Below, piece by piece: positions 1 to 64,000 of a stretch of 64,000 bases of DNA. The position numbers were made by a program, and so were the translations under genes. Source of the DNA: Octopus sinensis. Taxonomy: Eukaryota. The DNA lies in assembly GCF_006345805.1 (NCBI RefSeq), contig NC_042997.1:136896001-136960000 (forward strand), written 5' to 3'. Each line of letters begins with the position of its first letter. The stretch's first letter is position 1. Below the pieces are notes generated by a model. That model did no database searches. It was not told the DNA's origin and was given only the letters and a program-made list of their open reading frames with translations.

Positions 1-103
1 ATTTATTAACTATAATAAAATACTTCGTTCTTAAAATTAACTTTGTTTTTCTTGCTTTTTTAAAGCTTTACTCACTTCTTCATAGTTTTTATTTCTTATC
101 TAG

Positions 104-202
104 CGGATTATGCTGATGTAGTGTGTGCCATCTTGAAAACGGAAGAAATTTGATTATGCTCTCAACTGAAATGCAAACTACTTGTGGGTTTCTTTCTTCT
201 GG
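104..202 (+). other. Candidate spliced exon (probably non-coding/UTR), 99 nt
   Basis: Pyrimidine tract ttttatttcttatcTAG acceptor; donor GG|GTAAGC. No frame is open across the whole segment. Confidence 0.4.
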
Positions 203-358
203 GTAAGCGAACTCAAGTAGTTGACCCTATAAGTAACCACTTAATATTTAGTGTTGTTTACGTATAAGAATTAAATAAAATTTTGAAGTTTCTGCTCTTA
301 AGTTCTTAAAATAAAAATAACTTTCTTGGTTCCTTGCTGTTAAATTTTCTTTTCACAG

Positions 359-412
359 TTCAACGCTGAAATAGAAATTCTTGCCAGTTTGCTGCTTTGG
401 TTTTGCCATCAC
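359..412 (+). other. Candidate 54 nt exon
   Basis: Acceptor ttttcttttcaCAG; weak donor AC|GTAGGG; frame 0 reads FNAEIEILASLLLWFCHH. Confidence 0.25.
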
Positions 413-1334
413 GTAGGGAATAATATATACATATAAAGCAAAAAGGACGCTAAGGTTGGCTTTTCATTGCCTCATTATTACAATTAAAAAGAATTTTGAG
501 ATAACGTTAAATATATATTTGCAATAATTTATTCACTTGTAATAAAAAACCAAAAAAAAACAACCCCGCATTACTTTTTAATGCTTAGGATTAGCAAAGT
601 AGACCACCAAAATGATTATTTGCCACACTTTTATAACCTTTCTTTTCAGTTAATCACTGGACTAAATTCCTAATTATATACATCGTTTTGCCTGACCCAG
701 ATTCCTGCATACAGATATCTTACTGGATTTAAAAGGTTGGCTTTTCATTGCCTTTTCAGAAATTGACATTTAAAAACAAGATAATCCCCTTTGGTAAATT
801 AATTTTTCTACAGTTGATTGTTGCTAACTTGGTTAAGTCTATCCCAGCTACACAACTTTTAGTGCTGGTTTCGTTATTTTGTCTAGTTGAGGCATGTAGA
901 ATCATGCTGTTTCGTTTGTCGGGAACAGCAGAGAAGTTGAATACGTTTAAAATTATAATAAATTCGTTTTTATTTAAAATTGTTCAACTCTATTAATTGG
1001 TGTATACGTTTTTGTGTAAACATTGTTTCAGCTAGTAGCAATTTTCAAGTTGCTATCGCTTTGTAGTAAGAAGCCTTTGTGTTCCTAAAGGATCCTAAAG
1101 TCCGATATGGAGGTAATTATAAGATATTTTGTTTCTGAATCCCCATCTATAGCTTTTTTTTTCATGGCATTCATTCGTAAGTTTATTGTAAAATGTGAAG
1201 TAAATATAACCAGAAAAATTACCAAAAAAATTCGGTCCCCCTTTTTTTATTTGATCTTGAAAACAAGGCACTACTGTACATCGCGTGTATCATTTTACTA
1301 GAAACTTTGTTGATTCCATATCTGTGAGTTTAAA

Positions 1335-2170
1335 TTGACCCTGAAATGAAAATCTAAAAAAAAAAAAGAATTACTGGAATGGAAGTAAAACTGGAGGAAA
1401 CAAATATGAAAAAATGAGCGCAAAGCAACGGGAGGGTGGGACTTCAGAAAATTAACAAGATCCGAGCTTTTCCCTCAACTTTTAAGAAAATGGGCTTTTT
1501 TAATGAAATTTGTGGGGGAAAACGTTTCAGAGGGGGTGGGGAAAGGACTTCGGAAAATTAACAAGATTCGAGTTTTTCCCTCACAACTGTATGTGTTTAT
1601 ATATGTTTATATGTATGTATGTATCTATAGATAGACAGTAATAACGAGTGAATGAGAACGACGAAGGGTTAAAAAAAGCGTATAATTGAAAATGAAACAA
1701 AATCGAAGGCAAAACACTAAAAATTATTGAAATGGGGTAGAAATAGTACTACGCTAGGGTATCCGTAAAAAGTTGAATGTGATTTCGGAGTATAACAAGG
1801 TAAAACCATCAAGATTATTTTATAATCGTAATGGTACTTATATAAAATTTTAATTGTAAAAACACCAATTTCCTAAAAGTTACAAGGGATAAATTCGGAT
1901 TTTGTGAATTTTCCGAAGTCCTCTTCCTACCCCCCTGGAAAAGATTTTCCACACAAATTCCTTTATAATCGTAATGTATTCCGTTTGAAAGGTATTTCTA
2001 TAAAATTTCATTGAAAATCCCCATGTTCCTAAGAGTTACGTGGTAAAAACTCGGATCTTGTAAATTTTCCGAAGTCCTCTTCCCACCATCACATTTTTTC
2101 ATCTTCGTTTCCTACACATTGTTTTACACCCATTCCAGTATTTTTTGGGGGATTTTCATTTCCAGGTCAA
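1335..2170. mobile_element. Foldback / MITE-like non-autonomous element with long imperfect inverted arms
   Basis: Left end TTGACCCTGAAATGAAAATC mirrors right end GATTTTCATTTCCAGGTCAA. Each arm has two copies of a subrepeat (GGACTTCGGAAAATTAACAAGAT.CGAGTTTTT versus its reverse complement). No clear TSD seen. Confidence 0.7.
1591..1632. repeat. Degenerate (TATG/TA) microsatellite in the foldback spacer
   Basis: atgtgtttatatatgtttatatgtatgtatgtatctatagat. Confidence 0.5.
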
Positions 2171-2298
2171 GATGTAAATGGTTAACCTGTCATACAGCTT
2201 AAACTAAAAAAAAGAAATGTAAGTTGGGGGTTATCTTTAAAATTAAATTTTGACATACAGTGCAAGGTAGTTCTGTCAAACTGACACCGTTTTTATTT

Positions 2299-2553
2299 GG
2301 TCAATATATTTTCATTCGTGAACAGAAAAAAATAAAACCAGCCTGCTGGGTGTTAACATGTAGAAAACGAATATGAAAAAAATTTGCGCAAACGTTGGGG
2401 TTTGGGTGGGGAGGACTTTCGGAAAATTCACAAGATGATTTTTCCGTCATAACTTTCGGTTAAAGGGATGTTTTCTACATACTTGTTAACACCCAGTTGG
2501 CTGGTTTATTTATTTATTTTTTTTGTTCACGGGTGTAGATGTTTATATTGACC
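2299..2553. mobile_element. Small palindromic MITE-like element related to the 1335-2170 element
   Basis: Nested inverted blocks GGTCAATATA/TATATTGACC, CGTGAACA/TGTTCACG and AACCAGCC-TG-CTGGGTGTTAACA/TGTTAACACCCAG-TT-GGCTGGTT; the centre carries the same GGACTTTCGGAAAATTCACAAGAT subrepeat. Confidence 0.6.
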
Positions 2554-2692
2554 CATTTGGTGTGCTGGTGGAATCGCAGCTTTTGCAGGAAATATGGCAA
2601 TTTGCCTTTAAAACAAGTTTTTAGCAATTGAGACCCGAGAGAATGACGAGGTTGATAGGCTCCGGCTGGGGGAATTGAAATGCCAAAAAGGC

Positions 2693-2805
2693 ATTCTTTC
2701 GATATAGATATTTTGTCATTCCTTCCCAGCTGTTTTAATTTTACCAAACACACCATCAAAACAGCTGGGAAGGAATGACAGATAAAGTATCTATATCGAA
2801 AGAAT
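2693..2805. repeat. Near-perfect inverted repeat (hairpin)
   Basis: Perfect 23 bp arms 2714-2736/2758-2780 and perfect 18 bp outer arms 2693-2710/2788-2805. Confidence 0.85.
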
Positions 2806-3251
2806 AGGACCTTCTGGTTTTCCCCACTTCAGGGTCTATCTATCCGCTCAGTCGAAGTCGACTCTCAGTTACTCGTTGGATCAGTGTCCTCCAGTCAGTC
2901 CCATCCTGGGCCGCTTCTGGGTATTCACACATATTTCAGGAGATAAGTGTACAATAGTTAAATGTTGATACTCGCGGTGATATACAGTAATGACTGTGAA
3001 AGCTATTAGCATGTTTCTGAGACTATTTTTCAGGCATGTATTTTCTTTGAATCTATTTTAAAGTTTAGCGTGATAACTAGTTTTAGTTCCTATGGCAGAT
3101 TGCCGAGGTTTGTCTCGTCTCTGGCTTACATGAAATTTCAGTACTTGTTGCTTGACTGAAGTGGGAGTAAATCTTTGTAAACATCTTTTTGAATATCACG
3201 AAAGCACTAATACGTGTCTCTCAAAAAGAGCTTTCTGAATTTTTAAATTTG

Positions 3252-3494
3252 AAGCGCAAGTACTCTACTGATGACTACCTATTACCTAGATTCGCCTGTA
3301 AAATATAACGCGTGAAAACCAAATTGTGATATGATCTTGGAATGTTTTCACTTTAACAAACTTTTTTCCATTCAGTCACGTTAATATTTGGCAATTTTTT
3401 AATAACATTCACGTATAACAAGCCTAGTATACAATTTACACCCAACTGACAAAGCTAAATTTTTAATTCTTCAACTTGAATCGTACTTGCGCTT
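3252..3494. mobile_element. Possible MITE (12 bp terminal inverted repeats)
   Basis: AAGCGCAAGTAC (3252-3263) and GTACTTGCGCTT (3483-3494); no TSD recognised. Confidence 0.3.
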
Positions 3495-4079
3495 TTTATG
3501 GCATGTTGATAACACGATTAAGGATGAAGCCATAACATTACTTCATTCCGGCTTCCTCAGTTTTCTCGTGGCAAGGATATTGGGGTGGTTTGCCATTGCC
3601 TTCCCCTTTTTAATTACTGATAGAAATTTTTCGGGAAATTTGTGACAACTGTTAAGCACTGATTACGGGTTAACCAGTACATCTGAAAGAAAAACTGTCC
3701 TATTTACGTTCCCATTTAATATTGCTCAGAACTTATTTTTGGTAATTCTAAAAATTTTGCTTAAGTGATTGTTTTCCACAGATTGAACTTTTCCTCATTC
3801 TAAGTAATGAGACTTCTCGTAAATAAAGTAAGTTGGGATAATACACATAGAAATTTTAAGGATTTTTTTTTTCTAAAACTTTAAAAAAATACTTAGAACA
3901 ACTTTTTGTAACTAACACTCTCATCTACATGAAAGCAAGCAACAATGAGTGTAGTTGTGTATTCAAATCTTGATTCTTCTGTTTCCAATTGTCTTACGTG
4001 AGTTTTAATCTTGGAAATTTTTGTTTGAACTGTCATGTTCAAATGTCGGGCAGCACTATTCTCTCCCAGGACCCTATGA

Positions 4080-4412
4080 AAGTGTATTCTCCAAGGCGAA
4101 AAGTGGGTGTTATTACAAATGATATCTAATTGTTCAACTCCAACGCAAGAAGGCTCATCCTCATCGCAAATAATAGATGTAAATCTGTATTGTAATATCG
4201 ATGTCACCTCCCAAAATGAAGGGGAGGTAAATGTGATAAACTTCGGTGATTTCTGCCACTTCAATTTTTCTTATCAAACTATGATGGTTATGTCTGTGTG
4301 AACCAATGTCGGGGCCTCTGATTTGACATTCGTTCGGCAATCAGAGGTACATCAAAACATTGCTTACCATACTGTTAGTATAGCTTACAGGTGTGTTAAA
4401 TCTAATGTTAAG
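4080..4412 (+). pseudogene. Possible degenerate coding exon (111 codons with one internal stop) ending at a phase-0 donor
   Basis: The frame of track ORF 4107-4301 continues past TGA 4299-4301 to AAG|GTAAAG at 4412; an antisense ORF (3893-4264) overlaps. No protein family recognised. Confidence 0.2.
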
Positions 4413-5197
4413 GTAAAGTAAGATGTGAAACGGGCAGTAATAACAAAGTCGGAAGAAAAATGGAAGTCAATATTTAAATTTATATGTATAGAATAAAATT
4501 AGATGTTAAATTTCGATTACTGATTCTAAAATTCTTGTATCTTCGTACTGACAGGGTGAGAAATTGCTAGTTCTGTATTGCATTTTTTTTAGCTAACCAT
4601 ATCTGATCGAACGGGCACCTGACATCATTGTCTTAAAAATGGGCAGTTCCCTTTTGTCGTTATTTCTGATTTTGTTTTTGTTTTTGTTTCACTTCAGCAT
4701 TTTTCTTCTCTTTTCTAAGATAAGATTTAATCCAAAGGAACATTTGTGGTATTAACTTGAAGTGTAGCAATAAAAAAAGTGATGAACAGCAAATAAAAGG
4801 CAATCTTGGTAATTTACAACCTTACATCACTTTCAAATTTTTGTTTGTGATGAGGATATGAAAGCCTAATTATATTGATGTATTTGAATAATTATCTGAC
4901 ATTCATTTGTAATGACACACTGATGTCTTGATGAGGTAAACACTTTCAGTGGGTTTTGAGAACCTAATCCTGACTTAAAATCTATTTTGTATTTTCATTT
5001 TTTTTGCAAATGAAGCTTTCTACCACAATGAACATAAATCACACTTGAAACCTTGAGATACAAGGTTTTAAAATTAAGACTTAATGACTTGTGCATACAC
5101 AGTGATATTACATAATTCTGTTCTGGATTTGCAACTGTTTGGGAAGGGTGTTCATGCATGGGTTGGATAACATTTTCCTAACTCAATACCTCTTCAG

Positions 5198-5260
5198 GTA
5201 GAAGGCTTACTGAATATTGACTCGACTATGAAAAATATGCTGTTCTCTGGACCAGTAACG
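5198..5260 (+). other. Candidate 63 nt exon (phase 0-0)
   Basis: Acceptor tacctcttCAG, strong donor ACG|GTAAGT; only frame 0 is open (VEGLLNIDSTMKNMLFSGPVT). Confidence 0.45.
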
Positions 5261-5882
5261 GTAAGTATTAGTGTTTGACCTGTGGCACCTAAAAGATTAC
5301 ATATTAGAATTGAGTGTAGCAAAGTAGTTTCACATCCTTGTGATGTCTTGGATGAGCATGATTGACTTGTGATGAATGGTTGTATTGAGTTGGATGTGAT
5401 TGATTATATGAGGATTTAGCTAGTAGGTCAGATCTTTATATTGTGGCTATTATACTTAATCATTGGGCTGCCTTAATATTAGGACACTGCCTTCATTGTT
5501 TTATTCATTATACAGACACCATTGCTTTGATAATTCAATGCAAGGAAATATGCATCCCCTTGGGTGTAATAAGATATTACTAGAGAAATTTTTACAGCAC
5601 ACTAATACACACAAACTGATTGCTCCAAGTGTCATGTAAGAATTGGGTAGGAGTGAAATTGAACCTGGAACTATGTAATTTTGAAGAGGACTCACACCAC
5701 AGTTACACCTGCACCCATGTTTTATTTGTAATTATCACTCAAATGATATGACACTAATACCAATGGGGTGGGGTAACTATCTGCTCAAGTTTTTCTTTCA
5801 GCTTTTTCTTTTTTTTTTATAATTTCAAAAATGTCATCTTTATTGAAGGACCAAACCCTAAAGAGCAAATTATGCTCTTCAG

Positions 5883-5927
5883 TGATCTTCACATTTCATC
5901 AAGTGACACATCAAAAGCTTACATAAG
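5883..5927 (+). other. Candidate 45 nt exon (phase 2-2)
   Basis: Acceptor atgctcttCAG, donor AAG|GTAAAA; open frame DLHISSSDTSKAYI. Confidence 0.3.
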
Positions 5928-7603
5928 GTAAAAACTGGAATTGAACTTCTTTTTTGCTGAAACGCGTGAAATTAGACTTGTTGGTCAATCTCACATTTAC
6001 ACATTTTAGAAACTTCAGGAATTGCAATTTAGAGATGAGCAGGATATTTATTATAGGGCAAGTTTGCTTTAGGTTTGAAGATGCTACCATTAGTAACCTA
6101 AGTTTTTATATTTGTTTACCTTATATTGTATTTTCACATCACTTGAACCTATATATTTCTCCAATTTATGTCAGGTGCATTGATCTAGAAATCTGTAGCT
6201 AAGCACTGAAATGTATCAATTTTGAAGAGTATTGGTAAACAATTTTTACTTTCAGCCAAAACATTTAAAATATTGGAATTATTTTTAGGATTTAGTGTAA
6301 TTACATTGTTTATACTATTACTTAATACACTGCAAAGGATATATTACAAAACTAATTTGACAAACTGAAGCTCTTAGATAATCGCAATTTTGAATTGGCA
6401 CATTAATAATTTGGAATATACCAATTTCTCATATGAAATTTTTTAAAACACTAAGTGTTAAGATTCTTAGCTCATCAAATGCAATTCACCTGTGAAAAAA
6501 GAAAATGGTTTGCTATAAACCTTACTCTACATTTAAACATTGCAAGCAATTTAGTTGGAGCAGAGTTGAAGTTTCTGACATTAGTCTTTACTCAATAGAT
6601 TGATACGACATTAAAATTGTTCCTAAATATTTATTGGTTTAATAGTCATCCATACTATGATAATCTGAACAGGTTTTCAAGTATACCTCTAAATACATTT
6701 GATGCAAAATCTATAGCTATGCACTTTACATATTCAAGTCCACTCTGCATTTGGTAGCTGGATTTTCAGAGGAATCTTCCCGACCATTCCTGTATTATGT
6801 CAATAGTCTTGAGTCCCTTTATTTCATGAATTAAAAACGAAAGATTTAGTTATTTTAGGTAACTAATACAAAAACAATTAGGCTGAAGCTGAAATTAGAT
6901 TAAACCTGTTGAATTTTTTATGTACATCTTTGAATTTGATATAAGTAAAGAAAATTAACTTTTTAAGTGAGGATGTCTCTCAGCTGGAACTCTAAATTTT
7001 ATAGTTTAAATATTTACAATGATACTGCATTTTCTTTCCCTTAAAAAAAAAATACAGTTCAGTATATTCTAGATGTTATTGCATAATATGATTTCATTGC
7101 ATTTGAGGTTTGGATTCTTTGGCTAAGAGAAATGGTTTCCCTGGATCAACCCCAAAATTTGACGAAGGTAGGACTCTTGCCTTTTTAATTGGCATTGTCT
7201 TGCATAATTATATTCTTATTGTTCCTTAAATTCACTACAAGAGAAAATGATCTTTTGAATTGATAATGGTTTGATATTCATCTTAAATTGGATGCTATTT
7301 GATAGATGGAAGTAACATTTGTAATGATTGACATGTAAGTGCTGAACAAAAAAAAATTCTCGTGTGTTATATGCACACCCAGTAAGTTTTAAACAGGAAA
7401 GATAAATAGCTATAAAATGTAAATGGTTTTGCATTTCAATATAATTTTATTACAGTTGAGTCTTTATGTTGAACATTCTATATCTAAATTATATATAGCA
7501 TGGTGTTTTCTACTCTTGGCTACCTTTTTTTCCTCCTCCTTTTTGATCATGTTTCTACATTCTTGATTTTCTGCAACTACTACAATGTGATATGTAGAAT
7601 ATA

Positions 7604-8104
7604 TTGGGTTGTCCAGAAAGTTTGTGCCGATTTATAGTAGCTTACATTTTGACTTATTTTAGAACATGGTTGAGTCCATAAAATAGGATTTGACTACACC
7701 TCCATTTAGAGCACAGTTTAAGCTATCTTTTTGTGGTTATGTTCCTATAACCCTTTAAAATGGATGATAAGAAAGTTCATTTTTGACACTTGATGCTTCG
7801 GGAACCAGACAAAAATTGCTGCAGCACATCTGGGATGTGTTACCCCACCCTCCATATTCACCAGATATTGCTCCTTCGGATTTCCACTTATTCAGGTCTC
7901 TGCAGAATAGATAAAATGGTAAAAATTTCAATTTCTTGGATGACGTAAAAAGATACCTTGATGAATTCTTTGCCATGAAACCACCTCAGTTCTGGAAAGA
8001 GGGTATTTTCAAGTTAATGGAAAGCTGGAGACGTATTGTGCAACAAAATGGTTCATATTTGGTTGATTAAAAATGTAATGGCACGAACTTTCCGGACAAC
8101 CCAA
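7604..8104 (+). mobile_element. Internally deleted mariner (Tc1/mariner) transposon, 501 bp
   Basis: TIRs TTGGGTTGTCCAGAAAGTTTGTGCC / GGCACGAACTTTCCGGACAACCCAA flanked by TA on both sides; carries a transposase C-terminal remnant. Confidence 0.93.
7804..8070 (+). pseudogene. Mariner transposase C-terminal fragment
   Basis: Manual translation TRQKLLQHIWDVLPHPPYSPDIAPSDFHLFRSLQNR*NGKNF...IVQQNGSYLVD*, containing the mariner YSPD(L/I)AP motif and one in-frame stop. Confidence 0.92.
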
Positions 8105-10376
8105 TATAGTATCTGTGATACTGATTATGTGCAAAGAAGTTCACTACACAGTGAATATACCTGGTAAATAGAGCTTACAGAAACTGAATTTTTAATTCGA
8201 CCAGAATGCAATATATCTTTTCAAGTCCTGAAACTTAGATATAGCATAATGGTATCTGTGATACAGAACATATTCTAATGATTACTACAGCTGTTAATAT
8301 ATGCAATAGAAATTTGATCTATTATTTCACAGTAAATTAAACCTAAGGAACTAGCAAGTTAAAATAATGCTCTGGTAATGGTACAGCAAAGAAAGTCTGT
8401 AGGGGATACTGGATACTAGTTTCAGAAGTTGACCAGAATGCAATCAATATGCATAGTTTGCATGTCATACAAACAAGGTACAAATATTTCAAGGCTTTCT
8501 TTTTATTCCCATTTTGAGTCGGTTAAAATCTGTGGAATATTTTGATAATGTATTTTTAGATACTGAATGGTGTGATGAAATAATTTGGTTTCTTCATACT
8601 AACTTGGAGAAAACTGGATAAAATTTTATTTCAGGTGAGCAAATAAACTTCATGGTAAATTGGTGAAAATCAAGTCAAGATGTTAGAAGATACATTGGAG
8701 CAAATCATTTCAGAATTTGAATTGGAAACAAAATATTATTTTAGTCGAGCATTGAGAAATTTGGATGAATTTTGCTCAGGTACATTGTCTAATCTCAATT
8801 ACTCATACTGCTCTGCTGCACACCCCACATCAGTGTGATTAATAAGATCTAGCAGGCTTCAACCACCATCTCAGTTGTGTTTCTGCTTGACGAGTTAACT
8901 GATCCCATTGTTTTTAACTGACATCACACTGAACATGTTATAGCTTCCCCCACTCAATGCTTTTCCTAAAAACATCAACAAAAAGTGTTCAGAACAAACA
9001 TCAATTGCAGTCTGGATTAGATGAGAAGGTAATGATGAACAGTGTTCTTCCTAAAATATTTAAAAAAAAAAAAAAAATCCTGATAGTAATTTGTATCAGA
9101 TGAAGAGCTGCCCCATAATTCTTAGTGTTTCAAACTAACTTATCCAATTTCTGCAATACATTTTGTAAAAGCCATGTCCATTTTAAAATATTTAAGATCT
9201 TTAATGGTTACTTGAGAATGTTCGAATGCTTGCTTAATGAGTTTTCAAAATCTGCAAGTTATAGATTTTCAAAATGGAACTATGCAGTGTAGTTCAGTAG
9301 GAATGGTTACTAAATAAAAAAAAGTATTGAATTTCCACCAGTTTTAGTAATGTATGCTGTTTACTAAAACATTTTGTGTGAAGTTCTTTACTGATGCATC
9401 ATGCCAGTAATCATTTAAAAAAACAAACAAAAGATGTTCTAAAATAGAGGAGCAGCACGAGAGAAAAATCTGAAGTAAACTAGTGAAGAGGTCGCACACA
9501 AAGAAGCCAGAAATATTACTTTCCTTGATATTGCATCGTACTAATTCATCAGTCTGAGTATATTCAGGACATTCAATATGTTCTGATATTTCTGTTACTA
9601 TAAAAATGTTAAACAATTTCATGAAAAGTTGAAATACCAGTTAACAAGACAGTTGGAAAAAATTCTACACTGTGTGAAAGCTTATTACCATTTAGTATAT
9701 TTGGGATTAAATTCAAAGTTGTTTGCTTTTATTTGTACTTTGGCAGTGGAGATGAACATTGAATTGAAGTAAAGAGCCTGTCTACCTATCAGATAAGATG
9801 TTAATTCATTTGTTGTTAATCTCTCTGCATTGAGTAAGTCATTCTTTATACAAATATGGTGTTATCAGCACAAAGACAATTTTATGCCAACTAATGGCGA
9901 ATGCATTTGTTTCTCCAGACCTTTGGGTAGGTATAATGGAAAATGTTTTGGGACAATGAATGAAGTTGAAATTGACAAGCAGGGAAATTCAGCTTTTATA
10001 GAACACTTTTGCTTTCTCTTTTCATAATATGGAGATGTATATGTGAATGAAAATTGTTCTCATAAAATAATTTGGTGATATTTGTTATTGCTGAATGGTT
10101 ACAAAGTTTATTTTGCATCCATTCTGCATTCTATGCCAGTGTGTGCTTGTTTAAAATTTTGCAAGCGAAATGGCTGCTTGGTGCTATGAAAGAAAGAACA
10201 CATTATACTCGATAAAGTATCCTAGAGCAAACATTTCAGCATGTTATAGTCCTTTGATCTGTCAGCTCCTATCAAACGATACAACTCATGGCCAGCTTGA
10301 ATGTTGGATGTTTCTAAGTAAATGTGATTTGTGTACATGATGGGCATGTTTGTGTTAGTTTATCATTCATTGGCAG

Positions 10377-10407
10377 ATACAATGAGAAGGCCAGTTTCAC
10401 GTCTCAG
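10377..10407 (+). other. Candidate 31 nt exon
   Basis: Acceptor ttcattggCAG (same context as cassette exons at 11756, 11946 and 55047), donor CAG|GTAAGC. Confidence 0.4.
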
Positions 10408-11531
10408 GTAAGCAGGCTTCATCTTCCAGATAAAACATTTTACTTAAGAATGGTTTGCAACAGTAATAGAATTCACCTTAGTTTTGTGTAAGAACCAAAT
10501 GTTCAGTTTTGTAAAAATAGCATTGTGGGTCTATAGTGGCTGCAGGGACAGTTACCTATAGACCAGTAGTAAAGAAGCATTTAGGGATTTAGTTGCTATT
10601 TTTAGTGTATTTCTCAAAGATATTCACAGGTTGGGGTATGGTCTAAATAACTCGTATTTGTCAATACAAGTTGAATGCTTTCCTCACATAGTTTTGCAGT
10701 ACAGTTAACATCAGTGTGAAGAGGATAGTATAATACCTGAAATACGACTAGGTAGATGGCAAATATGGACTGTTGAATAATGAAAATAAATACAGTAAGA
10801 CTTCACAATATAGCATGTAGATTTTTCATAAATATGTTTGTTTCACAATATGTAGTGATAACAGCATTTTCAGACAGAAACTAGATGGAGGCAATAAAGC
10901 ATTCAAGGAAAATTAATAATGTAGCAGTATAGGAATAGATATGAAATGTTTTTATCATGCTGAAACTTTACAAGGTTCTATATGTATTAATATAGAATGT
11001 TAGTGAAGTTGAATTGATATTACAAATCAGTTGTTGGTAATTTGTAGAGCTGAAAGTTGCCTGTTTATTCTGTTTTTGTTTTTCTTTTGAGTGCTTTACT
11101 TGCAGTGAAAAAAGCTAAAGCGAATATAGTACATTAGGTAACAAGGTTGGTTTGTTTGATACAATAGTCTGCATTGTTTAGAGCAACATGCTTTCTATAT
11201 ATGGCACACAATGTTTAGGTAAACAAGACAAGTTTGGATTCGGAGAGACTGAAGCAATGGAATTTTCACCGGTAGGAACGTATGTTTGCGTTTTCATTCA
11301 ATTTCAAAGCCACATTAATATGTATCAATAGAAGTAAATGTTAAATAAAAGCAAAAGGCTTCCTTTTTATTAAGCAAAAATGGTATTGTTTAGCAGTTTT
11401 ACTGTTAGCATGTTTCTCAGTTTCCATCTTAGGCAGATAAAACAATGACCGAAAGATCCTACATAGTCACATTCAGATAAGAGAACTTTTTGTCATTTGT
11501 GTTTCGAAAAATGCTGTTTGTTTCTTACAAG

Positions 11532-11606
11532 ATATTTAGGTGATGAAATTGGAAAGCGTCTTGATGTGTATGTAAGATTGAAGATAACAGCAATGAAATT
11601 CAACTG
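11532..11606 (+). other. 75 nt exon-like segment (family also at 54817-54891, 57115-57189, 59405-59479, 61246-61320; truncated at 62447-62502)
   Basis: Each copy is bounded by AG|ATA and G|GTAGGT; full copies are exactly 75 nt and open only in phase 2 (Y(L/S)(G/D)(D/N)E(I/F)GK...K I..M(K/R/Q)F). Confidence 0.45.
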
Positions 11607-12286
11607 GTAGGTCATTGTTCATGCATATTTCACTAAAGAAAATATTTCATCCGGTCTGTGTGTGGTGAAACTGAGTGTAAGAATTAAGTTGTTTCACTGT
11701 AAAAGAAATGACGTTGTTCTGTGCATGCACGTGTTTGTATATTTGTCATTGGCAGATGTGATGACATGAAGAGGTTATCACAAGATAACATCACCAAGAT
11801 AAGACGTGTTACATCATGCGATTTACAAGGTAGGGAATTGTTTCAGCACATGATGGTAAAGAAAATAGCATTTTAACACTTCTGTGTAGGAGTAAAGTAT
11901 GGATGTAAGAATTGTTTCTTGTTTATATGTTTCTGTCGTTGGCAGATGGGATGACAACAAGAGGACTGGATAGACAACAGCACAAAGATAAGCATTATTC
12001 AATTCTGTTTAGTGTGATTGAATTGGTTTAGTGGTTTTTATGTAGATATTTGGAGGAGGATTGTGCTAAATGTAAAGTTTAAACTTGATTATTTGGTAAG
12101 CATGGAAAATGCTGGAGATGAGTAATTGCATAGAGAGTTGATGATATTTAGTGTTGGTTGCAAACATTTCTCTTCATAGGTTTTGGAATTGTTGAAAAAT
12201 GCTTTGTAAGTGCTTTCAGTTAAGAGTGATTGGAGAAATTTAGGGCCAAACCGTTTGTTTTTTTTATGCATGTTATTCTTCGACAG

Positions 12287-12308
12287 ATGCAAAAGCCCTC
12301 CATGAAAA
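12287..12308 (+). other. 21-22 nt exon-like segment (also 55404-55425, 57699-57720, 59990-60011, 61552-61572, 62552-62573)
   Basis: ttctttgaCAG|ATGCAAAAGCyyTmCAGGAAAA|GTAGGA; recognisably similar to the array microexon TGAAAAAAAGCTTAAGCTAGCAAA|GTAC. Confidence 0.4.
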
Positions 12309-15300
12309 GTGTGACTTCCAATTTGAGAAAAGTTTGTTTGTAGTTTCTATCACTTTGTGTTTCATCTGTGTATTGTAAGTATGAAAAACGCTGCATGTTG
12401 TAAGAGGGTCAAGAATTTGAGTGATCTCTGAATTAGTGGTACGTTTGTTTGCTTTTTATGATGCTTTATTTTAACACATATATTTTAGTATCAATTTATG
12501 ATCGAAAAAACTATTATAATTTACTGTTGCGTGCTAGTGTTTACTCATCTCATTACTATTTGATTGCCAGTTAACTATATTATTACTTTACAAAATTGTG
12601 TTCCTTTTCAGCATAGTGAAATTATTATTGAGTTGTTTGTTGGTAATATGTTCAGCACAGTTTTGCTTGTGTGTTTCTGTTGTTGTTTTTCTGTTTGCTT
12701 TCCTTGCAGTGAAAACAGCTTAAGCTAGCAAAGTACAGTAAGTAAGCAGTTTAGTTCTTTGATATAAAATGACCTGTATTGTTGTTTGCAACATGCTTTC
12801 GATATTTGACACACAATCTGTAGGTAAAAAAAACAGAAAGTTGAACTTGAAGAGACAAGAAATAAAAGTCTGGTTGGTACGACCACATTTTTGCCTATTC
12901 ATTTGTTATATACATAGTAAGAATGTTTGTCTTTATTTTCTTAACACATATATTTCAGTATCAATTTATGATTGTCAAAAGTATTGTACTTTACTGTTGC
13001 GTACTAGTGATTGATTGTCAAAAGTATTGTACTTTACTGTTGCGTACTAGTGTTTACTCATCTCATTACTATCTGATTGCTAGTTAACTATATTATTACT
13101 TTATAAAATTGCATTCCCTTTCACCATAGTGAAATTATTATTGAGTTGTTTGTTGGTTATTTGTTGAGCACAGTTTTGTTTGTGTGTTTCTCTTGTTGTT
13201 TTTTTTATTTGGTTTCCTTGCAGTGCAAAAAGCTTAAGCTAGCAAAGCACAGTAAGTAAGCAGTTTAGTTCTTTGATATAAAATGACCTGTATTGTTGTT
13301 TGCAACATGCTTTCAATATTTGACACGGAATCTGTAGGTCAAAGAAACAGATAGTTGGACTTGAAGTGACAGAAGCAATGTCATTCTGGCTGGTACAACC
13401 GCATTTTTGCCTATTTATTATTGAGTTGTGTGTTGGTAATATGTTGAGCACAGTTTTGCTTGTGTGTTTCTCTTGTTTTTTTTTTATTTGGTTTCCTTGC
13501 AGTGAAAAAAGCTTAAGCTAGTAAAGTACAGTAAGTAAGCAGTTCTTTACTATAAAACGACCTGTATTGTTGCTTGCAACATGCTTTCTATCTTTGAGAC
13601 AAAATCTGTAGGTTAAAGACAAAGATAGTTTGATTTGAAGAGACAGAAGCTATGAAATTCTGGTTGGTACGACTGCATTTTTGCCTATTCATTTGTTTTG
13701 AACATGGTGAGAATGTTCGTCTTTATTTTCATAACACATTTTGCTTTATTTTCTTAACACATTAAAAAGTATTATAATTTACTGTTGAGTACTTGTGTTT
13801 ACTCATCTCATTACTATTTGATTGCTACATGCTTTCTATATTTGACACAGAATCTGTAGGTCAAAGAAATAGATAGTTGGACTTGAAAAGACAGAAGCAA
13901 TGAAATTCTGGCTGGTACAACAGCATTTTTGCCTATTTATTATTGAGTGGTTTGTTGGTTATTTATTGAGCACAGTTTTGCCTGTGTCTTTTTGTTGTTT
14001 TTCTGTTTGCTTTCCTTGCAGTGAAAAAAAGCTTAAGCTAGCAAAGAACAGTAAGTAAGCAGTTTAGTTCTTTGATATAAAATGACCTGTATTGTTGTTT
14101 GCAACATGCTTTCGATACTTGACACACAATCTGTAGGTAAAAGAAACAGAAAGTTGGACTTGAAGAGTCACAAGAAATGACATTCTGGTTGGTACGACCG
14201 CATTTTTGCCTATTCATTTGTTATATATGTAGTAAGAATGTTCGTCTTTGTTTTCTTAACACCTTTTGCTTTATTTTCTTAACACGTATATTTTAGTATC
14301 AATTTATGATTGTAAAGATATTGTACTTTACTGTTGCGTACCAGTGTTTACTAATCTCATTACTATTTGATTGCTATTTAACTATATTACTACTTTATAT
14401 AACTCTGTTCCCTTTCAGCATTGTGAAATTATTATTGAGTTGTTTGTTCCTTATTTGTTGAGCACAGTTTTGTTTGTGTGTTTCTGTTGTTGTTTTTCAA
14501 TTTGGTTTCCTTGCAGTGAAAAAAAAGCTTAAGCTAGCAAAGTACTGTAAGTAAGCAGTTTCGTTCTTTGATATAAAATGACCTGTATTGTTGTTTGCAA
14601 CATGCTTTCTATATTTGACACACCATCTGTAGGTAAAAGAAACAGATAGTTGGACTTGAAAGGACAGAAGCAATAAAATTCTGGCTTGTACAACCGCATT
14701 TTTGCCTATTCATTTGCTATATACATAGTAAGAATGTTTGTCTTAATTTTCTTAAAACCTTTGGCTTTATTTTCTTAACACATATATTTTAGTATCAATT
14801 TATGATCGTAAAATGTATTGTAAATGACTGTTGCGTGCTAGTGTTTATTCAACTCATTACTATTTGATTGCTATTTAACTATATTACTACTTTATATAAC
14901 TCTGTTCCCTTTCAGCATTGTGAAATTATTATTGAGTTGTTTGTTCCTTATTTGTTGAGCACAGTTTTGTTTGTGTGTTTCTGTTGTTGTTTTTCAATTT
15001 GGTTTCCTTGCAGTGAAAAAAAAGCTTAAGCTAGCAAAGTACTGTAAGTAAGCAGTTTCGTTCTTTGATATAAAATGACCTGTATTGTTGTTTGCAACAT
15101 GCTTTCTATATTTGACACACATCTGTAGGTAAAAGAAACAGATAGTTGGACTTGAAAGGACAGAAGCAATAAAATTCTGGCTTGTACAACCGCATTTTTG
15201 CCTATTCATTTGCTATATACATAGTAAGAATGTTTGTCTTAATTTTCTTAAAACCTTTGGCTTTATTTTCTTAACACATATATTTTAGTATCAATTTATG

Positions 15301-18300
15301 ATTGTAAAGATATTGTACTTTACTGTTGCGTACCAGTGTTTACTAATCTCATTACTATTTGATTGCTAGTGAACTATGTTATTACCTTATAAAATTGTGT
15401 TCCCTTTCACCATTGTGAAATTATTATTGAGTTGTTTGTTGGTTATTTATTGAGCACAGTTTTACCTGTGTCTTTTTGTTGTTGTTTTTCTGTTTGCTTT
15501 CCTTGCAGTGAAAAAAAGCTGAAGCTAGCAAAGTACTGTAAGTAAGCAGTTTAGTTCTTTGATATAAAATGACCTGTATTGTTGTTTGGAACATGCTTTC
15601 GATATTTGACATACAATCTGTAGGTAAATGAAACAGAAAGTTGGACTTGAAGAGATAGAAGAAATGAAATTTTGGTTGGTACGACCCCATTTTTGCCTAT
15701 TCATTTGTTATATACATAGTAAGAATGTTCATTTTTATTTTCTTAACACCTTTTGCTTTATTTTGTTAACACATATATTTTAGTATCAATTTGTGATTGT
15801 AAAGATATTGTACTTTACTGTTGCGTGGTAGTGTTTACTCATCTCTTTACTATTTGATTGCTAGTTAGCTATATTATTACTTTATAAAAATGTGTTTTCT
15901 TTCAGCATTGTGAAATTATTATTGAGTTGTTTGTTGGTTATTTATTGAGCACAGTTTTGCCTGTGTCTTTTTGTTGTTTTTCTGTTTGCTTTCCTTGCAG
16001 TGAAAAAAAGCTTAATCTAGCAAAGTATAGTAAGTAAACAGTTTAGTTCTTTGATATAAAATGACCTGTATTGTTGTTTGCAACATGCTTTCTATATTTG
16101 ACACACCATCTGTAGGTACAAGAAACAGATAGTTGGACTTGAAAGGACAGAAGCAATAAAATTCTGCCTTGTACAACCGCATTTTTGCCTATTCATTTGC
16201 TATATACATAGTAAGAATGTTCGTCTTTATTTTCTTAACACATATATTTCAGTATCAATTTATGATTGTAAAAATTATTGTACTTTACTGTTGCGTACTA
16301 GTGTTTACTCATATCATTACTATTTCATTGCTAGTTGACTATATTATTACTTTATAAAATTGTGTTCCCTTTCAGCATTGTGGAATTATTATTGAGTTGT
16401 TTGTTGGTAATATTTTGAGCACAGTTTTGCTTCTGTGATTCTGTTGTTGTTTTTCTGTTTGCTTCCCTTGCAGTGAAAAAAAGCGTAAGCTAGCAAAGTA
16501 CAGTAAGTAAGCAGTTTACTTCTTTGATATTAAATGAACTGTATTGTTGTTTGCAACATGTTTTCGATATTTGACACCCAATCTGTAGGTAGAAAAAACA
16601 GAAAGTTGGACTTGAAGAGACAGAAGTGAAATTCTGGTTGGTACGACCGCATTTTTGCCTATTCATTTGCTATATACATAGTAAGAATGTTCGTCTTTGT
16701 TTTCTTAACACCTTTTGCTTTATTTTCTTAACACATATATTTCAGTGTCAATTTATGATTGTAAAAATTATTGTACTTTACTGTTGCGTACTAGTGTTTA
16801 CTCATATCATTACTATTTGATTGCTAGTTGACTATATTATTACTTTATAAAATTGTGTTCCCTTTCAGCATTGTGAAATTATTATTGAGTTGTTTGTTGG
16901 TTATTTATTGAGCACAGTTTTGCCTGTGTCTTTTTGTTGTTTTTCTGTTTGCTTTCCTTGCAGTGAAAAAAAGCTTAATCTAGCAAAGTATAGTAAGTAA
17001 ACAGTTTAGTTCTTTGATATAAAATGACCTGTATTGTTGTTTGGAACATGCTTTCGATATTTGACATACAATCTGTAGGTAAATGAAACAGAAAGTTGGA
17101 CTTGAAGAGATAGAAGAAATGAAATTTTGGTTGGTACGACCCCATTTTGGCTATTCATTTGTTATATACATAGTAAGAATGTTCATTTTTATTTTCTTAA
17201 CACCTTTTGCTTTATTTTGTTAACACATATATTTTAGTATCAATTTGTGATTGTAAAGATATTGTACTTTACTGTTGCGTGGTAGTGTTTACTCATCTCA
17301 TTACTATTTGATTGCTAGTTAGCTATATTATTACTTTATAAAATGTGTTTTCTTTCAGCATTGTGAATTATTATTGAGTTGTTTGTTGGTTATTTATTGA
17401 GCACAGTTTTGCCTGTGTCTTTTTGTTGTTTTTCTGTTTGCTTTCCTTGCAGTGAAAAAAAGCTTAATCTAGCAAAGTATAGTAAGTAAACAGTTTAGTT
17501 CTTTGATATAAAATGACCTGTATTGTTGTTTGCAACATGCTTTCTATATTTGACACACCATCTGTAGGTACAAGAAACAGATAGTTGGACTTGAAAGGAC
17601 AGAAGCAATAAAATTCTGCCTTGTACAACCGCATTTTTGCCTATTCATTTGCTATATACATAGTAAGAATGTTCGTCTTTATTTTCTTAACACATATATT
17701 TCAGTATCAATTTATGATTGTAAAAATTATTGTACTTTACTGTTGCGTACTAGTGTTTACTCATATCATTACTATTTCATTGCTAGTTGACTATATTATT
17801 ACTTTATAAAATTGTGTTCCCTTTCAGCATTGTGGAATTATTATTGAGTTGTTTGTTGGTAATATTTTGAGCACAGTTTTGCTTCTGTGATTCTGTTGTT
17901 GTTTTTCTGTTTGCTTCCCTTGCAGTGAAAAAAAGCGTAAGCTAGCAAAGTACAGTAAGTAAGCAGTTTACTTCTTTGATATTAAATGAACTGTATTGTT
18001 GTTTGCAACATGTTTTCGATATTTGACACCCAATCTGTAGGTAGAAAAAACAGAAAGTTGGACTTGAAGAGACAGAAGTGAAATTCTGGTTGGTACGACC
18101 GCATTTTTGCCTATTCATTTGCTATATACATAGTAATAATGTTCGTCTTTGTTTTCTTAACACCTTTTGCTTTATTTTCTTAACACATATATTTTAGTAT
18201 CAATTTATGATTGTAAAAGTATTGTACTTTACTGTTGCGTACTAGTGTTTATTCATCTCTTTACTATTTCATTGCTAGTTAACTATATTATTACTTTATA

Positions 18301-21300
18301 AAATTGTGTTCCCTTTCAGCATTGTGAAATTATTATTGAGTTGTTTGTTGGTTATTTGTTGAGCACAGTTTTGTTTGTGTGTTTCTCTTGTTGTTTTTTT
18401 TATTTGGTTTCCTTGCAGTGCAAAAAGCTTAAGCTAGAAAGTACAGTAAGTAAGCAGTTTAGTTCTTTGATATAAAATGTCCTGTATTGTGTGCAACATG
18501 CTTTCTATATTTGACACAGAATCTGTAGGTCAAAGAAACTGATAGTTGGACTTGAAAAGACAGAAGGAATGAAATTCTGGCTGGTACAACAGCATTTTTG
18601 CCTATTTATTATTGAGTTGTTTGTTGATTATTTATTGAGCACAGTTTTGCCTGTGTCTTTTTGTTGTTTTTCTGTTTGCTTTCCTTGCAGTGAAAAAAAG
18701 CTGAAGCTACCAAAGTACAGTAAGTAAGCAGTTTAGTTCTTTGATATAAAATGACCTGTATTGTTGTTTGCTACATGCTTTCGATATTTGACACACAATC
18801 TGTAGGTAAAAGAAACAGAAAGTTGGACTTGAAGAGACAGAAGAAATGAAATTCTGGTTGGTACGACCGCATTTTTGCCTATTCATTTGTTATATACATA
18901 GTAAGAATGTTCGTCTTTGTTTTCTTAACACCTTTTGCTTTATTTTCTTAAAACATATATTTCAGTATCAATTTATGATTGTAAAAATTATTGTACTTTA
19001 CTGTTGCGTACTAGTCTTTACTCATATCATTACTATTTGATTGCTAGTTGACTATATTATTACTTTATAAAATTGTGTTCCCTTTCAGCATTGTGAAATT
19101 ATTATTGAGTTGTTTGTTGGTTATTTATTGAGCACAGTTTTGCCTGTGTCTTGTTGTTGTTGTTTTTTCTGTTTCCTTTCCTTGCAGTCAAAAAAAGCTT
19201 AAGCTAGCAAAGTATAGTAAGTAAGCAGTTTAGTTCTTTGATATAAAATGACCTGTTTTGTTGTTTGCAACATGCTTTCTATATTTGACACACCATCTGT
19301 AGGTAAAAGAAACAGATAGTTGGACTTGAAAGAAAGGACAGAAGCAACAAAATTGTGGCTTGTACAACTGCATTTTTGCCTATTCATTTGCTATATACAT
19401 AGTAAGAATGTTCGTCTTTATTTTCTTAAAACCTTTTGCTTTATTTTCTTAACACATATAGTTTAGTATCAATTTATGATCGTAAAATGTATTGTAAATG
19501 ACTGCTGCTTGCTAGTGTTTATTCATCTCTTTACTATTTGATTGCTAGTTAACTATATTACTACTTTATAAAATTGTGTTCCCTTTCAGCATTGTGAAAT
19601 TATTATTGAGTTGTTTGTTGATTATTTGTTGAGCACAGTTTTGTATATATGTTTCTCTTGTTTTTTTTATTTGGTTTCCTTGTAGTGCAAAAAGCTTAAG
19701 CTGGCAAAGTACAGTAAGTAAGCAGTTTAGTTCTTTGATATAAAATGACCTGTATTGTTGTTTGCAACATGCTTCCGATATTTGACACACAATCTCTAGG
19801 TAAAAGAAACAGAAAGTTGGACTTGAAGAGACAGAAGAAATGAAATTCTTGTTGGTACGACCGCATTTTTGCCTATTCATTTGTTATATACATAGGAAGA
19901 ATGTTCGTCTTTGTTTTCTTAACACCTTTTGCTTTATTTTCTTAACACATATATTTTAGTATCAATTTATGATTGTAAAGATATTGTACTTTACTGTTGT
20001 GTACTAGTGTTTACTAATCTCATTACTATTTGATTGCTATTTAACTATATTATTACTTTATATAACTCTGTTCCTTTTCAGCATTGTGAAATTATTATTG
20101 AGTTGTTTGTTCCTTATTTGTTCAGCACAGTTTTGCTTCTGTGTTTCTGTTGTTGTTTTTCTGTTTGCCTTCCTTGCAGTGAAAAAAAGCTTAAGCTAGC
20201 AAAGTACAGTAAGTAAGCAGTTTAGTTATTTGATATAAAATGTCCTGTATTGTTTGCAACATGCTTTCTATATTTGACACAGAATCTGTAGGTCAAAGAA
20301 ACAGATAGTTGGACTTGAAAAGACAGAAGGAATGAAATTCTGGCTGCTACAACGGCATTTTTGCCTATTTATTATTGAGTTGTTTGTTGGTTATTTATTG
20401 AGCACAGTTTTACCTGTGTCTTTTTGTTGTTGTTTTTCTGTTTGCTTTCCTTGCAGTGAAAAAAAGCGTAAGCTAGCAAAGTACAGTAAGTAAGCAGTTT
20501 AGTTCTTTGATATAAAATGACCTGTTTGTTGTTTGCAACATGCTTTCGATATTTGACACACAATCTGTAGGTAAAAGAAACAGAAAGTTGGACTTGAAGA
20601 GACAGAAGAAATGACATTCTTGTTGGTACGACCCGCATTTTTGCCTATTCATTTGTTATATACATAGGAAGAATGTTTGTCTTTGTTTTCTTAACACCTG
20701 TGCTTTATTTTCTTAACACATATATTTTAGTATCAATTTGATGATTGTAAAGATATTGTACTTTACTGTGTGTACTAGTGTTTACTAATCTCATTACTAT
20801 TTGATTGCTAGTAATATATTATTATTACTTAAAACTCTGTTCCTTATCAGCATTGTGAAATTATTATTGAGTTGTTTCTTGGTTATTTATTGAGCACAGT
20901 TTGTGCCTGTGTCTTTTGTTGTTGTTTTTTGTTCCTTCCTTGCAGTCATAAAAAGCTTAAGCTAGCAAAGTACAGTAAGTAAACAGTTTAGTTCTTTGAT
21001 ATAAAATGACCTGTATTGTTGTTTGCAACGTGCTTTCTATATTTGACACACCATCTGTAGGTAAAAGAAACAGATAGTTGGACTTGAAAGAAAGGACAGA
21101 AGCAACAAAATTGTGGCTTGTACAACTGCATTTTTGCCTATTCATTTGCTATATACATAGTAAGAATGTTCGTCTTTATTTTCTTAAAACCTTTTGCTTT
21201 ATTTCTTAACACATATAGTTTAGTATCACTTTATGATCGTAAATGTATTGTAAATGACTGCTGCTTGCTAGTGTTTATCATCTTTTACTATTGATTGCTA

Positions 21301-24300
21301 GTTAACTATATTACTACTTATAAATTGTGTTCCCTTCAGCATTGTGAAATTATTATTGAGTTGTTTGTTGATTATTGTTGAGCACAGTTTTGTATATATG
21401 TTTCTCTTGTTGTTTTTTTTATTTGGTTCCTTGCAGTGCAAAAGCTTAAGCTGGCAAAGTACAGTAAGTAAGCAGTTTAGTTCTTTGATATAAAATGACC
21501 TGTATTGTTGTTTGCAACATGCTTCCGATATTTGACACACAATCTCTAGGTAAAAGAAACAGAAAGTTGGACTTGAAGAGACAGAAGAAATGAAATTCTT
21601 GTTGGTACAACCGCATTTTTGCCTATTCATTTGTTATATACATAGGAAGAATGTTCGTCTTTGTTTTCTTAACACCTTTTGCTTTATTTTCTTAACACAT
21701 ATATTTAGTATCAATTTATGATTGTAAAGATATGTACTTTATTGTGTACTAGTGTTTATAATCTCATTACTATTTGATTGCTATTTAACTATATTATTAC
21801 TTTATATAACTCTGTTCCTTTTCAGCATTGTGAAATTATTATTGAGTTGTTTGTTCCTTATTTGTTGAGCACACTTTTGCTTTTGTGTTTCTGTTGTTGT
21901 TTTTCTGTTTGCCTTCCTTGCAGTGAAAAAAAGCTTAAGCTAGCAAAGTACAGTAAGTAAGCAGTTTAGTTATTTGATATAAAATGTCCTGTATTGTTTG
22001 CAACATGCTTTCTATATTTGACACAGAATCTGTAGGTCAAAGAAACAGATAGTTGGACTTGAAAAGACAGAAGGAATGAAATTCTGGCTTGTGTAACCGC
22101 ATTTTTGCCGATTCATTTGCTATATACATAGTAAGAATGTTCGTCTTTATTTTCTTAAAACCTTTTGCTTTATTTTCTTAACACATATATTTTAGTATCA
22201 ATTTATGATCGTAAAATGTATTGTAAATGACTGTTGCGTGCTAGTGTTTATTCATCTCTTTACTATTTGATTGCTAGTGAACTATATTATTACTTTATAA
22301 AATTGTGTTCCCTTTCAGCATTGTGAAATTATTATTGAGTTGTTTGTTGGTAATATGTTGAGCACAGTTTTGCTTCTGTGTTTCTTTTGTTGTTTTTCTG
22401 TTTGCTTTCCTTGCAGTGAAAAAAAGCTTAAGCTAGCAAAGTACAGTAAGTAAGCATTTTAGTTCTTTGATATAAAATGACCTGTATTGTTGTTTGCAAC
22501 ATGCTTTCGATATTTGACACACAATCTGTAGGTAAAAGAAACAGAAAGTTGGACTTTAAGGCACAGCAGAATTGAAATTCTGGTTGGTACGACCGCATTT
22601 TTGCCTATTCATTTGTTATATTCATAGGAAGAATGTTTGTCTTTGTTTTCTTAACACCTTTTGCTTTATTTTCTTAACACATATATTTTAGTATCAATTT
22701 ATGATTGTAAAGATATTGTACTTTACTGTTGTGTACTAGTGTTTACTAATCTCATTACTATTTGATTGCTATTTAACTATATTGTTACTTTATAAAATTG
22801 TGTTCCCTTTCAGCATTGTGGAATTATTATTGAGTTGTTTGTTGGTTATTTGTTGAGCACAGTTTTGTATATATGTTTCTCTTGTTGTTTTTTTTATTTG
22901 GTTTCCTTGCAGTGCAAAAAGCTTAAGCTAGCAAAGTACAGTAAGTAAGCAGTTTAGTTATTTGATATAAAATGTCCTGTATTGTTTGCAACATGCTTTC
23001 TATATTTGACACAGAATCTGTAGGTCAAAGAACCAGATAGTTGGACTTGAAAAGACAGAAGGAATGAAATTCTGGCTGGTACAACGGCATTTTTGCCTAT
23101 TTATTATTGAGTTGTTTGTTGGTTATTTATTGAGCACAGTTTTGCCTGTGTCTTTTTGTTGTTTTTCTGTTTGCTTTCCTTGCAGTGAAAAAAAGCGTAA
23201 GCTAGCAAAGTACAGTAAGTAAGCAGTTTAGTTCTTTGATATAAAATGACCTGTTTTGTTGTTTGCAACATGCTTTCGATATTTGACACACAATCTGTAG
23301 GTAAAAGAAACAGAAAGTTGGTCTTGAAGAGACAGAAGAAATGACATTCTTGTTGGTACGACCGCATTTTTGCCTATTCATTTGTTATATACATAGGAAG
23401 AATGTTTGTCTTTGTTTTCTTAACACCTGTTGCTTTATTTTCTTAACACATATATTTTAGTATCAATTTATGATTGTAAAGATATTGTACTTTACTGTTG
23501 TGTACTAGTGTTACTAATCTCATTACTATTGATTGCTAGTTAACTATATATTACTTTATATAACTCTGTTCCTTTTCAGCATTGTGAAATTATTATTGAG
23601 TTGTTTGTTGGTTATTTATTGAGCACAGTTTTGCCTGTGTCTTTTTGTTGTTGTTTTTCTGTTTCCTTTCCTTGCAGTCATAAAAAGCTTAAGCTAGCAA
23701 AGTACAGTAAGTAAACAGTTTAGTTCTTTGATATAAAATGACCTGTATTGTTGTTTGCAACGTGCTTTCCATATTTGACACACCATCTGTAGGTAAAAGA
23801 AACAGATAGTTGGACTTGAAAGGACAGAAGCAACAAAATTCTGGCTTGTACAACCGCATTTTTGCCTATTCATTTGCTGTATACATAGTAAGAATGTTCG
23901 TCTTTATTTTCTTAAAACCTTTTGCTTTATTTTCTTAACACATATATTTTAGTATCAATTTATGATCGTAAAATGTATTGTAAATGACTGTTGCGTGCTA
24001 GTGTTTATTCATCTCTCTACTGTTTGCAACATGCTTTCTATATTTGACACAGAATCTGTAGGTCAAAGAAACAGATAGTTGGACTTGAAAAGACAGAAGG
24101 AATGAAATTCTGGCTGGTACAACGGTATTTTTGCCTATTTATTATTGAGTTGTTTGTTGGTTATTTATTGAGCACAGTTTTGCCTGTGTCTTTTTGTTGT
24201 TTTTCTGTTTGCTTTCCTTGCAGTGAAAAAAAGCTTAAGCTAGCAAAGTACAGTAAGTAAGCAGTTTAGTTCTTTGATATAAAATGACCTGTTTTGTTGT

Positions 24301-24642
24301 TTGCAACATGCTTTCGATATCTGACACACAATCTGTAGGTAAAAGAAACAGAAAGTTGGTCTTGAAGAGACAGAAGAAATGAAATTCTTCTTGGTACGAA
24401 CGCATTTTTGCCTATTCATTTGTTATATACAGAGTAAGAATGTTCGTCTTTATTTTCTTAACACCTTTTGCTTTATTTTCTTAACACCTTTTGCTTTATT
24501 TTCTTAACACATATTTTAGTATCAATTTAGGATTGTAAAAATTATTGTACTTTACTGTTGCGTACTAGTGTTTACTCATATCAATACTATTTGATTGCTA
24601 GTTGACTATATTATTACTTTATAAAATTGTGTTCCCTTTCAG

Positions 24643-24673
24643 CATTGTGAAATTATTATTGAGTTGTTTGTTG
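24643..24673 (+). other. Representative second microexon candidate (31 nt), followed by a 67 nt mini-intron, in full-length units
   Basis: Acceptor ttgtgttccctttCAG, donor TTG|GTAATA (GTTATT in many units, weaker); 24674-24740 ends at the main TTGCAG acceptor. Confidence 0.3.
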
Positions 24674-24740
24674 GTAATATGTTGAGCACAGTTTTGCTTC
24701 TGTGTTTCTGTTGTTGTTTTTCTGTTTGCTTTCCTTGCAG

Positions 24741-24773
24741 TGAAAAAAAGCTTAAGCTAGCAAAGTACAGTAA
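24741..24773 (+). other. Representative array microexon (24/29/33 nt depending on donor), present in essentially every unit
   Basis: ~45 nt AG-free T/G-rich tract ending ttgctttccttgCAG; exon TGAAAAAAAGCTTAAGCTAGCAAA|GTACA|GTAA|GTAAGC, with consensus GTAAGT at the middle donor. Confidence 0.55.
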
Positions 24774-27700
24774 GTAAGCAGTTTAGTTCTTTGATATAAA
24801 ATGACCTGTATTGTTGTTTGCAACATGCTTTCGATACTTGACACACAATCTGTAGGTAAAAGAAACAGAAAGTTGGACTTGAAGACACAGCAGAAATGAA
24901 ATTCTGGTTGGTACGACCGCATTTTTGCCTATTCATTTGTTATATACATAGGAAGAATGTTTGTCTTTGTTTTCTTAACACCTTTCGCTTTATTTTCTTA
25001 ACACATATATTTTAGTATCAATTTATGATTGTAAAGATATTGTACTTTACTGTTGTGTAATAGTGTTTACTAATCTCATTACTATTTGATTGCTATTTAA
25101 CTATATTATTACTTTATATAACTCTGTTCCTTTTCAGCATTGTGAAATTATTATTGAGTTGTTTGTTGGTTATTTATTTAGCACAGTTTTGCCTGTGTCT
25201 TTTTGTTGTTGTTTTTCTGTTTCCTTTCCTTGCAGTCATAAAAAGCTTAAGCTAGCAAAGTACAGTAAGTAAACAGTTTAGTTCTTTGATATAAAATGAC
25301 CTGTATTGTTGTTTGCAACGTGCTTTCTATATTTGACACACCATCCGTAGGTAAAAGAAACAGATAGTTGGACTTGAAAGGACAGAAGCAACAAAATTGT
25401 GGCTTGTACAACCGCATTTTTGCGTATTCATTTGCTATATACATAGTAAGAATGTTCGTCTTTATTTTCTTAAAACCTTTTGCTTTATTTTCTTAACACA
25501 TATATTTAGTATCAATTTATGATCGTAAAATGTTTTGTAAATGACTGTTGCGTGCTAGTGTTTATTCATCTCTTTACTCTTTGATGCTAGTGACTACTAT
25601 TATTACTTTATAAAAATTGTGTTCCCTTTCAGCATTGTGAAATTATTATTGAGTTGTTTGTTGGTAATATGTTGAGCACAGTTTTGCTTCTGTGTTTCTG
25701 TTGTTGTTTTTCTGTTTGCCTTCCTTGCAGTGAAAAAAAGCTTAAGCTAGCAAAGTACAGTAAGTAAGCAGTTTAGTTCTTTGATATAAAATGACCTGTA
25801 TTGTTGTTTGCAACATGCTTTCGATACTTGACACACAATCTGTAGGTAAAAGAAACAGAAAGTTGAACTTGAAGACACAGCAGAAATGAAATTCTGGTTG
25901 GTACGACCGTATTTTTGCCTATTCATTTGTTATATACATAGGAAGAATGTTTGTCTTTGTTTTCTTAACACCTTTTGCTTTATTTTCTTAACACATATAT
26001 TTTAGTATCAAATTATGCTTGTAAAGATATTGTACTTTACTGTTGTGTACTAGTGTTTACTAATCTCATTACTATCTGATTGCTATTTAACTATATTATT
26101 ACTTTATATAACTCTGTTCCTTTCAGCATTGTGAAATTATTGTTGAGTGTTTGTTTGTTATTTATTGAGCACAATTTTGCCTGTGTCTTTTTGTTGTTTT
26201 TTTTTTCTTTCCTTTCCTTGCAGTCAAAAAAAGCTTAAGCTAGCAAAGTACAGTAAGTAAACAGTTCAGTTCTTTGATATAAAATGACCTGTATTGTTGT
26301 TTGCAACATGCTTTCTATATTTGACACACCATCTGTAGGTAAAAGAAACAGATAGTTGGACTTGAAAGGACAGAAGCAACAAAATTCTGGCTTGTACAAC
26401 CGCATTTTTGCGTATTCATTTGCTATATACATAGTAAGAATGTTCGTCTTTATTTTCTTAAAACCTTTTGCTTTATTTTGTTAACACACATATTTTAGTA
26501 TCAATTTATGATCGTAAAATGTATTGTAAATGACTGTTGCGTGCTAGTGTTTATTCATCTCTTTACTATTTGATTGCTAGTGAACTATATTATTACTTTA
26601 TGAAATTGTGTTCCCTTTCAGCATTGTGAAATTATTATTGAGTTGTTTGTTGGTAATATGTTGAGCACAGTTTTGCTTCTGTGTTTCTGTTGTTGTTTTC
26701 TGTTTGCTTTCCGCAGTCAAAAAAAAGCTTAAGCTAGCAAAGTACAGTAAGTAAGCAGTTTAGTTCTTTGATATAAAATGACCTGTATTGTTGTTTGCAA
26801 CATGCTTTCGATATTTGACACACAATCTGTAGGTAAAAGAAACAGAAAGTTGGACTTCAAGGCACAGCAGAATTGAAATTCTTGTTGGTACGACCGTATT
26901 TTTGCCTATTCATTTGTTATATTATAGTAAGAATGTTCGTCTTTAATTTCTTAACAACTTTTGCTTCATTTTTAACACATATATTTTAGTATCAATTTAT
27001 GATTGTAAAGATATTGTACTTTACTGTTGTGTACTAGTGTTTACTAATCTCATTACTATTTGATTGCTATTTAACTATATTATTACTTTATATAACTCTG
27101 TTCCTTTTCAGCATTGTGAAATTAATATTGAGTTGTTTGTTGGTAATATGTTGAGCACAGTTTTGCTTCTGTGTTTCTGTTGTTGTTTTTTGTGTTTCCT
27201 TTCCTTGCAGTCAAAAAAAGCTTAAGCTAGCAAAGTACAGTAAGTAAACGGTTTAGTTCTTTGATATAAAATGACCTGTATTGTTGTTTGCAACATGTTT
27301 CTATATTGACACACCATCTGTAGGTAAAAGAACAAATAGTTGGAATTGAAAGGACAGAAGCAACAAAATTCTGGCTCGTACAACCGCATTTTTGCCTATT
27401 CATTTGCTATATACATAGTAAGAATGTTCGTCTTTATTTTCTTAAAACCTTTTGCTTTATTTTCTTAACACATATATTTTAGTATCAATTTATGATCGTA
27501 AAATGTATTGTAAATGACTGTTGCGTGCTAGTGTTTATTCATCTCTTTACTATTTGATTGCTAGTTAACTATATTACTACTTTATAAAATTGTGTTCCCT
27601 TTCAGCATTGTGGAATTATTATTGAGTTGTTTGTTGGTTATTTGTTGAGCACAGTTTTGTATGTATGTTTCTCTTGTTGTTTTTTTTATTTGGTTTCCTT

Positions 27701-30700
27701 GCAGTGCAAAAAGCTTAAGCTAGCAAAGTACAGTAAGTAAGCAGTTTAGTTATTTGATATAAAATGTCCTGTATCGTTTGCAACATGCTTCTATATTTGA
27801 CACAGAATCTGTAGGTCAAAGAAAAACAGTAGTTGGACTTGAAAAGACAGAAGGAATGAAATTCTGGCTGTACGACGGCAGTTTTGCCTATTTATTATTG
27901 AGTTGTTTGTTGGTTATTTATTGAGCACAGTTTTGCCTGTGTCTTTTTGTTGTTTTCTCTGTTTGCTTTCCTTGCAGTGAAAAAAAGCGTAAGCTAGCAC
28001 AGTACAGTAAGTAAGCAGTTTAGTTCTTTGGTATAAAATGACCTGTTTTGTTGTTTGCAACATGCTTTCGATATCTGACAACAATCTGTAGGTAAAAGAA
28101 ACAGAAAGTTGGTCTTGAAGAGACAGAAGAAATGAAATTCTTGTTGGTACGACCGCATTTTTGCCTGTTCATTTGTTTATATTCATAGAAGAATGTTTGT
28201 CTTTGTTTTCTTAACACCTTTGCTTTATTTTCTAACACATATATTTTAGTGTCAATTTATGATTGTAAAGATATTGTACTTTACTGTTGTGTACTAGTGT
28301 TTACTAATCTCATTACTATTTGATTGCTATTTAACTATATTAATACTTTATATAACTCTGTTCCTTTTCAGCATTGTGAAATTATTATTGAGTTGTTTGT
28401 TGGTTATTTATTGAGCACAGTTTTGCCTGTGTCTTTTTGTTGTTGTTTTTCTGTTTCCTTTCCTTGCAGTCAAAAAAAGCTTAAGCTAGCAAAGTACAGT
28501 AAGTAAACAGTTTAGTTCTTTGATATAAAATGACCTGTATTGTTGTTTGCAACATGCTTTCTATATCTGACAGACCATTTGTAGGTAAAAGAAACAGATA
28601 GTTGGACTTGAAAGGACAGAAGCAACAAAATTGTGGCTTGTACAACCGCTTTTTTGCGTATTCATTTGCTATATACATAGTAAGAATGTTCGTCTTTATT
28701 TTCTTAAAACCTTTTGCTTTATTTTCTTAACACATATATTTTAGTACCAATTTATGATCGTAAAATGTATTGTAAATGACTGTTGCGTGCTAGTGTTTAT
28801 TCATCTCTTTACTATTTGATTGCTAGTTAACTATATTATTACTTTATAAAATTGTGTTCCTTTTCAGCATTGTGAAATTATTATTGAGTTGTTTGTTGGT
28901 TATTTGTTGAGCACAGTTTTGTATGTATGTTTCTCTTGTTGTTTTTTTTATTTGGTTTCCTTGCAGTGCAAAAAGCTTAAGCTAGCAAAGTACAGTAAGT
29001 AAGCAGTTTAGTTCTTTGATATAAAATGTCCTGTATTGTTTGCAACATGCTTTCTATATTTGACACAGAATCTGTAGGTCAAAGAAACAGATAGTTGGAC
29101 TTGAAAAGACAGAAGGAATGAAATTCTGGCTGGTACAACGGCATTTTTGCCTAGTTATTATTGAGTTGTTTGTTGGTTATTTATTGAGCACAGTTTTGCC
29201 TGTGTCTTTTTGTTGTTTTTCTGTTTGCTTTCCTTGCAGTGAAAAAAAGCTTAAGCTAGCAAAGTATAGTAAGTAAGCAGTTTAGTTCTTTGATATAAAA
29301 TGACCTGTTTTGTTGTTTGCAACATGCTTTCGATATTTGACACACAATCTGTAGGTAAAAGAAACAGAAAGTTGGTCTTGAAGAGACAGAAGAAATGAAA
29401 TTCTTGTTGGTACGACCGCATTTTTGCCTATTCATTTGTTATATACATAGGAAGAATGTTTGTCTTTGTTTTCTTAACACCTTTTGCTTTATTTTCTTAA
29501 CACATATATTTTAGTATCAATTTATGATTGTAAAGATATTGTACTTTACTGTTGTGTACTAGTGTTTACTAATCTCATTACTATTTGATTGCTATTTAAC
29601 TATATTAATACTTTATATAACTCTGTTCCTTTTCAGCATTGTGAAATTATTATTGAGTTGTTTGTTGGTTATTTATTGAGCACAGTTTTGCCTATGTCTT
29701 TTTCTTGTTGTTTTTCTGTTTCCTTTCCTTGCAGTGAAAAAAAGCTTAAGCTAGCAAAGTACAGTAAGTAAACAGTTTAGTTTTTTGATATAAAATGACC
29801 TGTATTGTTGTTTGCAACATGCTTTCTATATCTGACACACCATCTGTAGGTAATAGAAACAGATAGTTGGACTTGAAAGGACAGAAGCAACAAAATTGTG
29901 GCTTGTACAACCGCATTTTTGCCTATTCATTTGCTATATACATAGTAAGAATGTTCGTCTTTATTTCTTAAAACCTTTTGCTTTATTTTCTTAACACATA
30001 TATTTTAGTATCAATTTATGATCGTAAAATGTATTGTAAATGACTGTTGCGTGCTAGTGTTTATTCATCTCTTACTATTTGATTGCTAGTGAACTATATT
30101 ATTACTTTATAAAATTGTGTTCCCTTTCAGCATTGTGAAATTATTATTGAGTTGTTTGTTGGTAATATGTTGAGCACAGTTTTGCTTCTGTGTTTCTGTT
30201 GTTGTTTTCTGTTTGCCTTCCTTGCAGTGAAAAAAAGCTTAAGCTAGCAAAGTACAGTAAGTAAGCAGTTTAGTTCTTTGATATAAAATGACTTGTATTG
30301 TTGTTTGCAACATGCTTTCGATGCTTGACACACAATCTGTAGGTAAAAGAAACAGAAGTTGGACTTGAAGGCACAGCAGAAATGAAATTCTGGTTAGTAT
30401 GACCGCATTTTTGCCTATTCATTTGTTATATACATAGGAAGAATGTTTGTCTTTGTTTCTTAACACCTTTTGCTTTATTTTCTTAACACATATATTTTAG
30501 TATCAATTTATGATTTTAAAGATATTGTACTTTACTGTTGTGTACTAGTGTTTACTAATCTCATTACTATTTGATTGCTATTTAACTATATTATTGCTTT
30601 ATATAACTCTGTTCCTTTTCAGCATTGTGAAATTATTATTGAGTTGTTTGTTATTTATTGAGCACAATTTTGCCTGTGTCTTTTTGTTGTTGTTTTTCTG

Positions 30701-33700
30701 TTTCCTTCCTTGCAGTCAAAAAAGCTTTAGCTAGCAAAGTACAGTAAGTAAGCAGTTTAGTTCTTTGATATAAAATGACCTGTATTGTTGTTTTGCAACA
30801 TGCTTTCGATATTTGACACACAATCTGTAGGTAAAAGAAACAGAAAGTTGGTCTTGAAGAGACAGAAGAAATGAAATTCTTGTTGGTGCGACCGCATTTT
30901 TGCCTATTCATTTGTTATATATATAGTAAGAATGTTCGTCTTTAATTTCTTAACAACTTTTGCTTCATTTTCTTAACACATATATTTTAGTATCAATTTA
31001 TGATTGTAAAGATATTGTACTTTACTGTTGTGTACTAGTGTTTACTAATCTCATTACTATTTGATTGCTATTTAACTATATTATTACTTTATATAACTCT
31101 GTTCCTTTTCAGCATTGTGAAATTAATATTGAGTTGTTTGTTGGTAATATGTTGAGCACAGTTTTGCTTCTGTGTTTCTGTTGTTGTTTTTTGTGTTTCC
31201 TTTCCTTGCAGTCAAAAAAAGCTTAAGCTAGCAAAGTACAGTAAGTAAACGGTTTAGTTCTTTGATATAAAATGACCTGTATTGTTGTTTGCAACATGCT
31301 TTCTATATCTGACACACCATCTGTAGGTAAAAGAAACAGATAGTTGGAATTGAAAGGACAGAAGCAACAAAATTGTGGCTTGTACAACCGCATTTTTGCC
31401 TATTCATTTGCTATATACATAGTAAGAATGTTCGTCTTTATTTTCTTAAAACCTTTTGCTTTATTTTCTTAACACATATATTTTAGTATCAATTTACGAT
31501 CGTAAAATGTATTGTAAATGACTGTTGCGTGCTAGTGTTTATTCATCTCTTTACTATTTTATTGCTAGTGAACTATATTATTACTTTATAAAATTGTGTT
31601 CCCTTTCAGCATTGTGAAATTATTATTGAGTTGTTTGTTGGTAATATGTTGAGCACAGTTTTGCTTCTGTGTTTCTGTTGTTGTTTTTCTGTTTGCCTTC
31701 CTTGCAGTGAAAAAAAGCTTAAGCTAGCAAAGTACAGTAAGTAAGCAGTTTAGTTCTTTGATATAAAATGACTTGTATTGTTGTTTGCAACATGCTTTCG
31801 ATGCTTGACACACAATCTGTAGGTAAAAGAAACAGAAAGTTGGACTTGAAGGCACAGCAGAAATGAAATTCTGGTTAGTATGACCGCATTTTTGCCTATT
31901 CATTTGTTATATACATAGGAAGAATGTTTGTCTTTGTTTTCTTAACACCTTTTGCTTTATTTTCTTAACACATATATTTTAGTATCAATTTATGATTTTA
32001 AAGATATTGTACTTTACTGTTGTGTACTAGTGTTTACTAATCTCATTACTATTTGATTGCTATTTAACTATATTATTGCTTTATATAACTCTGTTCCTTT
32101 TCAGCATTGTGAAATTATTATTGAGTTGTTTGTTATTTATTGAGCACAATTTTGCCTGTGTCTTTTTGTTGTGTTTTTTGTGTTTCCTTTCCTTGCAGTC
32201 AAAAAAGCTTAAGCTAGCGAAGTACAGTAAGTAAAACAGTTCAGTTCTTTGTTATAAAATGACCTGTATTGTTGTTTGCAACATGCTTTCTATATTTGAC
32301 ACACCATCTGTAGGTAAAAGAAACAGATAGTTGGAATTGAAAGGACAGAAGCAACAAAATTGTGGCTTGTACAACCGCATTTTTGCCTATTCATTTGCTA
32401 TATACATAGTAAGAATGTTCGTCTTTATTTTCTTAAAACCTTTTGCTTTATGTTCTTAACACATATATTTTAGTATCAATTTATGATCGTAAAATGTATT
32501 GTAAATGACGGTTGCATGCTAGTGTTTATCCATCTCTTTACTATTTGATTGCTAGTTAACTATATTATTACTTTATAAAATTGTGTTCCCTTTCAGCATT
32601 GTGGAATTATTATTGAGTTGTTTGTTGGTTAGTTGTTGAGCACAGTTTTGTATGTATGTTTCTCTTGTTGTTTTTTTTATTTGGTTTCCTTGCAGTGCAA
32701 AAAGCTTAAGCTAGCAAAGTACAGTAAGTAAGCAGTTTAGTTATTTGATATAAAATGTCCTGTATTGTTTGCAACATGCTTTCTATATTTGACACAGAAT
32801 CTGTAGGTCAAAGAAACTGATAGTTGGACTTGAAAAGACAGAAGGAATGAAATTCTGGCTGCTACAACGGCATTTTTGCCTATTTATTATTGAGTTGTTT
32901 GTTGGTTATTTATTGAGCACAGTTTTGCCTGTGTCTTTTTGTTGTTGTGTACTAGTGTTTACTAATCTCATTACTATTTGATTACTATTTAACTATATTA
33001 TTGCTTTATATAACTCTGTTCCTTTTCAGCATTGTGAAATTATTATTGAGTTGTTTGTTATTTATTGAGCACAATTTTGCCTGTGTCTTTTTGTTGTTGT
33101 TTTTTCTGTTTCCTTTCCTTGCAGTCAAAAAAAGCTTAAGCTAGCAAAGTACAGTAAGTAAACAGTTCAGTTCTTTGTTATAAAATGACCTGTATTGTTG
33201 TTTGCAACATGCTTTCTATATTTGACACACCATCTGTAGGTAAAAGAAACAGATAGTTGGAATTGAAAGGACAGAAGCAACAAAATTATGGCTTGTACAA
33301 CCGCATTTTTGCCTATTCATTTGCTATATACATAGTAAGAATGTTCGTCTTTATTTTCTTAAAACCTTTTGCCTTATTTTCTTAACACATATATTTTAGT
33401 ATCATTTATGATCGTAAAATGTATTGTAAATGACGGTTGCATGCTAGTGTTATCCATCTCTTTACTATTTGATTGCTAGTTAACTATATTATTACTTTTA
33501 TAAATTGTGTTCCCTTTCAGCATTGTGGAGTTATTATTGAGTTGTTTGTTGGTTAGTTGTTGAGCACAGTTTTGTATGTATGTTGTTCTCTTGTTTTTTT
33601 TATTATTTGGTTTCCTTGCAGTGCAAAAAGCTTAAGCTAGCAAAGTACAGTAAGTAAGCAGTTTAGTATTTGATATAAAATGTCCTGTATTGTTTGCAAC

Positions 33701-36700
33701 ATGCTTTCTATATTTGACACAGAATCTGTAGGTCAAAGAAACAGATAGTTGGACTTGAAAAGACAGAAGAATGAAATTCTGGCTGGTACGACGGCAGTTT
33801 TGCCTATTTATTATTGAGTTGTTTGTTGGTTATTTATTGAGCACAGTTTGCCTGTGTCTTTTTGTTGTTTTTCTGTTTGCTTTCCTTGCAGTGAAAAAAA
33901 GCTTAAGCTAGCAAAGTACAGTAAGTAAGCAGTTTAGTTCTTTGATATAAAATGACCTGTTTTGTGTTTGCAACATGCTTTCGATATTTGACACACAATC
34001 TGTAGGTAAAAGAAACAGAAAGTTGGTCTTGAAGAGACAGAGAAAAATGAAATTCTTGTTGGTGCGACCGCATTTTTGCCTATTCATTTGTTATATACAT
34101 AGGAAGAATGTTTGTCTTTGTTTTCTTAACACCTTTTGCTTTATTTTCTTAACACATATATTTTAGTATCAATTTATGATTGTAAAGATATTGTACTTTA
34201 CTGTTGTGTACTAGTGTTTACTAATCTCATTACTATTTGATTGCTATTTAACTATATTAATACTTTATATAACTCTGTTCCTTTTCAGCATTGTGAAATT
34301 ATTATTAAGTTGTTTGTTGGTTATTTATTGAGCACAGTTTTGCCTATGTCTTTTTGTTGTTGTTTTTCTGTTTCCTTTCCTTGCAGTGAAAAAAAGCTTA
34401 AGCTAGCAAAGTACAGTAAGTAAACAGTTTAGTTCTTTGATATAAAATGACCTGTATTGTTGTTTGCAACGTGCTTTCTATATTTGACACACCATCCGTA
34501 GGTAAAAGAAACAGATAGTTGGACTTGAAAGGACAGAAGCAACAAAATTGTGGCTTGTACAACCGCATTTTTGCGTATTCATTTGCTATATACATAGTAA
34601 GAATGTTCGTCTTTATTTTCTTAAAACCTTTTGCTTTATTTTCTTAACACATATATTTTAGTATCAATTTATGATCGTAAAATGTTTTGTAAATGACTGT
34701 TGCGTGCTAGTGTTTATTCATCTCTTTACTCTTTGATTGCTAGTGAACTATATTATTACTTTATAAAATTGTGTTCCCTTTCAGCATTGTGAAATTATTA
34801 TTGAGTTGTTTGTTGGTAATATGTTGAGCACAGTTTTGCTTTGTGTTTCTGTTGTTGTTTTTTCTGTTTGCCTTCCTTGCAGTGAAAAAAAGCTTAAGCT
34901 AGCAAAGTACAGTAAGTAGCAGTTTAGTTCTTTGATATAAAATGACCTGTATTGTTGGTTTGCAACATGCTTCGATACTTGACACACATCTGTAGGTAAA
35001 AGAAACAGAAAGTTGAACTTGAAGACACAGCAGAATGAAATTCTGGTTGGTACGACCGTTTTTTGCCTATTCATTTGTTATATACATAGGAAGAATGTTT
35101 GTCTTTGTTTTCTTAACACCTTTTGCTTTATTTTCTTAACACATATATTTTAGTATCAAATTATGCTTGTAAAGATATTGTACTTTACTGTTGTGTACTA
35201 GTGTTTACTAATCTCATTACTATCTGATTGCTATTTAACTATATTATTACTTTATATAACTCTGTTCCTTTTCAGCATTGTGAAATTATTGTTGAGTTGT
35301 TTGTTTGTTATTTATTGAGCACAATTTTGCCTGTGTCTTTTTGTTGTTTTTTTTTCTGTTTCCTTTCCTTGCAGTCAAAAAAAGCTTAAGCTAGCAAAGT
35401 ACAGTAAGTAAACAGTTCAGTTCTTTGATATAAAATGACCTGTATTGTTGTTTGCAACATGCTTTCTATATTTGACACACCATCTGTAGGTAAAAGAAAC
35501 AGATAGTTGGACTTGAAAGGACAGAAGCAACAAAATTCTGGCTTGTACAACCGCATTTTTGCGTATTCATTTGCTATATACATAGTAAGAATGTTCGTCT
35601 TTATTTTCTTAAAACCTTTTGCTTTATTTGTTAACACACATATTTTAGTATCAATTTATGATCGTAAAATGTATTGTAAATGACTGTTGCGTGCTAGTGT
35701 TTATTCATCTCTTTACTATTTGATTGCTAGTGAACTATATTATTACTTTATGAAATTGTGTTCCCTTTCAGCATTGTGAAATTATTATTGAGTTGTTTGT
35801 TGGTAATATGTTGAGCACAGTTTTGCTTCTGTGTTTCTGTTGTTGTTTTTCTGTTTGCTTTCCTTGCAGTCAAAAAAAGCTTAAGCTAGCAAAGTACAGT
35901 AAGTAAGCAGTTTAGTTCTTTGATATAAAATGACCTGTATTGTTGTTTGCAACATGCTTTCGATATTTGACACACAATCTGTAGGTAAAAGAAACAGAAA
36001 GTTGGACTTCAAGGCACAGCAGAATTGAAATTCTTGTTGGTACGACCGTATTTTTGCCTATTCATTTGTTATATATATAGTAAGAATGTTCGTCTTTAAT
36101 TTCTTAACAACTTTTGCTTCATTTTCTTAACACATATATTTTAGTATCAATTTATGATTGTAAAGATATTGTACTTTACTGTTGTGTACTAGTGTTTACT
36201 AATCTCATTACTATTTGATTGCTATTTAACTATATTATTACTTTATATAACTCTGTTCCTTTTCAGCATTGTGAAATTAATATTGAGTTGTTTGTTGGTA
36301 ATATGTTGAGCACAGTTTTGCTTCTGTGTTTCTGTTGTTGTTTTTTGTGTTTCCTTTCCTTGCAGTCAAAAAAAGCTTAAGCTAGCAAAGTACAGTAAGT
36401 AAACGGTTTAGTTCTTTGATATAAAATGACCTGTATTGTTGTTTGCAACATGTTTCTATATTTGACACACCATCTGTAGGTAAAAGAAACAGATAGTTGG
36501 AATTGAAAGGACAGAAGCAACAAAATTCTGGCTCGTACAACCGCATTTTTGCCTATTCATTTGCTATATACATAGTAAGAATGTTCGTCTTTATTTTCTT
36601 AAAACCTTTTGCTTTATTTTCTTAACACATATATTTTAGTATCAATTTATGATCGTAAAATGTATTGTAAATGACTGTTGCGTGCTAGTGTTTATTCATC

Positions 36701-39700
36701 TCTTTACTATTTGATTGCTAGTTAACTATATTACTACTTTATAAAATTGTGTTCCCTTTCAGCATTGTGGAATTATTATTGAGTTGTTTGGTTGTTATTG
36801 TTGAGCACAGTTTTGTATGTATGTTTCTCTTGTTGTTTTTTTATTTGGTTTCCTTGCAGTGCAAAAAGCTTAAGCTAGCAAAGTACAGTAAGTAAGCAGT
36901 TTAGTTATTTGATATAAAATGTCCTGTATCGTTTGCAACATGCTTTCTATATTTGACACAGAATCTGTAGGTCAAAGAAACAGATAGTTGGACTTGAAAA
37001 GACAGAAGGAATGAAATTCTGGCTGGTACGACGGCAGTTTTGCCTATTTATTATTGAGTTGTTTGTTGGTTATTTATTGAGCACAGTTTTGCCTGTGTCT
37101 TTTTGTTGTTTTTCTGTTTGCTTTCCTTGCAGTGAAAAAAAGCGTAAGCTAGCACAGTACAGTAAGTAAGCAGTTTAGTTCTTTGGTATAAAATGACCTG
37201 TTTTGTTGTTTGCAACATGCTTTCGATATCTGACAAACAATCTGTAGGTAAAAGAAACAGAAAGTTGGTCTTGAAGAGACAGAAGAAATGAAATTCTTGT
37301 TGGTACGACCGCATTTTTGCCTGTTCATTTGTTATATTCATAGAAAGAATGTTTGTCTTTGTTTTCTTAACACCTTTTGCTTTATTTTCTTAACACATAT
37401 ATTTTAGTGTCAATTTATGATTGTAAAGATATTGTACTTTACTGTTGTGTACTAGTGTTTACTAATCTCATTACTATTTGATTGCTATTTAACTATATTA
37501 ATACTTTATATAACTCTGTTCCTTTTCAGCATTGTGAAATTATTATTGAGTTGTTTGTTGGTTATTTATTGAGCACAGTTTTGCCTGTGTCTTTTTGTTG
37601 TTGTTTTTCTGTTTCCTTTCCTTGCAGTCAAAAAAAGCTTAAGCTAGCAAAGTACAGTAAGTAAACAGTTTAGTTCTTTGATATAAAATGACCTGTATTG
37701 TTGTTTGCAACATGCTTTCTATATCTGACAGACCATTTGTAGGTAAAAGAAACAGATAGTTGGACTTGAAAGGACAGAAGCAACAAAATTGTGGCTTGTA
37801 CAACCGTTTTGCGTATTCATTTGCTATATACATAGTAAGAATGTTCGTCTTTATTTTCTTAAAACCTTTTGCTTTATTTTCTTAACACATATATTTTAGT
37901 ACCAATTTATGATCGTAAAATGTATTGTAAATGACTGTTGCGTGCTAGTGTTTATTCATCTCTTTACTATTGATGCAGTAGTAACTATATTATTACTTTA
38001 TAAAATTGTGTTCCTTTTCAGCATTGTGAAATTATTATTGAGTTGTTTGTTGGTTATTTGTTGAGCACAGTTTTGTATGTATGTTTCTCTTGTTGTTTTT
38101 TTTATTTGGTTTCCTTGCAGTGCAAAAAGCTTAAGCTAGCAAAGTACAGTAAGTAAGCAGTTTAGTTCTTTGATATAAAATGTCCTGTATTGTTTGCAAC
38201 ATGCTTTCTATATTTGACACAGAATCTGTAGGTCAAAGAAACAGATAGTTGGACTTGAAAAGACAGAAGGAATGAAATTCTGGCTGGTACAACGGCATTT
38301 TTGCCTAGTTATTATTGAGTTGTTTGTTGGTTATTTATTGAGCACAGTTTTGCCTGTGTCTTTTTGTTGTTTTTCTGTTTGCTTTCCTTGCAGTGAAAAA
38401 AGCTTAAGCTAGCAAAGTATAGTAAGTAAGCAGTTTAGTTCTTTGATATAAAATGACCTGTTTGTTGTTTGCAACATGCTTTCGATATTTGACACACAAT
38501 CTGTAGGTAAAAGAAACAGAAAGTTGGTCTTGAAGAGACAGAAGAAATGAAATTCTTGTTGGTACGACCGCATTTTTGCCTATTCATTTGTTATATACAT
38601 AGGAAGAATGTTTGTCTTTGTTTTCTTAACACCTTTTGCTTTATTTTCTTAACACATATATTTTAGTATCAATTTATGATTGTAAAGATATTGTACTTTA
38701 CTGTTGTGTACTAGTGTTTACTAATCTCATTACTTTGATTGCTATTTAACTATATTAATACTTTATATAACTCTGTTCCTTTTCAGCATTGTGAAATTAT
38801 TATTGAGTTGTTTGTTGGTTATTTATTGAGCACAGTTTTGCCTATGTCTTTTTCTTGTTGTTTTTCTGTTTCCTTTCCTTGCAGTGAAAAAAAGCTTAAG
38901 CTAGCAAAGTACAGTAAGTAAACAGTTTAGTTTTTTGATATAAAATGACCTGTATTGTTGTTTGCAACATGCTTTCTATATCTGACACACCATCTGTAGG
39001 TAATAGAAACAGATAGTTGGACTTGAAAGGACAGAAGCAACAAAATTGTGGCTTGTACAACCGCATTTTTGCCTATTCATTTGCTATATACATAGTAAGA
39101 ATGTTCGTCTTTATTTTCTTAAAACCTTTTGCTTTATTTTCTTAACACATATATTTTAGTATCAATTTATGATCGTAAAATGTATTGTAAATGACTGTTG
39201 CGTGCTAGTGTTTATTCATCTCTTTACTATTTGATTGCTAGTGAACTATATTATTACTTTATAAAATTGTGTTCCCTTTCAGCATTGTGAAATTATTATT
39301 GAGTTGTTTGTTGGTAATATGTTGAGCACAGTTTTGCTTCTGTGTTTCTGTTGTTGTTTTCTGTTTGCCTTCCTTGCAGTGAAAAAAAGCTTAAGCTAGC
39401 AAAGTACAGTAAGTAAGCAGTTTAGTTCTTTGATATAAAATGACTTGTATTGTTGTTTGCAACATGCTTTCGATGCTTGACACACAATCTGTAGGTAAAA
39501 GAAACAGAAAGTTGGACTTGAAGGCACAGCAGAAATGAAATTCTGGTTAGTATGACCGCATTTTTGCCTATTCATTTGTTATATACATAGGAAGAATGTT
39601 TGTCTTTGTTTTCTTAACACCTTTTGCTTTATTTTCTTAACACATATATTTTAGTATCAATTTATGATTTTAAAGATATTGTACTTTACTGTTGTGTACT

Positions 39701-42700
39701 AGTGTTTACTAATCTCATTACTATTTGATTGCTATTTAACTATATTATTGCTTTATATAACTCTGTTCCTTTTCAGCATTGTGAAATTATTATTGAGTTG
39801 TTTGTTATTTATTGAGCACAATTTTGCCTGTGTCTTTTTGTTGTTGTTTTTTCTGTTTCCTTTCCTTGCAGTCAAAAAAAGCTTTAGCTAGCAAAGTACA
39901 GTAAGTAAGCAGTTTAGTTCTTTGATATAAAATGACCTGTATTGTTGTTTGCAACATGCTTTCGATATTTGACACACAATCTGTAGGTAAAAGAAACAGA
40001 AAGTTGGTCTTGAAGAGACAGAAGAAATGAAATTCTTGTTGGTGCGACCGCATTTTTGCCTATTCATTTGTTATATATATAGTAAGAATGTTCGTCTTTA
40101 ATTTCTTAACAACTTTTGCTTCATTTTCTTAACACATATATTTTAGTATCAATTTATGATTGTAAAGATATTGTACTTTACTGTTGTGTACTAGTGTTTA
40201 CTAATCTCATTACTATTTGATTGCTATTTAACTATATTATTACTTATATAACTCTGTTCCTTTTCAGCATTGTGAAATTAATATTGAGTTGTTTGTTGGT
40301 AATATGTTGAGCACAGTTTTGCTTCTGTGTTTCTGTTGTTGTTTTTTGTGTTTCCTCCTTGCAGAGCACAAAAAAAGCTTAAGCTAGCAAAGTACAGTAA
40401 GTAAACGGTTTAGTTCTTTGATATAAAATGACCTGTATTGTTGTTTGCAACATGCTTTCTATATCTGACACACCATCTGTAGGTAAAAGAAAACAGATAG
40501 TTGGAATTGAAAGGACAGAAGCAACAAAATTGTGGCTTGTACAACCGCATTTTTGCCTATTCATTTGCTATATACATAGTAAGAATGTTCGTCTTTATTT
40601 CTTAAAACCTTTTGCTTTATTTTCTTAACACATATATTTTAGTATCAATTTACGATCGTAAAATGTATTGTAAATGACTGTTGCGTGCTAGTGTTTATTC
40701 ATCTCTTTACTATTTTATTGCTAGTGAACTATATTATTACTTTATAAAATTGTGTGTCCCTTTCAGCATTGTGAAATTATTATTGAGTTGTTTGTTGGTA
40801 ATATGTTGAGCACAGTTTTGCTTCTGTTCTGTTGTTGTGTTTTTCTGTTTGCCTTCCTTGCAGTGAAAAAAAGCTTAAGCTAGCAAAGTACAGTAAGTAA
40901 GCAGTTTAGTTCTTTGATATAAATGACTTGTATTGTTGTTTGCAACATGCTTTCGATGCTTGACACACAATCTGTAGGTAAAAGAAACAGAAAGTTGGAC
41001 TTGAAGGCACAGCAGAAATGAAAATTCTGGTTAGTATGACCGCATTTTTGCCTATTCATTTGTTATATACATAGGAAGAATGTTTGTCTTTGTTTTCTTA
41101 ACACCTTTTGCTTTATTTTCTTAACACATATATTTTAGTATCAATTTATGATTTTAAAGATATTGTACTTTACTGTTGTGTACTAGTGTTTACTAATCTC
41201 ATTACTATTTGATTGCTATTTAACTATATTATTGCTTTATATAACTCTGTTCCTTTTCAGCATTGTGAAATTATTATTGAGTTGTTTGTTATTTATTGAG
41301 CACAATTTTGCCTGTGTCTTTTTGTTGTTGTTTTTTGTGTTTCCTTTCCTTGCAGTCAAAAAAAGCTTAAGCTAGCGAAGTACAGTAAGTAAACAGTTCA
41401 GTTCTTTGTTATAAAATGACCTGTATTGTTGTTTGCAACATGCTTTCTATATTTGACACACCATCTGTAGGTAAAAGAAACAGATAGTTGGAATTGAAAG
41501 GACAGAAGCAACAAAATTGTGGCTTGTACAACCGCATTTTTGCCTATTCATTTGCTATATACATAGTAAGAATGTTCGTCTTTATTTTCTTAAAACCTTT
41601 TGCTTTATGTTCTTAACACATATATTTTAGTATCAATTTATGATCGTAAAATGTATTGTAAATGACGGTTGCATGCTAGTGTTTATCCATCTCTTTACTA
41701 TTTGATTGCTAGTTAACTATATTATTACTTTATAAAATTGTGTCCCTTTCAGCATTGTGGAATTATTATTGAGTTGTTTGTTGGTTAGTTGTTGAGCACA
41801 GTTTTGTATGTATGTTCTCTCTTGTTTTTTTTTTATTTGTTTCCTTGCAGTGCAAAAAGCTTAAGCTAGCAAAGTACAGTAAGTAAGCAGTTTAGTTATT
41901 TGATATAAAATGTCCTGTATTGTTTGCAACATGCTTTCTATATTGACACAGAATCTGTAGGTCAAAGAAACTGATAGTTGGACTTGAAAAGACAGAAGGA
42001 ATGAAATTCGGCTGCTATACAACGGCATTTTTGCCTTTATTATTGAGTTGTTTGTTGGTTATTTATTGAGCACAGTTTTGCCTGTGTCTTTTTGTTGTTG
42101 TGTACTAGTGTTTACTAATCTCATTACTATTTGATTACTATTTAACTATATTATTGCTTTATATAACTCTGTTCCTTTTCAGCATTGTGAAATTATTATT
42201 GAGTTGTTTGTTATTTATTGAGCACAATTTTGCCTGTGTCTTTTTGTTGTTGTTTTTTCTGTTTCCTTTCCTTGCAGTCAAAAAAAGCTTAAGCTAGCAA
42301 AGTACAGTAAGTAAACAGTTCAGTTCTTTGTTATAAAATGACCTGTATTGTTGTTTGCAACATGCTTTCTATATTTGACACACCATCTGTAGGTAAAAGA
42401 AACAGATAGTTGGAATTGAAAGGACAGAAGCAACAAAATTATGGCTTGTACAACCGCATTTTTGCCTATTCATTTGCTATATACATAGTAAGAATGTTCG
42501 TCTTTATTTTCTTAAAACCTTTTGCCTTATTTTCTTAACACATATATTTTAGTATCAATTTATGATCGTAAAATGTATTGTAAATGACGGTTGCATGCTA
42601 GTGTTTATCCATCTCTTTACTATTTGATTGCTAGTTAACTATATTATTACTTTATAAAATTGTGTTCCCTTTCAGCATTGTGGAGTTATTATTGAGTTGT

Positions 42701-43319
42701 TTGTTGGTTAGTTGTTGAGCACAGTTTTGTATGTATGTTTCTCTTGTTGTTTTTTTTATTTGGTTTCCTTGCAGTGCAAAAAGCTTAAGCTAGCAAAGTA
42801 CAGTAAGTAAGCAGTTTAGTTATTTGATATAAAATGTCCTGTATTGTTTGCAACATGCTTTCTATATTTGACACAGAATCTGTAGGTCAAAGAAACAGAT
42901 AGTTGGACTTGAAAAGACAGAAGGAATGAAATTCTGGCTGGTACGACGGCAGTTTTGCCTATTTATTATTGAGTTGTTTGTTGGTTATTTATTGAGCACA
43001 GTTTTGCCTGTGTCTTTTTGTTGTTTTTCTGTTTGCTTTCCTTGCAGTGAAAAAAAGCTTAAGCTAGCAAAGTACAGTAAGTAAGCAGTTTAGTTCTTTG
43101 ATATAAAATGACCTGTTTTGTTGTTTGCAACATGCTTTCGATATTTGACACACAATCTGTAGGTAAAAGAAACAGAAAGTTGGTCTTGAAGAGACAGAAG
43201 AAATGAAATTCTTGTTGGTGCGACCGCATTTTTGCCTATTCATTTGTTATATACATAGGAAGAATGTTTGTCTTTGTTTTCTTAACACCTTTTGCTTTAT
43301 TTTCTTAACACATATATTT

Positions 43320-43402
43320 TAGTATCAATTTATGATTGTAAAGATATTGTACTTTACTGTTGTGTACTAGTGTTTACTAATCTCATTACTATTTGATTGC
43401 TA
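43320..43402 (+). ncRNA. Representative ~85 nt stem-loop (structured RNA / pre-miRNA-like candidate) in each full-length unit
   Basis: Hand-folded: TAGTATCAA/TTGATTGCTA basal stem, GATT-GTAAA/TTTAC-T-AATC, TATT/AGTG, GTAC/GTAC, ~11 nt loop; unit-to-unit changes fall mostly in bulges and the loop. Confidence 0.3.
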
Positions 43403-43590
43403 TTTAACTATATTAATACTTTATATAACTCTGTTCCTTTTCAGCATTGTGAAATTATTATTAAGTTGTTGTTGGTTATTTATTGAGCACAGTTTTGCCT
43501 ATGTCTTTTTTGTTGTTGTTTTCTGTTTCCTTTCCTTGCAGTGAAAAAAGCTTAAGCTAGCAAAGTACAGTAAGTAAACAGTTTAGTTTT

Positions 43591-43751
43591 TTGATATAAA
43601 ATGACCTGTATTGTTGTTTGCAACATGCTTTCTATATCTGACACACCATCTGTAGGTAAAAGAAACAGATAGTTGGACTTGAAAGGACAGAAGCAACAAA
43701 ATTGTGGCTTGTACAACCGCATTTTTGCCTATTCATTTGCTATATACATAG
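43591..43751 (+). ncRNA. Representative H/ACA-like RNA candidate (hairpin - H box - hairpin - ACA+3) repeated in array units
   Basis: Two hairpins, each lower stem/internal loop/upper stem; H box ACACCA at 43643-43648, 14 nt after the first internal loop; ACA at 43746-43748 lies farther from hairpin 2 than is canonical. No target established. Confidence 0.35.
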
Positions 43752-46700
43752 TAAGAATGTTCGTCTTTATTTTCTTAAAACCTTTTGCTTTATTTTCTTA
43801 ACACATATATTTTAGTATCAATTTATGATCGTAAAATGTATTGTAAATGACTGTTGCGTGCTAGTGTTTATTCATCTCTTTACTATTTGATTGCTAGTGA
43901 ACTATATTATTACTTTATAAAATTGTGTTCCCTTTCAGCATTGTGAAATTATTGAGTTGTTTGTTGGTAATATGTTGAGCACAGTTTTGCTTCTGTGTTT
44001 CTGTTGTTGTTTTTTGTTTGCCTTCCTTGCAGTGAAAAAAAGCTTAAGCTAGCAAAGTACAGTAAGTAAGCAGTTTAGTTCTTTGATATAAAATGACTTG
44101 TATTGTTGTTTGCAACATGCTTTCGATGCTTGACACACAATCTGTAGGTAAAAGAAACAGAAAGTTGGACTTGAAGGCACAGCAGAAATGAAATTCTGGT
44201 TAGTATGACCGCATTTTTGCCTATTCATTTGTTATATACATAGGAAGAATGTTTGTCTTTGTTTTCTTAACACCTTTTGCTTTATTTTCTTAACACATAT
44301 ATTTTAGTATCAATTTATGATTTTAAAGATATTGTACTTTACTGTTGTGTACTAGTGTTTACTAATCTCATTACTATTTGATTGCTATTTAACTATATTA
44401 TTGCTTTATATAACTCTGTTCCTTTTCAGCATTGTGAAATTATTATTGAGTTGTTTGTTATTTATTGAGCACAATTTTGCCTGTGTCTTTTTGTTGTTGT
44501 TTTTTGTGTTTCCTTTCCTTGCAGTCAAAAAAAGCTTAAGCTAGCAAAGTACAGTAAGTAAACAGTTCAGTTCTTTGTTATAAAATGACCTGTATTGTTG
44601 TTTGCAACATGCTTTCTATATTTGACACACCATCTGTAGGTAAAAGAAACAGATAGTTGGAATTGAAAGGACAGAAGCAACAAAATTGTGGCTTGTACAA
44701 CCGCATTTTTGCCTATTCATTTGCTATATACATAGTAAGAATGTTCGTCTTTATTTTCTTAAAACCTTTTGCTTTATGTTCTAAACATATATTTTAGTAT
44801 CAATTTATGATCGTAAAATGTATTGTAAATGACGGTTGCATGCTAGTGTTTATCCATCTCTTTACTATTTGATTGCTAGTTAACTAATTATTATTTATTA
44901 TAAATTGTGTTCCCTTTCAGCATTGTGGAATTATTGAGTTGTTTGTTGGTTAGTTGTTGAGCACAGTTTTGTATGTATGTTTCTCTTGTTTTTTTTATTT
45001 GGTTTCCTTGCAGTGCAAAAAGCTTAAGCTAGCAAAGTACAGTAAGTAAGCAGTTTAGTTTGATATATAAAATGTCCTGTATTGTTTGCAACATGCTTTC
45101 TATATTTGACACAGAATCTGTAGGTCAAAGAAACTGATAGTTGGACTTGAAAAGACAGAAGGAATGAAATTCTGGCTGCTACAACGGCATTTTTGCCTAT
45201 TTATTATTGAGTTGTTTGTTGGTTATTTATTGAGCACAGTTTTGCCTGTGTCTTTTTGTTGTTGTGTACTAGTGTTTACTAATCTCATTACTATTTGATT
45301 ACTATTTAACTATATTATTGCTTTATATAACTCTGTTCCTTTTCAGCATTGTGAAATTATTATTGAGTTGTTTGTTATTTATTGAGCACAATTTTGCCTG
45401 TGTCTTTTTGTTGTTGTTTTTTCTGTTTCCTTTCCTTGCAGTCAAAAAAAGCTTAAGCTAGCAAAGTACAGTAAGTAAACAGTTCAGTTCTTTGTTATAA
45501 AATGACCTGTATTGTTGTTTGCAACATGCTTTCTATATTTGACACATCATCTGTAGGTAAAAGAAACAGATAGTTGGAATTGAAAGGACAGAAGCAACAA
45601 AATTATGGCTTGTACAACCGCATTTTTGCCTATTCATTTGCTATATACATAGTAAGAATGTTCGTCTTTATTTTCTTAAAACCTTTTGCCTTATTTTCTT
45701 AACACATATATTTTAGTATCAATTTATGATCGTAAAATGTATTGTAAATGACGGTTGCATGCTAGTGTTTATCCATCTCTTTACTATTTGATTGCTAGTT
45801 AACTATATTATTACTTTATAAAATTGTGTTCCCTTTCAGCATTGTGGAGTTATTATTGAGTTGTTTGTTGGTTAGTTGTTGAGCACAGTTTTGTATGTAT
45901 GTTTCTCTTGTTGTTTTTTTTATTTGGTTTCCTTGCAGTGCAAAAAGCTTAAGCTAGCAAAGTACAGTAAGTAAGCAGTTTAGTTATTTGATATAAAATG
46001 TCCTGTATTGTTTGCAACATGCTTTCTATATTTGACACAGAATCTGTAGGTCAAAGAAACTGATAGTTGGACTTGAAAAGACAGAAGGAATGAAATTCTG
46101 GCTTGTGCAACCGCATTTTTGCCTATTTATTATTGAGTTGTTTGTTGGTTATTTATTGAGCACAGTTTTGCCTGTGTCTTTTTGTTGTTTTTCTGTTTGC
46201 TTTCCTTGCAGTGAAAAAAAGCTTAAGCTAGCATAGTACAGTAAGTAAGCAGTTTAGTTCTTTGATATAAAATGACCTGTTTTGTTGTTTGCAACATACT
46301 TTCGATATTTGACACACAATCTGTAGGTAAAAGAAACAGAAAGTTGGTCTTGAAGAGACAGAAGAAATGAAATTCTTGTTGGTACGACCGCATTTTTGCC
46401 TATTCATTTGTTATATACATAGGAAGAATGTTTGTCTTTGTTTTCTTAACACCTTTTGCTTTATTTTCTTAACACATATATTTTAGTATCAATTTATGAT
46501 TGTAAAGATATTGTACTTTACTGTTGTGTACTAGTGTTTACTAATCTCATTACTATTTGATTGCTATTTAACTATATTAATACTTTATATAACTCTGTTC
46601 CTTTTCAGCATTGTGAAATTATTATTGAGTTGTTTGTTGGTTATTTATTGAGCACAGTTTTGCCTGTGTCTTTTTGTTGTTGTTTTTCTGTATGCTTTCC

Positions 46701-49700
46701 TTGCAGTGAAAAAAAGCTTAAGCTAGCAAAGTACAGTAAGTAAGCAGTTTAGTTCTTTGATATAAAATGACCTGTATTGTTGTTAGCAACATGCTTTCTA
46801 TATTTGACACAATCTGTAGGTAAAAGAAACAGATAGTTGGACTTGAAAGGACAGAAGCAATAAAATTCTGGTTTGTACAACCGCATTTTTGCCTATTTAT
46901 TTGCTATATACATAGTAGGAATGTTCGTCTTTATTTTCTTAAAACCTTTTGCTTTATTTTCTTAACACATATATTTTAGTATCAATTTATGATCGTAAAA
47001 CGTATTGTAAATGACTGTTCCGTGCTAGTGTTTACTCATCTCATTACTATTTGATTGCTAGTTAACTATATTATTACTTTATAAAATTGTGTTCCCTTTC
47101 AGCATTGTGGAATTATTATTGAGTTGTTTGTTGGTTAGTTGTTGAGCACAGTTTTGTATGTATGTTTCTCTTGTTTTTTTTATTTGGTTTCCTTGCAGTG
47201 CAAAAAGCTTAAGCTAGCAAAGTACAGTAAGTAAGCAGTTTAGTTATTTGATATAAAATGTCCTGTATTGTTTGCAACATGCTTTCTATATTTGACACAG
47301 AATCTGTAGGTCAAAGAAACTGATAGTTGGACTTGAAAAGACAGAAGGAATGAAATTCTGGCTGCTACAACGGCATTTTTGCCTATTTATTATTGAGTTG
47401 TTTGTTGGTTATTTATTGAGCACAGTTTTGCCTGTGTCTTTTTGTTGTTGTGTACTAGTGTTTACTAATCTCATTACTATTTGATTACTATTTAACTATA
47501 TTATTGCTTTATATAACTCTGTTCCTTTTCAGCATTGTGAAATTATTATTGAGTTGTTTGTTATTTATTGAGCACAATTTTGCCTGTGTCTTTTTGTTGT
47601 TGTTTTTTCTGTTTCCTTTCCTTGCAGTCAAAAAAAGCTTAAGCTAGCAAAGTACAGTAAGTAAACAGTTCAGTTCTTTGTTATAAAATGACCTGTATTG
47701 TTGTTTGCAACATGCTTTCTATATTTGACACACCATCTGTAGGTTAAAAGAAACAGATAGTTGGAATTGAAAGGACAGAAGCAACAAAATTATGGCTTGT
47801 ACAACCGCATTTTTGCCTATTCATTTGCTATATACATAGTAAGAATGTTCGTCTTTATTTTCTTAAAACCTTTTGCCTTATTTTCTTAACACATATATTT
47901 TAGTATCAATTTATGATCGTAAAATGTATTGTAAATGACGGTTGCATGCTAGTGTTTATCCATCTCTTTACTATTTGATTGCTAGTTAACTATATTATTA
48001 CTTTATAAAATTGTGTTCCCTTTCAGCATTGTGGAGTTATTATTCAGTTGTTTGTTGGTTAGTTGTTGAGCACAGTTTTGTATGTATGTTTCTCTTGTTG
48101 TTTTTTTATTTGGTTTCCTTGCAGTGCAAAAAGCTTAAGCTAGCAAAGTACAGTAAGTAAGCAGTTTAGTTATTTGATATAAAATGTCCTGTATTGTTTG
48201 CAACATGCTTTCTATATTTGACACAGAATCTGTAGGTCAAAGAAACAGATAGTTGGACTTGAAAAGACAGAAGGAATGAAATTCTGGCTGGTACGACGGC
48301 AGTTTTGCCTATTTATTATTGAGTTGTTTGTTGGTTATTTATTGAGCACAGTTTTGCCTGTGTCTTTTTGTTGTTTTTCTGTTTGCTTTCCTTGCAGTGA
48401 AAAAAAGCTTAAGCTAGCAAAGTACAGTAAGTAAGCAGTTTAGTTCTTTGATATAAAATGACCTGTTTTGTTGTTTGCAACATGCTTTCGATATTTGACA
48501 CACAATCTGTAGGTAAAAGAAACAGAAAGTTGGTCTTGAAGAGACAGAAGAAATGAAATTCTTGTTGGTGCGACCGCATTTTTGCCTATTCATTTGTTAT
48601 ATACATAGGAAGAATGTTTGTCTTTGTTTTCTTAACACCTTTTGCTTTATTTTCTTAACACATATATTTTAGTATCAATTTATGATTGTAAAGATATTGT
48701 ACTTTACTGTTGTGTACTAGTGTTTACTAATCTCATTACTATTTGATTGCTATTTAACTATATTAATACTTATATAACTCTGTTCCTTTTCAGCATTGTG
48801 AAATTATTATTAAGTTGTTTGTTGGTTATTTATTGAGCACAGTTTTGCCTATGTTTTGTTGTTGTTTTTCTGTTTCCTTTCCTTGCAGTGAAAAAAAGCT
48901 TAAGCTAGCAAAGTACAGTAAGTAAACAGTTTAGTTTTTTGATATAAAATGACCTGTATTGTTGTTTGCAACATGCTTTCTATATCTGACACACCATCTG
49001 TAGGTAAAAGAAACAGATAGTTGGACTTGAAAGGACAGAAGCAACAAAATTGTGGCTTGTACAACCGCATTTTGTGCCTATTTTGCTATATACATAGTAA
49101 GAATGTTCGTCTTTATTTTCTTAAAACCTTTTGCTTTATTTTCTTAACACATATATTTTAGTATCAATTTATGATCGTAAAATGTATTGTAAATGACTGT
49201 TGCGTGCTAGTGTTTATTCATCTCTTTACTATTTGATTGCTAGTGAACTATATTATTACTTTATAAAATTGTGTTCCCTTTCAGCATTGTGAAATTATTA
49301 TTGAGTTGTTTGTTGGTAATATGTTGAGCACAGTTTTGCTTCTGTGTTTCTGTTGTTGTTTTTCTGTTTGCCTTCCTTGCAGTGAAAAAAAGCTTAAGCT
49401 AGCAAAGTACAGTAAGTAAGCAGTTTAGTTCTTTGATATAAATGACTTGTATTGTTGTTTGCAACATGCTTTCGATGCTTGACACACAATCTGTAGGTAA
49501 AAGAAACAGAAAGTTGGACTTGAAGGCACAGCAGAAATGAAATTCTGGTTAGTATGACCGCATTTTTGCCTATTCATTTGTTATATACATAGGAAGAATG
49601 TTTGTCTTTGTTTTCTTAACACCTTTTGCTTTATTTTCTTAACACATATATTTTAGTATCAATTTATGATTTTAAAGATATTGTACTTTACTGTTGTGTA

Positions 49701-52700
49701 CTAGTGTTTACTAATCTCATTACTATTTGATTGCTATTTAACTATATTATTGCTTTATATAACTCTGTTCCTTTTCAGCATTGTGAAATTATTATTGAGT
49801 TGTTTGTTATTTATTGAGCACAATTTTGCCTGTGTCTTTTTGTTGTTGTTTTGTGTTTCCTTCCTTGCAGTCAAAAAAAGCTTAAGCTAGCAAAGTACAG
49901 TAAGTAAACAGTTCAGTTCTTTGTTATAAAATGACCTGTATTGTTGTTTGCAACATGCTTTCTATATTTGACACACCATCTGTAGGTAAAAGAAACAGAT
50001 AGTTGGAATTGAAAGGACAGAAGCAACAAAAATTGTGGCTTGTACAACCGCATTTTTGCCTATTCATTTGCTATATACATAGTAAGAATGTTCGTCTTTA
50101 TTTTCTTAAAACCTTTTGCTTTATGTTCTTAACACATATATTTTAGTATCAATTTATGATCGTAAAATGTATTGTAAATGACGGTTGCATGCTAGTGTTT
50201 ATCCCTCTCTTTACTATTTGATTGCTAGTTATAACTATATTACTTTATAAAATTGTGTTCCCTTTCAGCATTGTGGAATTATTATTGAGTTGTTTGTTGG
50301 TTAGTTGTTGAGCACAGTTTTGTATGTATGTCTCTTGTTTTTTTTATTTGGTTTCCTTGCAGTGCAAAAAGCTTAAGCTAGCAAAGTACAGTAAGTAAGC
50401 AGTTTAGTTATTTGATATAAAATGTCCTGTATTGTTTGCAACATGCTTTCTATATTGACACAGAATCTGTAGGTCAAAGAAACTGATAGTTGGACTTGAA
50501 AAGACAGAAGGAATGAAATTCTGGCTGCTACAACGGCATTTTTGCCTATTTATTATTGAGTTGTTTGTTGTTATTTATTGAGAGCAGTTTTGCCTGTGTC
50601 TTTTTGTTGTTGTGTGTAGTGTTTACTAATCTCATTACTATTTGATTACTATTTAACTATATTATTGCTTTATATAACTCTGTTCCTTTTCAGCATTGTG
50701 AAATTATTATTGAGTTGTTTGTTATTTATTGAGCACAATTTTGCCTGTGTCTTTTTGTTGTTGTTTTTCTGTTTCCTTTCCTTGCAGTCAAAAAAAGCTT
50801 AGCTAGCAAAGTACAGTAAGTAAACAGTTCAGTTCTTTGTTATAAATGACCTGTATTGTTGTTTGCAACATGCTTTCTATATTTGACACACCATCTGTAG
50901 GTAAAAGAAACAGATAGTTGGAATTGAAAGGACAGAAGCAACAAAATTATGGCTTGTACAACCGCATTTTTGCCTATTCATTTGCTATATACATAGTAAG
51001 AATGTTCGTCTTTATTTCTTAAAACCTTTTGCCTTATTTTCTTAACACATATATTTTAGTATCAATTTATGATCGTAAAATGTATTGTAAATGACGGTTG
51101 CATGCTAGTGTTTATCCATCTCTTTACTATTTGATTGCTAGTTAACTATATTATTACTTTATAAAATTGTGTTCCCTTTCAGCATTGTGGAGTTATTATT
51201 GAGTTGTTTGTTGGTTAGTTGTTGAGCACAGTTTTGTATGTATGTTTCTCTTGTTGTTTTTTTTATTTGGTTTCCTTGCAGTGCAAAAAGCTTAAGCTAG
51301 CAAAGTACAGTAAGTAAGCAGTTTAGTTATTTGATATAAAATGTCCTGTATTGTTTGCAACATGCTTTCTATATTTGACACAGAATCTGTAGGTCAAAGA
51401 AACTGATAGTTGGACTTGAAAAGACAGAAGGAATGAAATTCTGGCTTGTGCAACCGCATTTTTGCCTATTTATTATTGAGTTGTTTGTTGGTTATTTATT
51501 GAGCACAGTTTTGCCTGTGTCTTTTTGTTGTTTTTCTGTTTGCTTTCCTTGCAGTGAAAAAAAGCTTAAGCTAGCATAGTACAGTAAGTAAGCAGTTTGT
51601 TCTTTGATATAAAATGACCTGTTTTGTTGTTTGCAACATACTTTCGATATTTGACACACAATCTGTAGGTAAAAGAAACAGAAAGTTGGTCTTGAAGAGA
51701 CAGAAGAAATGAAATTCTTGTTGGTACGACCGCATTTTTGCCTATTCATTTGTTATATACATAGAGAAGAATGTTTGTCTTTGTTTCTTAACACCTTTTG
51801 CTTTATTTCTTAACACATATATTTTAGTATCAATTTATGATTGTAAAGATATTGTACTTTACTGTTGTGTACTAGTGTTTACTAATCTCATTACTATTTG
51901 ATTGCTATTTAACTATATTAATACTTTATATAACTCTGTTCCTTTTCAGCATTGTGAAATTATTATTGAGTTGTTTGTTGGTTATTTATTGAGCACAGTT
52001 TTGCCTGTGTCTTTTTGTTGTTGTTTTTCTGTATGCTTTCCTTGCAGTGAAAAAAAGCTTAAGCTAGCAAAGTACAGTAAGTAAGCAGTTTAGTTCTTTG
52101 ATATAAAATGACCTGTATTGTTGTTAGCAACATGCTTTCTATATTTGACACACAATCTGTAGGTAAAAGAAACAGATAGTTGGACTTGAAAGGACAGAAG
52201 CAATAAAATTCTGGTTTGTACAACCGCATTTTTGCCTATTTATTTGCTATATACATAGTAGGAATGTTCGTCTTTATTTTCTTAAAACCTTTTGCTTTAT
52301 TTTCTTAACACATATATTTTAGTATCAATTTATGATCGTAAAACGTATTGTAAATGACTGTTCCGTGCTAGTGTTTACTCATCTCATTACTATTTGATTG
52401 CTAGTTAACTATATTATTACTTTATAAAATTGTGTTCCCTTTCAGCATTGTGAAATTATTATTGAGTTGTTTGTTGGTAATATGTTGAGCATAGTTTTGC
52501 TTCTGTGTTTATGTTGTTGTTTTTCTGTTTGCTTTCCTTGCAGTGAAAAAAAGCTTCAGCTAGCAAAGTACAGTAAGTAAGCAGTTTACTTCTTTGATAT
52601 AAAATGACCTGTATTGTTGTTTGCAACATGTTTTCGATAGTTGACACACAATCTGTAGGTAAAAGAAACAGAACGTTGGACTTGAAGAGACAGAAGAAAT

Positions 52701-53282
52701 GAAATTCTCGTTGGTACGACCCCATTTTTGCCTATTCATTTATTATATACATAGTAAGAATGTACGTTTATATTTTCTTAACGTCTTTTGCTTTATTTTC
52801 TTAACACATATATTTTAGTATCAATTTATGATTGTAAAAATATCGTACTTTACTGTTGCGTACTAGTGTTTACTCATCTCATTACTGTTTGATTTCTATT
52901 TAACTATATTATTACTCTATAAAATTGTGTTCCCTTTCAGCATTGTGAAATTATTATTGAGTTGTTTGTTGGTAATATGTTGAGCACAGTTTTGCTTGTG
53001 TGTTTTTGTTGTTTTTCTGTTTGCTTTTCTTGCAGTGAAAAAAGCTGAAGCTAGCAAAGTAGTTCTTTGATATAAAATTACCTGTATTGTTGTTTGCAAC
53101 ATGCTTTATATATTTGACACACAATCTGTAGGTGAAAGAAACAGATAGTTGGACTTGAAAGGACAGAAGCAATGAAATTCTGGCCGGTACAACCGCATTT
53201 TTGCCTATTCATTTGCTATATACACAGGAAGAATGTTCGTCTTTATTTTCTTAAAACCTTTTCCTTTATTTTCTTTACACAT

Positions 53283-56200
53283 ATATTTTAGTATCAATTT
53301 ATGATCGTAAAAAGTATTGTAATTTACTGTTGCGTACTAGTGTTTACTCATCTCATTACTATTTGATTGCTTGTCAACTATATTGTTACTTTATAAAATT
53401 GTGTTCCCTTTCAGCATTGTGAAATTATTATTGAGTTGTTTGTTGGTTATTTGTTGAGCACAGTTTTGTTTGTGTGTTTATGTTGTTTTTCTGTTTGCTT
53501 TCCTTGCAGTGAAAAAAGCTTAAGCTAGCAAAGTACAGTAAGTTAGCAGTTTAGTTCTTTGATGTAAGATGACCTGCATTGTTTAGTTCTTTGATATAAA
53601 ATGACCTGTATTTTTGTTTGCAACATGCTTTCTATATTTGACACACAATCTGTAGGTAAAAGAAATTGATAGTTGAACTTGAAGAGACAGAAGCAATAAA
53701 ATTCTGGCTTGTACGACTGCATTTTTGCCTATTCATTTGATATGAACATAGAAAGAATGTTCCCCTTTATTTCTTAACACATTTTGCTTTATTCTGAACA
53801 CGTATATTTGAGTATCAATTTATGATCATAAAAAGTATTGTAAGTTACTGTTGCGTACTAGTGTTTACGCATCTCATTACTATTTGATTGCTAGTTAACT
53901 ATGTTATTACTTTATAAAATTGTGTTCCCTTTCAGTGTAGTGAAATTATTATTGAGTTGTTTGTTGGTAATTTGATGAGTACAGTGTTGCCTGTTTGTTT
54001 CTGTTGTTTTTCTGTTTGCTTTCTTTGCAGTGAAAAAAGCTTAAGTAAGCAGTTTAGTTCTTTATATAAAATGACCTGAATTGTTGTTTGCAACATGCTT
54101 CATGTATTTGACACACAATCTGTAGGTAAAAGAAACAGATAGTTTTCTTGAGGAGACAGAAGCAATGAAATTCTGGCTGGTAGGACCGCATTTTTGCATA
54201 TTCACTAACATTCAAAGCCACTTTAATATGTATTGACAGAAGCAAGTATTACATGAAAGCAAAAGACAATTTTTTTCTTAAACAAAAGTGGTATTGTTTA
54301 ACAGTTTTCGCATTAGCATGTTTCTCAGTTTCCATCTTTGCCAGATACAAAATGATGACATGAAGAATCCTAGATAGTGTCATTCAGATAAGAAAACTTT
54401 ATTGTATTCAGCTGAAAGTAATAGCGTGTATGTTTTCTGAGTATTTTATTCACTGACAGACGTGCTGAATGCTGGAAGAAAATTGAGTATGTAAGGAATC
54501 AACTTTTTTGTCTTTGCCCCAATTCCTGTCTATGGCTAACATCTCAAGACTTTTCTTGTGTTTAATTTCCTGTGCAACTGATTTTATGCAGATTGTTGTT
54601 TTCTTCTTTCACTGTGGCATTTTTGAATCTTGATATGAACATAGTAAGAATTTTCCCCTATCGTAACAATTGAAATTAATAATTGCAGTTGTGTTTGTTA
54701 CTTAAAAAAATGTTTACTTGCAATGTAGGGAAACTAAATCGGAAATAGTATAGTAGCTTTTTGAGTAATGTTATGGGCAGTGTTTTGGAAAATGTGCTTT
54801 GTTCGTTTCTCACCAGATATTCAGATAATGAAATTGGAAAGTGTCTTGATACATGTGTAAAATTGAAGATAGCAGCTATGCGATTTACGAGGTAGGTCAT
54901 TGTTTCCGCATATGATGGTAAAGAGAATAACATTTTAGCATGTCTGTGTAGAGGTCAACTGTGAATGTAAGAATTGTTTCTTGTGTGTAGAAACTACGTA
55001 CTTTTACTGTGCATGCATATGTTTGTATGTTTCTGTCATTGGCAGATGTGATGACATGAAGAGGATTGGATAAGACAACAGCACTAAGATAAGCCTTATT
55101 ACTTCAATTCTGTTTAGTGGTTTTTCTGTAGATATTTGGATGAAGATTATGCTAAATGTAATGTTTAAATTTGATTATTTGGTAAGCATGGAAAATGCTG
55201 GAGATAAGTAATTGCATAGAGAGTTGATGATATTTTGTGTTGGTTGCAAACATTTCTCTTCGTAGGTTTTGGAATTATTGAAAAATGCTCTGTAAGTGCT
55301 TACAGTTACCTACCGTATTACTGTAATGTTAAATTTTAAAAGATTGATTGGATAAATTTAAGGCCGAACTGTTTGTTTTTTTATGCATGTTATTCTTTGA
55401 CAGATGCAAAAGCTCTACAGGAAAAGTAGGACTTCCAATAAGATAAGAGAAAAGTTTGTTTGTAGTTATATAACTTTGTTTCATCTGTGTGTTGTATGTA
55501 TGAAAAACGCTGCACGTTGTAAGAGGGTCAAGAGTTTGAGTGTTCTCTGAATAAGTGGTACGTTTTGTTTTCTTTTTATGATGCTTCATTTTCTTAACAC
55601 ATATTTTAGTATCAATTTATGATCGAAAAAAAGTATTGTAATTTTCTGTTGTGTACTAAGGTTTACTTATCTCATTACTATTTGATTTCTTGTTAGCTAT
55701 GTTATTACTTTATAAAATTGTGTTCCCTTTCAGCATTGTGAAATTATTATTGAGTTGTTTGTTGGTAATTTGTTGAGCACAGTTTTGTTTGTGTGTTTCT
55801 GTTGTTGTTCTTCTGTTCGCTTTCCTTGCAGTGAAAAAAGCTAAAGCTAGTAAAAAGTACAGTAAGTAAGCAGTTTAGTTTTTTGATGGAAGATGACCTG
55901 TATTTTTGTTTGCAACATGCTTTCTATATTTGACACACAATCTGTAGGTAAAAGAAATTGATAGTTGAACTTGAAGAGACAGAAGCAATAAAATTCTGGC
56001 TTGTACGACTGCATTTTTGCCTATTCATTTGATATGAACATAGAAAGAATGTTCCCCTTTATTTTCTTAACACATTTTGCTTTATTTTCTGAACACGTAT
56101 ATTTGAGTATCAATTTATGATCATAAAAAGTATTGTAAGTTACTGTTGCGTACTAGTGTTTACGCATCTCATTACTATTTGATTGCTAGTTAACTATGTT

Positions 56201-59200
56201 ATTACTTTATAAAATTGTGTTCCCTTTCAGTGTAGTGAAATTATTATTGAGTTGTTTGTTGGTAATTTGATGAGTACAGTGTTGCCTGTTTGTTTCTGTT
56301 GTTTTTCTGTTTGCTTTCTTGCAGTGAAAAAAGCTTAAGTAAGCAGTTTAGTTCTTATATAAAATGACCTGAATTGTTGTTTGCAACATGCTTCATGTAT
56401 TTGACACACAATCTGTAGGTAAAAGAAACAGATAGTTTTCTTGAGGAGACAGAAGCAATGAAATTCTGGCTGGTAGGACCGCATTTTTGCATATTCACTA
56501 ACATTCAAAGCCACTTTAATATGTATTGACAGAAGCAAGTATTACATGAAAGCAAAAGACAATTTTTTTCTTAAACAAAAGTGGTATTGTTTAACAGTTT
56601 TCGCATTAGCATGTTTCTCAGTTTCCATCTTTGCCAGATACAAAATGATGACATGAAGAATCCTAGATAGTGTCATTCAGATAAGAAAACTTTATTGTAT
56701 TCAGCTGAAAGTAATAGCGTGTGTATGTTTCTGAGTATTTTATTCACTGACAGACGTGCTGAATGCTGGAAGAAAATTGAGTATGTAAGGAATCAACTCT
56801 TTTTGTCTTTGCCCCAATTCCTGTCTATGGCTAACATCTCAAGACTTTTCTTGTGTTTAATTTCCCTGTGCAACTGATTTTATGCAGATTGTTGTTTTTC
56901 TTCTTTCACTGTGGCATTTTTGAATCTTGATATGAACATAGTAAGAATTTTCCCCTGTCGTAACTATTGAAATTAATAATTGCAGTTGTGTTTGGCTACT
57001 TTAAAAAATGTTTACTTGCAATGTAGGGAAACTAAATCGGAAATAGTATAGTAGCTTTTTGAGTAATGTTATGGGCAGTGTTTTGGAAAATGTGCTTTGT
57101 TCGTTTCTCACCAGATATTCAGATAATGAAATTGGAAAGTGTCTTGATACATGTGTAAAATTGAAGATAGCAGCTATGCGATTTACGAGGTAGGTCATTG
57201 TTTCCGCATATGATGGTAAAGAGAATAACATTTTAGCATGTCTGTGTAGAGGTCAACTGTGAATGTAAGAATTGTTTCTTGTGTGTAGAAACTACGTACT
57301 TTTACTGTGCATGCATATGTTTGTATGTTTCTGTCATTGGCAGATGTGATGACATAGAGGATTGGATAAGACAACAGCACTAAGATAAGCCTTATTACTT
57401 CAATTCTGTTTAGTGGTTTTTCTGTAGATATTTGGATGAAGATTATGCTAAATGTAATGTTTAAATTTGATTATTTGGTAAGCATGGAAAATGCTGGAGA
57501 TAAGTAATTGCATAGAGAGTTGATGATATTTTGTGTTGGTTGCAAACATTTCTCTTCGTAGGTTTGGAATTATTGAAAAATGCTCTGTAAGTGCTTACAG
57601 TTACCTACCGTATTACTGTAATGTTAAATTTTAAAAGATTGATTGGATAAATTTAAGGCCGAACTGTTTGTTTTTTTATGCATGTTATTCTTTGACAGAT
57701 GCAAAAGCTCTACAGGAAAAGTAGGACTTCCAATAAGATAAGAGAAAAGTTTGTTTGTAGTTATATAACTTTATGTTTCATCTGTGTGTTGTATGTATGA
57801 AAAACGCTGCACGTTGTAAGAGGGTCAAGAGTTTGAGTGTTCTCTGAATAAGTGGTACGTTTTGTTTTCTTTTTATGATGCTTCATTTTCTTAACACATA
57901 TTTTAGTATCAATTTATGATCGAAAAAAAGTATTGTAATTTTCTGTTGTGTACTAAGGTTTACTTATCTCATTACTATTTGATTTCTTGTTAGCTATGTT
58001 ATTACTTTATAAAATTGTGTTCCCTTTCAGCATTGTGAAATTATTATTGAGTTGTTTGTTGGTAATTTGTTGAGCACAGTTTTGTTTGTGTGTTTCTGTT
58101 GTTGTTCTTCTGTTCGCTTTCCTTGCAGTGAAAAAAGCTAAAGCTAGTAAAAAGTACAGTAAGTAAGCAGTTTAGTTTTTTGATGGAAGATGACCTGTAT
58201 TTTTGTTTGCAACATGCTTTCTATATTTGACACACAATCTGTAGGTAAAAGAAATTGATAGTTGAACTTGAAGAGACAGAAGCAATAAAATTCTGGCTTG
58301 TACGACTGCATTTTTGCCTATTCATTTGATATGAACATAGAAAGAATGTTCCCCTTTATTTTCTTAACACATTTTGCTTTATTTTCTGAACACGTATATT
58401 TGAGTATCAATTTATGATCATAAAAAGTATTGTAAGTTACTGTTGCGTACTAGTGTTTACGCATCTCATTACTATTTGATTGCTAGTTAACTATGTTATT
58501 ACTTTATAAAATTGTGTTCCCTTTCAGTGTAGTGAAATTATTATTGAGTTGTTTGTTGGTAATTTGATGAGTACAGTGTTGCCTGTTTGTTTCTGTTGTT
58601 TTTCTGTTTGCTTTCTTTGCAGTGAAAAAAGCTTAAGTAAGCAGTTTAGTTCTTTATATAAAATGACCTGAATTGTTGTTTGCAACATGCTTCATGTATT
58701 TGACACACAATCTGTAGGTAAAAGAAACAGATAGTTTTCTTGAGGAGACAGAAGCAATGAAATTCTGGCTGGTAGGACCGCATTTTTGCATATTCACTAA
58801 CATTCAAAGCCACTTTAATATGTATTGACAGAAGCAAGTATTACATGAAAGCAAAAGACAATTTTTTTCTTAAACAAAAGTGGTATTGTTTAACAGTTTT
58901 CGCATTAGCATGTTTCTCAGTTTCCATCTTTGCCAGATACAAAATGATGACATGAAGAATCCTAGATAGTGTCATTCAGATAAGAAAACTTATTGTATTC
59001 AGCTGAAAGTAATAGCGTGTGTATGTTTCTGAGTATTTATTCACTGACAGACGTGCTGAATGCTGGAAGAAAATTGAGTATGTAAGGAATCAATTTTTGT
59101 CTTTGCCCCAATTCCTGTCTATGGCTAACATCTCAAGACTTTTCTTGTGTTTAATTTCCCTGTGCAACTGATTTTATGCAGATTGTTGTTTTTCTTCTTT

Positions 59201-60107
59201 CACTGTGGCATTTTTGAATTTTGATGTGAACATAGTAAGAATTATCCCCTGTCGTAACTATTGAAATTAATAATTGTAGTTGTTTCGCTACTTTAAAATG
59301 TTTACTTGCAATGTAGGGAAACTAAATCGGAAATAGTATAGTAGCTTTTTGAGTAACGTTATGGGCAGTGTTTTGGAAAATGTGCTTTGTTCGTTTCTCA
59401 CCAGATATTCAGATGATGAATTTGGAAAGCGTCTCAATACGTGTGTAAGATTGAAGATAGAAGGTATGCGATTTACGAGGTAGGTCATTGTTTCAGCACA
59501 GGAGGGTAAAGAGAATAACATTTTAGCATGTCTGTGTAGGGGGTCGACTGTGAATGTAAGAATTGTTTCTTGTGTGTAGAAACGATGTACTCTTACTGTG
59601 CATGCATATGTGTATGTTTCTGTCATTGGCAGATGTGATGACATGAAGAGGACTGGATAAGACAACAGCACTAAGATAAGCCTTATTACTTCAATTCTGT
59701 TTAGTGGTTTTTCTGTAGATATTTGGAGGAAGATTATGCTAAATGTAATGTTTAAATTTGATTATTTGGTAAGCATGGAAAATGCTGGAGATAAGTAATT
59801 GCATAGAGAGTTGATGATATTTTGTGTTGGTTGCAAACTTTTCTCTTCGTAGGTTTTGGAATTGTTGAAAAATGCTCTGAAAGTGCTTTCAGTTACCTAC
59901 CTTATTACTGTAATATTAAATTTTAAAAGATTGATTGGATAAATTTAGTGCCGAACCGTTTGTTTTTTTATGCATGTTATCTTTGACAGATGCAAAAGCC
60001 CTTCAGGAAAAGTAGGACTTCAAATAAGATAAGAGAAAGGTTTGTTTGTAGTTTATATCACTTTATGTTTCATCTGTGTGTTGTATGTATGAAAAACGCT
60101 GCATATT
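53283..60107 (+). repeat. Three tandem copies of a ~2.3 kb segment (starts ~53283, ~55601, ~57898)
   Basis: Anchor TAGGACCGCATTTTTGCATATTCAC at 54181, 56474 and 58773; each copy has two array-type subunits plus the unique cassette portion. Confidence 0.95.
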
Positions 60108-60111
60108 TTAA

Positions 60112-61196
60112 CCCTTTCGTTACTATATTTCTGACCAAAATACACCCCTTATGTTTTTCAATTAATTTCTAACATAATCATAAATTTAGTCTGGTTTCAT
60201 TAAACAACTATAACTTTTTTATTTATCAATATATTAACATGAATTTTGGAAGATAATTTAATGAAATGTTCTCAACCAATTCTATACTATAATTTTTGTC
60301 ACAAAGTGACTCTAATTGCAGGTAGATACAGGTAAATTCAACAAAATATAAAATTATTAAAATTTTGTTGAAACATCGCTATAGAAAATGGGTTATTAGC
60401 TAATATTCAATTGGGTATACAACAAAATTTTACGATAGAATTTGTTATTCTGGGTAGCTTTCTGTTACTCATAATAATATTTATGGCAAAATAGTCTTAA
60501 TTTCATTTAAGGTTATGGGAAACCACCATCTATCCTTTCTTTCGCTTTGTTTACATTTAGCGTAGTGGTTCATTTCCCCCGTAATGATTTCAAATAGGCT
60601 CATTCGAAAAAGTAAGAAGAAATAGTCTAAGGCTTTACTCTTCTGGGAAAGTCTGTGGCTTGGTCCAGTTTCTTCAGAAAAATCACCGAAAGAAACAGTT
60701 TTTAAATTTTTACTCCATTCAGGTGCCAATTCATTTTCTTTATCGCTGTCGGAGCTCTCGGATTCACTGTTTTCACTTTCGGAAAATGAAACAGATTCAT
60801 TATCAAATACCACATGCTTTTTTTTTTTCAGTCATAGAGTTAGATTTATGAAGGTCTTCAGTAGAAAATCCTTCGAATTCTGACTCGCTGCTTGAGATAA
60901 TGAAATTCGTATCCATCTTTTGTCAGAATTACAAATTTTGAAAACACAATAGGAACAAATTTCGGGAAAAAAATCTCCCAAAATTCACGGAATTAAAATT
61001 ACACTTCGATTGTTGTACAAAACTGTATTTGAACTGTTTACGAAGTATAATACGTGTTTTCACGAATGTACTAAAGAGATTTGCTCTGATATTCTCATTT
61101 AAATATGAATAGGTAAATACGGGCGGGTTTGGGCAGTTTGGTCACATTAACCAAAATTTTTTTCGGGCGGCTTTGGGCGGTTTGGTAACGAAAGGG
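60112..61196 (-). mobile_element. piggyBac-family deletion derivative, 1085 bp
   Basis: TTAA at 60108-60111 and 61197-61200; 12 bp perfect TIR CCCTTTCGTTAC/GTAACGAAAGGG; internal transposase N-terminal remnant. Confidence 0.93.
60481..60813 (-). pseudogene. Truncated piggyBac (PGBD-type) transposase N-terminus
   Basis: Acidic S/E/D-rich N-terminus followed by F..ETGP...LDYFFLLF...LFEII..EMNHYA...W...TLNEIK, typical of the start of the piggyBac DDE_Tnp_1_7 region; it ends before the catalytic residues. Confidence 0.85.
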
Positions 61197-61200
61197 TTAA

Positions 61201-62660
61201 GAGGGTCAAGAATTTGGAAAATGTGCTTTGTTCGTTTTTCACCAGATACTCAGATGATGAAATTGGAAAGCTTCTCGATTTGTTTGTAAGATTAAAGATA
61301 GCAGCTATGCAGTTTACGCGGTAGGTCATTATTTCAGCACATGAAGTTTAAGAAAATATGATTTGATCTTGTGTTTGTAGAGCGAAACTGTGAGCATAAG
61401 TGCTAAATTGTTTCTCGTTTGTAAAATCAACTTACTATAACTGTGTGTGCACATGCTTACCTACCTTATTACTTTAATGTTAGGTTTTAAAAGATTGATT
61501 GGATAAATTTAGGGCCGAACCGTTTGTTTTTTGTTCATTATTGTTTGACAGATGCAAAAGCTGTCCAGGAAAGTAGGACTTCCAATAAGATAAGAGAAAA
61601 GTTTGTTTGTCTTTAATATCCATTTTTGTTTCATCTGTGTATGGTATGTATGAAAAATGCTGCGAGTTGTAATTTGGACATTAATTTGAGTGATCTCTGA
61701 ATTAGTGGTACGTTCCGTTTGCTTTTATGATGCAATATTTTCTTAACCCATGTATTTTCATATTACAATTTATGTATGAAAAAAATATTGCAATTTGTTG
61801 TGGCTTCCTAGTATTTACTCATCTCATTACCATGTGATTGCTAGTTCACTATATTATTACTTTTGTATTAAAACAATTAGAAATTAAAACAAATAGTAAT
61901 TAGTAATTAAAACAAATAGTAATTGAATGCAAAAGGCTCTTTTCTTCAGGAAAAAAGTATTGCTGAGCAATTTTACTTTTAGCATGGTTGTCAGTTTCCG
62001 TCTTTGACAGATACAACAATGATGTGTTAAATCCTAGAATGTTCTATTGAGACATGAGAACTTCATGGCATTTAGCTGAAAGTAATAACTCTTATATGTG
62101 TGTCTATGCCTTTGTATTTTATTCATTGGCAGATGTGTTGGATAACAGATGAAAATTCAATGAATTAGCTATCAGCTCTTTTTGTTTTCCCTGTTTGTCT
62201 TTCCTCAACATCCAAAGACTTGTATTTACCTACACAACTGATTTAACAGTGACTGTTTTACCCCTTCAGCTGTGTCATTTTGCAGTTTGGATATGAACAG
62301 AGTAAGCATGTTTCATTGTTATAACTATTGAAATTAGTAATGTTTACTTGCAATGTAGGATAGTAAAAGGAAAATGGTATAGTGGCTTTTTGTGTAAACG
62401 TTGTTGTCAGTATTCTGGAAAATGTGCTTTATTTGTTTCTCACCAGATATTTAGATGATGAAATTGGAAAGTGTCTTGGTACATGTCACAGATTGAAGAT
62501 AGGTAGGTTATTGCTTTCGCATATTAAGGTAAAGAAAATATCAGTTGATAGATGCAAAAGCCCTCCAGGAAAAGTACGACCGCCAGTAAAATTAAAGAAA
62601 AACTTTGTTTACAGTTAATGTCCATTTCTTTTTCACCTGTGTATTGTATGCTTGGAAATA
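61201..62660 (+). repeat. Diverged, internally deleted copies of the cassette after the piggyBac element
   Basis: Contains 75 nt (61246-61320), 21 nt (61552-61572), stem-loop-like (~61760-61850), ATGATGT..CTGA (62019-62079), truncated 56 nt (62447-62502) and 22 nt (62552-62573) homologues. Confidence 0.8.
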
Positions 62661-62889
62661 TAACTATTATAAAGATAACTTTAAATTTCACATGTACAGA
62701 TTTTGTATGTTCTAATTTGCCTGTGTGAAGGTTTCATCTCCTTTTTTTTTTTGTCCCTTGTAGTATTTATTTTTGCTTTGAGATGAAGATAGATTTTGTT
62801 ATGAAATTTTACTGTTCGGTTCATGCCTGTTATTGGTAATATTTTACATTGCCTATTCTGCCTTGGTTGCGTAAATACTCTGTTCACAG

Positions 62890-62986
62890 AAAAAAACCTG
62901 ACGGAAATGTATGAGGATGTTGAAGACTGTTAATATTGTCATGGAGTTACATTCAGTGAATTAGTGATTGGAGACTAATTCTGTTG
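62890..62986 (+). other. Candidate 97 nt exon downstream of the repeat complex
   Basis: Acceptor actctgttcaCAG, strong donor TTG|GTAAGT; contains an in-frame stop (KNLTEMYEDVEDC*). Confidence 0.35.
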
Positions 62987-64000
62987 GTAAGTCTGGATTT
63001 TATGTATTCAGTGTATGTGAATCTCTCTACCCTTGAAGCACTTTTTCCTTTCTCCCTTTTTAGTGTTAAATATTTTGAGCAAAATTTAGCTTCATGCTGT
63101 GGAATATCAAATGTTTGATCTCATTAGAAAAAAAATCCCAAAGAAAATGCTGTTGTGGATACATAAGCTTCGAAAATTAGGGCTTTTGGTTTCATTAACA
63201 AAGTATTTAGAAATGATTTTCTTATGAGGCTTCCTCATTAAATAAAGTTGCAAGAGGTTTGAGTTTTGCATTATCTTTTGTCTAGGATGAATATAACAAA
63301 TATGTACAGCAATACAAATAACCAAAGAAATCAAGCTTTGAAAAGAGCCCTCCATAAATTATGTCTCTGAAAGAATAAAGAAATCTTTACAAGAAAGGAA
63401 AGGTGTTTTGAGAGTAAGAGTTACTTTGTTGTTAATCAAACTGTTTAAATATTTTTTAGGTGTATTAAATATTTTGTACTCATTTTCTCTCTTCTGATGA
63501 ATTTTTTATAAGATTTTATATACATATAATAATGTATGTGTGAAAACACCACCATGTGTGTATAAATTTTGTGCTGGTGTGTGACATGATTTGGGTGTTG
63601 GTTTGTGTGTTCAATTCTTTTATTATGTGGTGTGTTGTCTGTAAGCAACACTTCAAGGATTGACACATTTCATACTACCTTTGTCCACTCAGCAGAACAT
63701 GAGGATCAGCAAATAGCAGATATGCCTCTGTTTAGTGGGTATAGTTTGTTACTCATCTGCAGATTAATTTTTTGTATTAAAAATTATATTTACTACTTAA
63801 TGTCAACTTTAGAATACTGAAGATTAGCAAGAAATACATATTTCCTGTTAGATTTTACTAATATTTTTGAAAGTATTTAAAAAAAAATTTATTTTCTATT
63901 TGTAACAACTCCTTTTTCTAGGTAGGTTGAACAATTGTTTAAAAGTTGCCCTGTACTGATGTGATCAATCACTTGAAGTTAATTATGATTTTGCAGCAAT

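What the first reader, a model, noticed from the sequence alone, without database searches (positions are those of the whole stretch)
12470..54210. A 42 kb satellite whose monomer is an exon-intron cassette: candidate amplified host array for intronic small RNAs
About 91 tandem units each keep a pyrimidine tract, TTGCAG acceptor, microexon and GTAAGT donor on one strand, and the intervening sequence holds two candidate structured RNAs. A short exon plus one RNA-bearing intron per repeat is the established layout of the C19MC miRNA host and the SNORD115/116 arrays. Finding it at this copy number in an invertebrate-like genome, with its source cassette still visible on both flanks, would be unusual.
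Basis: partly seen in the sequence, partly recalled or inferred. Interest (0 to 1): 0.9.

Follow-up and report, generated by a model that had tools for sequence, protein, structure and literature searches.

The report
Octopus satellite built from a microexon cassette

Summary
The array is real. It holds 90 head-to-tail units plus one truncated end copy at 12,462-54,204, all on the + strand. Unit lengths are about 493 bp (67 units), 274 bp (13) and 429 bp (5). Every unit keeps the acceptor AG (TTGCAG in 88/90) and 89/90 keep GTAAGT, flanking a 27-30 nt exon. The genome matches Octopus sinensis by assembly statistics, and the exon occurs nowhere else in its 2.72 Gb.

The array is an expansion of one segment of a 2.3 kb tandem unit that is still visible on both flanks. 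That unit carries 8 exon-like cassettes, partly overlapping, on the + strand.

On a tree of the 90 units, GTAAGT is the only six-column window with no change, and TTGCAG has one change inside the most variable zone. Decoy splice motifs and the exon body vary at the background rate. A chance cassette is rare (0-1 in 123 kb).

The small-RNA part fails every test available:
- no Rfam hit;
- no C box or CUGA;
- best hairpin -15 kcal/mol per 90 nt;
- the consensus folds worse than shuffles;
- no conserved consensus structure.

Spliced products cannot code.

Best reading: a young amplification of an exon-intron piece of a non-coding multi-exon unit, probably still spliced. Transcription is untested. 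Interest is moderate to low.

The parts
11031..11298 (+). Oldest, diverged copy of the cassette (about 71% identity). It keeps TTGCAG, a microexon and a shifted donor (AG|GTAACA).
11303..12461 (+). Front part of an old 2.3 kb parent unit (75-81% identity to the 3' flank units). It runs straight into the array.
12462..54204 (+). The array: 90 cassettes plus one truncated terminal copy. It is built by multi-unit block duplication: 11.4 kb blocks at 97.9% identity and 6.6 kb blocks at 97.4%. The best register is 20 units.
14022..14050 (+). Example microexon (29 nt, TGAAAAAAAGCTTAAGCTAGCAAAGAACA). The acceptor AG is at 14020-14021 and the GTAAGT donor at 14051-14056.
   Evidence: (sequence)
24653..45205 (+). 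The largest internal segmental duplication: 24,653-36,066 against 33,808-45,205, offset 9,155 bp, 97.9% identity.
54205..56506 (+). Complete 2.3 kb parent unit. It has 8 exon-like cassettes, partly overlapping, on + against 1 on - (background 1.27 per 2.3 kb per strand). They include a full cassette (exon 55,832-55,861) and a cassette with a truncated exon (56,324-56,338).
56503..58805 (+). Second 2.3 kb parent unit, 99.2% identical to the first.
58802..60111 (+). Third parent unit, cut off after 1.3 kb (95% identity).
61213..62658 (+). Degraded fragments of further parent units (69-83% identity).

Best explanation
The locus (window about 11.0-62.7 kb) is a tandem series of 2.3 kb units. Each looks like a run of short non-coding exons on the + strand.

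Inside one unit, a 0.5 kb piece was expanded to about 91 copies. That piece holds a 28-29 nt microexon, its long pyrimidine tract with acceptor and GTAAGT donor, and the adjoining intron. The expansion ran by unequal exchange, first unit by unit and later in blocks of 2-11 kb (shown).

The result is a single-locus, satellite-like array whose monomer is a bona fide exon-intron cassette (shown). Because the splice sites are the least variable positions of the monomer, the array is most likely transcribed on the + strand and its microexons recognised by the spliceosome (inferred). That would give a non-coding RNA made of chained 29 nt repeats, plus about 90 excised introns of about 460 or 240 nt (inferred).

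The introns carry no recognisable miRNA, snoRNA or other structured RNA (shown, within the limits of sequence-only tests). Whether the RNA has a function is open. My estimate is that the array is a recent by-product of repeat instability in a non-coding transcription unit, not a dedicated small-RNA factory.
For: - Array and unit census.
- The hierarchy of 2.3 kb units, and the array starting and ending exactly at the cassette part of one unit.
- Block duplications at 96-98% identity; adjacent units (0.88) are less alike than units 20 apart (0.93).
- Single locus: the 27-nt exon+donor pattern with up to 3 mismatches has 87 hits in 2.72 Gb, all in this array.
- A cassette is unlikely by chance: 0 strict and 1 relaxed in 123 kb.
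- The + strand of the 2.3 kb unit is enriched in exon-like cassettes (8 against 1; background 1.27).
- Splice-site coldness: there are 804 parsimony events over 495 columns (1.62 per column). GTAAGT has 0 events and is the only invariant six-column run. CCTTGCAG has 2 events in 8 columns inside a zone running at 2.4 per column. The positions just outside (acceptor -7 to -12, exon +2 to +4, exon -2) carry 4-8 events each. Decoy motifs GTAAGA (302-307) and TTTCAG (483-488) are not spared.
- Acceptor and a donor are retained even in the copy that is 71% identical.
- Non-coding: the exon length varies between 28 and 29 nt. Chained exons give at most 20 codons. The conceptual splice of the parent unit has stops in all frames.
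- No small-RNA signal.
Against: - No transcript evidence of any kind was available.
- Recent (singleton) variants are not significantly depleted at the splice sites (0 and 1 against about 2.4 expected each, P about 0.09-0.3).
- Rare variants have a transition/transversion ratio of 0.5 and no strand asymmetry. Some may therefore be long-read assembly errors, and there is no mutational footprint of germline transcription.
- Column rates are overdispersed (variance/mean 2.0). The donor lies in a generally cold zone (100-215), so its invariance alone is worth only about P 0.01.
- No processed retrocopy with an exon-exon junction exists in the genome.
- Selection on each of 90 redundant sites would be weak.
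Confidence: 0.5

Rival explanations
1. It is a plain, functionless satellite. An exon-bearing fragment was amplified recently, and its splice motifs survive only because there has not been enough time to lose them. The array is silent, or its transcripts are irrelevant.
For: - The block duplicates are 96-98% identical, and the median identity of each unit to its nearest relative is 99.4%.
- Singleton variants show no significant depletion at the splice sites.
- Column rates are heterogeneous, with low-complexity T/G- and TA-rich zones the most variable.
- The surroundings are rich in LINE fragments and no coding gene was seen within +-20 kb.
Against: - The two hexamers named in advance are both among the coldest windows: the donor is unique among 490, and the acceptor has 1 event in the hottest zone.
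- Two decoy splice motifs in the same monomer vary freely.
- The sites persist in copies down to 71% identity.
Confidence: 0.3
2. One reading: a host gene whose about 90 introns each release a small RNA (miRNA, snoRNA, or an unstructured class such as piRNA or other intron-derived RNA).
For: - The repeated short non-coding exon plus intron layout matches C19MC and SNORD115/116 hosts (named from established knowledge).
- The splice sites are constrained while the exon body is not, as in snoRNA host genes.
- The first 100 nt or so of the intron is the least variable long stretch (0.8-1.0 against 1.62 events per column).
Against: - No Rfam hit even at E <= 1.
- No C box within one mismatch and no CUGA on the + strand.
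- No hairpin better than -15.4 kcal/mol per 90 nt.
- The consensus is less stable than its shuffles.
- No conserved consensus structure.
- The cold intron zone is not significant (P about 0.1).
- 13 units lack 212 nt of intron and 5 lack about 65 nt.
Confidence: 0.1
3. It is a spliced-leader (SL) RNA gene array. Each unit would be a small RNA gene whose 5' mini-exon is donated in trans to mRNAs.
For: - Tandem units of about 0.5 kb with a short exon followed by a strong GU donor are typical of SL gene arrays (established knowledge).
- The exon sequence is absent from the rest of the genome.
- The cold zone 100-215 has roughly the size of an SL RNA.
Against: - A conserved 3' splice site with a 45-nt pyrimidine tract sits directly upstream of the exon.
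- The exon body evolves at the background rate and three of its first four bases are hypervariable, whereas SL exons are near-invariant.
- There is no RAU(3-6)GR Sm site anywhere in the unit.
- No Rfam SL family matches.
- I know of no report of SL trans-splicing in cephalopods. The literature search turned up nothing pointing to one, though I did not open those papers.
Confidence: 0.02
4. Copy number and fine structure are partly an assembly artefact of a long-read assembly across a repeat.
For: - Rare variants have Ts/Tv = 0.5, as expected from random error rather than biological mutation.
- The assembly is a scaffolded long-read draft, by the statistics in PMC10700109.
Against: - There are no Ns in the window.
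- The three unit-length classes and the nested block duplications form an ordered structure.
- The unique flanks join cleanly to parent units.
Confidence: 0.08

Closest known systems
C19MC (primate chromosome 19 miRNA cluster) and its non-coding host transcript
   Same: Tens of tandem units on one strand, each with a short non-coding exon and an intron. It is lineage-specific and grew by recent amplification.
   Different: Each C19MC intron carries a pre-miRNA hairpin, which is the conserved element. Here no hairpain of miRNA grade exists (best -15.4 kcal/mol per 90 nt) and no conserved structure. The units here are four to five times shorter.
SNORD116 / SNORD115 arrays in the SNURF-SNRPN/SNHG14 host (also SNORD113/114 in MEG8)
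   Same: Repeated exon-intron units. The host exons are poorly conserved while the splice sites are kept.
   Different: The defining C/D boxes (RUGAUGA ... CUGA with a terminal stem) are absent from the + strand. There is no Rfam snoRNA hit.
Spliced-leader RNA gene arrays (nematodes, flatworms, tunicates, cnidarians)
   Same: Tandem units of about 0.3-1 kb, each with a 20-50 nt exon followed by a GU donor. The exon is absent elsewhere in the genome.
   Different: There is a conserved upstream acceptor, a variable exon and no Sm site. The phylum is not known to trans-splice.
Locus-specific macrosatellites and tandem segmental amplifications of genic segments (e.g. LPA kringle-IV-2 exon pairs, NBPF Olduvai exon doublets, repeat-bearing lncRNA loci such as FIRRE/DXZ4)
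   Same: A single locus with a higher-order or block structure, amplifying a piece that contains exon(s) with their splice sites, and with copy number probably variable.
   Different: The coding examples keep reading frames. Here the exon is 28-29 nt, its length varies, and it cannot code. No transcript is known for it.

Membership tests
Intronic miRNA host array (C19MC type) | Tandem units, each with a short non-coding exon and one intron, all on one strand | tested here: met
   90 units on the + strand only, with splice sites in 89-90 of 90
Intronic miRNA host array (C19MC type) | A pre-miRNA hairpin (about 60-80 nt, long stem, clearly more stable than shuffles) in each intron | tested here: not met
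   The best single hairpin is -15.4 kcal/mol per 90 nt. No + strand window has z < -1.6. The consensus has z = +1.6
Intronic miRNA host array (C19MC type) | The small-RNA segment is conserved above the rest of the unit, with structure-preserving changes | tested here: not met
   RNAalifold energies are -2 to -8 kcal/mol, with SCI 0.2-0.6. The coldest intron stretch is not significant
Intronic miRNA host array (C19MC type) | Mature small RNAs detected from each unit | not testable with these tools
   No small-RNA data were available
C/D snoRNA host array (SNORD115/116 type) | C box RUGAUGA and D box CUGA brought together by a terminal stem inside the intron | tested here: not met
   No C box within 1 mismatch and no CTGA on the + strand of the consensus. 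No Rfam hit
Spliced-leader RNA gene array | Short 5' exon followed by a GU donor, with the genes in a tandem array | tested here: met
   A 27-30 nt exon plus GTAAGT in 89/90 units
Spliced-leader RNA gene array | Sm-binding site RAU(3-6)GR downstream of the donor | tested here: not met
   The regex finds none in the consensus unit
Spliced-leader RNA gene array | A leader exon that is near-invariant among copies and starts at a transcription start, not at a 3' splice site | tested here: not met
   The exon body has 48 events in 29 columns, which is background. Exon bases 2-4 carry 6-8 events each (base 1 has one). A conserved TTGCAG with a 43-53 nt AG-free tract lies directly upstream
Classical satellite DNA | Head-to-tail monomers with higher-order or block structure | tested here: met
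Classical satellite DNA | Many loci or chromosomal domains (centromeric or subtelomeric), with thousands of copies | tested here: not met
   All 87 pattern hits in 2.72 Gb lie in this one array. There is one solitary partial relative on contig 2
Classical satellite DNA | No position-specific constraint related to gene expression signals | tested here: inconclusive
   The splice hexamers are the coldest windows (P 0.002 and 0.01-0.03), but singletons are not depleted and rates are overdispersed
Coding micro-exon genes / exon-repeat proteins | Exon lengths in multiples of three (or frame-preserving sets) and an open frame through the chained exons | tested here: not met
   Exons are 28 or 29 nt, and the longest ORF in any frame of the chained exons is 20 codons

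The most novel reading that the evidence does not exclude
The array is an expressed octopus non-coding gene whose mature RNA is assembled by splicing up to about 90 near-identical 28-29 nt microexons. That would be a repeat RNA made by the spliceosome rather than encoded contiguously. Each exon carries an A7 run and a 10-nt palindrome (AGCUUAAGCU), which lets neighbouring exons pair into a regular string of short hairpins. Such an RNA could act as a multivalent scaffold or sponge. Alternatively, the excised introns could be the product, as an unstructured small-RNA class. Purifying selection on the splice sites would be its footprint.
Probability: 0.15. Interest if true: 0.65.

Novelty: new member of a known kind. 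Interest (0 to 1): 0.35.

Why it matters
If the array is only a young amplification of an exon-bearing fragment, it is one more locus-specific tandem repeat in a repeat-rich cephalopod genome. It would then matter mainly for annotation, because gene predictors and RNA-seq aligners will produce chains of spurious or multi-mapping microexons here.

If it is transcribed and spliced, as the invariant splice signals hint, it would be an invertebrate example of a repeated-exon non-coding gene that arose very recently. The parent units are still alongside, so it would be a clean system for asking how host-gene-like arrays begin and whether the cargo or the scaffold comes first. The question can be settled with existing public octopus RNA-seq and Iso-Seq data.

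Tried and rejected
- Rfam at gathering score on the whole window, and at E <= 1 on 54,000-58,900: nothing.
- tRNA/tmRNA scan: nothing.
- Folding of the consensus, sliding windows on both strands, a single-hairpin scan and RNAalifold with column shuffles: no credible structure.
- C/D box and Sm-site patterns: absent.
- Coding readings: stops in all frames.
- The longest reverse-strand ORF of the array, searched against 5.8 billion proteins to reach other octopus assemblies or transcriptomes: no hit.
- A spliced retrocopy sought through the exon-exon junction pattern in the whole genome: none.
- Exact 27-mer in metagenome contigs: none.
- A dispersed-repeat (SINE/LINE tail) origin for the acceptor region: only one other copy in the genome, so not a family.
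- Transcription-associated mutational asymmetry among rare variants: none, and the Ts/Tv of 0.5 warns of assembly noise.
- The G+T skew as a mark of a long transcription unit: it is confined to the repeat locus itself.
- An exon-versus-intron conservation contrast between old and young 2.3 kb units: uninformative, because the well-aligned part is uniformly conserved.
- Literature searches for a cephalopod satellite of this kind, for repeated-microexon lncRNA hosts, and for spliced leaders in molluscs: the titles and abstracts pointed to nothing relevant and I opened none of these papers.
- The octopus miRNA paper: its main text mentions no tandem, piRNA or lncRNA clusters, and the one supplementary file I opened (part 1 of 11) holds only k-mer conservation tables.
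Full report
**Source.** The window is G000 contig 1, 136,896,001-136,960,000, from a genome of 2,719,151,902 bases in 13,516 contigs. A published table gives exactly these figures (13,516 scaffolds, 2,719.2 Mb) for the chromosome-scale Octopus sinensis assembly GCA_006345805.1 (PMC10700109). I therefore treat the source as O. sinensis. No relatives of this genome are reachable with the tools, so no cross-species comparison was possible.

**Is the array there?** Yes.
- Tandem Repeats Finder reports periods of 491-496 and 269-277 from 12.97 to 54.2 kb.
- A 15-nt anchor inside the putative exon, allowing up to 3 mismatches, occurs 90 times between 12.7 and 53.5 kb. It occurs twice more at 55,841 and 58,138, and never on the reverse strand.
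- Unit lengths fall into three classes: about 493 bp (67 units), about 274 bp (13 units, lacking consensus 284-495) and about 429 bp (5 units).
- A truncated 91st cassette closes the array at about 54,026-54,204.
- The acceptor AG is present in 90/90 units (TTGCAG 88, TTGTAG 1, CCGCAG 1). GTAAGT is present in 89/90; the unit at 52,945 has lost it by deletion. The exon is 27-30 nt, mostly 29 or 28 because an A-run varies in length.
- An AG-free, T/G-rich tract of 43-53 nt precedes every acceptor.
- In 123 kb of neighbouring non-array sequence (both strands), the combination of pyrimidine tract, YAG, 15-80 nt and GTAAGT occurs zero times, and a relaxed version once. The monomer's exon-like look is therefore not a chance pairing of motifs.

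**Where did it come from?** The array is nested in a larger repeat.
- A 2.3 kb unit occurs at 54,210-56,506, at 56,503-58,805 (99.2% identical) and at 58,802-60,111 (95%, cut short). Degraded pieces lie at 61.2-62.7 kb.
- An older copy upstream, at 11,303-13,415 (75-81%), is preceded by a still older cassette at 11,031-11,298 (about 71%).
- Each intact 2.3 kb unit ends with two adjacent cassettes, one full and one with a shortened exon.
- The 42 kb array begins exactly where the cassette part of the old unit begins (12,462). It ends with the shortened cassette, immediately before the next unit starts (54,205). So one unit had its cassette part expanded from 2 to about 91 copies.
- The 2.3 kb unit carries 8 exon-like cassettes, partly overlapping, on the + strand against 1 on the - strand. 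The local background is 1.27 per 2.3 kb per strand.
- A conceptual splice of its exons has stops in all frames.
- The surroundings (+-20 kb) hold LINE reverse-transcriptase and endonuclease fragments and microsatellites, and I saw no coding gene.
- The G+T excess of the + strand is confined to the repeat locus.

**How did it grow?** Mean pairwise identity of units is 0.90. Adjacent units (0.88) are less alike than units 20 apart (0.93), and a unit's nearest relative is most often 20 or 12 units away, at a median identity of 99.4%. Long off-diagonal alignments show an 11.4 kb block duplicated at 97.9% identity, a 6.6 kb block at 97.4%, and 2-4.5 kb blocks at about 96%. This is the pattern of unequal exchange, first of single units and then of multi-unit blocks.

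**Is it unique?** The 27-nt exon+donor pattern with up to 3 mismatches has 87 matches in the whole genome, all in this array. The segment upstream of the acceptor has one further relative. It is a fragment of about 200 nt on contig 2 (25,532,575-25,532,780), 82-92% identical. Its homology fades through the exon region and it ends in an A18 run. It looks like a retroposed copy, but its direction of descent could not be settled, and it is not a dispersed family.

**Are the splice sites protected?** I aligned all 90 units, built a tree and counted parsimony changes per column.
- There are 804 events over 495 columns: mean 1.62, 32% of columns unchanged, variance/mean 2.0.
- GTAAGT (columns 121-126) has 0 events. 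It is the longest invariant run of the monomer and the only six-column window with no variation (empirical P about 0.002).
- TTGCAG (86-91) has 1 event (empirical P 0.03 by events, 0.012 by diversity), although it lies in the most variable zone (27-96, about 2.4 events per column).
- The positions just outside carry 4-8 events each: acceptor -7 to -12, exon +2 to +4, and exon -2.
- The exon body is at background (48 events in 29 columns).
- Two decoy motifs in the same monomer, GTAAGA at 302-307 and TTTCAG at 483-488, vary freely.
- A second invariant run, TAGGT at 204-208, coincides with another donor-like site (AG|GTAAAA).
- The acceptor and a usable donor survive in all flank cassettes, including the copy that is 71% identical.

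**Caveats on that result.**
- Singletons alone are not significantly depleted.
- The donor sits in a generally cold zone (100-215, about 0.8 events per column).
- Rare variants have Ts/Tv = 0.5 and no strand asymmetry, so some may be assembly errors.

The sites look constrained.

**Is there an RNA in the intron?** Every available test is negative.
- Rfam finds nothing at gathering score in the window and nothing at E <= 1 in the flank units. There are no tRNAs.
- The consensus unit folds worse than 95 of 100 shuffles (z = +1.6).
- Among 80- and 110-nt windows on both strands, the + strand never goes below z = -1.6. The few low-z windows on the - strand are 5-9 bp stems of -8 to -15 kcal/mol.
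- The best single hairpin anywhere is -15.4 kcal/mol in 90 nt, far from a pre-miRNA.
- There is no C box within one mismatch and no CUGA on the + strand, and no Sm site.
- RNAalifold on ten diverse units gives consensus energies of -2 to -8 kcal/mol per 100 nt and structure conservation indices of 0.2-0.6.
- The least variable long stretch is the 3' part of the exon plus the first 90 nt or so of the intron, but its deficit is not significant (P about 0.1).
- Thirteen units lack 212 nt of intron and five lack about 65 nt.

**What would the product be?** Chained microexons cannot code: the longest ORF is 20 codons in any frame and the exon length varies. Each exon holds an A7 run and the palindrome AGCUUAAGCU, and eight chained exons fold into a string of 10-bp hairpins (-52.7 kcal/mol). 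However, the palindrome is broken without compensation in several subfamilies, so it does not look constrained. No processed copy with an exon-exon junction exists in the genome.

**Conclusion.**
- This is an amplified exon-intron cassette from a non-coding multi-exon unit, and its splice signals appear protected, which suggests it is still spliced.
- The feature that defines C19MC or SNORD115/116 arrays, a small RNA in each intron, is not detectable.
- I rate the [quoted passage not shown] reading at 0.5, a silent satellite at 0.3, a small-RNA host at 0.1, an SL array at 0.02, and a partly artefactual assembly at 0.08. The last can coexist with any of the others.
- Existing octopus RNA-seq, Iso-Seq and small-RNA data mapped with multi-mapping allowed would decide among these within a day.

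Noticed in passing
L021:4575-4800 (G000 contig 2, about 25,532,575-25,532,800): This is the only relative of the array outside the locus. It is a fragment of about 200 nt covering the 3' end of the intron, the pyrimidine tract and a diverged exon region (82-92% identity), and it ends in an A18 tail. It looks like a retroposed copy of an unspliced RNA from the locus, or of a common source. No target-site duplication was evident.
   Followed up: partly
window 60481-60831 (- strand): A 116-aa open frame with a serine/acidic-rich start lies in the sequence that interrupts the third 2.3 kb unit. From memory it resembles the start of a transposase. It has no Pfam hit at E <= 0.01, so it is unconfirmed.
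   Followed up: partly
window 12969-13052: A perfect 43-bp tandem duplication (2.0 copies, 100% identity) lies inside the second array unit. A 23-bp internal duplication (CTTTATTTTCTTAACAC...) recurs in most full-length units.
   Followed up: no
L022-L025 (G000 contig 1, 20 kb on either side of the window): The flanks are dominated by LINE fragments (RVT_1, endonuclease-reverse transcriptase, and a PHD-like finger after the RT). The upstream flank has several kb of (TA/TG)n-type microsatellite. No coding exon was recognised.
   Followed up: partly
window 54817-54891 and 11531-11607: One exon-like segment of the 2.3 kb unit keeps an open frame of about 24 codons in both the young and the old copy, despite many differences (YSDNEIGKCLDTCVKLKIAAMRFT against YLGDEIGKRLDVYVRLKITAMKFN). 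The next exon has stops in the young units but is open in one old copy. This could be a remnant of an ancient coding gene or chance.
   Followed up: no
window 12462-54204: Rare variants among units have a transition/transversion ratio of 0.5 (105 against 212). That is the random expectation and is unusual for real mutations, which suggests residual long-read errors in this repeat.
   Followed up: partly
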